From positions 1 through 64,000 of IMG/VR virus record IMGVR_UViG_3300042358_000005: a DNA stretch of 64,000 nucleotides. One strand, written 5' to 3'. The stretch is from a virus (Duplodnaviria; Caudoviricetes). The position numbers and the translations under genes were made by a program. The notes beneath the pieces were generated by a model. It saw only the letters and a program-made list of their open reading frames with translations, ran no database searches and was not told the DNA's origin. This document shows positions 1 through 64,000 of this stretch, one piece after another. Each line of letters begins with the position of its first letter. Positions within the stretch are counted from its first letter, which is position 1.

Positions 1-7
1 CATAATC

Positions 8-127
8 TTATTTGTTTACAGGTTTAGGTGTACATATATGTCCATCACTCCATTTAATTCCTGGAGGTGGTGTTGTTTCTGGTGAGCTGTACTTTGTACC
101 ACACTCACTACATTCAAATTTGTTCAT
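8..127 (-). CDS. Small Zn-ribbon-like protein (39 aa, MNKFECSECG...GHICTP); probable true start 127 rather than 259
   Basis: CxxC and HxC pairs; AT-rich leader before ATG at 127; the 259 start overlaps another ORF. Confidence 0.5.
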   Translation of the reverse strand: MNKFECSECGTKYSSPETTPPPGIKWSDGHICTPKPVNK

Positions 128-189
128 ATTATCTAATTTATTAATTAAAAGAATAAGGGCTCCTATTACAGAGCCCATATATTCCCCCC

Positions 190-336
190 TTAATAACCCA
201 GCTCTTGGAGCTGATTTATATTGGCTTCTACAATATACACACCCTGTGATATTGTACATGCAAATGCAATACTCATTGCAAATGCTAATTGTCTAAACTG
301 ATAAAACTCAGTTGGTTTCATTGTGATTGTTTTCAT
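190..336 (-). CDS. Hypothetical 48-aa protein (MKTITMKPTEFYQFRQLAF...LQELGY), absent from the ORF track
   Basis: Manual translation; preceded by the recurrent TCCTTAATAAC leader motif (344-354). Confidence 0.65.
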   Translation of the reverse strand: MKTITMKPTEFYQFRQLAFAMSIAFACTISQGVYIVEANINQLQELGY

Positions 337-362
337 TTCTATTGTTATTAAGGATTAATAAT

Positions 363-581
363 CTATTGAAAGAATTCTATACTAGTTGGTGTACCAGTTA
401 GTTTCTTATAAATCAATTGAGCTTTTGCTGCACCAATTGCAGTTTTATAAGCTGATAAAGCTCCTTGAGCCACTTTTAAATCTTTTGATGTGTGATATTG
501 ACTTGATAGTACATCACCAATCTCTTGTGTTACTTTGATTACATCTGTAACATTCATTGTTTTAATTTTCTTTGTTGCCAT
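363..581 (-). CDS. Hypothetical 72-aa helical protein, coupled to the upstream HNH-like gene
   Basis: ORF overlaps the end of 562..1344 on the same strand. Confidence 0.7.
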   Translation of the reverse strand: MATKKIKTMNVTDVIKVTQEIGDVLSSQYHTSKDLKVAQGALSAYKTAIGAAKAQLIYKKLTGTPTSIEFFQ

Positions 582-1344
582 GATTTTCTAATTTTCGTTT
601 TAATGTTAGTCTTTTTATTGTTAATTCTTTTAATTCTGGTGTTAATTCTTTAGTTGGTACTTTCACACAATAAGAAATATATGCATCATTAATCTCAAGT
701 GCATTCTTAGTATGTCTTTTTCTCATATATGTATTTAAAGTTTCTCTACGATGTTTAGATTTTCTAGATATAGATTGTTCTAACTTATATTTAGCAAGAC
801 GATCAGGATTTGATTTAATAGTAATCCATGTTTGTTTATGTCTACATTTTTTACATTGATTTGTATATGTTCTTCTTTCACCTTCTCTTATTGCTTTCTT
901 GAAATAAAAAACATTAATATTTTGTATATCTCCACAATTTGAACAACATTTAGATGTTATATCACCTTGGTTATTATAATATGGTTGAGGATAAAAGTTA
1001 ACATCACTCTCACATTTTATTTTCCATTTTAAATTATCTAATGAACAATCTAATACATTATTATTTATATGTTTTAAAGAATAATGATGATGTTCATCTG
1101 GTTGTTTTAACTTAAATGCATTTTTCATCAATGTAACAACAAAGGTTACCTTTGGTAAGTTAGTTTCTGACCATTTATCATATTGTATTTTTACTACACC
1201 ATGAGTACCTTGATTATATATAGATAAGATTGATTTATTGTAATGTTTATTGCCATTATTTAAATATCTATAATGAGAGTAAACTATTCCATCAGATGTA
1301 ATAGAATACCTTTTTTTTGTATCTGGTATAAACTTTTCTTTCAT
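562..1344 (-). CDS. NUMOD4/HNH-like homing endonuclease-type protein with a C-terminal CxxC..CxxC zinc finger
   Basis: RYSITSDGIVYS (NUMOD4-like), HINNNVLDCSLDNLKW (degenerate HNH_3-like), CSNC...CKKC. Confidence 0.6.
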   Translation of the reverse strand: MKEKFIPDTKKRYSITSDGIVYSHYRYLNNGNKHYNKSILSIYNQGTHGVVKIQYDKWSETNLPKVTFVVTLMKNAFKLKQPDEHHHYSLKHINNNVLDCSLDNLKWKIKCESDVNFYPQPYYNNQGDITSKCCSNCGDIQNINVFYFKKAIREGERRTYTNQCKKCRHKQTWITIKSNPDRLAKYKLEQSISRKSKHRRETLNTYMRKRHTKNALEINDAYISYCVKVPTKELTPELKELTIKRLTLKRKLENHGNKEN

Positions 1345-1370
1345 TGTTATTTAGTTATTAAGGATTAATA

Positions 1371-1404
1371 CAAAATAAAAAAGGCTACCATTTCTGATAG
1401 CCTT
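1371..1404 (-). terminator. Intrinsic terminator closing the RNA cluster
   Basis: Minus strand AAGGCTATCA-GAAA-TGGTAGCCTT followed by a T tract. Confidence 0.8.
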
Positions 1405-1540
1405 ATTGTTGAGGTTGGCACTAGTAAAACTCAAACCATAAAGTACTCAACACCTATCTTTGCGTAGATAGGACTTAACATTCGTGATGTGCAAACTACC
1501 CAATGTCTGTTACTGTGCTATTTGCGTCAAGTAACTGCTG
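1405..1540 (-). ncRNA. Candidate small structured RNA (unassigned)
   Basis: No ORF; stems GTTAC/GTAAC, CCTATCT/AGATAGG and TGTTGAG/CTCAACA between the tRNA-like gene and the terminator. Confidence 0.4.
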
Positions 1541-1609
1541 TGATTGAGACAGGATTCGAACCTGTGTGTAAGGATATATGTCCATCGCATGCCACTCTGC
1601 CACTCAATC
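1541..1609 (-). tRNA. tRNA-like gene with degenerate anticodon arm (isotype undetermined)
   Basis: Acceptor GATTGAG/CTCAATC+A, D arm GCA-GAGTGGCA-TGC, T arm ACAGG-TTCGAAT-CCTGT; anticodon arm only GGA-CATATA-TCC (6-nt loop); no encoded CCA. Confidence 0.7.
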
Positions 1610-1770
1610 ATGTTTTACAGTAGGTTATAAGGTACTCGTTAGTTAGACTTTCCCTTATTCCTTTATTAAACCTGTACCAATATTCTTTTTTATTTTCTGA
1701 ATGGAAATTGATAAGACATTCAGGGTAAATACATCTTACAAGAACTACCAAGTTCAACACATTACCTTCG

Positions 1771-2159
1771 TGGAGGTGGGGAGAATCGAACTCCCGTCCA
1801 AAATTAATTTAAATCATTACAATTTATACAGCTTTACGTTTCTTTAAACTCTTTACGTTAGAAGGGTCAACTGTGAAGTTGATATCCACCAGAATGTTTT
1901 TAAGGAATCATACAAACCTTCTATGGCAATTTTAATGTCTTTAGCCAGTGTTTGACAGATTTAATGTCTATGCAGCCATTTCTAGCTCTTCAACATTAGA
2001 ATTAATCAATGAGAAAACTTTGCTCATGTTAGCGTTAACTTGGTCAACATCTAACGAAATTACTTTGTTGTCATTTATTTAATTTCACCTTAGTTTTATA
2101 CAGTTATCTCTCTGTGCTGATTGTAATAATGTATTAACCTGTCAAAACCAGGCACCCCC
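1771..2159 (-). ncRNA. ssrA: tmRNA
   Basis: 5' GGGGGTGCCTGGTTTTGAC; 3' GGGAG-TTCGATT-CTCCC-CACCTCCA; acceptor stem with G3:U70; tag ORF 2072-1968 ending MAA*. Confidence 0.95.
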
Positions 2160-2257
2160 AATTTTGTAGGATATCGCTAAACCTACTATGAATGGCCTAT
2201 TCATATTCACACATTATAGTTGCATTCTAAACGAGAAACTATAGTATACGATTTTTT

Positions 2258-2675
2258 TTAGCACCCATCATTATAGCCTTGCAAGTTAGCCCTCGCTGCT
2301 TACTTAATGATTAGGGTCACGTAGTTGTACTTAAAAGGACTTTCATTAGTTGTTTACCACCAATTACTCTTAACTACTTGCTGAGAACTCATTCGCATCT
2401 TGGTAAATACAACACTTACCTATTTTTAACGTTGCTTGTTTCACCTTTCTCAAGGGGATAATGCGTCTACCATTACTGATAGTATCTTTATGTAAATAAT
2501 ATTTAGACCTTATACTGAACTAATCATGGTAGTATCTAATCTGAATTTACAAAGGTATTCAATGTTTAACCTATAGCTTCACACAGTTTATCAGATCTGG
2601 TGCTTTACACAGCTTAGCTATTTTATCTTTTATATCACTCTAGTGAGTTTTAAACTGACTACACTGATATGAAAC
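2258..2675 (-). ncRNA. Candidate large structured ncRNA (~420 nt, unassigned)
   Basis: ORF-free; many nested helices with G-U pairs on the minus strand and GNRA loops (CTATCA-GTAA-TGGTAG, CCTT-GAGA-AAGG); 3' helix ACCC..ATCATTA/TAATGAT-GGGT; boundaries approximate. Confidence 0.6.
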
Positions 2676-2731
2676 ATAAATATCCCTGCAAATATAATTC
2701 ACAGGGATAAATAAAACAAACAAACCACCAA

Positions 2732-4114
2732 TTATATTTTAATCTCTTGCTCTCCTACACCTTCTGTGTAGCTATAGATTCTCTCATCTTCAGTCACCTT
2801 GATCTGTTTACCACCTGTAGCAAGACATAAGTCTCTCAAATCATTATTGAATTCCATTAATGATACAGCATTCACCTTGTAAGGAAATGCTTCTGTATTA
2901 ATAGGGTCTTCTCCATCATTAATGATTAAGATTTCTGGCTTCTCTTGTGAAAGATCAACAATAAGGTTACATAGTTTATGATTAGCTATCTCATCAGCAA
3001 TGTATTCAACCATCTCAGCAACTTCTGTTCCACCACCATTAGGCTCATTAGAAAATGTTTGCCAAAATCTTATCACCTCTTCTTTATTGGTGATATGTTG
3101 GAAGTGTAACTGTTCTGGATCATGTACAAAGTAACTAAAGAACACTTCAGCTTCACCTCTCATCACATATTTGAACCTGTCTATTAATATAGCATTCACC
3201 CAGATTTGTTTCTGTTCTTCATGCATACTTCCAGAGAAATCTAATATAATGATGATCTTCTGAATCTGTTCTTTTCTATCAACTGGGACATTTACTGTCA
3301 AATCTTTAGTTAAGAACTTAGTTCTGAAGTTAGGAAACATCTTCTGATATAGGTCCATCATGTGCATTTGAGCATAATCTCTCATGATCATTTTAGAATA
3401 CTGATCAGAGTTAGCTACTATTTTCTCAGATATCTCTTTTTCCACCTTGAACTCATTACCAAACTTACCTACAAGAGATAGATGATTCATAATCTCCATC
3501 TTTTTATCCTTACTAAGTTCATTTAGTTCTAATTGTTCATTGATGTTTGGATCAGTGTACAAGCTTCTATCAAATTCTAATCCTTTCTCCATATCTACAT
3601 CATCATCATTACTTCTCTCACCATCTTCATCCTTATTCTGCAATTGCAAATAAATAGCAACAGCTTGTTCAAGAGGTGTGAATCCAGGGATATATTGACC
3701 ATAGATAGAATCAAATAAGTCTTTCTTCTTAGAATATTCAGCTTTGTCTCCATCACTAAGTGTATCAACATCCTTAAATCTATCAGCTAGGTAATCAGAT
3801 TCCTCAATCATCTTAAAATAACACACACGTGCTAGTTCTTTGATCATATCAATGCTCTCTTGCTTCTTAACATATCTAAGTTTCTTCTTGATCTCTTTAG
3901 ATGTTGGTGTGATGTAGTTGATTGGATCTTTAACAAACAAATTGCTATCATCATCTTCATAGTCTACAACAAATGAGTATGTTGACCAGCTATTTCTAGA
4001 CCAACCACCACCACCATATTTGCTCTTCCAACCTCCTGTACTCTTCTTAGGAGTATAGGTTGGGGTATAATAATCACCATAGTAATCATCATCCCATAAA
4101 CTCTTCTGTGTCAT
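2732..4114 (-). CDS. vWA (MIDAS) domain protein, partner of the MoxR ATPase
   Basis: ILDFSGSM (DxSxS), GGGT and IINDGED motifs; directly downstream of the AAA+ gene. Confidence 0.85.
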   Translation of the reverse strand: MTQKSLWDDDYYGDYYTPTYTPKKSTGGWKSKYGGGGWSRNSWSTYSFVVDYEDDDSNLFVKDPINYITPTSKEIKKKLRYVKKQESIDMIKELARVCYFKMIEESDYLADRFKDVDTLSDGDKAEYSKKKDLFDSIYGQYIPGFTPLEQAVAIYLQLQNKDEDGERSNDDDVDMEKGLEFDRSLYTDPNINEQLELNELSKDKKMEIMNHLSLVGKFGNEFKVEKEISEKIVANSDQYSKMIMRDYAQMHMMDLYQKMFPNFRTKFLTKDLTVNVPVDRKEQIQKIIIILDFSGSMHEEQKQIWVNAILIDRFKYVMRGEAEVFFSYFVHDPEQLHFQHITNKEEVIRFWQTFSNEPNGGGTEVAEMVEYIADEIANHKLCNLIVDLSQEKPEILIINDGEDPINTEAFPYKVNAVSLMEFNNDLRDLCLATGGKQIKVTEDERIYSYTEGVGEQEIKI

Positions 4115-5424
4115 TAGATGAATGCAGCTATTTGTAGGTTCTTAGCAAACTTATCTTTAGCTGCTGTAGCAGCTTTAACAAGTTGTGAATGCACATGTGC
4201 AATATCATCACCCACTGTTAATCCTTTGATGTCTGCTAGTTGTTTAGTAAGATCACCAATTGCATCCTTGTACATCTTCTCATCTTCTCTTGTTACCAAT
4301 GGTAAGTGTGTAAGAGTCTCAATACTATAAGTAATAGCTGAAGATAAGTCTCTAAACTTAATAGTAGCCTCGAACTTCTTGATCACTTCAGCAATCAATG
4401 ATGGTTTCTTAGCAAATTCTGCAATGAATCCTAATGATTCAGGACCACATTGATCATACACTTGATATGCTGTAACAGCCACACGAGGTGAAATGGTTAC
4501 ACCATTCTTAGCATATTCTTGTAATAGATAAGGAATCACTGGATCCACATTATCTACACCAAACTTAGATTCTAATAATCTATTGTATGATATCTCTGTG
4601 TAGTTATCCCATATAACATTCAATTCAAGAGGAAATCTTTCCATCAATGCTTTCAATGACATATTCTTAGAGAATTCATCACGAGTTCTATTAGTACAAC
4701 AGATGATGAACTTAGTGTTGATAGGAAATATCTGTGTACCATTTCTGAATACACCAGATGATAATATATCTTTCAATTGCTCTAAGATGAAATCTGGTGC
4801 ATCAAATAGCTCTTCGAACACCACATATTCATGGTTCATGAAACTATTCTCAACTAAATATTCAATCTTACCTGTTGATTCAAATGTTGGTATATCAAGA
4901 CCACCAAACAATCTATCTGTTGTCATACCTGTACCCATCGTAATGATGTAAGGATTGATTCCTTTAGATTGTAAGAAATCTAATGTCATCTCTGACTTAC
5001 CATGTCCACCTGGACCATACAATACAACATTCTTACATGTAGAGAATCCTACGTTTAAAATGTTTGCTGTTTTGTCCATGAATACGAACTTCTCTGTCTT
5101 TGTTGCTTTCTTTGTTGTTGTTTTCATTTTTTTCTTTGTTATTAAGGAATTTTGATTATTTAATTTAATTTGTTCTAAAACTTGTTCTATTGGTATTATT
5201 TCTTCTACTTCTTTAAGTACACAATCATGTGCTTCGAATATCCAACCTTGATGATGAAAGTCTGAATTTGATTCAATGTTTTTGATAAATTTATCAAGAA
5301 CATCTTCTCCCATATATCCATTCATTGATCCTGATTCACACCAGTTGTATGGTGTATCATATTCATCATTCCAATAACCTGTAGCTTTAAACTCTTCTTC
5401 TGTCTTTATTCTATATTTACTCAT
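4114..5424 (-). CDS. MoxR/RavA-like AAA+ ATPase with an extra ~99-aa N-terminal domain
   Basis: Walker A GPGGHGKS, Walker B VVFEE, sensor CTN, ALMERF arginine finger. Confidence 0.85.
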   Translation of the reverse strand: MSKYRIKTEEEFKATGYWNDEYDTPYNWCESGSMNGYMGEDVLDKFIKNIESNSDFHHQGWIFEAHDCVLKEVEEIIPIEQVLEQIKLNNQNSLITKKKMKTTTKKATKTEKFVFMDKTANILNVGFSTCKNVVLYGPGGHGKSEMTLDFLQSKGINPYIITMGTGMTTDRLFGGLDIPTFESTGKIEYLVENSFMNHEYVVFEELFDAPDFILEQLKDILSSGVFRNGTQIFPINTKFIICCTNRTRDEFSKNMSLKALMERFPLELNVIWDNYTEISYNRLLESKFGVDNVDPVIPYLLQEYAKNGVTISPRVAVTAYQVYDQCGPESLGFIAEFAKKPSLIAEVIKKFEATIKFRDLSSAITYSIETLTHLPLVTREDEKMYKDAIGDLTKQLADIKGLTVGDDIAHVHSQLVKAATAAKDKFAKNLQIAAFI

Positions 5425-5435
5425 AGCTTTGATAT

Positions 5436-5461
5436 AAAAAGAGAGCCATTACAGCTCTCTT
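5436..5461 (-). terminator. Intrinsic terminator
   Basis: Minus strand AAGAGAGC-TGTAATG-GCTCTCTT followed by Ts. Confidence 0.7.
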
Positions 5462-5491
5462 GTTAGTTATTCATTAATGATGTCAATTGGA

Positions 5492-5953
5492 TTAGTCTTC
5501 ATCATCATCTTCTTCTTCTTGTTGTTCACGAAGTTCTGATAATCCTTTAACAAGATTCTCTAATGCATCTCTAAGACCTGGAGGAAGAGAATCACCATCA
5601 ATACTCATAGATGATCTACTACCTTTTATCTTGTCTATTAAATCTTTAGGTATACCAGTCATGTCACCTTTCATATATTTCTCTAATGCTTGTTCTTCCA
5701 TTGATTCTATCTTATCTCTAAGATAAAAACCTGCAAGAATAACTAATTGAGAATAACTATACTCATGTAAGGCAGCTTCAATCATTTGACTAGCTGTACA
5801 ATCTTTCATGTTCTTATTCTCTTCATCCACTTTAAGTTCAAAGATGATATCTTTGGTCTTAGAGTTTAAATCATCCATATAGGATTCATTCACACCTAAT
5901 GCTTTATTGATCTTTTCTTGTGTGTGATCAAATGTAAAAATTGCTGTACTCAT
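5492..5953 (-). CDS. Hypothetical protein with acidic C-terminus
   Basis: 153-aa ORF with the leader motif abutting the ATG. Confidence 0.8.
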   Translation of the reverse strand: MSTAIFTFDHTQEKINKALGVNESYMDDLNSKTKDIIFELKVDEENKNMKDCTASQMIEAALHEYSYSQLVILAGFYLRDKIESMEEQALEKYMKGDMTGIPKDLIDKIKGSRSSMSIDGDSLPPGLRDALENLVKGLSELREQQEEEDDDED

Positions 5954-5965
5954 GTTATTAAGGAA

Positions 5966-6121
5966 TTATTGGTTTAACGTTTGTCTAACATCTATTGTTC
6001 TTTCTATTACAATTCCTCTTCTGAAATTATATATCACTTCAATGATCAACCTCTTAGATAGAATATGTCTATATGTATTGGTTGATGCTACTAATGTACC
6101 TCTGCTCACTCTAGTTCTCAT
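5966..6121 (-). CDS. Small basic hypothetical protein (probable start MRTRVSRG at 6121)
   Basis: ATGA overlap with the stop of 6118..6351. Confidence 0.55.
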   Translation of the reverse strand: MRTRVSRGTLVASTNTYRHILSKRLIIEVIYNFRRGIVIERTIDVRQTLNQ

Positions 6122-6351
6122 AGACAATGTATTATAATCATTGATAATAGATGTAATGCCACTAATGAATAGAAACATATCTTAAGCATTCTGTTTTCTT
6201 TCTTATAGATATTGATTAATCTATCAGCTATGTCTAATCTAGCATCTTTTAGTTTAAACAGCTCATCAGCTGTTTCTAATGCTTGTTGTTGCATATCTAT
6301 TAACTCATTCATTGAGTTTAATGCATCGTCTAAATTTCTTTCTTTTGCCAT
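6118..6351 (-). CDS. Coiled-coil protein with a C-terminal TM helix
   Basis: Heptad-like N-terminus, hydrophobic tail, leader motif at 6359-6369. Confidence 0.7.
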   Translation of the reverse strand: MAKERNLDDALNSMNELIDMQQQALETADELFKLKDARLDIADRLINIYKKENRMLKICFYSLVALHLLSMIIIHCL

Positions 6352-6369
6352 TGTGTTTGTTATTAAGGA

Positions 6370-6471
6370 TTAATCTTTAAATATTTTCTTTCCAAAGTAT
6401 AGAAATACTCTAGCTACAAGTAACCATAAGACTATGCTTATGATTACCTTCGCTATAAATTCCACTACCAT
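6370..6471 (-). CDS. 33-aa single-TM microprotein (MVVEFIAKVIISIVLWLLVARVFLYFGKKIFKD)
   Basis: Manual translation; TAATG coupling to the upstream ORF. Confidence 0.55.
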   Translation of the reverse strand: MVVEFIAKVIISIVLWLLVARVFLYFGKKIFKD

Positions 6472-6629
6472 TATTTCTTACCTATCATCATACCAATAAG
6501 AATTGGTAATACTATTGGACTAAAGATGTATGATGCTATTGCATAACCTTTCATATCATCTATCTTCTCGTAACTCTCTATCATCACACCTAGCATAACT
6601 AGATATGATATTATAATGTATGTTATCAT
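6471..6629 (-). CDS. 52-aa two-TM membrane microprotein (MITYIIISYLVMLG...ILIGMMIGKK)
   Basis: Manual translation; start overlaps the stop of 6629..6820. Confidence 0.6.
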   Translation of the reverse strand: MITYIIISYLVMLGVMIESYEKIDDMKGYAIASYIFSPIVLPILIGMMIGKK

Positions 6630-6820
6630 CATAATCCAATAAGATTATCAAAACAACTCTCTAACAAGAATGTTAGGTTTTGTCTCTCGTGATATAATAC
6701 ATCTAATTGCTCTTCAATGATATGAATGTTCGTATCATCATGTGCATCTCTTAAACTATCTAATGAATGTATTTCATTCTTAATAGTCTGTAATCTTTGT
6801 TCAATCATTTCTGTTCTCAT
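6629..6820 (-). CDS. Small coiled-coil hypothetical protein
   Basis: 63-aa ORF with leader motif at 6829-6839. Confidence 0.7.
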   Translation of the reverse strand: MRTEMIEQRLQTIKNEIHSLDSLRDAHDDTNIHIIEEQLDVLYHERQNLTFLLESCFDNLIGL

Positions 6821-6851
6821 TTTTGTTTGTTATTAAGGAGTTATTATATTA

Positions 6852-7232
6852 TTAGGCAGAGAGTCTTCTCTGCCATATTTCTCTAAACGCTTCTATCTCA
6901 TCAGATGTAAACCACATACTGTCTGTATTCATCACATTCTTACCAATCCACCAAGAATGTTGATTAAATACATCATATAGATTATCTATCTCTTGTTGTT
7001 TGTAATACTCTAACTCATTAAGATGATCAGACCATTCATCAATAGACCAATATTCATCATCACAACCATCATAATACTCTTGTGTATCATATGCTTCTTC
7101 TTTATGAATATATATAGATAACAACTCTTCACAAAGATCTCTTTGTCCTAATGTCCATTCATATCCTGGCATATCAAGATCTTCTAACCAAATATTAAAT
7201 TGTTTAAGCTTAGCTTCTAATATTTCTTTCAT
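6852..7232 (-). CDS. Acidic, aromatic-rich hypothetical protein
   Basis: 126-aa ORF with the leader motif abutting the ATG. Confidence 0.75.
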   Translation of the reverse strand: MKEILEAKLKQFNIWLEDLDMPGYEWTLGQRDLCEELLSIYIHKEEAYDTQEYYDGCDDEYWSIDEWSDHLNELEYYKQQEIDNLYDVFNQHSWWIGKNVMNTDSMWFTSDEIEAFREIWQRRLSA

Positions 7233-7248
7233 ATTATTAAGGAGTTTT

Positions 7249-7270
7249 AAAAAGGCCCTAAGAAGAGCCC
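7249..7270 (-). terminator. Intrinsic terminator
   Basis: Minus strand GGCTCT-TCTT-AGGGCC-TTTTT. Confidence 0.6.
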
Positions 7271-7277
7271 ATTATTA

Positions 7278-7496
7278 TTATACCAAACTATTTGCCTGAA
7301 TAGAACCTATTAATGTCCCAAGAGACAATACATCTTCTAATGAAGGAGTGTAATCCATTTCAATAGATAGAATAACAGATGTAATAGATGTAGATTCAAT
7401 ACTACATTTATGATTAGGAATAGAGTTTAATATATCAATTATATTATCTACACTCTTAATGTACAATAGTCCTACTGTGTGCTTTAATATTGTCAT
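7278..7496 (-). CDS. Hypothetical protein (probable start MTILKH at 7496)
   Basis: C-terminal part of track ORF 7278..7589; the upstream part is low-complexity. Confidence 0.5.
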   Translation of the reverse strand: MTILKHTVGLLYIKSVDNIIDILNSIPNHKCSIESTSITSVILSIEMDYTPSLEDVLSLGTLIGSIQANSLV

Positions 7497-7767
7497 AATG
7501 CTATATATATTATTTATGTTGTATGTATTGTTGTATGTTGTTTTGTATGCCATTTTAGTGTCTATGTCTCCACTGCTAAGTATAAACACACATAAAAAGT
7601 TTAAACTATTTTTAAGTTATACTTGATTATCAAGCATTTAACTAAATAAAAGTTTATTTCTCCCTCGTAAAAAGTTTTTATACCTATATATATAGGTAAA
7701 GATTCGTTTGATTAGTTATTACCCAACCAAACGATTCTCTCCCACCCCTTATATGAACCAATAGTGC

Positions 7768-8133
7768 TTAAAGCACTATCAATTCATCATCAGTAATAGC
7801 AACTTCAACAAGTGCTTTAATGGTAAGCTTAGCAGTATCATGCCAAACAAGACTTCTTTCTTCATTATGGATAGAGTATAATCCATCAGATGATTTAGAT
7901 AATGGATAGTTTAACAAAGTGCCCAATGAGATTTGTTTAGTTCTCAATAACTTTGATAATGGCATAGATACAATTGCAGTCTCCACTTTACCACTAGCAG
8001 TCTTAACTTTCAAGTAAACTTGTTTTTCATTATCCATTAAGTTGATTGCATCAGTTGCAATAGTTTTACCGCTAACTCCTGATAAATCACTTAATACTCC
8101 TACTCTTTCAAATGTTTTTTCTGTTGTATTCAT
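7768..8133 (-). CDS. Hypothetical protein, first gene of the leftward block
   Basis: 121-aa ORF with an A-rich Bacteroidota-type leader. Confidence 0.75.
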   Translation of the reverse strand: MNTTEKTFERVGVLSDLSGVSGKTIATDAINLMDNEKQVYLKVKTASGKVETAIVSMPLSKLLRTKQISLGTLLNYPLSKSSDGLYSIHNEERSLVWHDTAKLTIKALVEVAITDDELIVL

Positions 8134-8277
8134 TTTTCTGTTTTTTTATTGTGCGTTTAGTTGAATGGGGGATATCCCCAACCGCCAAAAAATAGGTGGG
8201 GTAGTTGGTTGGGATGGGTCTCTACAAGTACACACACGACAGGTTTCCCAATTTGGGAAAAAAAATTTGAAAAAAAA

Positions 8278-8310
8278 TTTGGTGGGTATATGAAATATGT
8301 ACTACCTTTG
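8278..8310 (+). promoter_or_regulatory. Bacteroidota primary-sigma-type promoter
   Basis: TTTG (8278) - 21 nt - TACCTTTG (8303); a second -7 box TATCTTTG at 8437-8444. Confidence 0.55.
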
Positions 8311-8467
8311 GTGGGTGGGTGGGTATGTCTATATTGAAATATGTTATCTTCTACGCTTATGTATAGAAAAGTATTCATAATATAGCAATGATATAAAATA
8401 TTTTATCTATTATGTTCATAGTATGTTTTTATTATATATCTTTGTCAATAGATTATGAAACTAAATT

Positions 8468-8872
8468 ATGGAACCAACGAAGATTATCATACAAAAACTT
8501 AAGAAGGATGTATCTACAGATATAGCACTAGCAGAGAAATACTATTCTATTCTATCAGCTATAAACAATCTTCATCTTACAGAAAGAGAGATACAGCTTA
8601 TAGCCTTTACATCAATCAAGGGTAACATTACATATGCTAATGTGAGAGAAGAGTTTTGTAAGACATATAATAGTACATCTCCTTCTATTAATAACATCAT
8701 CTCTAAACTTAAGAAGGTAGGAATATTTATTAAGGAGAATGGTAAGGTGAAGGTGAATCCAATCATAGTGATTGATTTCAAGAATGATTTAACATTAGAA
8801 ATAAAACTAGTACATGGAGAAGCCATCAACAATGACATTGAAGGAGTGGATCATCAAGAGGATGTCAATTAA
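8468..8872 (+). CDS. Winged-HTH DNA-binding protein
   Basis: LTEREIQL...SINNIISKLKKVGIF..NGKVKVNP, a wHTH-like pattern. Confidence 0.6.
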   Translation: MEPTKIIIQKLKKDVSTDIALAEKYYSILSAINNLHLTEREIQLIAFTSIKGNITYANVREEFCKTYNSTSPSINNIISKLKKVGIFIKENGKVKVNPIIVIDFKNDLTLEIKLVHGEAINNDIEGVDHQEDVN

Positions 8873-9176
8873 CATGGTGATATCTGAGAAGGTGATTGAT
8901 CAAGTGATAACACACCAATTCGATTCTGCCAATGACGCTCTTAATACAAATGATAGCTTAGAGATCTCGGGGTTTGGTAAGTTTTTGTTTAATACAAAGA
9001 AGGCCAATACAAGATACGCAAAGCTTCTAAGTATAAAGCAGTCATATGATAACATTCTGGCTGATCTATCTATATCAGATAAGAAGAGGCACTCAACAGA
9101 ATTAAGAATGCAGACAGTGTTAACAGATATCAAAATATTAAAACCAAAAATATATGAGCCTAGGACAGATATATGA
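8814..9176 (+). CDS. HU/IHF-like DNA-binding protein
   Basis: LEISGFGKF signature; IHF-like genes are typical of crAss-like phages. Confidence 0.65.
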   Translation: MEKPSTMTLKEWIIKRMSINMVISEKVIDQVITHQFDSANDALNTNDSLEISGFGKFLFNTKKANTRYAKLLSIKQSYDNILADLSISDKKRHSTELRMQTVLTDIKILKPKIYEPRTDI

Positions 9177-9435
9177 GGGATGGAAGAATCATCTTCTTCC
9201 TGAGGAAAGAAACAAAGCTTTCATAGAACATACAAGTCAGTTAAGAATGGATGTATGTCACAATTGTGAAGAACATTCTTCTAATAAGAATGGGTATTCA
9301 TCAATGAGGCCAGATGCACATTGCACTAATTGTGGATGTACATTGTCAGCAAAGACTAAATGTTTAACCTGTGAATGTCCATTGAAGAAATGGGAAGCCA
9401 CAGAAATACCTAAAGAGGATGTTGAAACTACGTAA
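9154..9435 (+). CDS. Zinc-finger protein
   Basis: CxxC...CxxCGC...KTKC...CPLKKW. Confidence 0.7.
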   Translation: MSLGQIYEGWKNHLLPEERNKAFIEHTSQLRMDVCHNCEEHSSNKNGYSSMRPDAHCTNCGCTLSAKTKCLTCECPLKKWEATEIPKEDVETT

Positions 9436-9691
9436 GATACCATTGGAACCTCTGATTCAAATACTCCAAGATCTATATGATAGTGGAGCTGATTACATTG
9501 ATATATCAGGTGAGCAGAATGGAGAAGGAGAGTCGTTAAAAGATATTATACAGATCACTGTCAAACCTGATTACATGAGTGATCCAGAAGATGTGGTTGA
9601 AAACATAGAGTTGGATTATTCTGAAGATGATGTGCCAGATACAACAACAAGAACATTGTCTGATGATGATATAAACAATCTAATAGAATGA
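9419..9691 (+). CDS. Acidic hypothetical protein
   Basis: ORF in an overlapping chain of plus-strand genes. Confidence 0.7.
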   Translation: MLKLRKIPLEPLIQILQDLYDSGADYIDISGEQNGEGESLKDIIQITVKPDYMSDPEDVVENIELDYSEDDVPDTTTRTLSDDDINNLIE

Positions 9692-9957
9692 GCAAGCCAA
9701 ACTATTATAACCAAATCATTCAGACACTGAAGAGATTAAAGAAAGCTCATGTTACATATAATATGGGAAGACATATATCTACAGCATTAGATGGATCTGA
9801 TCTATGGGGAGTGTCAGATAGAGAACTATTAATTTCCTTACAAAGATATGAAGCAAGTCTTGAGATGGATGTTGATCATAATGAAGAAGAAATAGAAGCC
9901 ATTATAAAAGATGGCATGAATTTAGAGAACACATTGTTCGAAGAGGAGGAAGATTAA
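9688..9957 (+). CDS. Hypothetical protein
   Basis: ATGA-coupled ORF. Confidence 0.7.
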   Translation: MSKPNYYNQIIQTLKRLKKAHVTYNMGRHISTALDGSDLWGVSDRELLISLQRYEASLEMDVDHNEEEIEAIIKDGMNLENTLFEEEED

Positions 9958-9980
9958 TAATAATAAAGACTAACTACATT

Positions 9981-10361
9981 ATGGAAGATATTAAAGATAG
10001 AGATGAAATAAATTATTCAGGTGAAATACCAGCTTGTGGATCAGAAACTATTTGTGAGACAATGCAAGATTTTTTAGATAAAGATATTGATATTGTTAGG
10101 TATGAAGATAGAATGATAAGAATGGGTCTTGATCCAAATGATGATGATGCAAAACAATTAGATGATTTTCTTGGAGAAGAAGATAACTCATATGATGAGT
10201 ATTTAAGAATCAAAAGAGATGCATTAAGATCAATTCTATATGAAGAAGATAGAATTCAAGAACTTATGTTTAAACTAAAAGAACATATGTTAATTATTAA
10301 AAATTGTAAAGAAGAAATTGATTCAGCTTTTGCAAAATACATATCAATACAATGGCAGTAA
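9981..10361 (+). CDS. Acidic hypothetical protein
   Basis: 126-aa ORF; AACTACATT leader. Confidence 0.7.
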   Translation: MEDIKDRDEINYSGEIPACGSETICETMQDFLDKDIDIVRYEDRMIRMGLDPNDDDAKQLDDFLGEEDNSYDEYLRIKRDALRSILYEEDRIQELMFKLKEHMLIIKNCKEEIDSAFAKYISIQWQ

Positions 10362-10684
10362 AGAAAACTACATACATAAATACAGAACTTGATTGGGCTG
10401 AAGAACAATTATCAAGCTGGAAACAATACGTTGATTTAAATCCTTTACATACATTAGAGGATAGAATCAAATGGAAAGAAACAAAAGCTGGTGGTGCTAT
10501 GCCTATGGTGATAGCATCTATTGAAGCTCAAGGAAAGTTTGTACAAGAGACAATGAAAAACTATCTAGCTCTCTTAGAACAAGTTGAGAAGCTACGTGAG
10601 AAAGAAGAAGCTAAGGTGGTGCCTGTAAGAGGTGGTGTTGAGCTTGGTAGTATGGCAGAGGATTTCTTAAAGGGTAGAAGATAA
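10352..10684 (+). CDS. Possible terminase small subunit
   Basis: Position immediately upstream of and coupled to terL; helical; ends VRGG...; positional inference only. Confidence 0.4.
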   Translation: MAVKKTTYINTELDWAEEQLSSWKQYVDLNPLHTLEDRIKWKETKAGGAMPMVIASIEAQGKFVQETMKNYLALLEQVEKLREKEEAKVVPVRGGVELGSMAEDFLKGRR

Positions 10685-12711
10685 TGATAGATGGTTTACA
10701 AAGTATTGATTACAAGGATTGGTTCATCAATCAAAAGAGAGTTCCAAGTAAGGACTCAGATGAGTATAAAGCGTTCTATGCCTTTCATAAACAACTATGT
10801 ATTGATGGCTGTACAATGGGAGGAGTTTATATTAACCCTTTTCTATATTGGCATTTAAACTTCTGGAATACAGAGGTTGATATTATAGATGAACGTGGAA
10901 GGATATCACAAAAATATGCTAACCCATATATGCGTGATAATGAATGGGTTATAACAAATGAAATAGATAGAGCACAAATAGAAAAGAAAGGTCTAGTTAT
11001 TCTAGGCATTCGTCGTTTGGCTAAGTCAGTAATTGAGAGCAGTTATATAGGTTGGGGTGCAACGTTCGATGAGAACTCCCAGAATATTATAGCAGGACTG
11101 AATGCTCCCGATATAAAGCTTATCACAGATAAGATTGACAAAGGATTAAACTTCCTACCTGAAGCCTGGAGATGGCAAAGGGTAGAAGACAATTGGAAAA
11201 ACCAAGTTACATTAGGGATCAAGACAAAAGCAGGAGAGCGAATCCCCTTTTCTCAGATCCTTATTCGTAACTTAGATGGTGGTAACAATGAAGAGGCTAT
11301 TGCAGGTACAAAACCTAGAAAGCTAATCATTGATGAGATAGGTAAGGGATCATTCTTACGTGGTCTTCAGGCTGCAACACCAGGTTTCACCACACCATTT
11401 GGTTGGGGCTGTAGCCCTATTCTTACAGGTACAGGTGGAGATATGCAGAATTTCATGGATGCAAAGAGTTTAATGTTCGATGTAGAGAATTTTAACTTCT
11501 TAGAATATAAGAGTGCAAAAGATGATCAAAGAATCCATGGACTATTCATTTCTCATAAATATAGAATGGAAGCTAAAGAAGAATCTTCTTTAGGAGCCTT
11601 CTTAGAACAACCAGCAGGTTCAGAGTTGCATAATGTAAAGATGTTAGTTTCTAATGAAGAGAAAGCTGATAAGATTACAAATGATAACCTTGAGAGATTA
11701 AAGAAAGCTGGGGATAGACTAGCTTATTTAAAAGAGAAGATGTACTATCCACAAGAAGTAGATGATATATTCTTAAACGAAGATACGAACATATTTGATA
11801 TTGAAGCATCTAAACGTCAGAAGACTAGATTGTTAGCACAAGAAAGAACAGGAACACCTGTTGTTTTATATGATGATGGTCAAGGAGTGAGACATGAGTT
11901 TACAGATAAGGTGCCTATATCAAACTTCCCTCTTAAGAATAGTGACAACAAAGAAGCTCCTGTAGTGATATATGAGTTTCCAATTGAAAGTCCTCCATAT
12001 GGATTATATGTAGCAGGGATTGACCCTTATAGACAAGGTAAGTCTGCATATTCAAGTTCATTAGGATCTGTGTATATATACAAACGTATGCATGCTATAT
12101 CAGGAGAGAAGTATCAAGATATGTTTGTAGCTAGTTATTGTGCTAGACCAGAGAAGAAAGAAACATGGGAAGAGCAAGCTCGTTATCTTATAAAGTATTA
12201 CAATGCTAGAGCTCTATGTGAAAACGATGAGATCTCTTTTATTGACTATATGATAGCTAAAGGAGATGCCCATTATTTAGAGAAACAACCAGATTGGTTG
12301 AAAGAAATAGTTCCAAATACCACTGTTAGAAGGGATTACGGAATACATAGATCTTCTGAGAAAATACGAGACTTCTTACATGGATGTCTTAAGAAATATA
12401 CAGAAGAAGTGGTACATACAGAAAAGGATGAAGATGGTAATATCATTTCTGAGATAAAGGGTATGGCCAAGATATTTGATCCTGTTCTATTAGAAGAGAT
12501 GATTCAGTATAATGAATCAGGTAACTTTGATAGAATCATTGCAGCTGAGTTAGCAATAGCTTTAGCAATGAAACTGGATCCCATTATGGGAAAAATAGGA
12601 GGAGAGCAAGATGTAAGAATACAATCAATGTTCAAAAAGAACAAAAAGAATACTCTGTTTACAGAAAGCAGATCAATGTTTAACACACCAAAAAATAAAT
12701 TGTTTAGATAA
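10684..12711 (+). CDS. terL: Terminase large subunit
   Basis: RRLAKS Walker A variant, LIIDEIG Walker B, AGIDPY nuclease Asp, GNFDRI; precedes the portal. Confidence 0.93.
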   Translation: MIDGLQSIDYKDWFINQKRVPSKDSDEYKAFYAFHKQLCIDGCTMGGVYINPFLYWHLNFWNTEVDIIDERGRISQKYANPYMRDNEWVITNEIDRAQIEKKGLVILGIRRLAKSVIESSYIGWGATFDENSQNIIAGLNAPDIKLITDKIDKGLNFLPEAWRWQRVEDNWKNQVTLGIKTKAGERIPFSQILIRNLDGGNNEEAIAGTKPRKLIIDEIGKGSFLRGLQAATPGFTTPFGWGCSPILTGTGGDMQNFMDAKSLMFDVENFNFLEYKSAKDDQRIHGLFISHKYRMEAKEESSLGAFLEQPAGSELHNVKMLVSNEEKADKITNDNLERLKKAGDRLAYLKEKMYYPQEVDDIFLNEDTNIFDIEASKRQKTRLLAQERTGTPVVLYDDGQGVRHEFTDKVPISNFPLKNSDNKEAPVVIYEFPIESPPYGLYVAGIDPYRQGKSAYSSSLGSVYIYKRMHAISGEKYQDMFVASYCARPEKKETWEEQARYLIKYYNARALCENDEISFIDYMIAKGDAHYLEKQPDWLKEIVPNTTVRRDYGIHRSSEKIRDFLHGCLKKYTEEVVHTEKDEDGNIISEIKGMAKIFDPVLLEEMIQYNESGNFDRIIAAELAIALAMKLDPIMGKIGGEQDVRIQSMFKKNKKNTLFTESRSMFNTPKNKLFR

Positions 12712-12712
12712 C

Positions 12713-15298
12713 ATGGCAATAATTAGATATACAAAAGACGCTACCATCAGGTATGCTTACTTAAACATCTTCCCTGATCAGTTCAAGACAGATAAAGAGA
12801 AACAAGATGAGAGTTGGATTAAGAACACAATGGACTATTTTTCCAACAAAGCATATGCTGAGTATGTAAAGAATAGAGACACATTTGTTAAGAATTATGA
12901 TCTTATGAAAGGAATCTTACGTATGGAAGATTTCTATCAAGAACCAGAGGTGAGAAGCTTTACAGATGTGCTTACAGCAGATCTAGAACTTCCTGCTTAT
13001 GTAAAGATGTATTCAATTATCACCACTCCTGTAAATGAGTTGGTTGGTGAGATATCTAAAAGACCAGATACATTTAGAGTGAAAGCTTTTGATGATGATA
13101 GTAAAGCAGAAGAATTACAGTTTAAAACAGACACTCTTCAACAATATGTAATCAGTCAAGTTAAACAACAACTCACTGTAAAAGCTGCAATGGCAGGAGA
13201 AGAAATTGATCCTGATCAATTGGAACAAATGACAATGGAACAAGTTAAGGATCAGCTAGATAGCTACACTTCAACTGCAGAAAAATGGGCTAACCATATT
13301 CTTACATGTCAAAAAGCTGAGTTCAATCTTAAAGAAAAAAGTGAAGATGCCTTTAGAGATCTTTTAATATCTGCTAGAGAGTTTTATCATATATATGAAG
13401 ACAACTCGAAACTTGGATTTAATATTGAAGTGGCTAATCCAAAGAACACTTGGTTTTTAAGTACACCAGATAGAAAGTGGATATCAGATGTTACAGGTAG
13501 AGCACAAGGAGCATATGCTGCTGGTACTGTACAAGTAATGGAACTTTCAGAGATTATTGAAAGTGTACCAGATCTTACAAAAGAAGAGATCGATCATTTA
13601 CGTAGTTCTTTACAGGATTATGGATTGATTAATGTTAGAGAATCTAATCTAGGTAACCCAGATGCTGTTCCAGGACAAGACTCTGTAATGTATGATACAT
13701 TTGACCCTCTTGTTCTACAAACAAGAATGATCATTGAATCAGAGATGAAAGAGAACAATGATGGATTAAAAGATTTCTTAGGGCTTACAAACAATGTTAG
13801 TTCATTCGGATATAAGTATGTTGTTGTAAGAAGCTATTGGATATCTAAAAAGAAAATAGGTAAATTGATTTATATAGATGAGATGGGTAATGAGCAATCT
13901 ACACTTGTCACTGAAGATTACAAATCAGGAAGTATGCCTACACAACAATCATTAGAATGGGGATGGATTAACCAATGGTACCAAGGAACAAAAATTGGTC
14001 CAGATATCTATCATATCAAACCATTTAAGTTATTAAACTATTGTCCTATTATAGGTACAACATATGAGGTGAAGAATACAGAAGCTAAAAGCTTAGTAGA
14101 TCTTATGAAACCTTTCCAAGTGTTATATAATGTATGTATGAATCAATTATACAAACTTCTTGAGAAAGAAGTTGGTAAGGTTCAATTAATGTCATTAAGA
14201 CATATTCCTATTCCTAAAGATGGAGATGCACAAGATGCTCTTGACATCTGGGAAATGGAAGCACGTAATAGAGGTGTGGTATTTATTGATGACAGTCCAG
14301 AGAATTTAAAATCTCCTAGTTCATTCAATCAATTCACTGCTCTTGATTTAACACGTACACAAGAGATACAATCAAGATATACTTTAGCACAACAACTTAA
14401 AGCTGAGTGTTGGGAACTTGTAGGTATGTCTAAACAGCGTATGGGATCTATTTCTGCCTCTGAAAGTGCTACAGGTACAAATACTGCGATGGAGCAGAGT
14501 TACTCTCAAACAGAGCCTTTATTTGTGGCTCACGAGTACGTGCTTGGACAGCTTTATCAAAGTATTGTAGATGCAGCATTATATGTAGAGAGCTCTAAAC
14601 CACAAAGTACATTATCATATATTACAGATGAGGGAGAAGCAGCATTTGTACAAGTGAATGGATCAGATCTTTCATTACGTGATTTAAAAGTATTCCTTAC
14701 TAATAGACCAGAAGATACACAAATGTTTAATGAACTTAGACAACTTTCTCAAGCTATTATTCAGAATGGTGGCACGCTTTATGATGTAATAGAATTATAT
14801 TCTACCAAGTCTATGAGAGAGATGAAGAAAACCTTCAAAGATCTTAGAGACAAACAAGTTGCTCAACAAGAGCAAGCTCAACAACTTGAGCAACAAAAAC
14901 TTCAACAACAACAAGAACAATCACAAGCAGCTTTACAAAACACCCAAGTGTTGCAACAAGAGCAACAAGCTCATGATGATTATCAAAATGAACTTGATAG
15001 ACTTAATAAAAAAGAGATTGCTTTGATTCAAGCTTATGGTAGAAATGAAAATGCTATGGCTGATGTTGATGAATCTGGAACTGCAGATGCATTAGAGGTG
15101 GCAAACCTATCTATGCAACAAGCAAAAGCTGAAAAAGACTATCAAGCTAAGATGGCTGACATTGGTTCTAAGAATACAATGGCTGCACAAAAACTAGAGA
15201 TAGAAAGAGAGAAAATCAAAGTGGCTAAACTTAATCAAGCAAACGATCTTGCTGTTGCTAAGGAAAATGCTAAGGGTAGAAATAATAAAAAAGGTTAG
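12713..15298 (+). CDS. Portal protein
   Basis: 861 aa following terL; ELVGMSKQRMG portal-like segment; Gln-rich C-terminal coiled-coil barrel. Confidence 0.88.
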   Translation: MAIIRYTKDATIRYAYLNIFPDQFKTDKEKQDESWIKNTMDYFSNKAYAEYVKNRDTFVKNYDLMKGILRMEDFYQEPEVRSFTDVLTADLELPAYVKMYSIITTPVNELVGEISKRPDTFRVKAFDDDSKAEELQFKTDTLQQYVISQVKQQLTVKAAMAGEEIDPDQLEQMTMEQVKDQLDSYTSTAEKWANHILTCQKAEFNLKEKSEDAFRDLLISAREFYHIYEDNSKLGFNIEVANPKNTWFLSTPDRKWISDVTGRAQGAYAAGTVQVMELSEIIESVPDLTKEEIDHLRSSLQDYGLINVRESNLGNPDAVPGQDSVMYDTFDPLVLQTRMIIESEMKENNDGLKDFLGLTNNVSSFGYKYVVVRSYWISKKKIGKLIYIDEMGNEQSTLVTEDYKSGSMPTQQSLEWGWINQWYQGTKIGPDIYHIKPFKLLNYCPIIGTTYEVKNTEAKSLVDLMKPFQVLYNVCMNQLYKLLEKEVGKVQLMSLRHIPIPKDGDAQDALDIWEMEARNRGVVFIDDSPENLKSPSSFNQFTALDLTRTQEIQSRYTLAQQLKAECWELVGMSKQRMGSISASESATGTNTAMEQSYSQTEPLFVAHEYVLGQLYQSIVDAALYVESSKPQSTLSYITDEGEAAFVQVNGSDLSLRDLKVFLTNRPEDTQMFNELRQLSQAIIQNGGTLYDVIELYSTKSMREMKKTFKDLRDKQVAQQEQAQQLEQQKLQQQQEQSQAALQNTQVLQQEQQAHDDYQNELDRLNKKEIALIQAYGRNENAMADVDESGTADALEVANLSMQQAKAEKDYQAKMADIGSKNTMAAQKLEIEREKIKVAKLNQANDLAVAKENAKGRNNKKG

Positions 15299-15303
15299 AA
15301 AAC

Positions 15304-15323
15304 TTCTCCTCTTCGGAGGAGAA
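15304..15323 (+). terminator. Stable C(UUCG)G hairpin after the portal gene (terminator or mRNA stabiliser)
   Basis: TTCTCCTC-TTCG-GAGGAGAA; no U tract on the plus strand. Confidence 0.5.
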
Positions 15324-15377
15324 AAATATATTAATGCTATATTATTTACAAAATTGGCATACAACAACCAATAATAC

Positions 15378-15408
15378 TTTGATATTAAATAGTGTTATTA
15401 TACTTTTA
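15378..15408 (+). promoter_or_regulatory. Host-type promoter for the capsid operon
   Basis: TTTG - 19 nt - TACTTTTA (one mismatch to TAnnTTTG). Confidence 0.45.
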
Positions 15409-15440
15409 CATAAATAAACCAAACATAAATACAACTACAT

Positions 15441-16715
15441 ATGGCTGATAATTTAGATAACTTTAGTATTCAAGGTACTATGGAAATGGGAATGGGTAAT
15501 CAAGAATTATTGAATGACCTGTATTCTCCTGAAACAGCATCCTCTAATCCAGAAGATGTCACTGCAATTATAAAAGATGCTGATGCTCCTGCTGCACCAA
15601 ATGCACCAGCAGTACCAAAAGGTAAGGACATTGTTCCTCCTAAAAGTGTTGATGGTAAAACAGATGAAGAAAAACTTGATGGTCAATCAATGATCTCTGA
15701 CTTCTTAAGTGATAATGATGATGATGAAGATGATGATACACCACCAGTAGCAAAACCTGCAAAACCTGCAAGTGATGATAATGATGATGATACAGATAAT
15801 GATGATGATTCAAATGATCAACAAGGTACACAGTTTAGTGCTCTTGCAAATGATCTTTATAAACTAGGTGTTTTTACATCTGATGATGATGATGATCAAG
15901 AACCAATCTCAACACCTGAAGAATTCTTAGAAAAATTCAACAATGAAAAGAAAAAAGGTGCTACTGAAATGGTACAAAATTTCATAGGACAATTTGGAGA
16001 AGATTACCAAGAAGCTTTTGAAGCCATATTTGTGAAAGGAGTTAATCCAAAAGATTACTTTGGTACTTATAATCAAGTGTTAAATTTTGCTGAGATGGAT
16101 CTTTCAAATGAAGACAATCAAGTGAGAGTTATAAAACAAGCTTTAGCTGATCAAGGATTTGAACCTGAAGATATTGAAACAGATATTGAAAGACTTAAAA
16201 ACTATGGTGATTTAGAAAGCGTAGCTACAAAACATCACAAGGTGTTAGTGAAGAAAGAAGCAGCCAAGTTACAACAAATGGAAGTTAAATCTGAACAAGA
16301 ATTACAACAAAAAAATGCTGTTAAAACTCAGTATATAAATAACGTGCAAACCATCTTACAAGATAAGGTGAAAGCAAAAGAGTTTGATGGTATTCCTATC
16401 AATCCAAAATTAGCAACAGAACTACAAGACTTCTTATTAGTAGATAAGTGGAAAACTCCATCAGGAGAAACTCTTACAGACTTTGATCGTGCTATTCTGG
16501 ATTTAAAGAAACCAGAGAATCATTCACAGAAAGTTAAGATAGGGCTTCTTTTAAAGATGTTAGAAAAAGATCCTACATTATCAACTATACAACGAACAGG
16601 TGTGACTAAAAAGTCTAATGAGTTGTTTGGAGAAGTTGCAAGACAAGTTACAAAAGCTAAAACGCCTGGAGTAACTAATAGCGGTGGTGCTAATTCAAAA
16701 TCATGGTTCTTATAA
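15441..16715 (+). CDS. Putative capsid scaffolding/assembly protein
   Basis: Acidic disordered N-terminus plus helical C-terminus; lies between portal and major capsid gene. Confidence 0.65.
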   Translation: MADNLDNFSIQGTMEMGMGNQELLNDLYSPETASSNPEDVTAIIKDADAPAAPNAPAVPKGKDIVPPKSVDGKTDEEKLDGQSMISDFLSDNDDDEDDDTPPVAKPAKPASDDNDDDTDNDDDSNDQQGTQFSALANDLYKLGVFTSDDDDDQEPISTPEEFLEKFNNEKKKGATEMVQNFIGQFGEDYQEAFEAIFVKGVNPKDYFGTYNQVLNFAEMDLSNEDNQVRVIKQALADQGFEPEDIETDIERLKNYGDLESVATKHHKVLVKKEAAKLQQMEVKSEQELQQKNAVKTQYINNVQTILQDKVKAKEFDGIPINPKLATELQDFLLVDKWKTPSGETLTDFDRAILDLKKPENHSQKVKIGLLLKMLEKDPTLSTIQRTGVTKKSNELFGEVARQVTKAKTPGVTNSGGANSKSWFL

Positions 16716-16750
16716 CAAAACAATAAATAATTAACAAAAACGAATAACAA

Positions 16751-18313
16751 ATGGCAATTCAAACAATTCCTGGGTTAACTGGTTTTACTTATGCTCGTGT
16801 AGCGTCTATGGACAAACGTGCAGTAGGGAAACTAACAGACTCTAACCACTTAGAGAGTTTTCACTCTACTGAGCCTGCAGACTATGACAAAAAAATCATC
16901 AGTCTTTATACACAGAGCTCACTTTACAGTAATGACTTCTTAGACATGATCAACAAAAGCACACCTTATTATATTGATAATAATAGTGATGCATGGAAAT
17001 GGCAAGTAGCAGTTCCTTACAAATTCCCAAAAATTATTGACATCCCTTCTTCTACACAAGATCTTATCTTAGCTGGAAAAACAGGTATCGATGGTCAAGA
17101 GTTCCAATTAGTATTAGATACTAATGAGTTCTCTAAAAATGCTATCATCTCTGTAGGTACACGTCAATATGGTCCACGTTTCTACGTGATCAAAGATCCA
17201 TTACCTTGGAACATGGGATTCTTGTATTCATTTACATTAGTAACTGATAACCCAACAGTTGATTTCGTTAATCCTGTATTCTTGCAATATGGTGTTGAAT
17301 TAGAATTAGTTGATGCTGCTATTGGTGAGTTTGATCAAGACTTATTAGGTCTTCCAAGATTAGGTGAGCAAATCACAATGTTCGAATCTTTAGGTTCTGC
17401 ATATGGATATGAGCACAAAATCACTGAATGGGCTGATGACAAAATGATGAGAGATGCTTCTGGTAAACCATTAGACATCTTGGTATATGCTCCACAAAGA
17501 CGTAACCAATTACCTTTAACTCGTAATGATGTTAAATGGGAACCGTTCATCGAATTCTGGATGCGTAAATCTATGATTGAATTGAAAGTTAAACGTATGA
17601 TTTGGGCTAAACCTGGTACAGTTAAATCTGGTGGTGGTAAGCAAGAATTGAAACGTACTTCAGCTGGTGTATACCACAGAATGCGTAACAACGGTAACTT
17701 GGTACAATATAACAGAGGTGAATTCTCTGCTAACTTGATCCGTTCTGTATTTGGAGATTTATTCTACAGAAGAGTGGATGTGAAAGATAGAAGTGTTAAG
17801 ATGTATACTAATGAAGCTGGATTCGATGTATTCCAACAAGCTTTGAAAACAGATGCATTGAACTCAGGTCTTACTTTCATGGCTGATTCTGGAAACAGAT
17901 ATATGCAAGGTGAAGGACAACATATCACTTACAACTTTGCATTTGATGCAATGGTAACTCGTGAGACTGGTAGAGTTGAACTTATTCACTTAAAAGAATT
18001 AGATTTACCACAATCTAACTTAGAGTTTGGACAAAACAAAAAATCTACTCCTGTATTTATGGTGTTTGATGTTTCTCCAATGTCTGATGGTTCAATGGTA
18101 AACAACATTAGAGAAGTACGTATGAAAGGTGCTCCTTCTATGACTTGGGGTTATATTGATGGTACTCGTCACCACTTAGGTTTTGCTAAATCTCAAGGTA
18201 TGTCAAGTGCTAATAAATTCCCAGGATACGAAATCTGGATGAAAGACAGATGTGATGTATTTATTGAAGATTTATCTAGAACTGTGTTGATTGAGGAAAT
18301 GCCACAATTCTAA
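16751..18313 (+). CDS. Major capsid protein (crAss-like HK97 fold)
   Basis: 520 aa; high-expression codon bias; gene order terL-portal-scaffold-MCP. Confidence 0.88.
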   Translation: MAIQTIPGLTGFTYARVASMDKRAVGKLTDSNHLESFHSTEPADYDKKIISLYTQSSLYSNDFLDMINKSTPYYIDNNSDAWKWQVAVPYKFPKIIDIPSSTQDLILAGKTGIDGQEFQLVLDTNEFSKNAIISVGTRQYGPRFYVIKDPLPWNMGFLYSFTLVTDNPTVDFVNPVFLQYGVELELVDAAIGEFDQDLLGLPRLGEQITMFESLGSAYGYEHKITEWADDKMMRDASGKPLDILVYAPQRRNQLPLTRNDVKWEPFIEFWMRKSMIELKVKRMIWAKPGTVKSGGGKQELKRTSAGVYHRMRNNGNLVQYNRGEFSANLIRSVFGDLFYRRVDVKDRSVKMYTNEAGFDVFQQALKTDALNSGLTFMADSGNRYMQGEGQHITYNFAFDAMVTRETGRVELIHLKELDLPQSNLEFGQNKKSTPVFMVFDVSPMSDGSMVNNIREVRMKGAPSMTWGYIDGTRHHLGFAKSQGMSSANKFPGYEIWMKDRCDVFIEDLSRTVLIEEMPQF

Positions 18314-18521
18314 TAACAAAATAGTAGGAGTAATGCTTACCATAAGAACAGCATACTTCTCTTTTTTCCGAGAAAGATCCCCTCACCTCCTCTCCCTCCT
18401 AGAGGGGATTGATCTCAAATTACTTAGTCAAGCCTCTTGCATAGCAACGTAACTAAGTGTCAGAGTGTTGAAATGGATAGTATCCAGGTTCAGGTTCCTT
18501 CGGTGGAACCACTCTACAAAT

Positions 18522-18595
18522 CGTGTGGTAGAGCAGTTGGTTAGCTTGCTGGACTCATAATCCAGAGGTCGAAGGTTCGAGTCCTTCCCACGCAA
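18522..18595 (+). tRNA. tRNA-Met(CAT), initiator-like
   Basis: Full cloverleaf; C1:A72 mismatch, A11:U24; anticodon arm CTGGA-CTCATAA-TCCAG; no encoded CCA. Confidence 0.93.
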
Positions 18596-18629
18596 CTAAA
18601 ATAAACCAATTATTAAATTTAACTACATT

Positions 18630-19601
18630 ATGGGTAAAACAGGCAAAATTTCTACTATCAAGAGAGACTATTCAAATAGTGCTCAACTTCAAACAATGGA
18701 TAGTGGACTATCGCAAAAAGGAATGACAAGAATCCCTGGAACAGGAGTATTCAAATATCCTTATAAGGAATTGGATGGTAAATATAGAACAGGCTTAGAT
18801 GAGAATGCTTCTTATATTAAACGAATTCAAGATCCTTTAGAAAAAGAATTAGAAATCGAAAGAGTGATTGCTCTAAGAAAAAAACTTGAAGATGAAATAG
18901 GTGATATTGATTTAGGACCTCGTTCACAATTTTGGAACTATGGTTTGTCACTTTCAACAGATGATCAAACGCATGTACAATCAGTTAAGTTATTAGATGG
19001 TGATAATTATTTTGATCTATCAGTTCCTTTTCAAGAGATAGCCTTTTCATGGTTAAGAGTACATCCAACAATTGCATCTTCCTACCAAGCTTGGGAAAGA
19101 GGAGAATATGCTGCTGATACACAATTCTACGTTGTAGATGATGAAATAGAGAATGCAGTGATCTACAAGAAAAAACAATTGATTAACAAAGCTATTGTTA
19201 AGTTTGATTCTATGACTCCTGATAAGAAGAAAAAAGTTGCAAGACTTTTAGGTCTTCCAGTAACAGAAGAGACAAAAGAAGAAGTTGTATACAACTTAGT
19301 AGATAATGTATTGAAACAAACAGAATTCAAGAATGGTAAATATTCAGGATTGAGTCCAGTTGAAGTGTTCAATAGATTTGCTGATATGAAAGAAGCTTTA
19401 CTCCATATTAAAGATTTAGTTAAACAAGCTGTAGCACATTCAGTGTATAGAATCAAACCTAACGGTAAGGTTTATGAAGGTGAGTATGAAATAGCTAAAG
19501 ATGAAGATGATTTAATTAAATTTCTAGCTGATGATGATAACCAAGATGAGTTGTTAACATTAGAAGGTAAATTGAAAACTAAAAAGCTAGCTTCTGTATA
19601 A
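18630..19601 (+). CDS. Conserved crAss-like protein downstream of the MCP
   Basis: 323-aa ORF; position in the capsid module. Confidence 0.65.
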   Translation: MGKTGKISTIKRDYSNSAQLQTMDSGLSQKGMTRIPGTGVFKYPYKELDGKYRTGLDENASYIKRIQDPLEKELEIERVIALRKKLEDEIGDIDLGPRSQFWNYGLSLSTDDQTHVQSVKLLDGDNYFDLSVPFQEIAFSWLRVHPTIASSYQAWERGEYAADTQFYVVDDEIENAVIYKKKQLINKAIVKFDSMTPDKKKKVARLLGLPVTEETKEEVVYNLVDNVLKQTEFKNGKYSGLSPVEVFNRFADMKEALLHIKDLVKQAVAHSVYRIKPNGKVYEGEYEIAKDEDDLIKFLADDDNQDELLTLEGKLKTKKLASV

Positions 19602-19628
19602 GAAGCTAGTTTAAAAAAATAAAAGAAT

Positions 19629-20360
19629 ATGATACCAGTAGATAGTTTATTATACAAGATCGATCAGAAACTAAATAAACTATCAACTAATGAGCATCAA
19701 ATGATTCAATTAGAAGACAAGATCTTAGCTTTGAATGAAGCTCAGATCAAGTTGATAAAACAAAAAGTTGATGGTATTAGTGTTGCAAATGGATTAGGAA
19801 TGGATGCGTTTAAAAAACGTTATGAAGACTTACAAAGTCTTGTAATGGATTATAATCATCAACCTTTAACATTAAGATTAAAAGATGCTGATTTAAATCA
19901 ATGGTCTGCAAATGTTCATTTACTTGAACCTAAGTATATGTTTTATGTTGATAGTTATGCATTAGCTGACAAGGGTAGATGTAAGGATAGAAAGATATGG
20001 ATTAACAGAGACCTTGCTAAACATGGTGATCTTCAGTTCATATTAAACAATGATCATTACAAACCTTCATTTGAATACCAAGAAACATTTAATTTCTTAG
20101 CCTCAGATGAAATTTCTATATTCACCGATGGTACTTTTACCCCTAAGAATATACAAATAATGTACATGAGATATCCAGTGTATATTAATAAGACAGGATA
20201 TATAATGTTAGATGGTCAACCATCATATGATGCTGATTGTGAATTGGAAACATATCTAGAAGATGAACTTTTAGATCTTACAGTACAGAATCTAGCAATG
20301 TATACAGAGAATCAATCTGCTGTTCAAAATGCAGCATATAGGATTCAAACAAACGAATAA
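19629..20360 (+). CDS. Putative head-tail ring/connector protein
   Basis: LNEAQ...YMRYP...CEL...DELLDLTV pattern typical of adaptor ring proteins; position. Confidence 0.6.
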   Translation: MIPVDSLLYKIDQKLNKLSTNEHQMIQLEDKILALNEAQIKLIKQKVDGISVANGLGMDAFKKRYEDLQSLVMDYNHQPLTLRLKDADLNQWSANVHLLEPKYMFYVDSYALADKGRCKDRKIWINRDLAKHGDLQFILNNDHYKPSFEYQETFNFLASDEISIFTDGTFTPKNIQIMYMRYPVYINKTGYIMLDGQPSYDADCELETYLEDELLDLTVQNLAMYTENQSAVQNAAYRIQTNE

Positions 20361-20388
20361 TTTTTTTAACATTTAATAAATAAATAAA

Positions 20389-21555
20389 ATGGCTGATTTT
20401 TCATTAACCACGCTCTTCGTGGTTCCAGTAGGACAAACTGCACTTCCTAGTTCTGGCTCAACACAAAACTTGACAGCAGGACAAGTAGGTATTTTTAAAA
20501 GTAACTATGATTTGGCTACTGCTGTTAACATTGCAGCATCTCCTTATTTCTACGTTGCTCAAGGTAGAACAAACACCTATCTTCAAGGATCTAAAAGATC
20601 TGACAGAATCTCTGGTAAATTAAATGCTGGTTCAGGACAAAATGTAACTGAATGGTATAAAGTATCAGGATGCCCAACAGCTGCTAATCAAATTACTGAT
20701 GTAACTGATTTTACTGTACAATGTGGAGAAGTTATCACGTTAACATTACGTGCTTTCTCTAGCTACATTAGTACATTGTATTTCAATGGTTTCACTCGTT
20801 CGGTAACTATTCAAGCTCCTTGTTGTGATTGTGATGCTAATCCATGTGCTGATGTATCTACATCTACTATCATCGATGAGTTAATCTATCAATTAGAATT
20901 GAAAGCTCCAGGAAACAACCCTGATAACATTTCTTTCTCTACATTCTATACATTTGAAAATGTAGGTGGAACTATCTTACGTATTACTGGAAAACCATTG
21001 ACTGTATATGGACAACCATGTGATATCGCTGCGTTCCCTTTTGAATATGACAGAATGTCTTTCAGAACTTTCGTTTATGCTGGTCCAGCTACTACTGCTG
21101 ACTTTATTGTTGCAGATCGTTGTAACTTTGTTGCTCAACCTGTGATCACTCAACGTGCTTCATATGCTTCAGGACAAACTGCTGAGATTGCTCAATTAGA
21201 GAAAAACTTCTATAGCTACCAAGCTGGTTACTTGAAACACCTTTACAGAATGAACGGTTACAATGAGAACTTTGAGTCTTGGGTATCTGGTGGTGTTACT
21301 TATGATACGTATTATATCAAATTCAATGAATATGATAAATCTGCATATCAATGGGGTGATTATATCATGGAAGATTCTACTGTAATCATTGCTGCACCAA
21401 ACTCTGTAACAAGTGGCATTGCTGCTGCAATTGAAACTGTATTAGAAGCTGCTTTAGGAACTGTATTAGATAACAATGCTTGTATTACAACTACAACTAC
21501 TACATCTAGTGCTCCAGCACCTACTACTACTACAACTTCTACTCAAATTCCTTAA
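20389..21555 (+). CDS. Abundant structural protein (auxiliary capsid-like) with a C-terminal poly-Thr tail
   Basis: High-expression codon bias; followed by a terminator; position in the capsid module. Confidence 0.6.
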   Translation: MADFSLTTLFVVPVGQTALPSSGSTQNLTAGQVGIFKSNYDLATAVNIAASPYFYVAQGRTNTYLQGSKRSDRISGKLNAGSGQNVTEWYKVSGCPTAANQITDVTDFTVQCGEVITLTLRAFSSYISTLYFNGFTRSVTIQAPCCDCDANPCADVSTSTIIDELIYQLELKAPGNNPDNISFSTFYTFENVGGTILRITGKPLTVYGQPCDIAAFPFEYDRMSFRTFVYAGPATTADFIVADRCNFVAQPVITQRASYASGQTAEIAQLEKNFYSYQAGYLKHLYRMNGYNENFESWVSGGVTYDTYYIKFNEYDKSAYQWGDYIMEDSTVIIAAPNSVTSGIAAAIETVLEAALGTVLDNNACITTTTTTSSAPAPTTTTTSTQIP

Positions 21556-21588
21556 GGATAAGCAGAAGTAAAATATTATTAAATAACC

Positions 21589-21636
21589 TATGCCAGGGGA
21601 AAGAGGATACACTCATATTCCTCTGGCATATTTATT
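21589..21636 (+). terminator. Intrinsic terminator
   Basis: TATGCCAGGGGAA...TTCCTCTGGCATA-TTTATT. Confidence 0.65.
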
Positions 21637-21647
21637 ATAAAACAAAC

Positions 21648-22211
21648 ATGGCAAACTTACAATTAGATATATTAGTAGTTCCTACTTATAGTGTACTTAC
21701 AATTGGTGTTGCAGACGCTTCTGTATATCCTACCAATCCTCCAGTGGTCTCAGCACCATCTATTGAGATTGAAATACCAGGATTTGGAACAAAGATATTA
21801 CCTTTCGTTCCTAATGAAATCAATGTATTTACATCATCTAATTTAGGGATAACAGATATTGGTTGCAACCAACCTCTTCCTGATGGAGTGTATAGATTAA
21901 AATATTCTGTAGCTCCTGCATATGCAAACTATGTAGAGAAAACAATATTACGTGTTGAGAGGCTTCAAGAGAAGTTCGACAATGCTTTCCTTCAATTAAA
22001 TATGATGGAGTGTGACAGAGCCCTTAAAACTCAATCTAGCGTAACATTAAATACAATCAACTTCTTTATTCAAGGAGCAATTGCTGCAGCTAACAACTGT
22101 GCAGAATATGAATCAAATACATTATATGCTCAGGCAGATAATATGTTAAACAATTTTCTTAAATCCAACTGTGGTTGTTCAGGTAACAACTACCAATTAA
22201 ACTTTTATTAA
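21648..22211 (+). CDS. Putative structural (tail hub/Ig-like) protein
   Basis: LPDGVYRLKYSV beta-domain motif plus helical C-terminus; position. Confidence 0.5.
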   Translation: MANLQLDILVVPTYSVLTIGVADASVYPTNPPVVSAPSIEIEIPGFGTKILPFVPNEINVFTSSNLGITDIGCNQPLPDGVYRLKYSVAPAYANYVEKTILRVERLQEKFDNAFLQLNMMECDRALKTQSSVTLNTINFFIQGAIAAANNCAEYESNTLYAQADNMLNNFLKSNCGCSGNNYQLNFY

Positions 22212-22213
22212 TT

Positions 22214-22309
22214 ATGGCACAATGTTCAAGCTGTGGAGCTAATGTAGGGTGCGGTTGTCAATTGACAAACGGAGTGTGTGCAGCATGTGCTGCTAAAGTG
22301 AATAAATAA
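22214..22309 (+). CDS. 31-aa Cys-rich microprotein (MAQCSSCGANVGCGCQLTNGVCAACAAKVNK), absent from the ORF track
   Basis: Manual translation; fills the gap between two genes; 6 Cys as CxxC, CxC, CxxC. Confidence 0.7.
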   Translation: MAQCSSCGANVGCGCQLTNGVCAACAAKVNK

Positions 22310-22322
22310 ATAAATTGATATC

Positions 22323-23597
22323 ATGTTATCACCAAGACTAACGAATTGCCCAGAATGTTCTAACATTCCTGATTTACTTAAAAAAATAAATTGCAAGTTA
22401 GCAGAGCTTGGTAATAGTTTGTACAACAATGTTTCATACATGTTGAATCAACCTATACCTGCTGGTGATATGCTTCAATTGATAGCATATAGAAGGATAC
22501 TTACTCACAAGTATTGTAATCCTAATTATGTGCATGAGTACTCTGTAGCTATGATAGCTAGCAGAGTTATACGTATTACAGCAGGTTGTGTTAGTAGATG
22601 TAATGAACCAGAACGTTGTTTAGAAGATCCTTGTGAGATTGATATAGTAGCTAATCCTACAACAACAAGTACAACCACTGCAATGATGGGTTGTCAATCA
22701 TTTATATTATATAACACTGCAACTGTTGCAGAATCATTCTTGATTGGTAATTGTGATACAGGAGAACCAGAGACACTAACTTTACAAGGACTGTGTAGTG
22801 TTTGCATAAGCACAATAGTATCTCTTAATGTATCACCAAATATTGTAGTGATAAATACAGATGAGTGTACTACAACGACAACTAGTACCACTCTACCTCC
22901 AACTACTACTACTACAAGCTCTAGTTCTACAAGTACAACAACAAGTTCTAGTACCTCTACAACAACTAGTTCTACAACAACTGCTGCACCTACCACAACA
23001 ACTACTACTACTGCTATGGTTTTACCTTCAGTAACTGTTTGTGGCAGAACAGTAACAATTGAGAATTCAAATCTTACTGTTTTAACTGATGGTACTCCTA
23101 TAGTGTATGCTGCTGATATAACAGAATGGAATAACTATGTTACTAGTAGTATACCTTGTTATACTTATTGGCAATTTGATCCAGCTGAGGCATATAGAGG
23201 TTGTTTATATAACCAAGTAGCCATTAATAATTTAGCTCCTCCAGGATGGAGAGGATTAACAACTCAAGATGTACAATATTTTTATGAGTGTAATCCTTAT
23301 TTACCTGTAGAAAATTTATATGCTGCTTATCCAGGTAATTGGGATCCAACTTTTTGGACAGATCAAAGTAATGCAGGAGAAACTGGAATAAATTTTCAAG
23401 GATATGGATCTCCTCTTTGGAACGCTGGAAATATTTTATGGAATGGTGATGGAAGATTTGAAGCTCATGGGTATTCTCCTTCTACGTTCCCAGCATATGG
23501 ATGTAGTGTTAATACTGCTGTTGGATATGTTAGTTGGGGAGATTATTTAGGATACACTATAAATGATCCTCTATACGCAAGATTTATAAAACTATAA
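22323..23597 (+). CDS. Structural protein: helical N-domain, poly-Thr linkers, Cys module, divergent Fib_succ_major-like C-domain
   Basis: YRGCLYNQVAINNLAPPGWR...ETGINF...YARFIK resembles the Fib_succ_major domain of 32057..37264. Confidence 0.6.
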   Translation: MLSPRLTNCPECSNIPDLLKKINCKLAELGNSLYNNVSYMLNQPIPAGDMLQLIAYRRILTHKYCNPNYVHEYSVAMIASRVIRITAGCVSRCNEPERCLEDPCEIDIVANPTTTSTTTAMMGCQSFILYNTATVAESFLIGNCDTGEPETLTLQGLCSVCISTIVSLNVSPNIVVINTDECTTTTTSTTLPPTTTTTSSSSTSTTTSSSTSTTTSSTTTAAPTTTTTTTAMVLPSVTVCGRTVTIENSNLTVLTDGTPIVYAADITEWNNYVTSSIPCYTYWQFDPAEAYRGCLYNQVAINNLAPPGWRGLTTQDVQYFYECNPYLPVENLYAAYPGNWDPTFWTDQSNAGETGINFQGYGSPLWNAGNILWNGDGRFEAHGYSPSTFPAYGCSVNTAVGYVSWGDYLGYTINDPLYARFIKL

Positions 23598-23626
23598 TAT
23601 ATTAAACCTTTTAAAAAATAAATAAT

Positions 23627-24733
23627 ATGTCCAATTGCTCAAATTGTTATAACGGATGTACAGAGATTATCTCTGACAGATGTGTTAAATATACAGGAAT
23701 AGATGTTCCTGTCCTAGGAATCCAAACAGGTGATTCATTATCTTTTGTAGAACAAGCTCTTATTACATTTCTTGTATCAACATTGGATGGTACAGGAATT
23801 AAAATAGATCTTACTGGTATAAATGTATGTGCTCTTGTGCAGAAATATCTTCCTACTTGTGGGGATCTTTCTATTGTAGATATATCAAAAGCTCTTATAC
23901 AAGCTGCTTGTGATCTTCAAGAACAAGTTGATGCTATTGTAGCAGAACTTGCTATATTAAATGCTGATTATACAATTGGATGTTTAACAGGTGTTACAGC
24001 ATCTTCAGATACACATGCTATAGTACAAGCTGTTATAAATAAAGTTTGTGCATTAGAAGTTGATTTAATTGCTCTTGCTCTTGATCTTAGTACAAACTAT
24101 GTTACATATCTTGAACTTCCTACATTGATCCAAGCATACTTAGATGCTTCGTCAAGTGGATTAATTAGCAATAAGATGATTCCATATTCTGTACTTCCTT
24201 ATTTTGGACCTATAACATTTTTTAATGCTTCAGGAGCAGGTACAGGTGACTGGAATAGAATATTTTTATGTAATGGAAATAATGGTACTCCTGATTTAAG
24301 AGGTAGAGCTTTAACTGGTGTAATTAATGGTATTCCTGGACCAACTTTAAGTCCTGCTGTAGATCCTGCAGTTAGCACTGCTAATCCAAATTATAGTCTT
24401 TATGATAATGCTGGTGCAAATCAAATTTCATTATTAGATACACAGATTCCTTTACATACACATGCTAATACAGTATTGTCTACAGTTGATGAACATGGTG
24501 GACATGTTCATAATATTCAATATGGATTAGGTGGTTCTGGAACTTTATATCCTGAAACTCCATACATAAGTGATGTTATTGGTGGTACGGGAGGAGCAAC
24601 AACAGTTACTGTTACAGGAATAACAGTTGCCACTGCAATAACTAATGCAGCTGGACCAATAGGTGGAGGACTTCCTCATGCAAATATACAACCAGTAACA
24701 GCTTGTTACTATATTCAATATAGACCAGTTTAA
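23627..24733 (+). CDS. Tail fibre protein with collar-like domain
   Basis: FLCNGNNGTPDLRGR collar motif; IPLHTH and HANIQP...YIQY C-terminus. Confidence 0.75.
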   Translation: MSNCSNCYNGCTEIISDRCVKYTGIDVPVLGIQTGDSLSFVEQALITFLVSTLDGTGIKIDLTGINVCALVQKYLPTCGDLSIVDISKALIQAACDLQEQVDAIVAELAILNADYTIGCLTGVTASSDTHAIVQAVINKVCALEVDLIALALDLSTNYVTYLELPTLIQAYLDASSSGLISNKMIPYSVLPYFGPITFFNASGAGTGDWNRIFLCNGNNGTPDLRGRALTGVINGIPGPTLSPAVDPAVSTANPNYSLYDNAGANQISLLDTQIPLHTHANTVLSTVDEHGGHVHNIQYGLGGSGTLYPETPYISDVIGGTGGATTVTVTGITVATAITNAAGPIGGGLPHANIQPVTACYYIQYRPV

Positions 24734-24746
24734 TAAAATCAATAAG

Positions 24747-26954
24747 ATGGCATATCCTTTTTTACCAGTAAATCCTAGCTGCTCAAATGTAGTTATAAAT
24801 GATCCATGTGGATGTAGTTCTGTTATTTCCAATAGTGGTTGTAATAATAACAATCCATGTTCAACATATTTAACTGCTTCTAGTACTATTGTATATGATG
24901 GTCTTGCATTATCATGTATAGTAGCTGAGCCATGTGATACACTTAATGTAATCTTACAAAAGATTGATGAGATCATATGTAATCTATTAACACAGATTAA
25001 TACATTAACTATTCAGGTTAATAATATCACTACACAGATAATAACTATCAATGGTGATATAATCAATATAAATAATCAATTAGATGTATGTTGTAATGTT
25101 ACAACTACCACTACTAGTTCTAGTTCAACTACCACCACTTCAACAACAGTACATCCTTGTGAAAACTTTTCATTAAATAATACAGGATTAACTCCTGTAG
25201 CTATAATCATTACTGATTGTACTACACAAGAACAATCAGCTATTGTATTATTGCCAGGAGATACAAATATTTGTGTTATAACAGATAGTCCTTTAGTTGT
25301 TCCAGGAACAATTATAGTGACACCAAATGGTCCTTGTACTCCTCCAACAACTACTACTACATCATCTTCTACTTCTAGTACAACTTCAACTAGTTCTACC
25401 ACCACTACAACAACAACAGCAATCCCTTGTGAATGTTTGACATTTGAAAATACAGATATAAATCCTCATTTTATTGGATTTAATGATTGTAATGGTGTTT
25501 CTATTGAGACTGAAATTTTTGCAAATGAAACATTATCGTTTTGTGGATGTTGTGGATATGCAGATAGTCCTCTTGTATTTATTACAATTGGAGCTGATTG
25601 TGTTGGTGGGGCTTGTCCTACAACAACAACAACTACAACTACAGTTAATTATGTTTATAGAATTGCACAGTTGTCATGTATAACTTGTGAACCATTAGGT
25701 GATTATTTAAGAAGAAATTCTGGTCCTCTTATTGTTGGTAAATTTTATTATGATGACTTTACTGGACTTGTTTTTGAAATATTAGAGTTTATAGGTACAA
25801 CAACTTTTCCATCTGAATTTAATATAAATATAGAAACCATACAAGATGATTGTGTATCAGTAATTTGTTCTCCTTCTACTACAACTACTACAACAACAGT
25901 ATGTACTAGACCTGAAGGATTAGTAACTGTTAATTATTTTAATACATATACTTATAATGATGTTATAGTGGATTATACTAGCTCATTGTTAGATGCATGT
26001 GCTGCTTGTAATTTTATAAAAAATAATGCATTTGATATACAACAGGAAACTTCTTTATTTGGACAAAGTGGATCATTTAATATAGGACAATATGTTTATG
26101 CTGGATTAGTTACTGATTGTTTACCTTTAGCTAATGGATTCTATATCACAGATCATGAATTTTGTGAAATAGCAGAAATTGTTGATGGTTATATTGTAGG
26201 TATTACAAATTGTCAAATAATTCCTATACCTACTACCACCACCACCACTACAGGTATTCCTTGTGACTGTTTAACTTTTAATAATACAGATGATAAAAAT
26301 CCTCATTCTATAGGATATATTGATTGTAATAATGTTCCTGTTATAGATACAAATATTGAACCTCTTGCACTTGTAAAACTTTGTGGATCTAATGGACTTG
26401 CTAGTAATCCTCTTGTAACAATTACAGTTGGAGATGCTTGTATTGATTCAGTTTGTCCAGAACTAACAACTACCACAACAACTACTGCTTGTTTACAATG
26501 GATTTATGATACTACGCTTATTGAACCACAGTCTACTGTAGTGACTTTAGCATATACTGAATGTATAACTGGTACTCCTATAACAATAACTCAACCAGCT
26601 GGAGATTTTCCACAGCCTTTTGAGTTTTGTGCTGTACCTTATCCTTCTATTGAATTAGGAACATTAATCTCTTCTGGACCTTGTTTACTAACAACTACAA
26701 CTACTACAACAATAGCACCTACAACAACAAGTACTACTACATCTACTCCTTCACCGCAATGTTATAACGTAGCAGTTTCTCCTCCTGTATTTAACCCAGG
26801 AACTTTTCATACAGTAGAATATTTAGATTGTTTAGGAGATCCTCAAACAGTAAATGTTCCTGATGGTGGAACTATGGTTCCAATATGTGCAACTATAATT
26901 GTATCAAACAATAATAATGGTACAACTTATACAACAGGAATTTGTATATTATAA
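24747..26954 (+). CDS. Fibre-like protein: Ile-rich coiled coil plus ~7 Cys-rich modules separated by poly-Thr linkers
   Basis: Visible in the translation. Confidence 0.7.
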   Translation: MAYPFLPVNPSCSNVVINDPCGCSSVISNSGCNNNNPCSTYLTASSTIVYDGLALSCIVAEPCDTLNVILQKIDEIICNLLTQINTLTIQVNNITTQIITINGDIININNQLDVCCNVTTTTTSSSSTTTTSTTVHPCENFSLNNTGLTPVAIIITDCTTQEQSAIVLLPGDTNICVITDSPLVVPGTIIVTPNGPCTPPTTTTTSSSTSSTTSTSSTTTTTTTAIPCECLTFENTDINPHFIGFNDCNGVSIETEIFANETLSFCGCCGYADSPLVFITIGADCVGGACPTTTTTTTTVNYVYRIAQLSCITCEPLGDYLRRNSGPLIVGKFYYDDFTGLVFEILEFIGTTTFPSEFNINIETIQDDCVSVICSPSTTTTTTTVCTRPEGLVTVNYFNTYTYNDVIVDYTSSLLDACAACNFIKNNAFDIQQETSLFGQSGSFNIGQYVYAGLVTDCLPLANGFYITDHEFCEIAEIVDGYIVGITNCQIIPIPTTTTTTTGIPCDCLTFNNTDDKNPHSIGYIDCNNVPVIDTNIEPLALVKLCGSNGLASNPLVTITVGDACIDSVCPELTTTTTTTACLQWIYDTTLIEPQSTVVTLAYTECITGTPITITQPAGDFPQPFEFCAVPYPSIELGTLISSGPCLLTTTTTTTIAPTTTSTTTSTPSPQCYNVAVSPPVFNPGTFHTVEYLDCLGDPQTVNVPDGGTMVPICATIIVSNNNNGTTYTTGICIL

Positions 26955-26969
26955 AATAATAAATAAAAC

Positions 26970-27938
26970 ATGGCTAATTGCTCTAAAATAAATAATACAA
27001 CAATAATAGGAACGAGTGCTGTTACATATGATAGCACTCAACTTCCTTGTACAGATATAAAAACTTGTGATGACTTAAATACGGTTCTTGCTAAGTTAGA
27101 TGCTGTTGTATGTAATGTTACAGCTAGTATAAATACGCTTACAGAAGATATAACAAATATCACTGAGGACATAATGATTATAGGAGAAGACATAATCAAT
27201 ATTAATAATCAACTTGCTATATGTTGTCCAACAACTACAACTACAAGTTCAACTAGTACATCAACTTCTACTACTACATCTACAACTACTATACCACCAA
27301 CTTCAACAACAACAAGTAGTAGTTCTACAAGTTCTACAAGTACATCTACAAGTACATCTACCAGCACATCAACATCAACCTCAACAAGCACATCTACTAG
27401 CACATCTACAACAACCACCACTGCAGCACCTACTACCACAACAACAACAACACTTTTATCTGCTTGTTATATAGTTGAAGGAATATGGGATGTTGATGAT
27501 CCAGCACATCCAGCTGGAGGATATGTAAATTATGTAGATCAATTTGGAAACAATCAATCTTTATCAGGTCTTTGGGTAATTGATAGTATTAATATAATAG
27601 CATCTTCAATAGGTACTCGTGAAGGAGTAACTATTACACCTTCTGACTGCTCAACCACAACTACTACTACTACATCTTTACCTCCTACTCCTTATCGTTG
27701 TATTAGATTAGATGGTTGTGATGGATTTGGGTACAGAGATATAGTTTATAATCCTTTATTTGAAACAGTAGGTCAAGTATTTCAATATTACATATATTCT
27801 GCCCCAAGTACCCTTCATTGTGGTACAGTGATAAATAATAATGTTATGTCAATTGCAGATTCAGCTATTGTAAATATCACTCCAACTACTTGTGGTGAAC
27901 CTACATTATGTGAAGTTCCAAATCCAACTCCACCATGA
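26970..27938 (+). CDS. Fibre-like paralog of 24747..26954 with a ~75-aa Thr/Ser tract
   Basis: Shared N-terminus (CDxLNxxLxKxD...DIININNQLxxCC). Confidence 0.7.
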   Translation: MANCSKINNTTIIGTSAVTYDSTQLPCTDIKTCDDLNTVLAKLDAVVCNVTASINTLTEDITNITEDIMIIGEDIININNQLAICCPTTTTTSSTSTSTSTTTSTTTIPPTSTTTSSSSTSSTSTSTSTSTSTSTSTSTSTSTSTSTTTTTAAPTTTTTTTLLSACYIVEGIWDVDDPAHPAGGYVNYVDQFGNNQSLSGLWVIDSINIIASSIGTREGVTITPSDCSTTTTTTTSLPPTPYRCIRLDGCDGFGYRDIVYNPLFETVGQVFQYYIYSAPSTLHCGTVINNNVMSIADSAIVNITPTTCGEPTLCEVPNPTPP

Positions 27939-27981
27939 TTTATATAAACTAATAATAAACCAATAACTAAAATTTAAACTA

Positions 27982-28467
27982 ATGACAGTATTAATAACAT
28001 TAACAGTTGCTGGGGCTGATTCAGGCCCCTTCAATCTGTACTCAAATGTAAATGGATATACTCCAGCATTTGAAACAGGAGTATCTAAATCAGCATTGCT
28101 TGCAGGATATTCTTCTGCACTAGTGCCTGATTACACAACTATTATAAGAATAGTCTCTACAGGAGATTGTACAAATTATATTGACATAACATTAACATCA
28201 ACAACAACTACTACCACTACAATTGTACCAACTACTACTACTACTACTACTACCAGTTCCCCTGTTATAGCATGTGCACAATATACTGTTGGTACTACTT
28301 CAGGAACAGGACAAACTTTTACTTATACTGATTGTGAGGGGTTACCTCAATCAGATACTGTAGGTGGGGCATCAGGATTTGATTCTCGAACATTTTGTGC
28401 TCAATTAAATTCAGTGATAGGTACAGGAGAAACTACAACAATATATGATGGACCTTGTCTAACTTAA
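27982..28467 (+). CDS. Small two-domain structural protein (GPFN domain, poly-Thr, Cys module)
   Basis: Visible in the translation; N-domain paralogous to the start of 38809..39675. Confidence 0.65.
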   Translation: MTVLITLTVAGADSGPFNLYSNVNGYTPAFETGVSKSALLAGYSSALVPDYTTIIRIVSTGDCTNYIDITLTSTTTTTTTIVPTTTTTTTTSSPVIACAQYTVGTTSGTGQTFTYTDCEGLPQSDTVGGASGFDSRTFCAQLNSVIGTGETTTIYDGPCLT

Positions 28468-28513
28468 TTTAAAAATTAATAAAAAACCTTGTTTTGTTGG
28501 TTTTACAAGGTTT

Positions 28514-28547
28514 CTCCTCAAGACTTTTCTTGGGGAGTTTTTGTTTT
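28514..28547 (+). terminator. Intrinsic terminator
   Basis: CTCCTCAAGA-CTTT-TCTTGGGGAG-TTTTTGTTTT; preceded by a second hairpin AAACCTTGT/ACAAGGTTT. Confidence 0.85.
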
Positions 28548-28624
28548 ATAACCAATTTGATTATAAATAATAACGTTTTTAATTAAAATTATTTGGAATA
28601 TATAAAAACTATTGTTTATCTTTA
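28546..28624 (+). promoter_or_regulatory. Dyad operator plus host-type promoter
   Basis: TTATAACCAATTTGATTATAA - 25 nt - TTTG - 21 nt - TATCTTTA. Confidence 0.6.
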
Positions 28625-28651
28625 CGATATTTTTAACTAATATAGATACAT

Positions 28652-29866
28652 ATGTCTGAAAATCAAAGCTTGTTATATCAATTAGAAGAGTTACTAACGC
28701 AGAAGAAAAGTAAGAAATTCTATGCAGAGAAATTAGGAATAAGTGAATATGAAGTGAATGAGCTCATGAAGGAGCTTAAAGAAAAAGATACAGAACCTGC
28801 AGTAAGAAATTATACAGAAGAACGTAAAGTGAATGTTGAAAGAGGTACAATAGAAAGTACAATCATATCAGACTTTAATCCTAAAGATGATATTGAACTA
28901 GCTAAGCTGCACAAGATAAACTTAGATAAATACATCATTACCAACTACTGGTCTAAGATGTTACCAAGTGGAAACTTCACTTCATCAGTTTTCTCAAAGA
29001 AGAAAGAAGCTAAAGACTACTCTCCTGAAGACTTTGTTAAGTTTTTAGAAAACTACAAACCAAATAATATATCAATTACCAAGGTAGATCGTACTAATAG
29101 TAAAGACTATGTAGATGTAGAAATATCTATATCTGATTTCCATTTAGCTAAGAGATGTGTAGATGGTGATAATAGTCCTGAAGATAGAGCTTTAAGATAT
29201 TTTAATGTGGCTCAGTCTTTGATTAACAAAGTTGAAGCTAATTACAATGTAAACACTGTAGTGTTGCCTATATCGAATGATTTCTTTCATACTGATAACT
29301 ATCAAAACCAAACTACACAAGGTACACCACAAGATACAATAATGGAATATCATTCAGAATATGAATTAGGATTCTCTGTTCTTGTAGATACAATCAATAT
29401 GTTAAGACAACATTCTAGCACTGTGCAGGTGATCCTTGTACAAGGTAATCATGACAGAACTAAGTCTTTTTATTTAGCTCATGCATTAGATGTATACTTC
29501 AGTGATGCACTTGATGTAGAATTTATAAGAGAGCATTCAGTTATTAAAGGAATCACATTGGGTAATACATTCATTGGTTGGCATCATGGTAACTGTAAGT
29601 TAGATGATCTTCCATTATTATTTGCAACACATCCTAAATACAGTCAAGCATTTGGTAATGCTAAATACAGAGAGGTACATACAGGTGATAAACATCACTA
29701 TATGGCTAAAGAGGTTAAGGGAGTAAGAATACAACAAATGCCTAGTTTATCAGGAACTGATAGATGGCACTTAGATAATAACTTCGTACACTCAGTACGA
29801 GCAGCTCTTGCTTTAGTCTATGATCTTAATCTAGGTAAGATAGCAGAGTTTGAAACTCGAATATAA
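28652..29866 (+). CDS. Calcineurin-like metallophosphoesterase with N-terminal HTH
   Basis: SDFH, NDFFH, GNHD, HHG and HTGDKHH motifs; FYAEKLGISEYEV HTH. Confidence 0.85.
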   Translation: MSENQSLLYQLEELLTQKKSKKFYAEKLGISEYEVNELMKELKEKDTEPAVRNYTEERKVNVERGTIESTIISDFNPKDDIELAKLHKINLDKYIITNYWSKMLPSGNFTSSVFSKKKEAKDYSPEDFVKFLENYKPNNISITKVDRTNSKDYVDVEISISDFHLAKRCVDGDNSPEDRALRYFNVAQSLINKVEANYNVNTVVLPISNDFFHTDNYQNQTTQGTPQDTIMEYHSEYELGFSVLVDTINMLRQHSSTVQVILVQGNHDRTKSFYLAHALDVYFSDALDVEFIREHSVIKGITLGNTFIGWHHGNCKLDDLPLLFATHPKYSQAFGNAKYREVHTGDKHHYMAKEVKGVRIQQMPSLSGTDRWHLDNNFVHSVRAALALVYDLNLGKIAEFETRI

Positions 29867-29868
29867 TT

Positions 29869-30597
29869 ATGGCAACATTAAGAAAATTAGTCAGTGATGT
29901 TAGAAGTGTCCACAAGATACTTTCTACAGATAGTCTTATTACAGATAGAGCAATCGCATCTGAGATAAGAAACAACTCCTTGTTATTAATCAAGAGAGAA
30001 ACCAATCTTAGAAAGCTATGGGCTACTGATACATTATTCACCACTATTCCTTGTTTAGAGATGATAGAGGTATCTATTTCTGAATGTTGTAACTATGTTG
30101 ATCCTTGTTCTATAGCTAGAACTAAATTTAAACTCCCACGTATATCTGAAGGAAACTATCAGTATGTTATACAAGGAGTTTATTCTATTAATGCTATGAG
30201 TGGCCAAGGAAAGAAGTTAAAAGAAATATCTATCAATAGATACCTAAATCTTTTAAAGCTTCCTGTGATCAAGAAAGAAGAATACTTCTGGATATCTAAT
30301 GGATATTTATATGTAAACAATCCTTTACTTAGAGCTATTAGATTTGTAGCATTCTTTGAAGAAGATGTACACAATGATATTATGTATCCAGAATGTGGAT
30401 GTGGATCTCCTGAGTATACAACTGAACAAATATGTATTAACCCATTAGATAAAGAGTTTGCTCTTCCTGGATACCTAGAACAACAAGTGCTACAACTTAC
30501 ATCACAAAAATTATTATCTACTTATTTCAATATTAAAACTGATACCAGTCAAGAAGGTATAGATGGTCAAGCACCAAACTCAAAACCAACTAATTAA
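29869..30597 (+). CDS. Putative tail ring protein
   Basis: Position in the tail module; NGYLYV...FEE pattern. Confidence 0.55.
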   Translation: MATLRKLVSDVRSVHKILSTDSLITDRAIASEIRNNSLLLIKRETNLRKLWATDTLFTTIPCLEMIEVSISECCNYVDPCSIARTKFKLPRISEGNYQYVIQGVYSINAMSGQGKKLKEISINRYLNLLKLPVIKKEEYFWISNGYLYVNNPLLRAIRFVAFFEEDVHNDIMYPECGCGSPEYTTEQICINPLDKEFALPGYLEQQVLQLTSQKLLSTYFNIKTDTSQEGIDGQAPNSKPTN

Positions 30598-31073
30598 TGA
30601 GAACAAAAATTGATTGGAGATCTTCTAGTAAAGACAACTATAATCAGTTTTGCAAAAGACACCCCTCTATAACTCTCACATATGATGAGTGGAGAAATAT
30701 AATCTACACTTATAATGAATTCTTCAAAGAGTATATTTTAGAGACAGGTGAGAAAGCAAAACTACCTTATGGATTTGGAGACTTCTCTATCAATAAAAAG
30801 AAACGAAGAAGAATAAAATTAGCTGATGGAAAAGAATTTGTTAACCTACCAATCGATTGGCAAAAGACTAAAGAGAAAGGAAAAGTTATTTATAACTTTA
30901 ATTATCATACAGAAGGTTACTTTTTTGGTTGGATGTGGTTTAAACCCTCAGCACGCTTTAAGAATTCTGACCTTTGGTATTTCAAACCTTCTAGATTAAC
31001 CTCAAGATTATTATCACATTACTTGAAAACCAGCGACAAGTATCAACACATTTATAACGAATGGAAAAAATAA
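30597..31073 (+). CDS. Second HU/IHF-like protein
   Basis: KLPYGFGDFSINKKK plus IDWQKTK...YNFNYHT; position before the tail tubular gene as in crAss-like phages. Confidence 0.7.
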   Translation: MRTKIDWRSSSKDNYNQFCKRHPSITLTYDEWRNIIYTYNEFFKEYILETGEKAKLPYGFGDFSINKKKRRRIKLADGKEFVNLPIDWQKTKEKGKVIYNFNYHTEGYFFGWMWFKPSARFKNSDLWYFKPSRLTSRLLSHYLKTSDKYQHIYNEWKK

Positions 31074-31076
31074 ATT

Positions 31077-32051
31077 ATGTCGTATTATTATAAATATGCT
31101 TTCATTAGCCCAGAACCTGTCTACTCAACTGTTAAAGAAGAATTAAAATCTTATTTTGATACAGGTGCTGTGGATGATCTTTTATTCCCTACTTACTTAG
31201 ATAAAGCTCTAAAGAAGTTAGGTAGAACAACCTATGTAATTACAGATGAAGTTTTATTTATTGAAGACTTCCAAGCTAGACTTCCTGATAACTTTTATGC
31301 TGTTAGAGAAGCATGGATGACTACAGAAGTGGCTAGTTATCCTTATCAATCAGCTAATTCATTTTATTCACAAGCAGCTAGTGCAACCACTATTCAAGTT
31401 GCTCCTTTAACCATTGGAGGAACTCCTTGTAATAATCCTGGATGTCAAACTCCACAATGTGATGGTACATGCATGCCTGTGTTAGTACAAGCTGTGTATA
31501 AGACTAATAATAGTGTAGCAAGAGGATTTACTCATGACTACTTACTTAAGCCTGGAAACATCTCTGCAAGACAAAACTGTGGAGTGGAATATACAAACAA
31601 TTGGGAAATGTATTCTGAAGCTCCTCCTATTCATGAATTCACACCTGGCTCTGCTAGTTATGACTCATTTGATATACGAGATAATAAGTTTGTAACTAAT
31701 TTTAGAAATGGTGTTGTACATTTAATATTCTATGCTACAGAGTATGATGAAATAGGTAATCAATTGATTCCTGACAACTATCGTATTAGAGAATATGTAG
31801 AGGCATTCCTTAAGTTTAAAGTATTTGAAATGCTTACAAATCAAACTAATGATGAAACTTTTAATCAGTTGCAACAGAAGTTAATCTATCACAAACAAGC
31901 ATATGAAGAAGCTTTCATTATGGCTAGTATTGAGATTAAGAAACAAACTCCTTGGGAGAAGCAAAGAAGGATCAAGAATGATCTTAATAGATTTAATATG
32001 TATGAACTTCCTAACCGCACAAATAGAGGTGGTAGAAGACGTAATAACTAA
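31077..32051 (+). CDS. Tail tubular/ring protein (P22 gp4-like position)
   Basis: ARLPDNFY, TNFRNGVVHLIFYA, LIPDN motifs; directly precedes the stabilisation gene. Confidence 0.65.
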   Translation: MSYYYKYAFISPEPVYSTVKEELKSYFDTGAVDDLLFPTYLDKALKKLGRTTYVITDEVLFIEDFQARLPDNFYAVREAWMTTEVASYPYQSANSFYSQAASATTIQVAPLTIGGTPCNNPGCQTPQCDGTCMPVLVQAVYKTNNSVARGFTHDYLLKPGNISARQNCGVEYTNNWEMYSEAPPIHEFTPGSASYDSFDIRDNKFVTNFRNGVVHLIFYATEYDEIGNQLIPDNYRIREYVEAFLKFKVFEMLTNQTNDETFNQLQQKLIYHKQAYEEAFIMASIEIKKQTPWEKQRRIKNDLNRFNMYELPNRTNRGGRRRNN

Positions 32052-32056
32052 TAACT

Positions 32057-35000
32057 ATGGCAGACGAGTTAGATAAAATAAAACAAATACTTGGTGGAGA
32101 TCAAAGTAATATTAAATTAGAGCCTAATTTTGGAGCTATTGGTTTAAATATGGATCAAACTTTGAATCAGATTAAACCTGGTACATTGACCTATGCATTA
32201 AATGCTGCTTTAGAAAACTTTGATGCTAGTTCTGTTAATTATCAGAACGAACAAGGTAATGAATTCTGTTTACAGTTTCCTTCAGGGTATTCTTTGATAG
32301 GAACTTATTTTATTAATGAAAAGAACAAACATATATTCTTTATAGTAAATTCTGATATAGGAATGAGCCAGATTGGATATATGGATAATAATGATTGTAA
32401 TTATGTTACATTAGTAGAATCAGCATGTCTTAACTTTGACATTAATCATCCAATACATAAAGTGGTACATAAGATTACCAATTGTAAAACTGAGATATAT
32501 TGGACAGATGGATACAACTCAAGAAGATATTTAGATATAGAGAACATTCCATATACACTAGCATATGATTCAGATCTATGTGATCCTACATATACAGATC
32601 AATTAGATTGTAATCAATTAAAAATACAACCTAATTTTAATATCCCTGAACTTGAAATAACAAATATTTATAATGGTGGGGATCTTACTTCTGGTACATA
32701 TCAGTTTGCTATACAATATTGTGATGCATCAGGTAATGCTTATACATCATACTACTCTGTTACTAATCCTACACCTATTGCTGACACACAATTAACAACT
32801 GCCATCTTTGATTATAAGGTTGGTAAATCTATTGAAGTGACAGTTAATAACTTAGATATTACAGGATTATATTTATACTATAATATAGCTGTAATCAAAA
32901 CAATAAATAATATCACTAGTATAGAACTAGTAGGTACATATTCAATTGAAAATCAAGTTGACGTAGTAACATATACTGGACAAAATAATACACTGATTAA
33001 TCTAACTGCTTTAGATATATTTGAAAAATATCCATATTATGATATTGCTCAAGATTTGACTACTGCTCAAGATGTAATCATGTGGGACAACCTTACGTCT
33101 ATAGATAGAATAAACTATCAAGAGATAGCTTCTAAAATAGAGTTGTTATGGGAAACATATAGAATCCCTTCTAATGAAAACTATGCTGATGAATTAAATG
33201 CTACAAACCTACGTGGTTATCTACGTGATGAGGTGTATGCATTTGAAATAGTATTCTTATTAAAGAATGGAAAACAAACAGATGGCTTTCATATTCCTGG
33301 AAGAACATTAACATATGATGATTTACAATATCCAGATATCCCTACTACAAATGCTGACTTTATAGGTGAGCCTGATTATGTTGATCCTACATCAGGAGTT
33401 GGATATAGCCCTTATTGGAAAATATATAATACAGCTTCTGTCCTAGGACAAGCTACAGGAAATCCAATTGGTAATGCTACACCACATGAATATGGTGAAT
33501 TTGCTTATTGGGAATCTATAGAAACATATCCTTGTAATATAGATGTATGGGGAGATCTTGCAGGACAACAGATCAGACATCATAAATTTCCTGATGTACT
33601 CGTTAGTCCTATATTTGAAAATCCTATATATGCTTTAACTCCTGGTTTCCAACCAGAGATGCAAAGTGATGCTGTATTCCCATTAGGAGTGAAAGTTGAT
33701 ATATCACAAATTCAATCTTTGATCTCAAACTCTTCTATTGCACAAGATCAGAAAGATAACATTGCTGGATTTAAAATAGTAAGAGGTAATAGAAATACAA
33801 ATAAATCTATTGTAGCTAAAGGGATGCTTCGTAATGTAGCAACTTATCAAAGACAAGAACAAACTCTTTATTATCCAAACTACCCATATAATGATCTTAA
33901 TGAAGATCCATTTTTGAATGCAACAACTAATGCATATGATTCATTAGGACAATCTCAAGTTTGGATAGTTCAATGTAAAGAAACAGGTACATATGAATAT
34001 ACAGATACAGTTACTGGTAAGTTAGTAAGTTGTATTCCTATGAAAGCTGGTGAAAATTATGAATTTTGTTCTTTGACTAGACCAAAATATTTAACTGGTA
34101 AAGCATGTATAGGTCCTGGAAATTATGATGTTATTGTTTTTGATTATAGTATATGTACAGATGCATATTTATTAAGAGCAGATAGTGAATGGACATGTGA
34201 TAATTCTGCATTAACTACAGTAAAATTTGGAACTGTTCCATTTTGTTCATTTGCATGTAATTTATGTTCATTAAATACATGTGGTATTTTTATTGATAAA
34301 ATATCTATAGGTGAATGGCCTTATTATGAAGATGCAGATGGATATGTTGGAAGTGCAGAAGCTGTATGTAGAAGAGAAGAACCATGGCCTCTTCGATTAG
34401 CACTTGGTGAACTTCCTCCATATGATTCAAGATCTTGTATAAATTTTAGTAGAAGATCCCCATTGAATGATACCTGTGGATTAGCTAAATCATTACCAGC
34501 TATTACAAGTGAAAGTTCTAGATATAGACAAGTGTTCAATTCTCCAGATACATCTTTCTCACAACCTTTCTTAGGAGATATTCTTAAATTAGAGAATGTA
34601 ATGTTTGGTGGAGGAAAAGCACATTTTGTTCCAGTGAAAGGAAATGCTAAATATAGACTTCTTTCTAGACAAGCTCAAGAAGATGCATTAGATAGTTCAT
34701 TTGCTCTTGTTGTAGGTTCTGGTGATATGACAGCTGTATTTACAGCTTACCAAGCATATTTAACTATTTATGTAAATGGTATTACAAGAAAGAACTATGC
34801 TCAGTCATTTAACTCTATTGCTAGTTATGACTATTCTGCAGATATAGGTAATAACATTACATCTAATGGTGTAGTTGGTATTAAACAAAGACAATTAGAT
34901 ATTCAAACATATTTAATACCAGGTGTATTAAATGTAGGTGATGATAAAAATATTAATAACTATCAAAGAGAGTCATCTATCTATACAAAGACTATAGATA

Positions 35001-37264
35001 AATATGCTCCTCTTCCATTCCCTAATCAAACAGCATCACTTATTGATTCTAATAATGTGCCATTAATATCAGAAAACTCTAGATTTGTTATTGGTGGTCC
35101 AAACTATTGTACTGCAAGTGTAGCTGATAAGAAAGACAACTATTGTAACATTCCTGAGAAGGAACAAGACATTAGTGTTATTTCATATTATGCATCATTA
35201 AAAAATATATTTTTAAATCAATGGGGCCAAATGTATTCTTACGAGACTGTTGATACAGGATTCCAAAGAATGTTTAATATAAGTTCTTATTCTGATGATG
35301 TAGTATTTGGTGGAGATACATTTATAAATAAGTTTGCATATAAGACAAAACTTCCTTTCTTCTTGGATAATAGAGTGAACGGATTAGATGATAGTGATAT
35401 ATTCTATGATGAGATTGGCAATGTAGCCTATCCAAAATTCTGGCACTCTGCTAGATCTATTCTATATACATATACGAATATGATAAACATTATATCAATT
35501 AAAGCTCACAACTTTGATTGCTACAATGATCCTGCAGCTATTCCAAAAAGTAGTGATCCTGCAGCTGGTACATATAGAACTTTCTATGATGGATTCTTTT
35601 ATTTATTTGCATATGGTGTACCTAACTTCTATTGTGAATCTAATTATAATGTAGATATACGTCAAGCATTTAATGATAGAGAAGGTGATTTCTGGCCACA
35701 TGTATCAACTGGTATTCCAGATGATTGGGTACAAGAAGAGTTTACATCTATTGCATATGATAATACATATCATTACAATGTAACATTCTCTAAACAGAAC
35801 AAAGAGAATTATTTCTCACATTTACCAGCAGACTGGACATCAGATTTATGTTTTACATATTACCCATTTAGAGTGGTGTATTCTGATCCTCAAGTTAACA
35901 ATGCTGATGTAAGAGTTAATAACTGGTTAAGCTATTCTCCATTATCATTATATGACTTTCCACAGAATTATGGAAACCTTGTATCATTAGATGGTATTCA
36001 GAATAAAGCTGTGTTAGCTAGATTTGAGAACAAGTCATTGTTATATAATAAATTATTAACAATGAATACAAGTAATCCTCAAGCAGCTTATTTAGGTAAC
36101 CCTTCTTTATTTGCAGGAGCACCTCCTATTGATTTTGCTGAAACAGATCTTGGATATGTAGGAAGTCAGAATAAGTTTTTATTAAAGATTCCACAAGGAC
36201 AAGTAACAGTAGATGCTAAAAGAGGACAAATCTTTTTACTTACAAATGAAGGAGCTAATGAGATTTCAGGATTTGGATCTGGTGTAAATAGATTTATGAC
36301 AGACCATTTATCTTTTGAGATATCTAGATATTTCCCAACACATCAAGAAACCATAGATGGTAAAACAATTACTATTCCAGGAGTAGATACAGATAATAAT
36401 TATAATGGTATTGGATTACATGGTGTATATGATAGTAAGTTTGAAAGAGTTATAATTACAAAACTAGATTATATTCCTATTGATAAAGATGTGAAGTATG
36501 ATCCTATAACTAAAGAGTTCTATGTTGAAAAAGTTGTGTATGTTGTAATTCCTACAACAACAAGTACAACAACTATTTATACACCTACAACAAGCACTAC
36601 GTCTAGTTCAACTAGTTCTACTACTACATCAACATCTACCTCTACTAGTACAACAACTAGTACTACAACACTATATCCATTTCCATTAGTTACAATTTGT
36701 GATCAAACTTGGATAGCAAAAAATCTAGATGTTACTCATTATAGAAATGGGGATGTTATTCCACAAGCAACAACACAATCGCAAATGCTTGCATACGGAT
36801 TTTCACAAATAGGATGTTGGTCTTATGCAGCTTACAATACAGCTAATGGTACCGTTTATGGTAAATTATATAATTGGTATGCAGTGAATGATTCAAGAGG
36901 CTTAGCTCCATTAGGATATCATGTACCTACTATTAATGAATGGACAACATTAATTAATTGTTTAGGAGGTAACTCTGTTGCTGGAGGTAAAATAAAAGAA
37001 GTTGGTACAGCACATTGGACTAGCCCTAATACAGGTGCTACAAATGAATCTGGCTTTACAGCTTTAGGAGCAGGATTAAATCCTAGTTCAGGAACAGTAA
37101 CTTATCCACCTTCAAATATAAATTACTTTACATATTTTTGGACAGCTACATCAGTTAATAGTAGTACTGCTAATAATGTATTTTTTAGATTTAGCGATGG
37201 TACAGCAAATCCAACATCTGGTGAAAAAACAACAGCCTATTCTGTTCGTTTAATAAAAAATTAA
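32057..37264 (+). CDS. Tail stabilisation/muzzle protein, N-terminal part, with appended poly-Thr and Fib_succ_major domain
   Basis: GLNMD..YALNA..NEQGN, IYWTDG, GTYQFAIQY, FGGDTFI, VDAKRGQIF; C-terminal WIAKNLDV..YGKLYNWYAV..GYHVPT..SVRLIK. Confidence 0.75.
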   Translation: MADELDKIKQILGGDQSNIKLEPNFGAIGLNMDQTLNQIKPGTLTYALNAALENFDASSVNYQNEQGNEFCLQFPSGYSLIGTYFINEKNKHIFFIVNSDIGMSQIGYMDNNDCNYVTLVESACLNFDINHPIHKVVHKITNCKTEIYWTDGYNSRRYLDIENIPYTLAYDSDLCDPTYTDQLDCNQLKIQPNFNIPELEITNIYNGGDLTSGTYQFAIQYCDASGNAYTSYYSVTNPTPIADTQLTTAIFDYKVGKSIEVTVNNLDITGLYLYYNIAVIKTINNITSIELVGTYSIENQVDVVTYTGQNNTLINLTALDIFEKYPYYDIAQDLTTAQDVIMWDNLTSIDRINYQEIASKIELLWETYRIPSNENYADELNATNLRGYLRDEVYAFEIVFLLKNGKQTDGFHIPGRTLTYDDLQYPDIPTTNADFIGEPDYVDPTSGVGYSPYWKIYNTASVLGQATGNPIGNATPHEYGEFAYWESIETYPCNIDVWGDLAGQQIRHHKFPDVLVSPIFENPIYALTPGFQPEMQSDAVFPLGVKVDISQIQSLISNSSIAQDQKDNIAGFKIVRGNRNTNKSIVAKGMLRNVATYQRQEQTLYYPNYPYNDLNEDPFLNATTNAYDSLGQSQVWIVQCKETGTYEYTDTVTGKLVSCIPMKAGENYEFCSLTRPKYLTGKACIGPGNYDVIVFDYSICTDAYLLRADSEWTCDNSALTTVKFGTVPFCSFACNLCSLNTCGIFIDKISIGEWPYYEDADGYVGSAEAVCRREEPWPLRLALGELPPYDSRSCINFSRRSPLNDTCGLAKSLPAITSESSRYRQVFNSPDTSFSQPFLGDILKLENVMFGGGKAHFVPVKGNAKYRLLSRQAQEDALDSSFALVVGSGDMTAVFTAYQAYLTIYVNGITRKNYAQSFNSIASYDYSADIGNNITSNGVVGIKQRQLDIQTYLIPGVLNVGDDKNINNYQRESSIYTKTIDKYAPLPFPNQTASLIDSNNVPLISENSRFVIGGPNYCTASVADKKDNYCNIPEKEQDISVISYYASLKNIFLNQWGQMYSYETVDTGFQRMFNISSYSDDVVFGGDTFINKFAYKTKLPFFLDNRVNGLDDSDIFYDEIGNVAYPKFWHSARSILYTYTNMINIISIKAHNFDCYNDPAAIPKSSDPAAGTYRTFYDGFFYLFAYGVPNFYCESNYNVDIRQAFNDREGDFWPHVSTGIPDDWVQEEFTSIAYDNTYHYNVTFSKQNKENYFSHLPADWTSDLCFTYYPFRVVYSDPQVNNADVRVNNWLSYSPLSLYDFPQNYGNLVSLDGIQNKAVLARFENKSLLYNKLLTMNTSNPQAAYLGNPSLFAGAPPIDFAETDLGYVGSQNKFLLKIPQGQVTVDAKRGQIFLLTNEGANEISGFGSGVNRFMTDHLSFEISRYFPTHQETIDGKTITIPGVDTDNNYNGIGLHGVYDSKFERVIITKLDYIPIDKDVKYDPITKEFYVEKVVYVVIPTTTSTTTIYTPTTSTTSSSTSSTTTSTSTSTSTTTSTTTLYPFPLVTICDQTWIAKNLDVTHYRNGDVIPQATTQSQMLAYGFSQIGCWSYAAYNTANGTVYGKLYNWYAVNDSRGLAPLGYHVPTINEWTTLINCLGGNSVAGGKIKEVGTAHWTSPNTGATNESGFTALGAGLNPSSGTVTYPPSNINYFTYFWTATSVNSSTANNVFFRFSDGTANPTSGEKTTAYSVRLIKN

Positions 37265-37268
37265 TATA

Positions 37269-38807
37269 ATGGCTAAGGAAATACAAACACCAGTAGTGTT
37301 ACGAACACAAGTTTATTTAAATGACCCAGACTACTTTTGTAATAAGAGTTGGACTATGTCATATAATTTAAATACTAAGTCATGGATAAGTTATCATAGT
37401 TATATCCCTAATTTCTATATAGGAGAAAACAATTTCTTTTATTCAGGACTTAATGGATGTTGTGATGATGGTGAGAGTGGTGGGTTTCAAGTTATTGCTG
37501 GAGAATTCAATAAAGTGGTACCAACCTCTACATCAACAACAACTTTCTATCCTTCTCCAACTACTACATCTACCACTACAGTGTTAGATTGTATATTAGT
37601 AGGAGCAGCAATTACAACAAGTTGTGAATTAGTAGGTAATGCAATAATCACTGTACCACCTACAACTACTACCACTATATGTCAAAGACCTTCTAATCTA
37701 TTAACTCAATTTATATTTATACAAGGATATACATTAGGAACAGATCCAGAAGTAATATTTATTAGTAGTCTACAAGATGCATGTAATGCATTACCTGCTA
37801 TTGAGTATGTAGGTAGTCCTACTAATACTGACAGTAGTACAGTGAATACATTTAATGGATATGCAAATACTACATCAACAGAATTAGAAATTGGAAACAT
37901 AGTTTATTATGGTGATTCATTAGATTGTACATTTGTTCCTGATGGATGGTATTATGCTTATTCTCCTTTGTTAGATTTTATTTATCAGATTGTAGGAGGA
38001 GTGGTTGTAACAATAACAACATGTGATTGTGGAATAACTACATCTACTACTACAACTATGCCTGTAGTATCAGAGTGTTGTGGAATTTTATTAGCATCAA
38101 CTGATGCTATTAATTATTTCAATAAGTTAACAAATGTAATAACTCCATTAAATGTACCAGGATATACAACTTCTTCAGGTATAGCTATGACAACAGATAA
38201 GTTATGGTCTATTAATGCTGATATAAAAGAATGGAACATATTATTAAATCCATTTTTAGCAACGTTTAATAGAACAATAACTCTTCCTGGAGGATTTACT
38301 ACATCATCTGGAATTGTTGCTTTAAATAATACAGCATTGATTGCTATAGATAGTTCAGCATCTCCACAAGAAGTTGTAGAATTAAACATTACTACATTGA
38401 GTGCATCTGCTGCTATTCAGTTTACGTTACAAGCTAATAGACAAGCTTCTGGTAATCCATTATATATACAGACAGGTCAGATAATTATAATCAATCAAGA
38501 TGTCATATCTTCTGATTATTATATTACACAATACAATTATTCTACAGGAACACTTGAACTTGATATTAATATTGGAACTGTAGAAGGTGTTACATTATTT
38601 GAATGTGATTGTGATATTTATGTTACAGATGCATCTGGACACATGTATGTAATAATTAAAGCATTCCCTTATGTATTATTATATCTAGGATATAGTATTA
38701 ATTTAACATCTATAAGTTCTGCTACTCAAATTGGAAGCTGTATAGTTAGTTCTATCACTGGAAATAGTAATGTACCAACAACAACAACCACTACAACTAT
38801 CCCTTAA
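37269..38807 (+). CDS. Tail stabilisation protein middle fragment plus Cys/Thr modules and a beta-propeller-like C-domain
   Basis: N-terminal FCNKSWTMSY..WISYHSYIPNFY continues the stabilisation-protein pattern. Confidence 0.6.
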   Translation: MAKEIQTPVVLRTQVYLNDPDYFCNKSWTMSYNLNTKSWISYHSYIPNFYIGENNFFYSGLNGCCDDGESGGFQVIAGEFNKVVPTSTSTTTFYPSPTTTSTTTVLDCILVGAAITTSCELVGNAIITVPPTTTTTICQRPSNLLTQFIFIQGYTLGTDPEVIFISSLQDACNALPAIEYVGSPTNTDSSTVNTFNGYANTTSTELEIGNIVYYGDSLDCTFVPDGWYYAYSPLLDFIYQIVGGVVVTITTCDCGITTSTTTTMPVVSECCGILLASTDAINYFNKLTNVITPLNVPGYTTSSGIAMTTDKLWSINADIKEWNILLNPFLATFNRTITLPGGFTTSSGIVALNNTALIAIDSSASPQEVVELNITTLSASAAIQFTLQANRQASGNPLYIQTGQIIIINQDVISSDYYITQYNYSTGTLELDINIGTVEGVTLFECDCDIYVTDASGHMYVIIKAFPYVLLYLGYSINLTSISSATQIGSCIVSSITGNSNVPTTTTTTTIP

Positions 38808-38808
38808 C

Positions 38809-39675
38809 ATGACAAAAATAATAACCATAAAATTAGTACAAACTGGACCAACTGCTGGACCATTTAACATTAGTGATCTTTCTGGAAATATTATAGCTGA
38901 GAATGTTTCTAGAAAAACATTAATTGAAGGTATAAGTTATGTAGTAGATGTTAGTGTTGATACAATTATTCTTAAATCTATAGGTGATTGTGAGTTGACT
39001 GTAACTGTACCATTGAAAAGATTTAATATAGTAGAGTATCAGAATATAAAATATACACAATCTGCAACTGGGTGTTTATGGAGACATTTAACAAACATAG
39101 AAAAGTATAATGAATTCTATGGACATATAGAACCATACATCATTGAGTATCCTTTTGCATATCAATTTCAAGATGAAATCCTTCAGAATGTAAAAGATTA
39201 TACTAAGGCATATGAATATCTTCCTATACGTGATGGTGTGTTTAATGATAATGTAAGAATAGAAACAAATAACAAATGGTTTAATAAAGCTGTTTTATAT
39301 AATGGACAACAGAGTTCTGGAGTGCTTGAATTGGTTGCAAAACCTTTACATAATATGAAAGCTTATATGCAATATCCTATTCTTAATGCTGAGAGTAAAA
39401 CTATCACTTATACTAAGAGTGATAACTTCTATCAGTATAATACATTCTGGGCTGCAGAGATAAGTTCTCAGATTCCATTATTTAGCACATCGTGTGAAAG
39501 TCTTTCAATAGATAAGATAGTGAATCAAAAGAATATGGACTATGGTCCTAGAAGTTTCAAGAAAGCAACACTAAGAGCAAAAGAATTAAAGGTGAGACAT
39601 ATACTAGATAATAGTTCAACAACACATCTAGTGTCTCAATTCATAACAGCACCTGCACAAATATCATACAAGTAA
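38809..39675 (+). CDS. Tail stabilisation protein C-terminal fragment with an N-terminal GPFN domain (probable start 38809)
   Basis: LWRH..YNEFYG..PYIIE, FNKAVLYNGQQSSG, LRAKELKVR. Confidence 0.6.
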   Translation: MTKIITIKLVQTGPTAGPFNISDLSGNIIAENVSRKTLIEGISYVVDVSVDTIILKSIGDCELTVTVPLKRFNIVEYQNIKYTQSATGCLWRHLTNIEKYNEFYGHIEPYIIEYPFAYQFQDEILQNVKDYTKAYEYLPIRDGVFNDNVRIETNNKWFNKAVLYNGQQSSGVLELVAKPLHNMKAYMQYPILNAESKTITYTKSDNFYQYNTFWAAEISSQIPLFSTSCESLSIDKIVNQKNMDYGPRSFKKATLRAKELKVRHILDNSSTTHLVSQFITAPAQISYK

Positions 39676-39676
39676 A

Positions 39677-40357
39677 ATGGCAAAAGGTTGGTTAGACAAT
39701 TACGGTAAACAAGAGAATTATAATAATTCTAAAACCTCTGTTCCTGAAGGATATGAAGGAGAAGGATATTCTATGAAAGGAAGAAACTATTCTCCTGCAT
39801 GGGGTGGACAATTTCAAATGGGTGGATCTGTCTATCCAGTTAACTATGTTCCTCAAGCAGCGATGGGTGGAACTATAGCAGGAGCTGTAGGTTTCTCATA
39901 TGCACGTACACAAGGAGCTGCTCCTAGTAAAGGACCACATAGAAACAAAGTTGATGTTACAGATGCTTCTGCACAGAATGGTCAAGAGATGAACTATTAT
40001 AAAAATGGATTAGATTGGAAACCTAAGAGTATAAGTAAAGGTGGCTCTATAATTAAAGATGAGATGGGTCAATGGAATCACCCAGGAGAGATAACAGAAA
40101 TATCAGGAGATACAATGGCAACACATGGATACGGTGATATACCATTGTATGTAGTTCCAGATAAAGGTGAGCCTAGATTAGTACAACCTAATACAGGAAT
40201 ACAAAAGTTTCCAGGAGCAAAGAAGTTTACAGAATATCCTGTATCTCAAAATGGATTAAGACAAGAACAAAAGAGTTTGCAGAATTTAGATAATCTAACT
40301 AACTTTACAAATTATAATAAACCACAACCAGGAGGCTGGCTAAACAAATACAATTAA
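39677..40357 (+). CDS. Putative virion cargo/ejection protein
   Basis: Gly-rich with repeated xQxGG motifs; terminal repeats GWLDNY/GWLNKY. Confidence 0.55.
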   Translation: MAKGWLDNYGKQENYNNSKTSVPEGYEGEGYSMKGRNYSPAWGGQFQMGGSVYPVNYVPQAAMGGTIAGAVGFSYARTQGAAPSKGPHRNKVDVTDASAQNGQEMNYYKNGLDWKPKSISKGGSIIKDEMGQWNHPGEITEISGDTMATHGYGDIPLYVVPDKGEPRLVQPNTGIQKFPGAKKFTEYPVSQNGLRQEQKSLQNLDNLTNFTNYNKPQPGGWLNKYN

Positions 40358-40358
40358 T

Positions 40359-43300
40359 ATGAAGGCACAAATTTTAAAAATCGCTGGTGTTAAATCTGAA
40401 AAGGAGTTCTACAAAAAATATCCATCAGAGAAAGCATTTATGAAACAACATGGCAAAGCTTTTAAGAAAGCTCAGATAGGTGCTATGATGGATAATAATA
40501 ATAATGGTATTCCAGATGCTGTAGAAAATCCAAATAACACAAGTGCATTAGGTGCTCCTGGATTTGGACAAACTGCTAACTATGCAGACACTCTAGGATA
40601 TCAGAGTCAACCTTCATATTTACCAAAACCTCCTATGCCAGTTGATGATAATTATACGCCAATGGTTGAAGGTTATCCTCGTCAATCATTTACAGATGCT
40701 GAAATAGCAAAACAGAATGAGCAAATAATTGATCCTTCTACTAATGAAAAACAAAAGGGTCCTGGCTTTAATATGACAGGTGCAGCAAATGTAGTTACTG
40801 GAACTAAAGAAGGGTTAGATGCATTAACTGCAGAACAGAAGTTAACAGATAAAATGAGAACCTGGGCTAATGTTTCTGATGTAATTAAAGAAGCTGGTAT
40901 ATCAAATGCATATTTACAAAAAGAACCAAACAAATGGCTTAGAGCAGATGATCCTAGATTCACACATAACATTGGTGAACTATATCGTCCACAAGGAAGA
41001 GGAAGTGATGTTATTAGCCAGAATGGATCTTCTATTGGAGGTAATCCTACAGAGATACAAAACACTTATTCAGATGGAGTTACATTATATGATGATCTTG
41101 GATATGCACCACTTGATGCTAATGAATATAATAATGATGCCAATAATGTAAAAGCATTTCAAGGTGGTGGAGGATTTGGAAGTTGGTTTGGACAAGCTAC
41201 TAATTCATTAGGTGGAGATAGTGCTAAAGGATTCATGGGTAATATGGGAGGTGGAAGTCCATTTGATTCTATGATAGGTGGTGCCTTTGGAAATAATGCA
41301 GGAAGTAAAATAGGTGGTTCTATTGGTAGTGTATTTGGACCAGTTGGATCATTAGTTGGTACAGCTATTGGAGGATATGCTGATAAGGAAGGTGGTAAAC
41401 AAGCATTTGCTCAAAGTAGAATTAATTCAAATCAATCATTTTTAAATAGACTTAGTGCTACAGGTGGTATACATAATCAATTTTCACAAGTTACTCAGAA
41501 TGGTGGAGACCTTGCTATGTATGAAGAAGGAGGATATATGAATCCTGAATATAATCCACAAGTGATTGCTATGTTTGGTGATCATAATGCACAAGACTTT
41601 GCTGACTATGCACATAAAGATGTAGCAAGAGCAGGTGGACATTTAAAAGAATATACAGCTCCTAGTAATAGAGCTATGGAAACTTTTGCATTAGGTGGTA
41701 AACTTCAAAGTCATTGGGGTGGAAATGTTGAAGACATATCTTATAATCCTTACATGCCAGGTTCTGGTAAAACAGCAATGATTAACGGACCTTCACATAA
41801 TAATGATGGTGTAGGAATTAGTTATGGTAATCCACAGAATGGATACAATGAAGGTTATGCTGCAAATGGTGCAGAGATGAAAGCACAAATAGAAGGTGAA
41901 GGAGGAGAACCTGTAATTGAAATGGCAGAAGGTGGTAATATAAATCCTCAAACAGGAGAACAAGAAACATCTGCTGTAGTGGCTGGTAACATACCAGTTA
42001 GTTTAGATATGGCAAAGCTTACTGAAAACCCTGATCTTATAAGAATAGCTACTGACAATCCTAATCATACATTTAAAAAAATAATTGCTAGTTATTCTAA
42101 TGGTGAGAACAAAGCAAATAAATTAAAAGAACAAGCTGCTGATATATCAAATGAAGCAGACAAAACTAAGTGGGGAAAACTAGATGAACAAACTGCTTTT
42201 ATAAAAGATAAATCTGGAGATATGGAACTTAAAAGAATTGCTAAAGATAAGATGTTACTTGCTAACTATCAGAATGTACTACATAAGATTAAAGACGAAA
42301 TTTCACAAGCTAAAGGTAAAAATATTAGTGCAGAAGCATTAGGTAAAGGATTAATAGAAATAGATAAAGATCCTATTACTAAGAATGCACCTTTGACTCA
42401 AACTGCTAAATTTGGAGCCAGTCTTATGAAAGCTCAGAACAGTGCTACCATTACCCCAACTGATGGAGCTCCACGCCTTACACAAGAACAATATAATAAA
42501 CTTGTATCATTATATGAGCAAGGTAAGAAAGATAAAAAGAGTCCTGCTATAAAAGAGTTCCAACATTTATATCATCAATTCTTTCCTAAAGAAGCTGTTG
42601 AAGCAATTCAAAAGACTACTAAAGAAAGAGGTGTGACATCTAAAGGAAAACAAATGGGTCTTACTAAAGAAGATATTCTTTCAGGAAAAGATACTGGTAG
42701 AATATTAGAAAGTAACGAAGATGAATTCTTTGGACCTAGAACAATACAGTATATGTCTAATATCAATACTGATTTTAATAAAACACCTCCAACAAAAGAT
42801 TTACAATTAAAAGGTCTTGGTACACCATCTACCACTGGAGAAACTTCTACTAAATCACCAATTGATGTAGTTCCTTATAAAGGAAATAGAATAGGAGAGA
42901 TTGCTGGTCTAGTTTCTAGTTTGTTTCAAAATAATAGACTACCAGGTATTGATCCACGTCAGTTTGCTAAAGAATATTTAGCTATGGCTACTAATGCAGT
43001 GGAACCTGTTCAATCTCAGAGATTACAACAACAACTAGATCCTTTATATCGTGTGAGTTATGAAGATATTAGAAATCAAACTACTGCAGATTTTAGAGAA
43101 GCTGAGAGACAACTAGCAGGTAACCCAGCAGCATTGGCAAGTTTATATAGTAAAAAGTTTATGGCAAACCAACCAGGTTATGCTGAAGAGTTTAGAACTA
43201 ACCAAGCTATTGAAGATAAAATATTTGGTGGTAATAGAGCTAAGATAAATCAAACTGCTGCTGCAAACATACAACTAGATGCTGCACAAAGAGATTTACA

Positions 43301-43715
43301 AGAGAAAGCAAAATCTATTACAAAGGAAACACAAAGAGAAGCTATTGGATCTATTGCTGACAAGACTCTTCAACATGAAGCTCGTAATTTAGAATATAAT
43401 ATTAAGAGTAACTTGTTCCCTAAATTTGGATATGATCCTTCTGGTAAAATACATACGCAAGGACCATGGTTCCAACCAAACATCCCACAAGTATATGGTA
43501 GTAACGCAACGTTATCTCAAGTTCCTATATATGGTGCTGATGGTAAAATAACAGGTTACCAATTGCAACCCTATGATCCTAATGCTACAACAACAGATAC
43601 AACAACATTAGCTTCTTATGCAACACCTGGTGTAGTTGCTGCTAAAAAGAATGGAGGATCAGTTGTTAAAAATGCTAAGAACAGTTCAGTTGTTAAAGCA
43701 TACAAAAATTTATAA
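40359..43715 (+). CDS. Putative virion cargo/ejection protein with a Gly-zipper membrane segment
   Basis: GSKIGGSIGSVFGPVGSLVGTAIGG; GPSH..DGV; EGEGGE; repeated xxxGG motifs. Confidence 0.65.
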   Translation: MKAQILKIAGVKSEKEFYKKYPSEKAFMKQHGKAFKKAQIGAMMDNNNNGIPDAVENPNNTSALGAPGFGQTANYADTLGYQSQPSYLPKPPMPVDDNYTPMVEGYPRQSFTDAEIAKQNEQIIDPSTNEKQKGPGFNMTGAANVVTGTKEGLDALTAEQKLTDKMRTWANVSDVIKEAGISNAYLQKEPNKWLRADDPRFTHNIGELYRPQGRGSDVISQNGSSIGGNPTEIQNTYSDGVTLYDDLGYAPLDANEYNNDANNVKAFQGGGGFGSWFGQATNSLGGDSAKGFMGNMGGGSPFDSMIGGAFGNNAGSKIGGSIGSVFGPVGSLVGTAIGGYADKEGGKQAFAQSRINSNQSFLNRLSATGGIHNQFSQVTQNGGDLAMYEEGGYMNPEYNPQVIAMFGDHNAQDFADYAHKDVARAGGHLKEYTAPSNRAMETFALGGKLQSHWGGNVEDISYNPYMPGSGKTAMINGPSHNNDGVGISYGNPQNGYNEGYAANGAEMKAQIEGEGGEPVIEMAEGGNINPQTGEQETSAVVAGNIPVSLDMAKLTENPDLIRIATDNPNHTFKKIIASYSNGENKANKLKEQAADISNEADKTKWGKLDEQTAFIKDKSGDMELKRIAKDKMLLANYQNVLHKIKDEISQAKGKNISAEALGKGLIEIDKDPITKNAPLTQTAKFGASLMKAQNSATITPTDGAPRLTQEQYNKLVSLYEQGKKDKKSPAIKEFQHLYHQFFPKEAVEAIQKTTKERGVTSKGKQMGLTKEDILSGKDTGRILESNEDEFFGPRTIQYMSNINTDFNKTPPTKDLQLKGLGTPSTTGETSTKSPIDVVPYKGNRIGEIAGLVSSLFQNNRLPGIDPRQFAKEYLAMATNAVEPVQSQRLQQQLDPLYRVSYEDIRNQTTADFREAERQLAGNPAALASLYSKKFMANQPGYAEEFRTNQAIEDKIFGGNRAKINQTAAANIQLDAAQRDLQEKAKSITKETQREAIGSIADKTLQHEARNLEYNIKSNLFPKFGYDPSGKIHTQGPWFQPNIPQVYGSNATLSQVPIYGADGKITGYQLQPYDPNATTTDTTTLASYATPGVVAAKKNGGSVVKNAKNSSVVKAYKNL

Positions 43716-43787
43716 CCAATTTAATTATAAAGAATTACCAAAATTGATTATTAGTTTTGGATAATTTAATAATTCATATTACATTTG
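43710..43787 (+). promoter_or_regulatory. Dyad operator plus host-type promoter
   Basis: TTATAACCAATTTAATTATAA - 25 nt - TTTG - 20 nt - TACATTTG. Confidence 0.65.
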
Positions 43788-43794
43788 CTTAATT

Positions 43795-46395
43795 ATGGCT
43801 TCATACACAGACACAGTTCCTAAGTTCAACCCCTACGTGAAACAATTACCTATTGAGGCAATGGCTGAAGTGGGTATGTACAAACAACAGAAGTACGACG
43901 AAGGAATACAGAAAATACAAACAAACATTGATAACATCGCTGGACTTGATGTTGTTAGAGATGTAGATAAAGCATATCTACAATCTAAACTTAACCAACT
44001 TGGTAATAACCTTACCACAGTTGCAGCTGGTGATTTCTCTAATTTTCAATTGGTTAATTCTGTTAATGGAATGACTAATCAGATATCTAAAGATCCTAAT
44101 GTATTAAATGCAATATCATCTGCTAAGACTTATAGAAAAGGATTAGAAGATATGGCTGCTGCTAATAAAGATGGTAAAGGATCAGCATCTAACGATTGGT
44201 TGTTTAGAACTGATGCTAGTGGTTGGTTAGATAGTCAAGATGTAAAAAAATCTTTCAGTGGTGGATATAAGCCATATACTAATTACTCAAAGAATGCATT
44301 AGAGGTTATTAAATCATTAGCTAAGAATGAGACCAACAGAGATGTTGCTATTGAAACTGATGCCAATGGTAACACTGTTGTATTAGATGCCATTACACGT
44401 ACAAAGATTGCTGGTATAACTCCTGAGAGAATACAGTCAGCATTGATGGTAGGTCTTAGTCCTAATGACTTTCAACAAATGCAGATTGATGGTAGATACA
44501 ATTATTCAAGTGCATCTCCTGAACAGTTTGTTTCTGATATAAATAAATCATATAAAACTGATTACGATAAATATAAACAACAAAGAGATATATTAGCCAA
44601 CTCTATAGATTCAACTAATTCAGTTCTTGTAAAAAGAAAACTGCAGGAACAAGTTGCTTCATTAGATAAATCATTAAATGGTATATCCTCTGAGTATGGA
44701 AATATAACTAAGTCATTTGCTACTGGTGATGTAGAATCTGCTAAGGCTAGATTACATACTACCAAATGGATGAATAACTTCTCACAAACATTTGCAAATC
44801 AAGAAACATCTCAGACATACGAAAGTAGTCCATTCCAACAAGTTAAACAGTTTAAAGAAACTAAGAAACAAGATTGGAACAAATTTATATTAGGTTATAA
44901 CCAAGATGAAAGGTTTCATCAAGATGATGAGCATTGGAAATCAGAAGCTAATAAATTAGCTGTAAAAAAAGAAGCAAGAGAAGCTGCTGGAGAAGCAGGA
45001 TATGGAGGAGTTCCTTTTTCTGTAGATCAATCTACACTTCCAGAAGTAACATTGGATAAACTTAGAACTGATATAGCTGCTGATGAAATTAATATTGATA
45101 AAGCTGACACTGCTATAATGAAACAGTTTGGTAAAGCTGGCAATGCTGAATGGTTAGATCAACAATTAAAAGCATGGCAAAACTCTCCAGGATCTGTTGA
45201 CCCTTTACTTGCAGCTCATTTTAATAGAACAGCAAGTACAAAAAGAGATATTTTAACTAACTCAGCTATGATAACTGACATTAGTAAACAAGCTGATGAT
45301 GCGTATGGTGAAGTGTATGATAATATTCCTGCTGGTTCTAAACCTGTAACTATTAATTTTCCTAGTGGTTCTTATACATACACACCTAGAGAAATGGTTG
45401 ATTTTAATGATAAAGTTAAAAGATATCAAAAAGTTACTTCTGGTGGTTCATATGGTCCAGGTGGTGGTGCTCCTACAATATCTTATGATGATGCAAAAGC
45501 AAAGTCAGAACTTTCTGCTAAAGAATATTATTTATATAAAGCACAGAAAGAACAAAAAAGTCCTACGCAAAAAACACTTATGGACAATTTAAGATATTAT
45601 AACACCAATGTAAATATGCCATTCCAAAAAACTATAAGAGATAAAAATGATTTTGTAGCAGGTGAAGTTAAATCAAGAATAATGGCAATGCAAGGAGCAG
45701 AGTATGGAGTGGCATTAAATAATGAAGCACAAAAAACTTCATTTGGAAATGCTCTTCAGGGGATGGCAGATCTTGCAGATAAACAAGGAGGAAAATTACC
45801 ATATTCTCCAGAAATGAATACATCAACATTAAGAGAGATAGCAGCAGATGTTCAGAATGCAAATGTAAGAATTGTTGAAGGAACTAGATATGCTCCTGCA
45901 ACATATGAAATTACAGCAGCAACTAAAGGAGGAACTACACAAACGTTTAGAGTTCCTGCAGAAGTATATAGATCTGTGTTTGGAAATAGATTTGAAGCTG
46001 ATCCTGCTATACAAGCAGCTCGTCCTATATTAAATCAAATGATTAGAACAGGAGCTGGAACCACAGCTATTGATGGAGGAGTGACAACACCTGCAAATTC
46101 TTTCTTAGGAAATTTAGATTTTCCAAATAGACAATATTATGGAGTTTCAGGAAATGTTGTACAAGACCAATCTAGTGGACTATATTCTGTTAGAATAAAT
46201 TTAACTGACCCTATCACTAAAGAAATAGTAGTTAAAAATCTTGCTTATCCAAGCGGAGGACTTATTGAAGAAAATAAAATAGCTCCTGCTCTTCAAGGCT
46301 TAACAGATTCTAAAATATTTCAAATGATATATAATAGAAATCCAACAGCTAAAGAATTAGAATTAATAAAACAAGGATCACAAAACCCACAATAA
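43795..46395 (+). CDS. Large virion cargo protein preceding the vRNAP
   Basis: 866 aa; FNPYVKQLP..KQQKYD N-terminus; position. Confidence 0.65.
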   Translation: MASYTDTVPKFNPYVKQLPIEAMAEVGMYKQQKYDEGIQKIQTNIDNIAGLDVVRDVDKAYLQSKLNQLGNNLTTVAAGDFSNFQLVNSVNGMTNQISKDPNVLNAISSAKTYRKGLEDMAAANKDGKGSASNDWLFRTDASGWLDSQDVKKSFSGGYKPYTNYSKNALEVIKSLAKNETNRDVAIETDANGNTVVLDAITRTKIAGITPERIQSALMVGLSPNDFQQMQIDGRYNYSSASPEQFVSDINKSYKTDYDKYKQQRDILANSIDSTNSVLVKRKLQEQVASLDKSLNGISSEYGNITKSFATGDVESAKARLHTTKWMNNFSQTFANQETSQTYESSPFQQVKQFKETKKQDWNKFILGYNQDERFHQDDEHWKSEANKLAVKKEAREAAGEAGYGGVPFSVDQSTLPEVTLDKLRTDIAADEINIDKADTAIMKQFGKAGNAEWLDQQLKAWQNSPGSVDPLLAAHFNRTASTKRDILTNSAMITDISKQADDAYGEVYDNIPAGSKPVTINFPSGSYTYTPREMVDFNDKVKRYQKVTSGGSYGPGGGAPTISYDDAKAKSELSAKEYYLYKAQKEQKSPTQKTLMDNLRYYNTNVNMPFQKTIRDKNDFVAGEVKSRIMAMQGAEYGVALNNEAQKTSFGNALQGMADLADKQGGKLPYSPEMNTSTLREIAADVQNANVRIVEGTRYAPATYEITAATKGGTTQTFRVPAEVYRSVFGNRFEADPAIQAARPILNQMIRTGAGTTAIDGGVTTPANSFLGNLDFPNRQYYGVSGNVVQDQSSGLYSVRINLTDPITKEIVVKNLAYPSGGLIEENKIAPALQGLTDSKIFQMIYNRNPTAKELELIKQGSQNPQ

Positions 46396-49300
46396 TGGCA
46401 GAAAATAATCTAGAATCAAAAGACATTGCTCAAGCTGGAAAAGAACTAGGTCCTGTACCTACGCACTTAGATGTTCAGACACCATTGTTGGATAGACTTG
46501 ATCTTGAAAACCAATTTGGTGGATATGAGGCACCTAGTGCTCCATCACCTTTACCTACATATAGTAGTCCAGAGAATGTATATGAAGCTCCAACTATATT
46601 GTCTTCAGATAGACAAGAGGAAGGAGAATCTTTAAAATCACTTGAGAATTTCTTACTTACTAAAAGTGATACTAAACCAGGAGGAAGTATAACTAGAACT
46701 CTTGCTGAAGTGTCATCTAATAGATATGATAACTTTGTTCCTGGAGATTATAATAATGAGGATGCATATGCACAAGGACAAGGGTTTGGATCAAAGATGG
46801 TTAATGGTGTAGGTAAAGGACTTTTGCTTACTGGTACAACTTTCCTACAAGGTACAGTTGGACTTGTCAATGGATTAGCTAGATGGGGATCAGATGGTAG
46901 ATTTGCATCATTCTATGATAATGAATTTAATAGAAACTTAGATGATATAAATAAGAAAGCAGAAGATGCTCTTCCAAACTTCTATACAGATAGAGAAAAG
47001 AATGGCAAGTGGTATTCTCCTGATTACTTTATGACAGGTAACTTCTTATGGGATGGTATCGTTAAGAATATGGGATTTGCTGCTGGTGCTTATTTAACTG
47101 GAGGAGTTTACTCAGCTGGATTAAAAGGACTTGCTTCACTTCCAGGTGCTTCAAGATTATTATCTATGGGTAGAGCAGCTGAGGCTGTTGCTGCATCAGA
47201 AGAAGCATTGATAGGACTTGATAAAGGTTCTGAAGCTTATGGTAAAATAAAAGCATTATCTGATTCATATTTAAAACAATATCAAATTCTTGACAAAGGA
47301 CATAGAGCTGTTGTAGCTGGTTTGTCTACAAGTGGAGAAGCTGGATTTGAAGCATATCAGAATCTTAATGATTTTAGAAATCAAAAGATAGAAGAATATA
47401 AAAATTTAAATGGTGGTGTAGCTCCACAAGGAGCAGATCTTGCAAAGATAAATGCATTAGCTGATGGTGTTGGTAACTCTTCGTTTGCAGCAAATGTTGC
47501 ATTGCTTAGTGCTACTAACTACATTCAATTTCCAAAGATCTTAGGATCTTCTTACAGTGCTGAGAAAGGAATAATGAATAATGTAACTAGAGAGATAGGA
47601 GACATTACAGAAGTTGCTGGTAAGTATGCTGCAAAAGAAGGTAAGAGTAAACTATTAAATACTTTCAATACAGTTAGACCGTACCTATTCTCTACATCTG
47701 AAGGATTTGAAGAGGGAGCACAGTATGCAATACAGATGGGTGTTAAAGATTATTATAATAAAAAATATAATAATGTTGCCACTGATTGGTTAGATGCTGT
47801 ATCTACTGGTATTACTGAAACTGTTGGTACAGATGAAGGAGCTAAGAATATTCTTATTGGTGGATTGTCTGGTGCATTAATGATGGCCAAAGGTACATAT
47901 AAACAAGGAAGAGAAGAATCTGCAAACACAGCTAAAGCTATTGAGCAATTCAATCAATTCAGATTATCGGACTTTACAAAAGAAACAATTGATTCTGTTA
48001 ATAGAGGAACTGTTCTTCAACAAGAAAGAGAAAAACTTTTGAAAGAAGGTAATATCTCTGATAGTAAAGATAAAGAAACAGACTACATAATTAACTACCT
48101 AACTCCTCGTATTAAGTTTGGTAGATTTGATCTTGTAACCTCAGAGATTGCTGATTATAGAGCACTAGCTAGTTCAAAAACTGGATTTGATCAATTAGTT
48201 GAAGATGGGAAAGCTCTTCCTACAGATACAAGAGAAGCATACTTAGCTAGATTAAATAGCTTTGAACAAACAGCTAATAATGTAAAATCATTATATCAAT
48301 CTCTTAACTTACGCTATGGAGCAAAGGTTAATGCAGAGGGTAAACAATTGTACACTCCTGCTGTAGTTGATAAAATGATATATGCTGCAACTAAGATTTC
48401 AGACTATGAACAAAGAATACCAGGTTTATCTACTAAGCTTATTACTAATGTTGATAATGTAAGTCAAATTCTTCAAGATGTTTCTGAAGGTAATCTAGAT
48501 TCTTTCAATGGTGCTATGTCTAAACTTGAAGGAAGTAAACTTGTTAATAAAGAAGATTTAATTGAAGCATTAGATGATGCTGCATATATGACTATGAAGA
48601 GAGATATTCTATTAAAAGAATATGACTCAATGAAAAAGTCTCCTGAAAATTTTCAAGAACAAACACAATCATTCGAAGAAATACAAGCAGACGCTGCATC
48701 TAAGGAAAAGATTAAAGTTAATACTAAGAATGGTGAAAGAGAAGTTGAGATAGGTACAGAGTATGTACTTGGAAAAGTGACTGAATACTCTGCAGGTGGT
48801 AGAGAAGTTTATCGTCAACCTAGACTTACTATATTAGCTAAGAATGAAGATGGTACTATCAAGATCAAAACTTCTAATGGAGTTATCAAAGATATTAGTG
48901 AAGATGAGTTGAATAGTTATAGTCTTACGCCAGCTAGCAAGATGCTTACTGATAAGAAGTTTAACTACTTTGAGAAACATCAGAACACTGTTTTCCAACA
49001 CTATGGTATTAAGAAAAAGAATGGTGATCCTGTACAAGGTAGATTAGAATACAATGACAAGAAAGGTAAGCTTACATTTGTATATGTAGATGAGAATGGT
49101 GAAGTGCAAAAAGAAGAAGTTTGGAATACATTGTTCAAAGCTCAAGGAGAGTATAAATATCCTATGATTAGACGTCTTGGTAATCTTACTGCTGCACAAG
49201 ATAAAGCTCAATTAGAATTTGAAAATACTGAGACTACTGTATCAGATAAACTTCAAACAAGAAATAGAATCATTAGAGATCTTTATGAAACCAGTGTTAA

Positions 49301-52300
49301 ACGTCTTGATGAAATAAACAAGAAGTTAAACAATAGTAAAGCATCTCTTGAGAAAGAACAATTACGTTTAGAAAATGAAATATCTAAAGAGAGTGTAACT
49401 AAAACAGGAGCATTACGTAAGAGACCTACTACCACTCTTAAACAATTAACTAATACGTTGGGTAACCTACGTAGTGTTGTTGAAAAAGAAAATAAAGCAT
49501 TGTTATCAGAGAAACAAGAATTAGAAGCATCTATTCCTTATTTTAAAGAATTCTTAGATAGTCTTAGTACTCTTCCAGAAGCTGGAGCTAAGATGATTAA
49601 ACAAATTAAAGATGACATCAATGCATTAGAAGAACTTATTGATATAACTAATGATGCAATTGTTGCAAGTGATAAGTTATTAAAACAAATAGATGACTTG
49701 CTACAAAAAGCATTGTCTATATTTGATGACTATCTTACAAGATTAAAAGAAGAGAATCCTAACACTCCATTGTTTATTGAACAATTAAAAGAAAATATAG
49801 AAAAATATCTAGGTGAAGAAGGAGCAAGAATGTTTGTTGAAGATAGATTAGGATTCACTGAGAAAGTATTAGAATTAGAATCTGATATCAATGACTTTTC
49901 AGCTGAATTAAAAATTCCTGAATTGTCTAAGAAAGCAGATAGACTTGTTGAAGATATAAAAGAACTTAGAGAAGGACTTGATAATCTTATCAATGAGCAA
50001 ATAGCAAAAGGTAAGATCTTGGATACATTCCAACAGTTTGCAGAAGATGAGAAAGCAAGAGAGGCTGAAGAAAAACAGATGCGTGACAATGAAGCATTAA
50101 AAAAATCTTTCCTTGGTACGCTTACTAATTCTGTACAAAACTTCTTTGGTACAAGACCATATGAAGCTGCTAGCAAAAAGACTGATCTTGGTGTAGTAGG
50201 TAGTACAAAACCAACTAAAGATGAAATTCCTCACCAAGAGAGAGTGAACTTCTTTGGTAATAAGATTGATTCATTTGAAAACAAAGATCAACTTAAAGGA
50301 GTGATTGTTACAGCTAATACTGAGAATGAAATAATTGCAGGACTTACAGAAGATTTTCTTAAAGATATGCCAGAGGGTCCTAAGAAAGATAAAGCTAGAG
50401 AAGAGATTATATTTCTTGTAATGGTGCAAGATAATAATGATAATAGTTTCTCTGTAGTGGATCAAACTGGACAACCTATACTTGAAGATGAGAATAAAAT
50501 AAACAATGCTATTTATCAAGTGTTTCCATCTGCTGATCTTATGGGAGAATACGATGGTGTAAAATCATCTATGTTTAGAGAAGGTATCAATGATGTATTA
50601 AAAGAATCTCTAACAAATCAATATGTTGAATGGAGAGCTGAACAATTAGATAAACCAACATTAGGAGATGCACAGTCTGTATCTGCTTCATTTGGTCAAC
50701 CAAAACTTGTTACATATAAAGATCAAGCAGGAAATGATATTGTTGACAAAGGAGCAAGAACTTCTGCACAAGCTGCAGGACTTGTAACTCAATCAGGTCT
50801 TAGAAAAAATCCTATAGTAGAAGTTGCTGTTACTAATGAATCTGTATCTGAAGGATCTGTAACATTTGAATCTCCTACAGGTAGAGTATTCTTAAGATTA
50901 CCAGGAAGAGGACTAGCTAAATTATTCAATAGAAAGTTTAACGATAAAGAAGCTAATACAATATTTGATGTAATGCATCAAATCACAAAGAATGCTTTAA
51001 GGGATGGTGAGATAAATGATAGTTCTAAAGAATTATTCAATTGGTTAAAATCTGTAACCTATTGGGGTATAGCTAAGTATCCTGATGGAAAAAGAAAAGC
51101 TGCAGGTTATAACAACATTTGGTTTGAAAAAGATGGTGAAGGAGTTTTAAGACTATTCATGTCAGGATTAAATAAAGATTCTAAGAAAGCATTTGAATTC
51201 ACTCCTACAGGAATGCAGGACAATAAAGAAGCTATTGTAATGTTATTGAAAGAGATGTATAATAATACAGACTCTGTAAAAGTTAATGGTGATGGTTGGA
51301 GTAATCCATATTATGAAATTACAAATATTGATAGTGAAGGAAATCCTGTAACAAGAGAATGGCCTAACTACCAAACTTATTTATTATCAGATAAAGCTCC
51401 TGATGCTAATGGTAAACTATCTATAGATAGAACTAATAAAGAACTTCCATTAGCTACACAATTCAGACCTATTACAGAAAGTCAACCTATCAATAGAGAA
51501 GGAATTTATTTTTCATTAGATGATTCAGGTTCAAGATTTAAAAAACCTCAACCAGTTGCTATAGTTGAACAGCCAGTTGTTGCACCAGCTGCAATCACTG
51601 TACCAGCAACTAAGGAATTTAATGATGATGGTGAAACACCAAATACAATAGTTCATGATACGTATGGTGATATAGTTTTCACTTTAGATAAAGAAGGTGA
51701 AGTAAAACTAGATCTAGAAGGATCAACTAATGCAATTGTTGAACTAGCAAAAAAGAAAACTGCTACTGGATCATCACAAGAAGAAGCTGAAAACTGGGCT
51801 GGTGTAAATTTAGTTAAATCTATAAAGAGTAAACTAAGTGTACCTGCTGTAGTGACCACTGTTGAACCAGCAATTGAATTTAATAACACAACACCTGTTG
51901 TAATAAATAATGACTTAGGAACGATTGTATACACTGCTGATAAAGATGGTAAGGTTACATTAGATTTAGAAGAATCTGCGGATGCTATTATGAAATTAGC
52001 TGAAACTAAAGTGGGTCCAACAATGACTCAAGAAGAAGCAGAAAATTGGGCAGGAGTTAACTTAACTAAATCTATTGAAAAGAAAATAGCTGGACAGTTA
52101 GTTCAACAACAAGTTCCAGTTCTTCCTCCAGTTGCTGATGTAGCTCCTATAATAGAAGCTCCTGTGCAAACAGAAGAAATAATAGAAGAAGCTCCTAAAG
52201 CAATAGAAGAAGGAGATGTTGATTGGAATACACCTGCTAAACCTAAAGGTAAAAAGAAATTATACAGACTACAAGTGTTAGATCAAGTTAGTAAAATAAC

Positions 52301-55300
52301 AACAGAAGATTGGGCAAATGTAGAAAAGTTCATTGCTAAGGTGATGCCAAATATTCCTTTATACAGAGTGAAGAATATCATTCAAGCTACCAATGGTAGA
52401 CAAGCTTATGGTATGCTTCATGATGCTGCTATATATGTATATGAAGGTGCTGAGGTTGGAACTGCTTACCATGAGGTATTTGAAGCTGTGTGGAAAATGT
52501 TTGCTGGACCAGCTGAGAAACAACTTATTATTGATGAGTTTAGAAATAGAAAAGGAAGTTATGTAGATAGATTTACAGGAGAAACTGTAGAATATTCTAA
52601 AGCAACTAATGAACAATTAAAAGAAGAACTTGCTGAAGAATTTAGAGAAGCTGTATTAGAAGGAAAATCTGTTGATAGATCTGAGAAGTATCAAGGTAAA
52701 TCTTTAATAGGAAAACTATTTAATGATATGATTAACTTTATCAAAGAGTTTTTCTATGGTAAGAATGCTGCTGCTAATACACAAGCTCTATTTGATAGAA
52801 TTGGTAATGGATACTATGCACAATACAATCCATTTGAAACAAAATTATCATATGCTAATAGTGGTATAATAGATATCAACCAAGTTACTGCTACAGATGA
52901 ATCTGAGTATAGACTTAAAATTAAAAACATTCCTGCTAAACAAGTACATGACATTATTCAACAAATGACATACAGTACACTTTCTAATTTAGCTGAATCT
53001 AAAAAGAGTTTGTTTGAGGTACAAAAACCTAAGAGAGGTGAATTGTACAGTAGACTTAAAAGAGAAGTGTTAGAAGACTGTATAATAGCATCTAGAGATG
53101 AGTTATATGAATCTGTAGCTAGGAAAGAACAAACACTTGAGCAAATCACTCCACAGATAAATAACTTAAAAGATTTATTTGATAAAATCAAAGAAGAGTG
53201 GCCTGCTATTGTTGAGAAACATGAGGAGCATCTTAAGTCTTATTCTATTGAGTTTGATGAAAATGATGATCTTAATATAAATGATGAAGACAATTCTGGT
53301 AAAGGAGATTATGTAAATGCTAGACAAGTTGATTCTTTCAGAAAAGCTAACAGTGTAATCAAACTTTTATTAGCTACATTACCTAAAACTAAATTACTTA
53401 AAGGTGAGATAGTTCCAGAGGTTTCTACAATAGGTGGTGTTATGTTAATGCCTGCAGATCAAGCATTTATAACATTGATGAATACATTACATTCTTCTGT
53501 GAACATAGATGATATGTTTAATAGATTGAGAACAATGGCTAAGGCTAATCCAAACTATGATGTATTGTACAGACGTTTAACTAATGATAGTGCTCTTGAT
53601 AAGCCAATTAATTTTGATTCATTGCAACAACATGATTTACAATTAATGACAGCTTTCTGGAACTCTATGAAGAAACAGAATGCAGATGTTGTTACAGTGT
53701 TTGTACTTCCTTCTGGTGAAGTGGTAATTGGTAACTCTGCATTAAGTGGAGCTGCTAGACAAGCTAAACGTGAGATGTTAAATAATATCACTGAAGGAAT
53801 TAGAACTGATAAGACTAACTATTTCTACTATGATAAAAAATCTAAAAAATATAATCCTAAAGAATTAGTAAAAAGAATTAGTTTTAACTCAGGTCAATTA
53901 GGACAGTATGTTGCATTCTTACAAGGAGTGGGTATAGACTTTAAACTATCTGATCTTGAAGATAAAACTAAAATAAATCCTGATCAACTTAGATTGTTCA
54001 GAAAAGCTGTAGAAGGAATTCAACAAAGTTTCTCTAATCTAGAAGATATTTCAACTCTTACAGCTAAGACATTAAATATTGATAAACGTCTTACACAATT
54101 AGGAACAATAAAAGCTATACTTGAAAATCCTGATTTTGAAAGTACATATTTCAATATCAATGGAGAGCGTACACAATCTTTTATTGGAACTAATTCTATT
54201 AGTGCTATGCATGATGTACTTTCTCAATTGACTAATATCAAACAATTAGGTGATACAGTTAAAGGATATGCTGCATACAATTATCTATTAACAGATAAAT
54301 TTGCTAAAGGATCTGTGATGCTATCTAAAATGTTTGATCTTGCAGAAGATGGTGATGGTGGACGTGTAGCTGGTACAGAAGATCTTATGAAGCCTGTGTT
54401 TGTTGATGGAACAATTGATGAGCAAAATGGAAATAAGAAAGAGAGTTCTAAACTATCTGCTAAACAAAGACTTGTTCAAGAAATGAATCTTAATTCAGGA
54501 GGTATATTCTTAAACCTTGTACCTGGAGATGCTTCTATTGAACATGCTATTAAAATGTATAATGATGATAGTCCTTTTGTTACAGATGAAGCATTCAGTA
54601 ATGGTAAGTACTTAGATATATTTAGAGATTATTTTACATCTGAAGTGGAATTATCTAGAGATAAAAGAACAGTTGTTACAGGTAGATCTGCAACAGACCT
54701 TCGTTTCTTCAAAGCTATATTAGGAGATGCATTACATAATAAAATTATGTCTAAGACTAATTCTAAAAAATCTTCAGAAAAAGTATATGAAGAAAACAAA
54801 AAAGAAATAGACAATGCTGTTAAAGCTTTCATTATTAAAGAAGCAGAAGACACAGAAGTTCTTCTTAGAAACTATGGTATTGTAACTACAACTGCTGAAG
54901 GAATAGAAACTGAAGGATTGTTACTTACTGAGGACAAAGAAATTAGTCAAAAAGAATTAGCTGATAAATTAAAAGTGTTATCAGTTAACTATATGATAGC
55001 TAATATTGAAATGCATAAACTTATTTATTCTGATCCTTATCAGTATTCAGATGAGTTGAAACGTATTAAAAACTTTAACTCTCCTAGACAAGCATTGTTA
55101 TATGGATCTATTAAAGTTAATGCTGCATTGAATAATAAATACAATGAAGGATATGAAATAGATGATATAGGATATACAGACATGAACGTAGATCATTTTG
55201 TATCTACTGTAATGGAAGATGTGTTCTCTACAGATGAGCTTGATGAATATCTTAAACCATATGAAGAAACAGATGGTGGTGGATATATTACAGCAAAAGC

Positions 55301-58300
55301 TAATCGTGTATTTGCTCTTCGTTCTGGTCAATGGAATGATAGTAAAGAACAACAATACAGATATGATGTTGCTTATGAAAAGACTGTAAAAGGAATTCCT
55401 CTTACAGCTGAAGAGAAAGCATTTGGTATTAAAAAGGTTACTAGAGCATCTGGTGAAGAAGTTTATGTTGGAAAGAATCCTAACATGAAAAGTTTCTACA
55501 CTCCTATTAAACCTATTGTATCAGGAAATAAAAATGATGGTAAAGATTACAATGATATTGTATTAGATAAGTTTGCATTAGTTCCACTTTCATTTAGAAT
55601 ACTACATGAAATGAATCCTGAGTCAAATGCTATCAAGATGTATAATAAAATGCAAAGAGAGAATGTTGACTATGCTGTTTATGGAACAGGTAGAAAGGTA
55701 GGTACTGGTATAGCTACTCCTTTATATCTTCCTTCAGGAGAATTTAACGAAGCTTCATTTGATGAATTAAATAATATTCCATTCTCTATAATGGGTGTAC
55801 AAACTGAGGTGCCTTCTAAAGACACTCCATTAGTAACACAAGGATCACAGATTACAAAACTTGCTACAATGGACTTCTTAGAAGCTGGTGTGCCAATTGA
55901 TTTTGAAATTAAAGATGCTAAAGGAAATATTATTACAGACTTCAATGAACGTTTTGCTAAATGGACTTCTTTTAAAACAGAAGCAGAAAAAGAGAAAGTT
56001 TCTCTATTATATAAAGAGATTGCTAACAATCAAAAATTATTAGAAGCTAAAATAGAACAAGGGTACAAAACTTTATTGAAGAAACTTGGTATTACACAAG
56101 GTGTTAATAAAAAAGGTGAACCTACTTTTACTATATTAAATAAAGACAAACTGGTTAATACATTAAGAGATGAAATCTTGAAGAGAGAAGTGAATGATAA
56201 TATCATTGATGCTCTTGAAGGATTTAAAGATGGAGATGTTGTGCTAGAAGCTACACCTGCATATCAACAAATCAGAAACATTCTATATTCTATAGCTGAT
56301 AAAAATGTTGTACGTCCTAAAATATCTGGTGGTCAAAAAGTACAGATTTCTTCCACATTATTTGAATCTACTCGTATTGAAGGAAAAGAATTTAAAGATA
56401 AGAATGGAGTTACTAAATACCGTTATTTATCTGACATTCTTAACTTCTATAAGAATGAAGATGGTAAACGTGTATGTGAGATAATGGTAGCTAGATGGTT
56501 TGATAATGCTCAAACTAAAAAGATGACTGATACAGAGCTTCTTAATTATTTAAATAATACAAAAGAAGGAAAAAGTATATTAGCTGGTATTGGGTATCGT
56601 ATCCCTACACAGAAACAAAACTCTATTGATAGCTTTGTTATCAAACAATTCTTACCAAAAGATTTTGGTGATAGTGTTGTTATTCCTTCAGCTCTTGTTA
56701 AAAAGGTTGGATCGGATTTTGATATTGATAAGTTGTCAATCTATTTAAAGAATACATTCACTAATAAACAAGGTGACCTTACAAATATTCCTTATTTTGG
56801 AATTGGACAACAAGCCATTGATAAGTTTATCAAAATGTATGATGATGGTGAATTAAATGGTTACATTAATTCTAAAAAAGATGCTTTGCCAGTTGGAGAA
56901 GCTGAAGATAGATTAATGGAAAGTATGTTTGCTGAAAATTACTCTATTCAGAAAGATGATATTATAAATGAGTTATATCAAAAATCTCTTGAGAATGCAT
57001 ACATTCAATCATTGCAAAACTTAGTTAGTCATGAATTAAACTTTGATAACTTAGTTAAGCCTAACTCTGCAGATGAGATGAAAGATCTTTCTATTGACAT
57101 TAATAAAGAGATGGGTAATCCAGAGATTGACTATGGTGCTGTAGGTAATATGTTAAGTAGAGGATTTATGTCTTCTCTAAGACAAGCATTTGTATCTGGT
57201 AAGTATGCAATTGGTATTGCTGCAACTGGTCAAACTAACCATGCAGATAATCAACGTACTGCAACATATATTGACTTTGATAAATTAAAAGATGTAGATC
57301 CTGTAGATAGAGAAATCTTAGGAGGTAATCCAAAATCAAATATATTTGCTAGAGATCCAAATGTTAATTTTGAAGCTTACAACTCTATTGTTATTGATGG
57401 TGTAAATAGACCTACATTAGCAATGGTTAAAAACCAAGCTGGTAAATATATATCCGATATTATTGGACAATTCATTGATGGATATGTGGATATCTCTAAA
57501 GGTCCTTGGATCATGAGACTTGGTGCTACACCAAATGTAACATCATCATGGTTATTCTTAATCAAATTAGGTGTACCTGCTGATACTGTTGCATATTTTA
57601 TGAACCAACCTATTGTTAAAGATTACTTACGTACATTAGAGAACAAAGGATATACATGGTTATTCAATGATCGTATAATGATAGATACATTAGATGTATA
57701 CTCTTCAGGTATTCCTTTGAATCAACAGCCTACTATTTCTGGTATTCCTTCTGAAGAAGAGTTGTTCAAGATGCTTAAGTATAACAAAGTAGGTATAAAA
57801 ACTCAAATGAGTGACATACAAAAACTTCAACAACAATACATACTAAAAGAATTCATAAAGTATTCTAAAATGTCTTCTCAGTTGTTTGATGTAGTACAAG
57901 GTTCTAATATAGATACTGCTACAATCAATGATCCATATTTAGTATTCAAAAAAATGCTTCAATTAGAGAAGGCTAGAAAGTCTATCATCTCTTCTGTGGA
58001 TAATTTATTGAATAGTTCATTTAAAGGAGTTCTTAAGAATACTATATTCAATGTAAGAGATGCATTCGCTGAGATTCTTATATCTGATAAACCTAATGTA
58101 AGAACTGTAATGCAAGATGTCCTAACACCATATGTAAAATTAAGTGATAGAGACTTTGTTAAAGTGAGTCAGAAAGCAGTGAATGATCTATTTGATTGGG
58201 CTGTACAAACTAACACAGGAGTTAATGTTAATATATCAAATATATTATTGGGTAAAGATGATAAGAAAAGTGCTGCTCAACAAATTATAGATTTCAAAGA

Positions 58301-59381
58301 TTCTATTCTAGGAAATAAATATAAAGGCATTAGTGCAAAACCTGAGCATCCATTATTTGATAATATCATTCTTAATTCAATCAAGATGGAAGCTGGTACC
58401 AAAGAAGGTAAAGCTGATAACTTATATATTGCAGGAAGAGATAACAAAGTGTATGATCAAAACTTAATCATATATGGATTTGATGAACTAAGAGCAAACT
58501 TAGGAAATGAAGGAAAAGATTTATATGGTAAACTTGTTAGACTTGCTGTATTACAATCAGGTGTTACTAATTCTCCAATAGCATTCACTAACCTTCTTCC
58601 TTATAATGATTTCAAAAATATCTATAATGAAACCTTGTCTGGTTTGGAAAATATGCCTAACTTAGCTGACTTCAATAAATTACATGTGTTTGAAAGAAAC
58701 AACTGGAATAATTCTACTATTATGCCATTCATGAGAGTGAGGATGACGTTAGGTAAAAACTATGAAGGGAAAGCTAATCTATATGATGCTAATGCATATT
58801 TTACAGATGTGAATTTAAAGACAGCAATTAAAGAGGGAAGACTTCCTAAAGTTGTAGGTATAAGCCCTTATGGTGATGGAAGAAATGATTTTCTTACATA
58901 TAGCTGGGAAGAGAGTATTCCTTATGCTGAAAGAGTTGCAAGAAAGAAAAGTGGAGATCGTTCTCATATACACAAAGTACTAATGCAAAAAGTATATACA
59001 ACAGATGATAAAGGTAATCGTATACCATTAATTCAAGTATCTACAGGAAAAGACGGAAGAACTTATACAAAACATATATTTAAAGCTATCAATGCTTGGG
59101 GTGATTCATTCAGAGCTCAAGAGTTTTATGACTATGAAAGATCTTCTGTATTAGATAATGATTACGATAAAGTACAAAAAGTAACAGATATACAAGGTAA
59201 ACAAATTGAATCAGGAGAAGTGACAGATGATGAAGTGGTAAGAATCTTTAGAAACGAAGTTGCTGGAGAAACACAAGTTGCTCAACCTGAATTATCTGTA
59301 AGTGAAAAACCTGAAGAATTAACCCAAGAAGAATGGGATGGTCTATCAGATGAAGAAAAAAATAAAATAAAAGAATGTTAA
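46395..59381 (+). CDS. Virion-packaged DNA-dependent RNA polymerase polyprotein (phi14:2 gp66-like)
   Basis: 4328 aa; GYRIPTQ and catalytic GSDFDIDKL (56715-56729); zincin-like AYHEVFE..EELAEEF. Confidence 0.9.
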   Translation: MAENNLESKDIAQAGKELGPVPTHLDVQTPLLDRLDLENQFGGYEAPSAPSPLPTYSSPENVYEAPTILSSDRQEEGESLKSLENFLLTKSDTKPGGSITRTLAEVSSNRYDNFVPGDYNNEDAYAQGQGFGSKMVNGVGKGLLLTGTTFLQGTVGLVNGLARWGSDGRFASFYDNEFNRNLDDINKKAEDALPNFYTDREKNGKWYSPDYFMTGNFLWDGIVKNMGFAAGAYLTGGVYSAGLKGLASLPGASRLLSMGRAAEAVAASEEALIGLDKGSEAYGKIKALSDSYLKQYQILDKGHRAVVAGLSTSGEAGFEAYQNLNDFRNQKIEEYKNLNGGVAPQGADLAKINALADGVGNSSFAANVALLSATNYIQFPKILGSSYSAEKGIMNNVTREIGDITEVAGKYAAKEGKSKLLNTFNTVRPYLFSTSEGFEEGAQYAIQMGVKDYYNKKYNNVATDWLDAVSTGITETVGTDEGAKNILIGGLSGALMMAKGTYKQGREESANTAKAIEQFNQFRLSDFTKETIDSVNRGTVLQQEREKLLKEGNISDSKDKETDYIINYLTPRIKFGRFDLVTSEIADYRALASSKTGFDQLVEDGKALPTDTREAYLARLNSFEQTANNVKSLYQSLNLRYGAKVNAEGKQLYTPAVVDKMIYAATKISDYEQRIPGLSTKLITNVDNVSQILQDVSEGNLDSFNGAMSKLEGSKLVNKEDLIEALDDAAYMTMKRDILLKEYDSMKKSPENFQEQTQSFEEIQADAASKEKIKVNTKNGEREVEIGTEYVLGKVTEYSAGGREVYRQPRLTILAKNEDGTIKIKTSNGVIKDISEDELNSYSLTPASKMLTDKKFNYFEKHQNTVFQHYGIKKKNGDPVQGRLEYNDKKGKLTFVYVDENGEVQKEEVWNTLFKAQGEYKYPMIRRLGNLTAAQDKAQLEFENTETTVSDKLQTRNRIIRDLYETSVKRLDEINKKLNNSKASLEKEQLRLENEISKESVTKTGALRKRPTTTLKQLTNTLGNLRSVVEKENKALLSEKQELEASIPYFKEFLDSLSTLPEAGAKMIKQIKDDINALEELIDITNDAIVASDKLLKQIDDLLQKALSIFDDYLTRLKEENPNTPLFIEQLKENIEKYLGEEGARMFVEDRLGFTEKVLELESDINDFSAELKIPELSKKADRLVEDIKELREGLDNLINEQIAKGKILDTFQQFAEDEKAREAEEKQMRDNEALKKSFLGTLTNSVQNFFGTRPYEAASKKTDLGVVGSTKPTKDEIPHQERVNFFGNKIDSFENKDQLKGVIVTANTENEIIAGLTEDFLKDMPEGPKKDKAREEIIFLVMVQDNNDNSFSVVDQTGQPILEDENKINNAIYQVFPSADLMGEYDGVKSSMFREGINDVLKESLTNQYVEWRAEQLDKPTLGDAQSVSASFGQPKLVTYKDQAGNDIVDKGARTSAQAAGLVTQSGLRKNPIVEVAVTNESVSEGSVTFESPTGRVFLRLPGRGLAKLFNRKFNDKEANTIFDVMHQITKNALRDGEINDSSKELFNWLKSVTYWGIAKYPDGKRKAAGYNNIWFEKDGEGVLRLFMSGLNKDSKKAFEFTPTGMQDNKEAIVMLLKEMYNNTDSVKVNGDGWSNPYYEITNIDSEGNPVTREWPNYQTYLLSDKAPDANGKLSIDRTNKELPLATQFRPITESQPINREGIYFSLDDSGSRFKKPQPVAIVEQPVVAPAAITVPATKEFNDDGETPNTIVHDTYGDIVFTLDKEGEVKLDLEGSTNAIVELAKKKTATGSSQEEAENWAGVNLVKSIKSKLSVPAVVTTVEPAIEFNNTTPVVINNDLGTIVYTADKDGKVTLDLEESADAIMKLAETKVGPTMTQEEAENWAGVNLTKSIEKKIAGQLVQQQVPVLPPVADVAPIIEAPVQTEEIIEEAPKAIEEGDVDWNTPAKPKGKKKLYRLQVLDQVSKITTEDWANVEKFIAKVMPNIPLYRVKNIIQATNGRQAYGMLHDAAIYVYEGAEVGTAYHEVFEAVWKMFAGPAEKQLIIDEFRNRKGSYVDRFTGETVEYSKATNEQLKEELAEEFREAVLEGKSVDRSEKYQGKSLIGKLFNDMINFIKEFFYGKNAAANTQALFDRIGNGYYAQYNPFETKLSYANSGIIDINQVTATDESEYRLKIKNIPAKQVHDIIQQMTYSTLSNLAESKKSLFEVQKPKRGELYSRLKREVLEDCIIASRDELYESVARKEQTLEQITPQINNLKDLFDKIKEEWPAIVEKHEEHLKSYSIEFDENDDLNINDEDNSGKGDYVNARQVDSFRKANSVIKLLLATLPKTKLLKGEIVPEVSTIGGVMLMPADQAFITLMNTLHSSVNIDDMFNRLRTMAKANPNYDVLYRRLTNDSALDKPINFDSLQQHDLQLMTAFWNSMKKQNADVVTVFVLPSGEVVIGNSALSGAARQAKREMLNNITEGIRTDKTNYFYYDKKSKKYNPKELVKRISFNSGQLGQYVAFLQGVGIDFKLSDLEDKTKINPDQLRLFRKAVEGIQQSFSNLEDISTLTAKTLNIDKRLTQLGTIKAILENPDFESTYFNINGERTQSFIGTNSISAMHDVLSQLTNIKQLGDTVKGYAAYNYLLTDKFAKGSVMLSKMFDLAEDGDGGRVAGTEDLMKPVFVDGTIDEQNGNKKESSKLSAKQRLVQEMNLNSGGIFLNLVPGDASIEHAIKMYNDDSPFVTDEAFSNGKYLDIFRDYFTSEVELSRDKRTVVTGRSATDLRFFKAILGDALHNKIMSKTNSKKSSEKVYEENKKEIDNAVKAFIIKEAEDTEVLLRNYGIVTTTAEGIETEGLLLTEDKEISQKELADKLKVLSVNYMIANIEMHKLIYSDPYQYSDELKRIKNFNSPRQALLYGSIKVNAALNNKYNEGYEIDDIGYTDMNVDHFVSTVMEDVFSTDELDEYLKPYEETDGGGYITAKANRVFALRSGQWNDSKEQQYRYDVAYEKTVKGIPLTAEEKAFGIKKVTRASGEEVYVGKNPNMKSFYTPIKPIVSGNKNDGKDYNDIVLDKFALVPLSFRILHEMNPESNAIKMYNKMQRENVDYAVYGTGRKVGTGIATPLYLPSGEFNEASFDELNNIPFSIMGVQTEVPSKDTPLVTQGSQITKLATMDFLEAGVPIDFEIKDAKGNIITDFNERFAKWTSFKTEAEKEKVSLLYKEIANNQKLLEAKIEQGYKTLLKKLGITQGVNKKGEPTFTILNKDKLVNTLRDEILKREVNDNIIDALEGFKDGDVVLEATPAYQQIRNILYSIADKNVVRPKISGGQKVQISSTLFESTRIEGKEFKDKNGVTKYRYLSDILNFYKNEDGKRVCEIMVARWFDNAQTKKMTDTELLNYLNNTKEGKSILAGIGYRIPTQKQNSIDSFVIKQFLPKDFGDSVVIPSALVKKVGSDFDIDKLSIYLKNTFTNKQGDLTNIPYFGIGQQAIDKFIKMYDDGELNGYINSKKDALPVGEAEDRLMESMFAENYSIQKDDIINELYQKSLENAYIQSLQNLVSHELNFDNLVKPNSADEMKDLSIDINKEMGNPEIDYGAVGNMLSRGFMSSLRQAFVSGKYAIGIAATGQTNHADNQRTATYIDFDKLKDVDPVDREILGGNPKSNIFARDPNVNFEAYNSIVIDGVNRPTLAMVKNQAGKYISDIIGQFIDGYVDISKGPWIMRLGATPNVTSSWLFLIKLGVPADTVAYFMNQPIVKDYLRTLENKGYTWLFNDRIMIDTLDVYSSGIPLNQQPTISGIPSEEELFKMLKYNKVGIKTQMSDIQKLQQQYILKEFIKYSKMSSQLFDVVQGSNIDTATINDPYLVFKKMLQLEKARKSIISSVDNLLNSSFKGVLKNTIFNVRDAFAEILISDKPNVRTVMQDVLTPYVKLSDRDFVKVSQKAVNDLFDWAVQTNTGVNVNISNILLGKDDKKSAAQQIIDFKDSILGNKYKGISAKPEHPLFDNIILNSIKMEAGTKEGKADNLYIAGRDNKVYDQNLIIYGFDELRANLGNEGKDLYGKLVRLAVLQSGVTNSPIAFTNLLPYNDFKNIYNETLSGLENMPNLADFNKLHVFERNNWNNSTIMPFMRVRMTLGKNYEGKANLYDANAYFTDVNLKTAIKEGRLPKVVGISPYGDGRNDFLTYSWEESIPYAERVARKKSGDRSHIHKVLMQKVYTTDDKGNRIPLIQVSTGKDGRTYTKHIFKAINAWGDSFRAQEFYDYERSSVLDNDYDKVQKVTDIQGKQIESGEVTDDEVVRIFRNEVAGETQVAQPELSVSEKPEELTQEEWDGLSDEEKNKIKEC
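51612..52087 (+). repeat. Two-copy ~75-aa tandem duplication within the vRNAP polyprotein
   Basis: GxIVxTxDKxGxVxLDLExSxxAIxxLAxxK...QEEAENWAGVNLxKSI occurs twice. Confidence 0.9.
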
Positions 59382-59382
59382 T

Positions 59383-62300
59383 ATGGCACATTGTGTAAAT
59401 AGAAGTTCTAAAGAGTTTAAAGCATTAGCTGAACAATCTAACATCAATCCAATAGTTCTTGCTGCAAAGGTTTCTTTGTGGCAGGAAATTAATGGTTTAG
59501 ATAACTTTCCAAAGATATCAGATATTGTTGTACCAAATGAAACTGCAAAACAAACTTTAGATATAATGAAAGTGGCTGCTACTAAAATGGGCATAGACTT
59601 TGTATCACTTGCAGATTATGCTAAAGCTAATCCAGCCATAGATATAACATCTGTAAATGGACTTGCGGATCTTCTTAAAGGAGTGATAGCTGTTGCACAA
59701 GGAATGGAAGAAGTTGCTACAACTGAAGAAATTGTTCACTTAGCTACAGCTATTCTTGAACAAACTAATCCACGACTTATAACACAACTTATTAGTAAGA
59801 TAGATAGATTTAAAATCTACAATCGAACTTTTGAATTATACAAGAACAATAAGGCCTATCAATTATCAAATGGTAAGCCAGACATTAGAAAGATTAAAAA
59901 GGAAGCTGTAGATAGACTTATAGCTGAGTTAATTGTATACAATACAGAAGGATCTACAGAGTTTCCTGAACTAATGGATGAAGAAACTCGGTCAATGATT
60001 AGACAATGGTGGGAAACTATTCTTGATTATATTAGAGGAGTGTATGGTAAATCTAATATTGATATATTCAAATCTACTGCTGCTCAAGTTGCAACAGGTG
60101 AAGTTGGAGGTACAGTTGCTGATATAAAACAAGCAGGTGTATTCTTTAATTTATCTGATGATGTTAAGACACAGATAGATAATTTCTATAACAATGTTGT
60201 AGAGCATAATGATAAACTTGAATTATTTCCTCAAACAGTTGAGGATACAAGACATTATAAGTATGAAGGAGTTAGAGTGACTAAATCTGTAACAGAAAAA
60301 GTAAAAGAGAAGTTTGGTAAAATATTTACTAGAACAGAAGCTCAGAAGCTTGTAGATGATCAAAAAAGAGACTGGGGATCTGAAGGACATAGATTTATAG
60401 AACAATATATTCTCAACAATCTTATAGATAAAGATGGATATAAAAGAGCGGAGTTTGGTGTTGAACCAATCTCTTCTACACTTAATGGAGCATTACAAGT
60501 ACAACTTGGAAAATTTGCACAAGGATTAATCAATTCATATCCAGCAGGAACTAGATTCCTTATAGAAAAGAAAGTGGTTAATACTAAAGTGAAAGGAATG
60601 ATTGCTTCTGCAGTGGATTTCAAAGCTATATATCCTATCAATAAGAAAGATGGTACCCAAGGCATGAAAATTGATAATCTTGACTGGAAGTTCACATCTA
60701 TAGATAAAAACAAAGATGAAGATATTCCTTGGTATAAAAGAAGAGAGTGGGTTCCTCAAATGGGTGAATACACACAAATAGATTATAATTATGGAGCTAC
60801 AAGAGATCAGATAGGCAAAGCTAGGATGATTCCATTCATAGTGAACTATGATAACACTGTACAATCAGATAAATCATCTCCTCTTATTCCAACAAGTCTT
60901 GAAATAGGTAAGCTTGATTCTTTAACAGAAACAAACTTATACTTACTTCCTGTTCCTACATTAGCTGAATCTACAGGTAATCCACAAGTGGATGCTCTTA
61001 TAACTTCATTACAGACACAGTATGAGAAAATGTTTAAGAAACATGGACCTGAAGAAACTGAGTTTGCTAGAAAACAACAATTGTCTCAACTTAGTAAAGC
61101 TATTCGTAACTTACATATCAAATTAAATTTTGAACCATTATATAATGTTGCTAAAACCTTTTTAGAGAATGCTAAAACTGCAATTTCTGATTTCGAGAAA
61201 TTAGATTATGCAAACTTAGATGAAGCAGAACTTAGTAAAGGATTAAAAGAATTATTAGAATACAGCAAGAGTGCTAATAAGTTTGCTTCTATGGATGAAG
61301 TATTTCTTTCTCAATACCCTAAAGCTGGTATGACAGAAGAGAATAAAAGAACGCTTGATGGACTTGAAGATATTACTAAGAGTACACAAAGGATGCAAGA
61401 TAAAATTCTTGACTTACAAAAAATATTTACAGCTAATATTGCTGTTAAACAAGGAATTGTTTCTGAAGAAAAGAAACTAACAGTAGTAGAAGCTGAAGCT
61501 GCTATAAATGGATTTGCTAAAACTTGGGCTGAGGGAACAAGACTGTCTGCTAAGATAGTTAAACTTGCTTCTAATTTAATTATGAATGCTAGCTCTATGG
61601 TTAATAGAGAAGCAGCTAAACAAATAAAACTATTTGGTAAGCTATTGATTCCATTAGAAGAATCAGCAAGTGCTCAAGGAAAGAATGCATTTGATTTAAT
61701 AGCAACTATGACTCCATCTGGACCTGCATTAGTTAAGAAAATAGATAGAGAGTTCTTAGATAAATTAAAAGAAGCCAGAGAGAATAAGAATAAATCTTTT
61801 CTAATGGATAATATGAATATGACTGAGTTCAATGAACAAGCAAAAAGTTATATTGAAACTAATCTAAAAGTATTAGATAATACTAAGTATTCTTTAGATT
61901 TAGATGAGGATGCTCGCATGAGAGAACTTCAAAAGAAAAATCTTAGAAACTCTATTGATATTAATAAAGATTCATTTAATGGATACACTAATTATAACTT
62001 TATACAATTATCTAATCAAGCGATGATTGAAAAAGGTCATTATTCTAAAGAGTATCAACAAATGGCTAATAACCCAGCTGCATTAAATATGTGGGAGTTC
62101 TTAACAGCATTAAATCAAAAAGGTAAAGACTTAGGTTATCTTCAAAATAACTCTATATCATTCTTTCCATTGATAGAAGCTACTACATTAGAAAAGTTTG
62201 GAAAAACATCAGATGTTATTGCAGAAGCAGGAGATTTCTTTAAAGGATTATATTCTACAAATATAAATGAAGAACAAAATCTTTCTAAAATAGATCCTGA

Positions 62301-64000
62301 AACAGGCAAGGTTAAGAAACAAATACCTAAATATTTTACTAAGACTGATAAGACTTATAATCAATTGTCTACAGATCTTAATAAAGTGGGAAGTCTTTGG
62401 ATCAAAGCATTATTAGATTATGAAAGTGCTATTAATATGGAAGATACTCTTCAGACATTATTAGCTGTAGAGAACGCAAAAGGATCATTAACACTTGATG
62501 AAAATGGAACTGTTCAATTTGATTCTTCTAATGAACCAATATTACAGAAAGAAAATAAAAATGCTGCTATCCTAGAAACTATTATTGATGATAGTTTATA
62601 CAAACTAGAACAAGATCTTGGATCATTAGGTAACATTGGTATATCTACTATTACAGGAAAACTTAGTAAGACAGAAGAAGGTAAACAGAAAGCTGCTGTA
62701 AATATTAAAAAGACATTAAGAAATGCTGACACATTAACAAGAGCACTTGCTGTAGGACTTAAACCTTTAATTTCTATAGCTAACTGGGCTGGTGGTCAGT
62801 TTCAATCTTATATCAACGCTGGTGGATTATATACATTCTGGGGAGATTTTGAAAAGAATAACCTAAAGGTATCAACTAATAAACTATCTCTTATAGAGAA
62901 AGGATTATTACATATGATGGTTCCGTTAACTGAAGATGTTGTTACAGAAGAAAGAAGAAAAATAGCTAAAGAACAAGGATTGATTAAATATCTTTCAACA
63001 TGGTCATTCAGTGATATAATGATGTCAACCAATGCTTTCCCTGAGAAAAAATTACAACTTGCTAATGCATTAAGTATCATTGATAATTCAATGGTAATAA
63101 ATGGTAAAGTGATAAATATAAGACAATATTTAGCTGCTCAAGATAGAGAAAGTAAATATGGTTTATCTGAATCAGAAAGAAAGAACTTAGAGGCTACATT
63201 TGAAGATAGAGTGAAAGCATTAAAAGAAACTTCTTCATTAACTAAGACAGCAATTGTAGAAGGTGATGAAATAGTTATTCCTGGAGTGAGTGATGAAGAG
63301 CTTGCTAAATTTAGAACTCAAATCATTGAATACGGCAGAAAGCTTAATGGTCAAATGAATCAAGATAATAAAGCTGGATATAGAAGAGATGCTATATTTA
63401 GTTCATTCATGATGTTTAAAACATGGATTCCTAAATTAGTTGCTGAAAGAACTACAGACATTACAAAAAATGTTGAGGTTGGTAACTGGGAATATGGTAG
63501 AACAAGAGCATTCATTAAAACTTGGGCCCATTTAGGAACAAGAAACATAATGGCTATGCGAGATATAATCAATGGTACTGATGAAGGATTAAGAATTCTT
63601 GATGAAATGCTACAAGATAAAAGAGATGAGCATTATAGAAAGACTGGTCAAGAGTTAGATATAACTAAAGAAGAATTCTATGATCTTATGAGAAGAGAAT
63701 TAACTAATCAAATGAAAGAGTTAAAACTTTTAGTATTAATTATGGCTACGTTGGTTGCTGCTAAAGCTGCTGAACCACCAGAAGATGCTACAGATCTTGA
63801 GAAGAATAGATATAAGTTATGGGCTAAGATGTTAAACAAAATATCTGATGAGGTAACCTTCTATTATAATCCTTTATCATTTGAAGCTATGACAAAAGGA
63901 TCTATACTTCCATCATTAACATTAGTCACTAAAGTGGAGAGAGTGTTTATTCAATTTAATAAAGAATTTGGTGATGAACCAACTAAAGCATATCCTCAAA
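59383..64000 (+). CDS. Giant virion/cargo protein (>1500 aa, truncated by the window) with a PD-(D/E)xK nuclease-like domain
   Basis: ATG at 59383 (MAHCVNRSSKEF...); no stop seen in the segments translated, and absent from the track as expected for an ORF running off the end; GSEGH..IE..VD..DWK..QMGEY. Confidence 0.8.
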   Translation, partial: MAHCVNRSSKEFKALAEQSNINPIVLAAKVSLWQEINGLDNFPKISDIVVPNETAKQTLDIMKVAATKMGIDFVSLADYAKANPAIDITSVNGLADLLKGVIAVAQGMEEVATTEEIVHLATAILEQTNPRLITQLISKIDRFKIYNRTFELYKNNKAYQLSNGKPDIRKIKKEAVDRLIAELIVYNTEGSTEFPELMDEETRSMIRQWWETILDYIRGVYGKSNIDIFKSTAAQVATGEVGGTVADIKQAGVFFNLSDDVKTQIDNFYNNVVEHNDKLELFPQTVEDTRHYKYEGVRVTKSVTEKVKEKFGKIFTRTEAQKLVDDQKRDWGSEGHRFIEQYILNNLIDKDGYKRAEFGVEPISSTLNGALQVQLGKFAQGLINSYPAGTRFLIEKKVVNTKVKGMIASAVDFKAIYPINKKDGTQGMKIDNLDWKFTSIDKNKDEDIPWYKRREWVPQMGEYTQIDYNYGATRDQIGKARMIPFIVNYDNTVQSDKSSPLIPTSLEIGKLDSLTETNLYLLPVPTLAESTGNPQVDALITSLQTQYEKMFKKHGPEETEFARKQQLSQLSKAIRNLHIKLNFEPLYNVAKTFLENAKTAISDFEKLDYANLDEAELSKGLKELLEYSKSANKFASMDEVFLSQYPKAGMTEENKRTLDGLEDITKSTQRMQDKILDLQKIFTANIAVKQGIVSEEKKLTVVEAEAAINGFAKTWAEGTRLSAKIVKLASNLIMNASSMVNREAAKQIKLFGKLLIPLEESASAQGKNAFDLIATMTPSGPALVKKIDREFLDKLKEARENKNKSFLMDNMNMTEFNEQAKSYIETNLKVLDNTKYSLDLDEDARMRELQKKNLRNSIDINKDSFNGYTNYNFIQLSNQAMIEKGHYSKEYQQMANNPAALNMWEFLTALNQKGKDLGYLQNNSISFFPLIEATTLEKFGKTSDVIAEAGDFFKGLYSTNINEEQNLSKIDPETGKVKKQIPKYFTKTDKTYNQLSTDLNKVGSLWIKALLDYESAINMEDTLQTLLAVENAKGSLTLDENGTVQFDSSNEPILQKENKNAAILETIIDDSLYKLEQDLGSLGNIGISTITGKLSKTEEGKQKAAVNIKKTLRNADTLTRALAVGLKPLISIANWAGGQFQSYINAGGLYTFWGDFEKNNLKVSTNKLSLIEKGLLHMMVPLTEDVVTEERRKIAKEQGLIKYLSTWSFSDIMMSTNAFPEKKLQLANALSIIDNSMVINGKVINIRQYLAAQDRESKYGLSESERKNLEATFEDRVKALKETSSLTKTAIVEGDEIVIPGVSDEELAKFRTQIIEYGRKLNGQMNQDNKAGYRRDAIFSSFMMFKTWIPKLVAERTTDITKNVEVGNWEYGRTRAFIKTWAHLGTRNIMAMRDIINGTDEGLRILDEMLQDKRDEHYRKTGQELDITKEEFYDLMRRELTNQMKELKLLVLIMATLVAAKAAEPPEDATDLEKNRYKLWAKMLNKISDEVTFYYNPLSFEAMTKGSILPSLTLVTKVERVFIQFNKEFGDEPTKAYPQ

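Follow-up and report, generated by a model that had tools for sequence, protein, structure and literature searches.

In phage T4 a single factor, RegA, controls a subset of the early messages through short sites that overlap or adjoin the start codon, whereas RegB cleaves early translation-initiation regions at a short motif. CpxQ and DapZ are small RNAs derived from 3'-UTRs that pair with leader regions. In Flavobacterium johnsoniae, adenines at positions -3, -6, -12 and -13 have been measured as positive determinants of translation initiation (PMC6847099), and the 3' tail of the Bacteroidia 16S rRNA is ACCUCCUUUCU (PMC7797042). At the level of transcription, the virion RNA polymerase (vRNAP) of P23-45 uses AT-rich pre-early promoters (PMC10770324), and for crAss-like phages no early promoters have yet been defined (bioRxiv 10.1101/2020.03.07.982082).

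The virus studied here belongs to the crAss-like phages (Crassvirales), as indicated by a match to Pfam crAss_MUZ (muzzle protein, E 5e-31) and by a giant DFDxD vRNAP (DFDID). The window, i.e., the whole stretch of DNA to which the positions refer (64,000 nt), is part of a genome of 118,934 bp. No isolated phage matched the region in a search at near identity, and the capsid protein has a single match in such phages, a distant Leptolyngbya phage, so that the host cannot be inferred. The lineage is uncultured and very abundant in metagenomes, with more than 1,600 protein clusters matching one of its small proteins.

An 11-base signal, TCCTTAATAAC, stands before the start codons of a subset of the early genes and is strictly conserved (Table 1). 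In the whole genome TCCTTAATAA is present in eight copies, where 0.47 are expected; all of them lie on the minus strand, between window positions 345 and 8736. The exact 10-mer, TTATTAAGGA on the plus strand, has no further copies on either strand of the 118,934 bp, and a count of eight was reached in none of 100 shuffles. Within the leftward early block the motif is restricted to the first part, and genome-wide it was found before no plus-strand or late gene, the first-pass annotation having seen it before no plus-strand late gene. The same annotation had placed seven copies before ATGs, which holds for seven of the eight, but the spacing that it gave as 0-10 nt is 1-11 nt when measured, and the eighth copy had been overlooked. 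This last copy is probably an incidental by-product of coding, since only about 9 of the 24 relatives carrying gene 8468-8872 have it. A one-mismatch copy within the tmRNA (1897-1906), already suspected to be due to chance, is not kept in relative L009 and can therefore be regarded as such. Rfam models detected the tmRNA and one tRNA in positions 1-9000, and nothing else. Searching the literature for the motif in both orientations yielded unrelated matches only.

Table 1. Motif copies and neighbouring elements in the window. Positions are those of the plus strand; the fourth column gives the position of the exact 10-mer.
Feature	Position	Strand	10-mer	Context
Motif copy TCCTTAATAAC	344..354	-	345	8 nt before ATG 336 of the 48-aa gene g190 (190-336)
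Motif copy	1354..1364	-	1355	10 nt before ATG 1344 of HNH-like gene 562-1344; 16 nt past terminator hairpin 1404-1381
Motif copy	5138..5148	-	5139	11 nt before internal ATG 5127 (start of MoxR AAA+ domain); in frame (S-L-I-T) inside ORF 4114-5424
Motif copy	5954..5964	-	5955	1 nt before ATG 5953 of gene 5492-5953
Motif copy	6359..6369	-	6360	8 nt before ATG 6351 of gene 6118-6351
Motif copy	6829..6839	-	6830	9 nt before ATG 6820 of gene 6629-6820
Motif copy, T at position 11 (TCCTTAATAAT)	7233..7243	-	7234	1 nt before ATG 7232 of gene 6852-7232; about 11 nt past a hairpin and T-run at about 7275-7250
Eighth copy	8727..8736	-	8727	Antisense within plus-strand gene 8468-8872 (codons F-I-K-E); no ATG nearby
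Intrinsic terminator	157..176	-		Closes the motif-bearing block
Intrinsic terminator	1381..1404	-		After the tmRNA/tRNA module; motif copy directly next
Intrinsic terminator	5439..5461	-		After gene 5492-5953; next gene (ATG 5424) without motif
Anti-motif GUUAUUAAGGG	187..197	-		Motif complement with one G-U pair; overlaps g190 stop codon; exact (..GGA) in most relatives
g190 transcription unit	148..356	-		Motif, 48-aa ORF, anti-motif and terminator; predicted to close on itself via a motif:anti-motif helix
Small gene, winged-helix-like predicted fold	8468..8872	+		Candidate regulator only
Giant vRNAP homologue	46395..59381	+		DFDID at residue 3441; related to phi14:2 g066 (tblastn E 7e-15)

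In 33 related phage loci the motif occurs in three to eight sense copies each, ahead of at least 34 unrelated gene families, among which that of gene 5492-5953 is the most widely conserved. These loci provide 164 unique contexts, in which an ORF starting with ATG follows within 40 nt in 162 cases and within 14 nt in 150; the contexts are not phylogenetically independent, and the spacing rule may partly reflect shared descent. The leading TCC is retained in 152 of 170 copies, and the flanking sequence is scrambled, upstream flanks reaching a majority identity of 40-60% only. In five whole relatives the copies are limited to one stretch of 10-12 kb. Scanning IMG/VR with 14-mers mostly returned single chance matches, and the multi-copy loci belonged to the same lineage. 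Enrichment over the genome and conservation in relatives, by which the first-pass annotation had suggested that the motif be judged, thus both speak for it.

The distance between motif and ATG follows a rule. Gaps of 1, 2, 8-12 and 14 nt are seen, those of 3 and 7 nt are few (3 being rare), and gaps of 0, 4-6 and 13 nt do not occur. The commonest gap, 8 nt, places A-A at -12/-13; gaps of 0 and 3-6 nt would bring pyrimidines of the motif to -3/-6 or -12/-13. That the missing and rare gaps clash with the preference for adenines at -3, -6, -12 and -13 suggests that the motif probably lies within the translated leader and hence is transcribed. The other 132 genes of the genome display the same adenine profile, and orthologous genes with the same N-terminus switch between short and long spacing classes. 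A leaderless arrangement with the start site 2-3 nt after the motif, considered on account of two gap classes, was dropped, as the adenine rule explains that gap together with the peaks at 8, 11 and 14 nt.

It had also been proposed that the motif is a recombination anchor, which in its strict form means micro-homology for the exchange of gene cassettes with no role in expression. Its occurrence before so many unrelated families would agree with this, and homology breakpoints within 25 nt of the motif are indeed enriched four-fold (75 vs 18 expected). However, breakpoints cluster at gene boundaries generally and the enrichment may be a side effect of these, 11 nt is very short for homologous exchange, and no recombinase is linked to the motif. 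Since the motif is strictly conserved at orthologous sites amid scrambled flanks and obeys a spacing rule, selection on expression is indicated, and the motif appears to be under purifying selection. We consider a function as anchor alone very improbable.

The motif is not a Shine-Dalgarno (SD) sequence, in agreement with the first-pass annotation: UCCUU has the same sense as the 16S tail and is not complementary to the anti-SD (CCUCC). No SD was detected at any gene of this genome, and G is depleted upstream of all of them. The sense identity had led to the idea, originally put first, of an anti-SD mimic or ribosome-docking enhancer, in which UCCUU would imitate the 16S 3' tail at the platform pocket or another ribosomal site. 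Part of the Bacteroidia tail does read UCCUU (PMC7797042), and at short spacing the block occupies -7 to -12, the normal place of an SD. Over all copies, however, it is found at -7 to -11, -14 to -18 or -17 to -21 from the ATG, and the register shifts by 7-10 nt between spacing classes, even among orthologues. The identity comprises just 5 nt, nothing in the 16S tail corresponds to AAUAAC although this part is equally conserved, and variants at gene starts (CCC, CTC, ATC) retain CTTAATAAC and lose UCCUU. Because UCCUU has no fixed register and the phage encodes no bS21, mimicry is disfavoured and ranks as the least probable of the explanations considered here.

We tentatively prefer to see TCCTTAATAAC as an RNA-level operator, a leader box common to a set of early messages, although this reading falls somewhat short of an even chance. 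A regulator site on the mRNA had been listed among several alternatives and is now the best of them. We infer that the motif is transcribed and read as RNA, and most likely it tags these early messages for joint control. The box would lie directly upstream of the start codons of those early cistrons whose translation is not coupled to that of the preceding gene, and its 3' half (AAUAA) would provide the adenines favoured by SD-less ribosomes of the Bacteroidota type, at -3/-6 for boxes next to the AUG and at -12/-13 for those set off from it by 8 or 11 A-rich nucleotides. As a whole, the 11-mer with its unusual UCCUU would serve as a shared tag for one trans-acting reader controlling the translation or stability of the whole set, i.e., about seven cistron heads here and three to eight per relative. 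Similarly to operators of the RegA type, the site lies at or next to the region where translation starts, in some of the early messages only (about 25% of the uncoupled genes of the block). No candidate RNA-binding protein was found as reader, and a search for the RegA family (PF01818) was silent in the phage and in the control genomes alike. The one candidate reader that was found would be an RNA, the g190 anti-motif discussed below, whose presence and conservation count in favour of the operator reading; a protein reader would be equally possible.

The main rival, possible but less probable, would be an early promoter or initiator specific to the phage, i.e., a compact signal in the DNA that sets off transcription of each early unit. 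Its proposed readers are the vRNAP, for which a start site had been suggested earlier, an accessory protein of the vRNAP, or host RNAP, which a small, conserved protein of the phage (for example the winged-helix-like product of gene 8468-8872) would redirect. The motif is strand-specific, belongs to one gene block and heads small gene clusters, with about one in five genes of the block carrying it and the remainder being mostly coupled (median gap 4 nt). An intrinsic terminator stands before 26 of 56 uncoupled motif genes, compared with 34 of 170 other uncoupled genes (p = 2e-4), and the motif is enriched directly after strong terminators, 7-21 nt from the T-run, irrespective of the gene that follows. 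Both the post-terminator enrichment and the heading of gene clusters fit a promoter; the hairpin, which stands before the motif, is present at only 46% of the uncoupled motif genes, and the post-terminator genes with ATG 5424 and ATG 126 have no motif. The motif is followed by a pyrimidine (C/T 93%) and then A, as an initiator might be. Promoters of the Bacteroidota sigma-A pattern (TTTG near -33, TAnnTTTG near -7) are found elsewhere in the genome, on the minus strand at 2720 and 114877 and on the plus strand at 43756 and 83950, and none coincides with a motif copy, which also favours a signal of the phage's own. A generic sigma-70 scan gave fewer matches than in shuffled sequences.

As expected for promoters of phage RNAPs, the motif marks one gene class in one orientation and is conserved in relatives, but changes in the polymerase are not matched by changes in the motif. 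Among phages of the motif clade, vRNAPs are 25-50% identical (portal proteins, 86-89%); the vRNAP and neighbouring proteins have diverged to 25-40% identity, and the motif has stayed invariant. The outgroup G011 has no motif, yet its vRNAP is 39-48% identical to that of this phage. The motif is thus independent of the vRNAP, and as its spacing obeys translation rules, the earlier suggestion of a vRNAP start is weakened. The gap follows the adenine rule, so at least the 3' half of the motif should be in the mRNA and a start site downstream of it is unlikely. Upstream of the motif nothing is conserved past approximately four A/T-rich bases, and the phage encodes no sigma factor (no sigma-70 region 2 in the genome). 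The early transcripts of phi14:2, the one crAss-like phage studied, share no common upstream motif either; the upstream regions of its early genes contain nothing comparably sharp, just loose TTTAAAAACAA-like strings. The 8468-8872 protein is 47-86% identical (69-86% except one) in every motif-clade locus covering the site, and its AlphaFold model is of modest confidence (pLDDT 59.5) with weak winged-helix/MarR matches. A resemblance to T4 MotA was set aside, the weak match to the N-terminal domain of MotA (E 0.03) having no value as evidence.

The motif could also be a processing site, at which a host or phage endoribonuclease cuts polycistronic early RNA into short, defined leaders, much as RegB cleaves in T4. 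It is situated at cistron boundaries, in the leader and in sense orientation only, and local folds leave it mostly unpaired (probability 0.67-0.81 at five of the seven copies). A cut within the box would, however, remove the adenines placed at -12/-13, the copies right after terminators have little RNA upstream of them, and no candidate nuclease was found. Processing as the function is quite unlikely.

In its most specific form, a form that we regard as unlikely, the operator reading would make the 11-mer a common address for an RNA reader: the short, highly structured g190 transcript would pair via its 3' end with every start-codon box, switching the early regulon on or off. In each of the 26 relatives examined, the 11-nt anti-motif is located at the 3' end of g190, with whose transcript the block ends, and it is the sole full complement of the motif in sense RNA genome-wide; the non-coding RNA region of the phage (1365-2731) was found to hold none. 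It varies solely as A/G opposite U1, and position 11 of the motif, which faces G, is C or U, so that nine of the 11 pairs are invariant and two vary one-sidedly in a wobble-compatible way, with no compensatory double changes. Of the 11 bases of the anti-motif, nine belong to coding sequence (Gly-Tyr-stop), which, like the lack of compensatory double changes, counts against the operator reading. The predicted duplexes of the anti-motif with the seven leaders have energies of -12.9 to -16.5 kcal/mol, compared with -5.3 +/- 2.3 in shuffles. In the isolated g190 3' fragment the anti-motif is predicted to be single-stranded directly before the terminator hairpin. As in small-RNA regulons, the predicted folds thus contain an accessible complementary seed beside a terminator and targets in the ribosome-binding window. 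The whole g190 RNA is predicted to fold at -65 kcal/mol (z -5.7), closed by the motif:anti-motif helix, and its other helices display compensatory changes, the observed score being reached in 0 of 500 shuffles. Pairing of the anti-motif in cis would compete with its action in trans. If RNA is the reader, the phage regulon would be wired via one shared antisense seed, and the regulator would belong to its own regulon.

One invariant 11-mer that defines a set of early cistrons and is placed by the adenine rule of SD-less ribosomes offers a handle for defining the early regulon in uncultured phages, for testing translation control in Bacteroidota without SD pairing and for seeking the reader, whether RNA or protein. 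Should the motif be a promoter instead, this phage order would have in it a first candidate for an early promoter.

Among the known systems, the Kozak-like signals of F. johnsoniae (PMC6847099) resemble the leaders described here in being SD-less and in having adenines at -3, -6, -12 and -13, here supplied by the AAUAA half. That rule, however, amounts to a loose bias in base composition, whereas the motif has a set sequence of 11 nt that includes pyrimidines with C among them, and in the one block where it occurs only about 25% of the uncoupled genes use it. Like the promoters of the P23-45 vRNAP (PMC10770324) and of the T7 group, the motif is short, strand- and lineage-specific, tied to one temporal block and conserved in relatives; unlike them, it does not co-vary with the polymerase and has its distance to the ATG set by translation rules. 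With CpxQ and DapZ the putative g190 RNA would share a single-stranded seed before the terminator hairpin of an mRNA end, complementary to the ribosome-binding windows of several targets. It differs in that the site is identical in all targets, the seed overlaps a stop codon, and the source mRNA would itself be a target, with predicted cis pairing. The sites of T4 RegA are loosely conserved and AU-rich, whereas the 11-mer is nearly invariant and its reader may be an RNA.

The box, an 11-base signal before the start codons of early minus-strand genes, has the 10-mer core TCCTTAATAA, of which the genome holds eight copies against 0.47 expected; none of 100 shuffles reached this number. Every copy falls in the interval 345-8736 and on the minus strand; the rest of the 118,934-bp genome has none. 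The first-pass annotation had reported the motif before seven early ATGs. All seven were confirmed, and in addition there is an eighth copy, which has no ATG. As the latter is present in only some relatives, it is best explained as a by-product of the coding sequence. A near-copy in the tmRNA, suspected earlier to be due to chance, is indeed not conserved.

Copies of the box core and their distance to the start codon
Copy	Position	Gap to ATG (nt)	Strand	Remark
1	before ATG 336	8	-	
2	before ATG 1344	10	-	
3	before ATG 5127	11	-	
4	before ATG 5953	1	-	
5	before ATG 6351	8	-	
6	before ATG 6820	9	-	
7	before ATG 7232	1	-	
8	8736-8727		-	antisense within plus-strand gene 8468-8872; no nearby ATG

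More than 1,600 metagenome clusters are homologous to the 8468-8872 protein, and the lineage is therefore very abundant. The structural model of this protein suggests a winged-helix fold and weakly matches the N-terminal domain of T4 MotA.

The IMG/VR virus record, of which bases 1-64000 form the window, can be placed by its sequence within the crAss-like phages. A match to the Pfam crAss muzzle family (E 5e-31) was obtained for ORF 32057-37264, and the 4328-aa ORF 46395-59381 contains DFDID and has a catalytic part that aligns (tblastn E 7e-15) with g066, the virion RNA polymerase (vRNAP) of Cellulophaga phage phi14:2. The same part also aligns with 133 crAss-like records. With ORFs called by a simple ATG-only rule, no Shine-Dalgarno sequence was found in the upstream regions of the genes. 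Adenine is frequent in these regions, occupying -3 in 71% and forming an A-box at -11 to -14 in approximately 60%. Such leaders, together with the few Bacteroidota-type promoters (TTTG-N-TAnnTTTG) found by pattern scan, make a Bacteroidota-like host likely. Neither sigma-70 region 2 nor bS21 was found encoded in the genome. One of the Bacteroidota-type promoter patterns (TTTG..TAtaTTTG; 2681-2720, minus strand) overlaps the terminator hairpin 3' of the vWA gene and points into a non-coding stretch of approximately 1.3 kb with the tmRNA (1768-2159) and a tRNA (1541-1609) of unreadable anticodon.

The minus-strand gene run extends from approximately 8400 to 1 and, if the record is circular, onward from 118,934 to approximately 86,300. 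It is separated from the rightward genes by a long divergent intergenic region (8134-8467) with C-rich repeats (CCCACCCACCCACC, CCCAACC, CCCCACC) and T-runs, which may serve as a replication origin or mark a genome end. Besides the box there is a longer junction motif, TTTAAAAACAAATAAGATTATG, found at 1-22 (minus strand) and at 111,700-118,934 of the genome. Its end coincides exactly with the ATG in 12 or more small minus-strand genes, usually with the stop codon of the previous gene inside the motif, and in relatives it is interspersed with TCCTTAATAAC units. The two record ends have 17 nt in common because both fall within a copy of this motif.

Relatives were gathered from IMG/VR with the MoxR-like protein (4114-5127). 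The neighboring genes of the window are shared by 33 of the 63 loci obtained, each with three to eight sense copies of the box. Positional enrichment and conservation in relatives, two of the points on which the motif was to be tested, were both found. In five whole relatives (111-114 kb) the copies lie in one stretch of 10-12 kb on a single strand, apart from a stray copy and another that is inverted and conserved. An ATG-initiated ORF follows within 40 nt in 162 and within 14 nt in 150 of the 164 unique contexts in the clade, which are related by ancestry, so that the counts are not independent events. Of 170 occurrences of CTTAATAA, 152 have TCC directly in front, and the last base of the box (position 11) is mostly C (71%), less often T (22%). 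The downstream proteins represent at least 34 unrelated families, and at orthologous sites the box is invariant amid flanks that are 40-60% conserved. It is very improbable that the box is a recombination anchor only; cassette exchange at it as a side effect is plausible. The box was not found in more distant phages having only the MoxR-vWA pair in common. Ahead of several genes in unrelated phages with only that pair in common (L039, L044, L047 and L051; contigs of approximately 65 kb) there is a long promoter-like repeat in three parts, GCTATACAC - CACGGACTTA - N17 - GATAATATA.

Two gap classes separate the box from the ATG, one of 1 or 2 nt and one of 7-14 nt (mode 8), and gaps of 4-6 nt never occur; the class switches within orthologous genes whose proteins begin at the same residue. 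In Flavobacterium johnsoniae the measured determinants of initiation are adenines at -3, -6, -12, and -13 (PMC6847099). A gap of 1-2 nt brings the AAUAA of the box onto -3 and -6, and gaps of 8 and 11 nt bring A-A onto -12/-13. With a gap of 3-6 nt, -12 and -13 would each be C or U, and with a gap of 0, U would fall on -3 and -6; the missing gaps are exactly those with pyrimidines on adenine positions. Among 130 unique motif leaders A is present at -3 in 93%, at -6 in 86%, at -13 in 79%, and at -12 in 63%. Since the gaps obey these positions, the 3' half of the box at the least would be carried in the message and be seen by the ribosome. Leaderless versus leadered messages were dropped as the cause of the gap classes, for which the adenine determinants account better. 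The variable register disfavors the earlier suggestion of an anti-SD mimic, to which we give the smallest chance of all, and an RNA processing site is also improbable.

At the MoxR-like gene (4114-5424, minus strand) the ATPase is fused in frame with a 99-aa upstream ORF through the box, read S-L-I-T. The gap is 8, 11, or 14 nt in 17 of the 20 distinct contexts listed from the relatives. Such gaps would preserve the reading frame provided that the upstream ORF is open, as it is, by eye, in several contexts from several relatives. This suggests that the ATPase may be made as long and short isoforms. One locus (L037) has a stop ahead of the box, and the off-frame gaps of two others (L042 and L043) also point to separate genes.

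The box is found on approximately one in five genes of the block, and most box-less genes show tight coupling to the gene before them (median gap 4 nt). With a gap of at least 25 nt taken as uncoupled, a terminator-like hairpin lies upstream of 26 of 56 uncoupled motif genes versus 34 of 170 uncoupled non-motif genes (p = 2e-4). Downstream of the tmRNA module's terminator, the next gene, whatever its identity, has the box 7-21 nt past the T-run. This association with terminators and the position at the heads of gene clusters first pointed to, and still favor, a compact promoter or initiator. The start site would then need to be no further downstream than the middle of the box, and we regard this explanation, the second most probable, as rather unlikely.

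The conservation of the box is not mirrored in the polymerase. Portal identity within the motif clade is 86-89%, whereas the giant polymerase, compared over its full length, has identities of only approximately 35-50% (G001 and G004) and 25-29% (G005-G007). The outgroup G011, in which there is no motif enrichment, has a portal 75% and a polymerase 39-48% identical to those of this phage. Virion proteins neighboring the polymerase are equally diverged, and in these six genomes relatedness in the module (46395-59381 and neighbors) does not run in the same order as in the portal. Such divergence and broken order suggest that the module may have been replaced or is evolving very fast. It seems unlikely that an invariant 11-mer would be read by so variable an enzyme; a conserved accessory factor is conceivable.

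Sense RNA contains a single full complement of the box, GUUAUUAAGGG (197-187). It overlaps the Gly-Tyr-stop codons of g190, the 48-aa last gene of the block (190-336), and the terminator (176-157) begins 10 nt on. GGGUUAUUAAGG(A/G)GG is present in each of the 26 relatives examined. The three non-coding bases past the stop are G, G, and then A or G, a choice that preserves pairing with U1 of the box. The g190 RNA (148-356, minus strand) has a predicted fold of -65 kcal/mol (z -5.7), closed by the box:complement helix; unusually structured as this mRNA is predicted to be, it yet looks protein-coding too. In the predicted consensus fold of 20 relatives this helix is kept with 100% of cells paired. 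The other helices have compensatory changes, at 21 double-changed cells versus 6.2 in shuffles (0 of 500 as high); the closing helix has none, and is therefore neither proved nor disproved. In the isolated 3' fragment of g190 the complement is predicted to be single-stranded ahead of the terminator, and duplexes of this fragment with the seven leaders are predicted at -12.9 to -16.5 kcal/mol (shuffles, -5.3 ± 2.3).

The gaps follow a rule, the box always stays near the ATG, it is independent of the polymerase, and its complement is conserved. These points lead us to favor, tentatively and at somewhat less than an even chance, an RNA-level operator in the leader. A small share of this goes to pairing with the g190 3' end, which by itself is doubtful.

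The box string was not found in the searchable literature. Early transcripts from the virion polymerase of phi14:2 have no common upstream motif (bioRxiv 10.1101/2020.03.07.982082), and no comparable motif was seen in its early region, inspected here. In another large phage (L055, 117-kb contig) AGTAGT stands immediately before the ATG in six or more small genes and is a further lineage-specific start-codon-adjacent motif, and g006 of phi14:2 has, after a hairpin, a string similar to the junction motif.

Follow-up and report, generated by a model that had tools for sequence, protein, structure and literature searches.

The stretch of DNA analysed here (the window) comprises the first 64 kb of the 118.9-kb IMG/VR virus record IMGVR_UViG_3300042358_000005. 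The terminase of this phage is most similar to those of Leptolyngbya, Cellulophaga, Flavobacterium and crAss-like phages, and its DNA has been found repeatedly in lake-water metagenomes. Near the left end of the window, an ORF-free gap between a protein gene and a tmRNA gene holds a gene for a structured non-coding RNA, present in a single copy across the 118.9-kb genome (model R1, see below). The features of the region, in minus-strand order, are:

4114–5424, minus strand: MoxR-type ATPase gene (Pfam bpMoxR and AAA_5)
2732–4114, minus strand: gene for a 460-aa protein without a family
2160–2731: gap of 572 nt without an ORF of at least 30 aa
2684–2706, minus strand: terminator-like hairpin CCCTG...CAGGG past the 460-aa gene, read from the sequence and kept in relatives
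2632–2670, minus strand: palindromic hairpin HP-A, ATATCA...TGATAT, outside the RNA family
2573–2621, minus strand: accessory hairpin HP-B, AUAGCU...AGCUAU, directly abutting helix H0 of the RNA
2257–2572, minus strand: structured non-coding RNA gene of 316 nt, from H0 to the 3' tail GCUAAA
2160–2256, minus strand: spacer of 97 nt between the RNA and the tmRNA
1768–2159, minus strand: phage tmRNA gene (Rfam 73.1 bits, gathering score 47)
1541–1609, minus strand: odd tRNA (ARAGORN / Rfam)
562–1344, minus strand: HNH endonuclease gene

The RNA, the tmRNA and the tRNA share the minus strand, and the tag peptide of the tmRNA ends ...EELEMAA (ARAGORN). An earlier note on this DNA had read the span 2258–2675 as a single structured RNA of about 420 nt on the minus strand, lying in an ORF-free stretch beside the tmRNA. 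The setting was correctly described: 2160–2731 lacks any ORF of at least 30 aa, and the tmRNA lies just downstream on the same strand. A recoded ORF in the gap is excluded as well, because each of the six frames of 2160–2731 carries 11–21 stops and holds TAA, TAG and TGA, which leaves no rescue by stop recoding. The length was overestimated, as the conserved RNA is the 316 nt at 2257–2572 and the first ~100 nt of the longer span are two separate hairpins. One is HP-A (ATATCA/TGATAT), formerly counted as part of the RNA; it is kept at all related loci, including those without the RNA (L004, L005 and L008), and matches in either orientation. The other is HP-B (TAGCT/AGCTA), also assigned to the RNA before, which is common to few loci only (L002, L003, L009, L020, L022, L028 and L035). 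A single inner pair of HP-B covaries (CAG/CUG to CGG/CCG in L028), and the position it occupies in the window is taken by the 3' end of a tRNA at other loci. Further upstream, TATATTTG (2689–2696) lies in the loop of the terminator-like hairpin; it might be read as a promoter -7 box, a motif without family-wide enrichment. The spacer on the other side of the RNA shows about 96% identity in L003 and L009. It is missing from L002, where the tmRNA begins 6 nt past GCUAA.

Conserved architecture and covariation

Two exact-pattern scans of IMG/VR, designed from conserved blocks, returned 40 and 53 stretches. About 85 phage contigs of IMG/VR carry a member of the family, as does Cellulophaga phage phi14:2. 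The carrier contigs span 4 to 373 kb and the RNA is frequently found within tRNA arrays, so the family is not confined to one phage group. Members are 221–430 nt in length, and throughout the family blocks B1–B6 keep their order and the variable inserts their positions. The ordered blocks are the UAAACAUUGA loop, UAAAGAUA, the GNRA hairpin, the CUUGAGAAA loop, AAUGAGUUCUCAGC, GUGACCC and GGGUGCUAA, and every one of them occurs in the window at 2257–2572, in order and with 0–2 mismatches each. The core of ~150 nt consists of seven covarying helices (H0, the H1 closing stem, H2, H3, H4, H6 and H7), four peripheral hairpins that vary, and single-stranded loops and junctions that are nearly invariant; the letters of the core are conserved as strongly as those of ribozymes or ribosome-binding RNAs. 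The parts of the RNA in the window are:

2553–2572, minus strand: H0, stem AGGU/ACCU closing the loop UAAACAUUGAAU (2557–2568)
2491–2551, minus strand: H1, variable hairpin with the conserved closing stem UGUAAAU/AUUUACA
2483–2490, minus strand: J1/2, conserved single strand UAAAGAUA
2467–2482, minus strand: H2, CUAUCA-GUAA-UGGUAG, a 6-bp stem with a GNRA tetraloop
2394–2465, minus strand: H3, long-range helix CGCAUU (2460–2465) / GAUGCG (2394–2399), enclosing H4 and H5
2442–2458, minus strand: H4, short stem with the invariant 9-nt loop CUUGAGAAA (2446–2454)
2402–2420, minus strand: H5, variable hairpin GGUAAGUG-UUG-UAUUUACC, seen in the minimum free energy (MFE) and constrained folds
2383–2393, minus strand: junction strand AAUGAGUUCUC, invariant or nearly so in all alignments
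2260–2382, minus strand: 3' domain, a three-way junction closed by P8 and carrying H6 and H7
2380–2382 and 2260–2262, minus strand: P8, AGC / GCU
2321–2377, minus strand: H6
2263–2317, minus strand: H7

The structure was assessed on a MAFFT alignment of 33 members that had not been fitted to any structure. RNAalifold predicted H2, H3, P8, H6 and H7 from this alignment unaided. When the full structure was laid over it, 95.0% of the cells were paired, as against 36–50% with slid partners, and 32 pairs were changed on both sides, as against 10.9 ± 2.3 after shuffling (a value of 32 was reached in none of 500 shuffles); compensated cells numbered 89, compared with 14 in shuffles. Two covariance models, both built without the window, gave the same picture. 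Model R1, which covers the H2-H3-H4-junction core and was built from 36 members, aligns 87 matches; among their 75 distinct sequences all 17 pairs are compensated, 97.5% of the cells are paired, and there are 166 compensated cells compared with 21 in shuffles. Model R2, for the 3' domain, aligns 76 matches, and over these 76 sequences 95.4% of the cells are paired (35–55% when slid) and 12 of the 22 pairs are compensated (3.6 in shuffles). Across the tests, the slid-partner controls were 30–58% paired. In the window, R1 matches over its full length at 2380–2494 (78.8 bits, E about 6e-15) and R2 at 2257–2393 (80.4 bits, E about 1e-18), both E-values being rough as they come from a short calibration. 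The models match on the minus strand only, and in 44 of 75 sequences H2 has a U-G pair that would be A-C if read on the opposite strand, both of which bear out the strand originally proposed. Compensatory changes are thus present far above the shuffled and slid controls.

Folding energy gave a different result. The earlier note had described the span as folding almost end to end, but the MFE of 2258–2675 (-90.9 kcal/mol) has a z-score of only -1.46, with 7 of 100 shuffles folding equally well, and for the family-defined interval 2257–2574 the z-score is -0.48 and 32 of 100 shuffles do as well. The plus-strand fold (z = -0.96) is likewise indistinguishable from shuffles. By their energies alone, the helices could therefore be chance pairings in non-functional spacer DNA. 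This reading retains practically no probability, and is refuted by the comparative data: exact blocks of 24 to 39 nt recur in dozens of phage contigs that are otherwise unrelated, and neither the shuffles nor the slid controls approach the 32 compensated pairs. The structured RNA gene at 2257–2572 is real, and belongs to an uncatalogued non-coding RNA family.

Most of the pairings first noticed in the DNA correspond to helices that covary across the family: GTAAAT/ATTTAC is the H1 closing stem, CTATCA-GTAA-TGGTAG is H2, CGCATT/GATGCG is H3, GTAGTT/AACTAC is H6 and ACCC..ATCATTA/TAATGAT..GGGT is H7. Two others, GGTAAGTG/TATTTACC (H5) and TTAGAT/GTCTAA (within H1), fall at the sites of the family's variable hairpins. 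The proposed GNRA hairpin CCTT-GAGA-AAGG was placed in the wrong register, since covariation backs an outer 4-bp stem and the 9-nt loop CUUGAGAAA of H4. According to the mapping of alignment columns to the window, the window sequence can form H0, the H1 closing stem, H2, H3, H6 and H7.

The H0 stem appears as GUCG/CGAC, CAGC/GCUG, CUC/GAG or AGC/GCU in other members, and all 33 sequences compared have the same letters at loop positions AAACAUUGA. All seven pairs of the H1 closing stem change on both sides, and the insert above it varies from 24 to 123 nt across the family. H2 is compensated at six of six pairs (75 distinct sequences) and its loop is GUAA, GUGA, GAGA or GAAA, while H3 is compensated at seven of seven with 99.4% of cells paired; in the window H3 reads CGCAU/AUGCG where the consensus is UGUGUUG/CAACACA. 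The outer stem of H4 changes from the consensus UUCC/GGAA to UUGC/GCAA, CAAC/GUUG, CAC/GUG and others, with four of four pairs compensated. It is weak in the window, where two of the four pairs form. The H5 site is a variable insert of 33–93 nt family-wide. H6 is missing entirely from six members. The changes seen in P8 are A-U to G-U only and this helix is plausible; after its GCU strand the RNA ends in the tail AA(A).

The junction AAUGAGUUCUC is complementary to two loops, that of H0 (CAUU:AAUG) and that of H4 (UGAGAA:UUCUCA), and two pseudoknots are inferred from this. They are put no more strongly than this because the paired positions do not vary; uncompensated mismatches in the UGAGAA:UUCUCA pairing occur in L007 and L055.

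Genomic context and distribution

Genes related to that of the 460-aa protein are present at eleven loci, and the intervals between this gene and the tmRNA are modular. The terminator-like hairpin and the palindrome corresponding to 2632–2670 are present in all of the intervals compared. The stretch 2258–2622 is found in L002, L003, L007, L010 and L011. It is split in L006 by an inserted 179-aa HNH_3 gene, which lies in the H5 loop, and is replaced by a tRNA-like piece in L009. In L004, L005 and L008 the RNA is missing and the tmRNA comes right after the hairpin. Aligned intervals show conserved blocks with unalignable hairpins between them, and compensatory changes are visible. Elsewhere in the family, L014 carries an HNH endonuclease gene inside the RNA gene, at the junction, and L093 has two tandem copies of the RNA. 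The HNH insertions, together with presence or absence among relatives, indicate a conserved but dispensable cassette.

Features of this kind might point to a mobile ribozyme-type element, degenerate or novel, which splices or cleaves itself and travels with homing endonucleases. HNH genes are inserted in L006 and L014, the former in the H5 loop much as endonuclease ORFs are looped out from peripheral hairpins of group I introns, and a contig from a lake RNA library has 679 extra letters in the same H3-H5 region; the distribution among close relatives is patchy, and an invariant pseudoknotted core is ribozyme-like. This origin is nevertheless highly improbable. Rfam returned no match to group I or group II introns or to self-cleaving ribozymes, there is no recognisable P7/G-binding core, and, unlike endonuclease-bearing group I introns, the RNA has no conserved exon context. 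Its 5' flank varies by locus (a tRNA, HP-B, a terminator hairpin or an SPFH gene), which leaves no exons that could be joined. Endonucleases, moreover, target any highly conserved DNA, an RNA gene included.

Nearby tRNA and tmRNA genes are all co-oriented with the RNA. Among the 53 unique contexts, a tmRNA lies within 1.3 kb downstream in about 10, and a tRNA or tmRNA is nearby in about one-third. For about two-thirds of the loci, no canonical tRNA or tmRNA was found within the surrounding DNA examined, which makes the link to the tRNA apparatus one of context and not an obligatory one. Where such genes are present they can be very close: a tRNA-type 3' end lies 1–4 nt before H0 in at least 11 loci, and in L002, L062, L013 and L050 a tmRNA or tRNA begins 4–9 nt past GCUAA. 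A terminator-like site within 90 nt downstream was detected at only 5 of 67 loci, and an upstream Bacteroidota-type promoter box (TAnnTTTG) at 8 of 66, compared with 4.2 ± 1.9 expected, which is no convincing enrichment. The scarcity of terminators and the lack of promoter enrichment fit maturation by processing.

Clustering of 1192 neighbouring ORFs revealed no RNA-related partner protein recurring beside the RNA. The commonest neighbour clusters are a 250-aa protein without a family (17 loci), the MoxR ATPase and the 460-aa protein, and further common ones are SPFH, a PolB-type exonuclease and a SNF2 helicase. The energy of whole-length duplexes between the RNA and the tmRNA, calculated for 11 loci, was no better than with shuffled tmRNA, although this is a crude test.

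A two-block pattern searched among 185,579 species genomes was found in 2 MAG contigs only, one binned as Sphingobacteriales and the other as an archaeon, and R1 had no match in 150 further genomes sampled from the phylum of the first. The family is essentially missing from cellular genomes, i.e. it is phage-only. Neither the region in the window nor positions 1–8000 had a sequence match in 50,697 GenBank phage records. When a consensus-like family member was used as the BLASTn query against GenBank phages, phi14:2 alone was detected.

The copy in Cellulophaga phage phi14:2 and its expression

Phage phi14:2 (NC_021806), which belongs to the Crassvirales, carries all of the ordered blocks at about 2911–3361, at the g004–g005 junction. 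Models R1 (75.4 bits at 3102–3205) and R2 (98.8 bits at 3192–3360) both match this copy, in which the covarying H4 stem is CAC/GUG and H2 is GGA-GUGA-UCC. Searched against Rfam, it returned noise only. A second region of the phi14:2 genome holds a tmRNA at 4031–4502 (46.0 bits, gathering score 47, E 2.6e-16) that is unannotated in RefSeq; g005 itself can be inferred from the RefSeq table to be the removed feature at 3590–3910. The RNA has the same orientation as in the window and the tmRNA lies downstream, and the order is therefore the same in both phages: RNA, then tmRNA. The two loci differ in dimensions, the phi14:2 copy being longer (~450 nt, with an H1 of ~190 nt, compared with 316 nt for the RNA of the window) and further from its tmRNA (~670 nt compared with 97 nt).

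Both regions have previously been noticed as transcripts. At the g004–g005 and g005–g006 junctions of phi14:2, rightward transcription exceeds that of most protein genes, and the junction transcripts, already there at the first time point, show no drop later on (bioRxiv 10.1101/2020.03.07.982082). Drobysheva et al. do not identify these RNAs or describe a family or structure for them, and left the role of the phi14:2 non-coding RNAs to be determined (bioRxiv 10.1101/2020.03.07.982082). Judged by its sequence, the abundant long non-coding RNA of the g004–g005 junction is a member of the family described here. Both of the unexplained non-coding regions of phi14:2 are now identified, one as a member of this RNA family and the other as a tmRNA. 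The function of the RNA is directly testable, because this member sits in a culturable pair (phi14:2 and Cellulophaga baltica) for which published data place it with the most abundant transcripts.

Contigs of lake RNA libraries from several studies also contain family blocks and tmRNA blocks. They derive from relatives, and one spans the element and the 5' end of the tmRNA. As evidence of expression they are weak, because such libraries can contain DNA. In the four RNA libraries compared, no contig matched the flanking protein gene or 2165–2266, an absence that carries no weight in either direction.

It is very unlikely that the element acts in cis, as a 5' leader of the tmRNA precursor with control over the folding, processing or expression of the tmRNA, and has no function of its own. 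Such a role would suit the window and the roughly 10 of 53 contexts in which the RNA is co-oriented with, and upstream of, a tmRNA (immediately so in the window, and at 6–9 nt in L002 and L062), as well as the RNA-library contig that bridges the two and the gene order of phi14:2. Most members, however, have no downstream tmRNA and lie within tRNA arrays or before unrelated protein genes, the loci L004, L005 and L008 retain the tmRNA without the element, and in phi14:2 the two genes lie ~670 nt apart.

The early and lasting abundance of the phi14:2 transcript might instead point to an anti-defence decoy, an RNA that mimics tRNA-like or other host RNA and soaks up a host nuclease or sensor whose action would abort the infection. 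Counter-defence genes are typically accessory cassettes that some close relatives have and others lack, as is the case here, the RNA is co-resident with phage tRNA genes, and its 3' strand AGGGUGCU stacks H7 on P8 in one continuous helix with a free tail, loosely like an acceptor/T-arm stack. Yet no tRNA or tmRNA model (Rfam clan CL00001, ARAGORN) matches any part of the element, the only matches being to the tRNA at 1541–1609 and the tmRNA at 1768–2159. The invariant loops are also unlike any known nuclease target tested, and no defence or anti-defence genes were identified nearby, so a decoy is considered quite unlikely.

Relation to known RNAs and proposed role

GOLLD and ROOL are large, ornate, phage- or prophage-encoded RNAs listed in Rfam that are commonly found beside tRNA genes and combine a conserved core with variable peripheral stems. 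The earlier note had proposed a divergent relative of these RNAs, or alternatively a new large RNA of crAss-like phages. Proximity to tRNA genes is seen here too, but this is a shared context without a sign of homology. No GOLLD or ROOL match was obtained at the gathering threshold across the whole window, and a permissive cmscan of 1400–2800 against all 4227 Rfam 15 families, with E-values up to 10, gave only noise over the element (lysM-TM7, 16.9 bits, cut-off 61.5). No Rfam 15 family therefore matches it. At 221–430 nt, the members are also much smaller than GOLLD and ROOL (roughly 600–800 nt) and have different helices and motifs. The RNA family is not GOLLD or ROOL. The alternative proposal is essentially right: the RNA covaries, is uncatalogued and occurs in phi14:2 as well as in the present phage, with its terminase close to those of Cellulophaga, Flavobacterium and crAss-like phages, but it is medium-sized and belongs to more than one phage group.

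Cryo-EM shows ROOL and GOLLD as cage or ring multimers. ROOL, GOLLD and OLE are reported to form homo-oligomers (PMC12286853). The present RNA occupies the same niche, being phage-encoded and beside tRNA genes with variable peripheral stems around an invariant core; it has no recurrent protein neighbour, and tandem copies exist, as in L093. It might accordingly be a self-assembling cage or ring that, without a protein partner, encapsulates or scaffolds something during infection. This is unlikely, as the RNA resembles neither GOLLD nor ROOL in sequence or by model and is two to three times smaller, and no self-complementary conserved loop was seen that could make kissing contacts.

Another precedent comes from phage T4, the tRNA cluster of which includes RNAs C and D (species 1 and 2), small stable non-tRNA RNAs of ~120–140 nt that are freed from the cluster transcript by tRNA-processing nucleases. 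They resemble the present family by description, and homology with them is unlikely. Beside GOLLD, ROOL and the T4 RNAs, the family represents a distinct, smaller and more tractable class, carried by roughly a hundred uncultured phages on contigs that range from small ones to 373 kb.

The reading favoured here is that 2257–2572 probably, though by no means certainly, encodes a stable structured RNA that acts in trans, belongs to a phage-only family without an Rfam entry and binds the translation apparatus through its core. The RNA would be transcribed jointly with the tmRNA and tRNA genes, and its ends cut by host enzymes that process tRNA precursors: RNase Z or RNase E would act at the 5' side, and RNase P, by cutting at the 5' end of the next tRNA or tmRNA, would free the 3' side. 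Co-transcription and release by tRNA-processing nucleases are suggested because tRNA and tmRNA genes abut the RNA while terminators and promoter boxes are rare. Within the mature RNA, the H0 loop, the H4 loop and the 3' tail would clamp the junction AAUGAG-UUCUC-AGC, giving a compact core with pseudoknots. This core may be the working surface: while the phage infects its host, it would bind a conserved part of the tRNA and translation apparatus, of either host or phage origin.

A more specific and rather doubtful suggestion is that the double-pseudoknot core, in which the 3' tail and the loops UAAACAUUGAAU and CUUGAGAAA hold the junction, could be a new ribozyme active site or a module that docks to tRNA or the ribosome. 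On that view, phages of Bacteroidota-type hosts would carry a new RNA machine that acts directly on the host's tRNA pool or ribosomes, already in the first minutes of infection. U-N-N-N-A pentamers form T-loop modules in T-box and RNase P, both of which bind the tRNA elbow. Pentamers of this type are present in both of the conserved loops, as UUGAA and UGAGA.

The tmRNA of phi14:2 and the small RNA genes of the window

In Cellulophaga phage phi14:2 (L094, NC_021806), the g005–g006 gap contains a full-length match to tmRNA (nt 4031–4502, plus strand; 46.0 bits, E = 2.6e-16), a score that falls slightly short of the Rfam tmRNA cut-off of 47, and the RefSeq record carries no annotation at this position. 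The second abundant non-coding RNA of phi14:2 was left unexplained by Drobysheva et al. (bioRxiv 10.1101/2020.03.07.982082) and is probably this tmRNA. The window carries the following genes of this kind:

1768–2159, minus strand: phage tmRNA with a long predicted tag, VDQVNANMSKVFSLINSNVEELEMAA
1541–1609, minus strand: tRNA gene whose anticodon loop is abnormal, detected by ARAGORN and Rfam

The 3' end of the window tmRNA is encoded in the genome as ACGA rather than ACCA, and the tag sequences diverge widely among the relatives. The tRNA gene was returned by ARAGORN as 'tRNA-???', with no anticodon that could be named and 'ta' at position 32; in the Rfam match, which scored 46.7 bits, the loop is shortened. 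The gene may specify a suppressor tRNA, a frameshifting tRNA or a tRNA-like RNA.

Elements upstream of the structured RNA

Three elements were distinguished in the region upstream of the structured RNA (2257–2572, minus strand) and in related loci:

2573–2621, minus strand: HP-B, a two-hairpin element with the closing pair AUAGCU/AGCUAU, also present in L020, L022, L028 and L035
2632–2670: palindromic hairpin ATATCA...TGATAT with perfect arms, 94–98% conserved in all related loci
L009, 1235–1333: tRNA-like element of ~95 nt, its 3' end formed by a T-arm and GUCCUGACUAC

HP-B adjoins the 5' end of the RNA at the exact position occupied in other loci by the 3' end of a tRNA, and could be the vestige of a tRNA or serve as a signal for processing. 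The palindrome is kept even in related loci that lack the RNA, and could serve as a terminator, operator or processing site. The tRNA-like element, which gave no ARAGORN call, stands in place of the RNA in L009 and lies immediately upstream of it in L013, L017, L037 and L089.

Insertions, tandem copies and neighbouring genes

HNH homing-endonuclease genes interrupt the RNA gene at two distinct sites, the loop of the variable hairpin H5 (L006, 7902–8441) and the invariant junction (L014, 3821–4217), the latter insertion being flanked by a near-duplication of GAGUUCU. The minus strand of contig L093 carries the RNA core twice in tandem, at 885–1039 (46.7 bits) and 1246–1361 (84.1 bits), as scored with R1, the covariance model of the core built without the window.

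Protein genes of the window include:

2732–5424, minus strand: MoxR-type AAA ATPase followed by a 460-aa protein
46,395–59,381, plus strand: single ORF of 4328 aa

The first pair is kept in 10–11 related loci, some of which have an SPFH/Band-7 gene inserted after it; the 460-aa protein matched no Pfam or PHROG family. Virion proteins of the giant size of the 4328-aa product are typical of crAss-like phages, and include the virion RNA polymerase.

Follow-up and report, generated by a model that had tools for sequence, protein, structure and literature searches.

Fixed anchors, poly-threonine strings and exchangeable small domains in putative virion genes of an uncultured crAss-like phage

Genes and Thr/Ser tracts of the locus

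The window analysed here is a 64,000-nucleotide stretch of a 118,934-bp IMG/VR record, rated 100% complete, from an uncultured 119-kb crAss-like phage. Pfam and PHROG profile matches reveal homologues of terminase, portal, MCP and muzzle, and the lineage is one of crAss-like podophages. The nearest cultured relatives, phages of Leptolyngbya, Cellulophaga and Flavobacterium, are distant and related at the protein level only; a megablast search of the GenBank phage collection with 24 kb gave no match. For comparison we used 80 related IMG/VR loci (exonuclease identity, 81-92%), all of them metagenome assemblies. Linker-delimited segments from the window and these loci (1,660 in total) were clustered into families, given below as F numbers; genes are named by their first nucleotide. 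The genes of interest are as follows.

20389..21555, plus strand: F12 (aa 1-366, 9 Cys), then a 19-residue Thr/Ser/Pro/Ala tail (nt 21487-21543) and QIP-stop
22323..23597, plus strand: F8 anchor (aa 1-112, 8 Cys), linker, F7 Module A (120-182), 48-residue linker, F71 (231-424)
23627..24733, plus strand: F3, tail-fibre-family protein without linker (phrog_8763, phrog_8469)
24747..26954, plus strand: F0 anchor (aa 1-118), then seven linkers with seven cargo modules (F7, F6, F117, F13, F6, F11, F11)
26970..27938, plus strand: second F0 anchor (aa 1-87), 74-residue Thr/Ser linker, F48, linker, F28
27982..28467, plus strand: F1 anchor (aa 1-71), 22-residue linker, F11 Module A (94-161)
32057..36553, plus strand: muzzle body F15 (aa 1-1499), crAss_MUZ homologue (PF25731, phrog_37948)
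36554..37268, plus strand: cassette inserted into the ancestral muzzle gene, with a 39-residue linker, Fib_succ_major domain (nt 36671-37261), stop and 4-nt spacer
37269..38807, plus strand: F26 (aa 1-85), F23, F13 Module B (137-256), F18 (264-503), Thr7-IP-stop
38809..39675, plus strand: F17, last muzzle piece (288 aa), an F1-like N-terminal domain followed by phrog_15100 positions 1588-1780

Defining a tract as a run of at least five Thr/Ser, we found tracts within the window in exactly the seven genes named by the first-pass annotation (20389, 22323, 24747, 26970, 27982, 32057 and 37269). A genome-wide scan added only genes 71508, 81566, 81775 and 82716 and a 2299-aa ORF at 64603 with four 5-residue Ser-rich runs. 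The 18 merged tracts of the window are 5-74 residues long. In AlphaFold models they are predicted to be disordered (pLDDT ~30) and to lie between folded domains, in line with the suggested location at domain boundaries. Their threonine codons are mixed, as had been noted (ACA 0.47, ACT 0.41, ACC 0.11), and match background usage (0.52, 0.39 and 0.06, respectively); no long perfect repeats were found in the tracts. The dispersed microhomology that had been proposed is present: the longest exact match shared by a linker pair is 11 nt in the median and never exceeds 19 nt, compared with 5 nt for random coding segments. These values equal the expectation from codon resampling, and the microhomology is a passive outcome of writing poly-Thr with two common codons. 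Tracts are not confined to the space between domains. Among 446 linker proteins, 227 end 1-4 residues past a Thr tract, the F12 protein always so, and these bare Thr tails are unexplained by a pure spacer role. A literature search for poly-threonine or threonine-rich linkers in phages yielded no relevant paper.

Across the window and the 80 loci, anchors are always N-terminal and invariant, and the cargo behind them is variable. Two shared anchors had previously been missed: 24747 and 26970 have a common N-terminal anchor (47% identity, E 3e-20), which in 24747 consists of a Cys-rich head and a long helix (aa 65-116), and the anchor of 27982 recurs in the product of 38809-39675. Genes without linkers are constant in length among the relatives, whereas linker genes vary widely; orthologues of 22323 range from 121 to 683 aa. 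Neither the F12 protein of the window nor that of any relative bears a cargo module, and the mean column identity of F12 among 24 relatives is 87%. F3 has a variable C-terminal part and carries a linker with F29 in 12 relatives. Two apparent relationships were discarded: MAFFT placed F11 fragments on F1, but a clean profile comparison shows the F1 anchor to be unrelated to Module A, and profile comparison likewise ruled out F3 and F8 as carriers of the F0 anchor.

Of the capsid and tail anchors that had been proposed, only the muzzle (tail tip) and the tail-fibre family can be placed in the particle by homology. F0, F1, F8 and F12 match no solved structure or Pfam family, and F0 has no sequence match to the gp21 and gp29 chains of PhicrAss001. 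The annotation of Cellulophaga phage phi4:1 cites MS/MS evidence for the muzzle homologue and neighbouring proteins, and by analogy the display proteins of our phage may be virion components.

Cargo modules and the divided muzzle gene

Module A occurs five times in 24747 and once each in 22323 and 27982, the numbers originally proposed.

24747, Module A: F7 (aa 135-200), F6 (225-291), F6 (503-573), F11 (581-648), F11 (668-735)
22323, Module A: F7 (aa 120-182)
27982, Module A: F11 (aa 94-161)

These copies form a superfamily of three subfamilies linked at HHalign probabilities of 69-90%. F11 has four invariant Cys, and the superfamily is probably one of 4-Cys all-beta domains. Module B (F13) is present in 24747 (aa 385-495) and 37269 (aa 137-256), as had been reported, and the copy in 37269 is an alpha/beta domain. 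Neither module matches Pfam at E ≤1. With the modules modelled as parts of longer chains, a Foldseek search of the PDB with Module A gave a best E of ~0.1, with weak cupin/CBM-like beta-sandwich hits of which none is significant, and a wide VIA-align search with the model of 24747 returned only coiled-coil matches to the F0 helix. An adhesin role for Module A is a guess.

The remaining cargo includes folds that can be named. Fib_succ_major modules had been described at the ends of two genes. The one in 32057 (aa 1545-1734) is unambiguous, scoring 118 bits over the whole 187-position PF09603 profile (positions 1-187; cut-off, 33.9), but the one in 22323 proved to be a divergent, partial relative below the Pfam cut-off (16.9 bits, profile positions 18-79 only). 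F71 is best described as a divergent half-Fib_succ_major-like module, whose first ~90 residues match the local F20 profile (E 2e-11; HHalign 92.7%). F18 (37269, aa 264-503) is predicted with good confidence (pLDDT ~90) to be a six-bladed beta-propeller, and Foldseek pairs the model with YWTD, Kelch, BamB and designed six-bladed propellers at E values of 2e-8 to 9e-6. The fold classes of these two modules, propeller and lectin-class domain, would suit a role in receptor binding and host range. No BACON or Ig Pfam match was found in the modules, PDB sequence and profile searches with the muzzle, F12, F0~F7~F6 and the Fib_succ_major module gave nothing useful, and the ESM Atlas returned only unnamed viral clusters with low recognition scores. 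Some top links of the all-against-all HHalign comparison (F18-F20, F1-F25, F1-F20 and F6-F18) are probably artefacts of composite members left unsplit at short linkers.

The seven linker-bearing proteins contain 1.7-6.3% Cys (2.9-6.3% in 22323, 24747, 26970, 27982 and 37269), with 46 Cys in 24747, compared with 0-0.9% in terminase, portal, MCP and internal cargo proteins. Cys enrichment is restricted to these presumed outer proteins.

The muzzle gene is divided. The product of 32057 matches crAss_MUZ (PF25731) with 108.1 bits (cut-off, 27) and phrog_37948 with E 1.7e-86; when the genome was searched with PF25731, the better of two stretches scored 69.3 bits. The F15 body is co-linear with the single-ORF muzzles of relatives L012 and L007, in which the whole muzzle-homologous region comprises two ORFs. 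This region is one ORF in phi4:1 and three in the window (32057, 37269, 38809). Behind the F15 body lies the Fib_succ_major cassette, after which the muzzle restarts at the ATG at 37269; the F26 segment encoded there matches phrog_15100 positions 1540-1587, directly preceding those matched by F17. The true start of F17 is probably the ATG at 38809 rather than 38770. A +1 change of frame at each of 32057, 37269 and 38770 rules out in-frame stop-codon recoding as the cause of the split. Together, 32057 and 37269 are a muzzle gene split by an inserted cargo cassette, a feature new here that the first-pass annotation had missed.

Exchange among relatives and its explanation

Module number and order vary greatly among relatives, as predicted: the 81 loci contain 133 multi-module architectures, 64 of which recur in at least two loci and 37 in at least three. 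None of 937 locus pairs with <99% core DNA identity has a common architecture; in one pair whose cores are identical, the two loci differ by one Fib_succ_major module. The same cargo families also sit on different anchors, as had been surmised. F20 is found on F8, F15 and F0, F11 on F0, F1, F15 and F8, and F18 on F8, F15, F26 and F0, with cross-anchor copies up to 89% identical in amino acid sequence. The F28 module of 26970, for example, is 80% identical to a copy on the F1 anchor in L015.

To locate breakpoints we used the ends of DNA homology at ≥80% identity, protein BLAST segment ends being too noisy owing to weak paralogue matches. BLAST segments may tend to end at low-complexity tracts, although a junction was required to have no co-linear homology within the following 15-90 nt. 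By this measure, 48.7% of 2,998 homology junctions in linker-bearing genes lie ≤6 nt from a tract, against a null of 10.6%, or ~4.6-fold enrichment. Three cases were followed to the base: L021/L022; window/L015, where the junction is at the first residue of linker 228-236 of 26970; and L072/L074, where identity stops inside an ACN run. About half of the junctions in linker-bearing genes fall outside tracts, in the window mostly at gene boundaries, and linker-free stretches (the muzzle from ~33,950, the F3 C-terminus) are hypervariable too; linkers are therefore one of several exchange sites. The claim that this diversity arises without a DGR holds, as no RVT_1 match was found anywhere in the 118,934-bp genome and the genome thus lacks a reverse transcriptase; control genomes gave matches.

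Our preferred explanation, which we consider likely, is combinatorial surface display by cassette exchange, with fixed anchors, poly-Thr strings and exchangeable cargo. It starts from direct observations of architecture, conservation pattern, junction positions, muzzle fission and tempo of change. Each display protein begins with an invariant N-terminal anchor, presumably docking into the particle: the muzzle body and its fragments (F15, F26, F17), the coiled-coil F0, or the small domains F8 and F1. A disordered poly-Thr/Ser string follows, bearing from zero to at least seven small folded cargo domains, mostly Cys-rich, drawn from the Module A superfamily, Module B, the six-bladed propeller, the C-type-lectin-class Fib_succ_major domain and about a hundred rarer families. 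The left joint of a cassette usually lies within Thr-coding (ACN)n sequence and its right joint at a stop codon or in the AT-rich spacer ahead of the next start; in this way cargo is gained, lost, reordered or transferred to another anchor without changing the anchors themselves. We infer that the ligands of the cargo domains are host or environmental glycans, and that this binding sets adsorption specificity; Cys pairs of the domains may form disulphides after lysis, and the Thr strings would provide reach, with O-glycans perhaps added to them by transferases that the phage itself encodes. Joints would cluster in the strings mainly since in-frame joints are tolerated there, with 11-19 nt of microhomology and phage RecA possibly helping.

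The earlier proposal that linkers are crossover points survives in part, given the enrichment of junctions, but their microhomology is no more than codon usage predicts. This bears on the mechanism it implies, in which the Thr-coding tracts are active recombination sites whose (ACN)n microhomology directs crossovers, forming a built-in shuffling device. Linker pairs do share longer exact matches than random coding DNA, junctions are enriched at tracts, identity between L072 and L074 ends within an ACN run, right-hand joints also fall in low-complexity AT-rich leaders, and the phage encodes RecA. However, there is no sign that selection has favoured nucleotide identity, a match of 11-19 nt is little for exchange of the RecA type, and no RecT or Erf annealing protein was found in the genome. 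The same pattern is expected if selection retains viable in-frame joints in disordered segments, and linker-free regions vary equally fast. We regard active sites as unlikely. Far less credible still is that the shuffling is an artefact of short-read assemblers joining strains or genes at repetitive Thr-coding tracts. The relatives are all metagenome contigs, and the tracts are low-complexity sequence common to several genes, but exact matches between tracts do not exceed 19 nt, and the k-mers usually used in assembly are longer. Moreover, recurrent architectures come from separate contigs (L082, L032 and L033, for instance, from three different samples), no joint interrupts a reading frame, and of 92 comparisons of near-identical genomes, 88 gave the same linker length.

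A different weighting of the same parts would make the Thr tracts mainly acceptors for a phage-made, possibly sulphated O-glycan coat, serving as shield or lubricant rather than for specificity, with the modules secondary. Glycosylation of the linkers is plausible, because the genome encodes a 1137-aa protein (genome 74708-78121, minus strand) with Glycos_transf_1 (40.5 bits), Glyco_transf_9 (28.9 bits) and methyltransferase domains, with sulphotransferase and APS kinase genes nearby. Further points in favour are the bare tails on half of the linker proteins, three tiny genes ending in Thr runs, and the glycans reported on capsid proteins of mycobacteriophages Che8 and Rita. Such a coat accounts neither for the rapid turnover of folded cargo domains nor for lectin-class and propeller modules at the tail tip, and as the main function we hold it possible but doubtful. 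The roles of coat and module display are compatible with each other.

If combinatorial display is correct, the locus is an unusually clear and large natural example of phage surface rebuilding, with joints rarely so sharply defined or so deeply sampled. Hundreds of natural recombinants reveal which anchors accept which cargo and where the joints lie, a ready-made plan for display or retargeting engineering on crAss-like phages of Bacteroidota. The locus is also a source of many small, unannotated, probably disulphide-stabilised putative binding domains, and it shows how an inserted cargo cassette has split a core tail-tip protein. With the transferase genes found elsewhere in the genome, it makes mucin-like glycosylated phage surfaces a testable idea outside mycobacteriophages. 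A bolder and distinctly improbable reading gives poly-Thr the part of a universal adaptor, in this lineage and in other phages: in the protein, a tag for glycosylation by a phage-encoded transferase, and in the DNA, a standard in-frame joint. Were it true, the Thr joint and the AT-rich stop-start spacer would define a mobile 'domain cassette', capture of any binding domain would be open to every anchor, the interior of the muzzle gene included, and the system would be the protein-domain counterpart of an integron for virion surfaces.

Relation to known systems

That exchange of receptor-binding domains drives phage host range is already known; new here are the split muzzle gene, the bare Thr tails on half of the linker proteins and the six-bladed propeller module. 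Simple-sequence spacers delimit exchangeable binding segments elsewhere: the hypervariable segments of T-even gp38 adhesins, which form loops of one and the same domain, are separated by glycine-rich motifs, and the cellulases that bacteria and fungi secrete have catalytic and binding modules joined by Pro/Thr-rich O-glycosylated linkers, Thr-rich disordered linkers often being glycosylated. Neither is a multi-anchor virion system.

The closest parallel is with modular, 'LEGO-like' phage receptor-binding proteins, in which C-terminal domains are exchanged behind a conserved N-terminal anchor (Smug et al. 2023, PMC10684548). In our proteins, too, closely related phages keep the N-terminal anchor but differ in their C-terminal domains, which are non-homologous. 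Shared with those proteins are the fixed N-terminus, the swapping between close relatives, the arms-race rationale and recent mosaicism, with fragments of ≥50% identity common to otherwise unrelated proteins (PMC10684548). Here, in contrast, up to seven domains follow one anchor, at least five anchor types draw on one cargo pool, homopolymeric Thr strings form the joints and even the muzzle serves as an anchor; the word 'linker' is absent from PMC10684548. The BACON tandem repeats of crAssphage and the Ig-like string of T4 Hoc also give a virion protein a row of small, variable domains that probably bind carbohydrate or act as adhesins (PMC6949934, PMC10385173), but they comprise one domain type on one protein, whereas our phage has many unrelated, mostly unannotated Cys-rich folds split by poly-Thr.

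Fib_succ_major/DUF1566 domains are known as DGR targets with a C-type-lectin fold, and in Bacteroides phages they track tropism (PMC5758913, PMC8143477). The likeness to such targets, including those of Bacteroides uniformis phages, lies in the presence of this class on host-recognition proteins, and the conserved Cys suggest extracellular disulphides; in our phage, which has no reverse transcriptase, whole domains are exchanged instead of a variable repeat being mutagenised. Virion O-glycosylation has a precedent in the capsid proteins of Che8 and Rita (Freeman et al. 2023, as cited in PMC11256854). According to that citing account, these mycobacteriophages resemble ours in encoding glycosyltransferases and in having structural proteins with Ser/Thr-rich C-terminal stretches. 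They differ in host phylum, transferase families and proteins; their glycans were measured, whereas ours are predicted from genes, and the mycobacteriophages are not known to have module strings.

Within the crAss-like phages, a reference is PhicrAss001 (Bayfield et al. 2023, PMC10172136), whose muzzle gp44 is located at the tail tip and has been suggested to touch the cell, and whose head fibres are gp21 and gp29. These fibres dock by N-terminal segments of 38-58 residues and are otherwise flexible, disulphides stabilise the tail, and the muzzle is a single polypeptide (PMC10172136); crassvirus muzzle proteins are defined in part by forming a hexamer at the tail tip. Our phage has a homologous muzzle with variable insertions, and N-terminal docking of fibres in PhicrAss001 parallels the proposed role of our anchors. 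The difference is that here cargo cassettes have divided the muzzle into two or three ORFs.

Linker-bearing genes and their genome setting

The window is the initial 64 kb of its source record (118,934 bp), which is complete by CheckV; GC content is ~32%. A megablast of 24 kb gave no match among GenBank phages, and the closest cultured relatives at the protein level (25-32% identity) are Leptolyngbya phage Lbo-JY46, Cellulophaga phages phi4:1 and phi17:2, and Flavobacterium phages. The structural block, with genes named by start coordinate, includes:

10684, plus strand, terminase
12713, plus strand, portal
16751, plus strand, major capsid protein (MCP)

The 1735-aa product of 32057 is a homologue of the crassvirus muzzle protein (PF25731, 108 bits; phrog_37948, E 1.7e-86). 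A 'DNA repair exonuclease' gene (28652-29866; phrog_704, E 6.7e-52), which we take to be SbcD/Mre11-like, lies in the middle of the structural block, directly after the most variable genes. Four very large ORFs lie in 40359-63999 (1118, 866 and 4328 aa, and an open-ended one of at least 1539 aa); by analogy with crassviruses they probably encode internal cargo proteins, and the three complete ones are nearly Cys-free (0-0.07%), in contrast to the Cys-rich outer proteins. According to ARAGORN, there is a tmRNA on the minus strand (1770-2159) and a tRNA-Met (18522-18596) located between the gene for MCP and the structural gene that follows it; the program also gives an odd tRNA-like gene (1540-1609) whose anticodon is called with only two bases.

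The first-pass annotation described Cys-rich modules joined by poly-Thr/Ser linkers in genes 20389, 22323, 24747, 26970, 27982, 32057 and 37269, and Thr/Ser runs of at least five residues indeed occur in exactly these window genes, as 18 merged tracts of 5 to 74 residues. Such runs are found in four further genes outside the window, where a 2299-aa ORF also has four 5-residue Ser-rich runs. One of these four genes, at genome positions 82716-83948 (18716-19948 of L083, a piece of the same genome), encodes 410 aa that combine collagen triple-helix repeats (PF01391, E 6.6e-20) with a single Thr/Ser tract; its product is probably another fibre. The seven linker-bearing proteins contain 1.7-6.3% Cys, with 46 residues in 24747, compared with 0-0.9% in terminase, portal, MCP and the large downstream cargo proteins.

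Codon usage in the tracts (ACA 0.47, ACT 0.41, ACC 0.11) follows the genome background (0.52, 0.39 and 0.06 elsewhere), and perfect repeats within them are all short, none exceeding (ACT)7. When different tracts are compared pairwise, the longest stretch of exact identity is 11 nt in the median and 19 nt at most, against 5 nt for random coding segments. Resampling the codons of the same peptides predicts matches of this length, so the microhomology, though real, is passive. Nor is the tract a spacer alone: 227 of 446 linker-bearing proteins stop 1-4 residues past it, usually with IP, LP or I, and every member of family F12 terminates right after it, making the tract often a C-terminal tail. 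Poly-Thr tracts are absent from phi4:1.

Cargo modules on fixed anchors

Using the exonuclease gene 28652 as bait we recovered 397 relatives, of which 80, at 81-92% identity, were kept. Plus-strand ORF products of the window and these 80 loci were split at tracts, and the resulting 1,660 pieces were clustered into families (F-numbers). Certain families, the anchors, occur only at N-termini and change little: F8 (22323), F0 (24747 and 26970), F1 (27982), F15 and F26 (muzzle), and F12 (20389). The two F0 anchors are 47% identical (E 3e-20; HHalign 100%), and the 38809-39675 product begins with ~70 residues homologous to F1 (E 8e-6; HHalign 97%).

The previously noted Module A was recovered in the expected numbers, with five copies in 24747 (F7, F6, F6, F11, F11), one in 22323 (F7) and one in 27982 (F11), as was Module B (F13) in both 24747 and 37269. 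The proposed Fib_succ_major module is strong at the end of 32057, but the end of 22323 holds only a divergent relative, similar over ~90 residues. HHalign connects F7, F6 and F11 at 69-90% probability, and further families from relatives join them; four cysteines are invariant in F11. Apart from Fib_succ_major and a weak Lcl_C match in one relative's module, the modules had no match in Pfam. Searching 1.84 billion proteins with the F11 profile yielded only 360 cluster representatives; among the best 150 matches, 63 have Thr/Ser tracts, median Cys content is 4.65%, and some have tandem copies without a Thr linker. One such protein from a public collection (P0001, 857 aa) has at least five Module A copies joined directly, so the family is not confined to the linker system.

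In a model of 24747 aa 1-291 (36 sequences), residues 65-116 form a long helix, the linkers have pLDDT ~30, and there are two small all-beta domains, F7 (pLDDT ~73) and F6 (~90), neither of which gave a significant match in a PDB comparison. In the 37269 model (17 sequences), Module B is an alpha/beta domain with block-mean pLDDT of roughly 65-85, and F18 is a six-bladed beta-propeller (pLDDT ~90) with Foldseek matches to YWTD, Kelch and BamB propellers (E down to 2e-8).

As predicted, module number and order vary among relatives: anchors stay fixed while the number, order and family of the cargo differ. Orthologues range from 121 to 683 aa for 22323, 172 to 768 aa for 24747 and 1481 to 2030 aa for the muzzle, whereas genes without linkers have constant length. 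The same modules also ride different anchors, in agreement with the earlier proposal. F20 occurs on F8 (12), F0 (9) and F15 (8); F11 on F0 (25), F1 (19), F15 (11) and F8 (1); and F18 on F8, F15, F26 and F0. Cross-anchor copies reach 89% amino-acid identity. The 81 loci contain 133 distinct multi-module gene architectures, and none of the 937 locus pairs with <99% DNA identity in three core genes have the same architecture between 21648 and the exonuclease.

L017 and L018, with 99.8% identical core genes, differ at the end of the long F0 protein: its final module (F37) is a separate ORF in L018, through either recent fission or a frameshift or sequencing error near a Thr tract. Several F8-anchored proteins (for example in L006, L032, L033 and L082) end, after a Thr linker, in a conserved 16-residue peptide, ...TIYTHF(D/E)AL, that could be a docking strand or assembly signal. 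Mini-modules of ~14 residues with one Cys, flanked by two Thr tracts (L003, L006, L007, L015, L021), may be what is left of deleted modules, or else functional units of very small size. In the tail-fibre-family gene 23627, junctions delimit a variable segment in the C-terminal part (24055-24677), and in 12 relatives its orthologue gains a linker and a ~50-aa module, F29, resembling the protein's own C-terminus.

Position of the joints and the split muzzle gene

Junctions were taken from all-against-all blastn segments (at least 80% identity and 150 nt), keeping ends beyond which no co-linear homology continues. In linker-bearing genes this left 2,998 unique junctions. For 48.7% of them a Thr-coding tract is no more than 6 nt away, compared with 10.6% expected, and for 40.5% this holds in both partners. 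In the window, homology typically drops at the first linker past the anchor (22666-22684, 27229-27244, 28188-28253) and returns at the next gene start. Three cases were followed base by base. L021 and L022 carry the same cassette on F1 and on F0, with 84% nucleotide identity starting at the first linker codon, and 86% identity between window 26970 and L015 starts at residue 228, the first of linker 228-236. The third case is L072 and L074, whose core genes are identical and which are distinguished by a single Fib_succ_major module on F8; here the left joint is inside an ACN run, the right joint in the AT-rich spacer ahead of the next ATG, and the flanks are 99-100% identical. Gene leaders are AT-rich and of low complexity, with no long conserved motif among them.

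It is unlikely that assembly chimeras created this apparent shuffling, as 64 architectures recur in at least two contigs and 37 in at least three, different samples yielded concordant contigs, and no two tracts share more than 19 nt exactly. About half of the junctions are off linkers, and regions free of linkers (the muzzle from ~33,950 on and the C-terminal part of 23627) vary as much as the linker genes do. Ordinary recombination, with survival of in-frame joints in disordered segments, therefore fits the pattern at least as well as a crossover directed by the tracts. The genome encodes a RecA (genome positions 90241-91014, minus strand; 288.8 bits); no RecT or Erf and no reverse transcriptase were found in it. 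In the muzzle body, sharp junctions are grouped at 33913-33943 and 34129-34132, and almost no relative keeps at least 80% nucleotide identity over its linker-free C-terminal two-thirds (33950-36550).

L012 and L007 each have a single ORF that, in an end-to-end alignment, spans 32057 (aa 1-1494) followed by 37269 (aa 3-502). Between these homologous parts the window has a 39-residue linker, a Fib_succ_major domain, a stop codon and a 4-nt spacer. Positions 1540-1587 of phrog_15100 match 37269 and positions 1588-1780 the next ORF, and the phi4:1 muzzle homologue, gp042, is one 2289-aa protein. Judging from these alignments, an ancestral muzzle gene was most likely cut at two points, each cut leaving the upstream piece extended at its C-terminus by a string of cargo. 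The split form is present in fifteen relatives. With its listed start at 38770, the ORF after 37269 would overlap the latter's 3' end (38770-38808); given a 288-aa product in relatives, its true start is probably ATG 38809, immediately past the 37269 stop codon.

Putative function and comparison with known systems

Fib_succ_major/DUF1566 domains have a C-type-lectin fold and are targets of diversity-generating retroelements; Bacteroides phages are among the examples, and there the domains track host tropism. Their cysteines are proposed to form disulfides outside the cell (PMC5758913, PMC8143477). In PhicrAss001 the muzzle occupies the tail tip, where it has been proposed to touch the cell, and head fibres dock via N-terminal segments of 38-58 residues (PMC10172136). 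A role of the cargo modules in adhesion or receptor binding is suggested by their fast turnover, by lectin-class and propeller domains at the presumed tail tip, and by the Cys enrichment of outer proteins. The Thr tracts are putative glycosylation sites. Beyond the display genes, the genome has genes for a sulfotransferase and an APS kinase, a gene for a 1137-aa protein that combines methyltransferase, GT1 and GT9 domains, and three tiny genes whose products end in Thr runs; a 338-aa candidate glycosyltransferase gave no match in Pfam. In the part of the literature consulted, measured virion glycosylation is reported for mycobacteriophages only (PMC11256854).

Our literature search on poly-Thr linkers in phage virion proteins found no paper. 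Strings of BACON or Ig-like domains on phage proteins are already known (PMC6949934, PMC10385173). Muzzle fission and the bare Thr tails are new observations beyond the first-pass annotation. The present system is unusually extensive and well sampled, and is distinct in its cargo pool common to several anchors, its Thr-tract joints, its bare Thr tails and its split muzzle.
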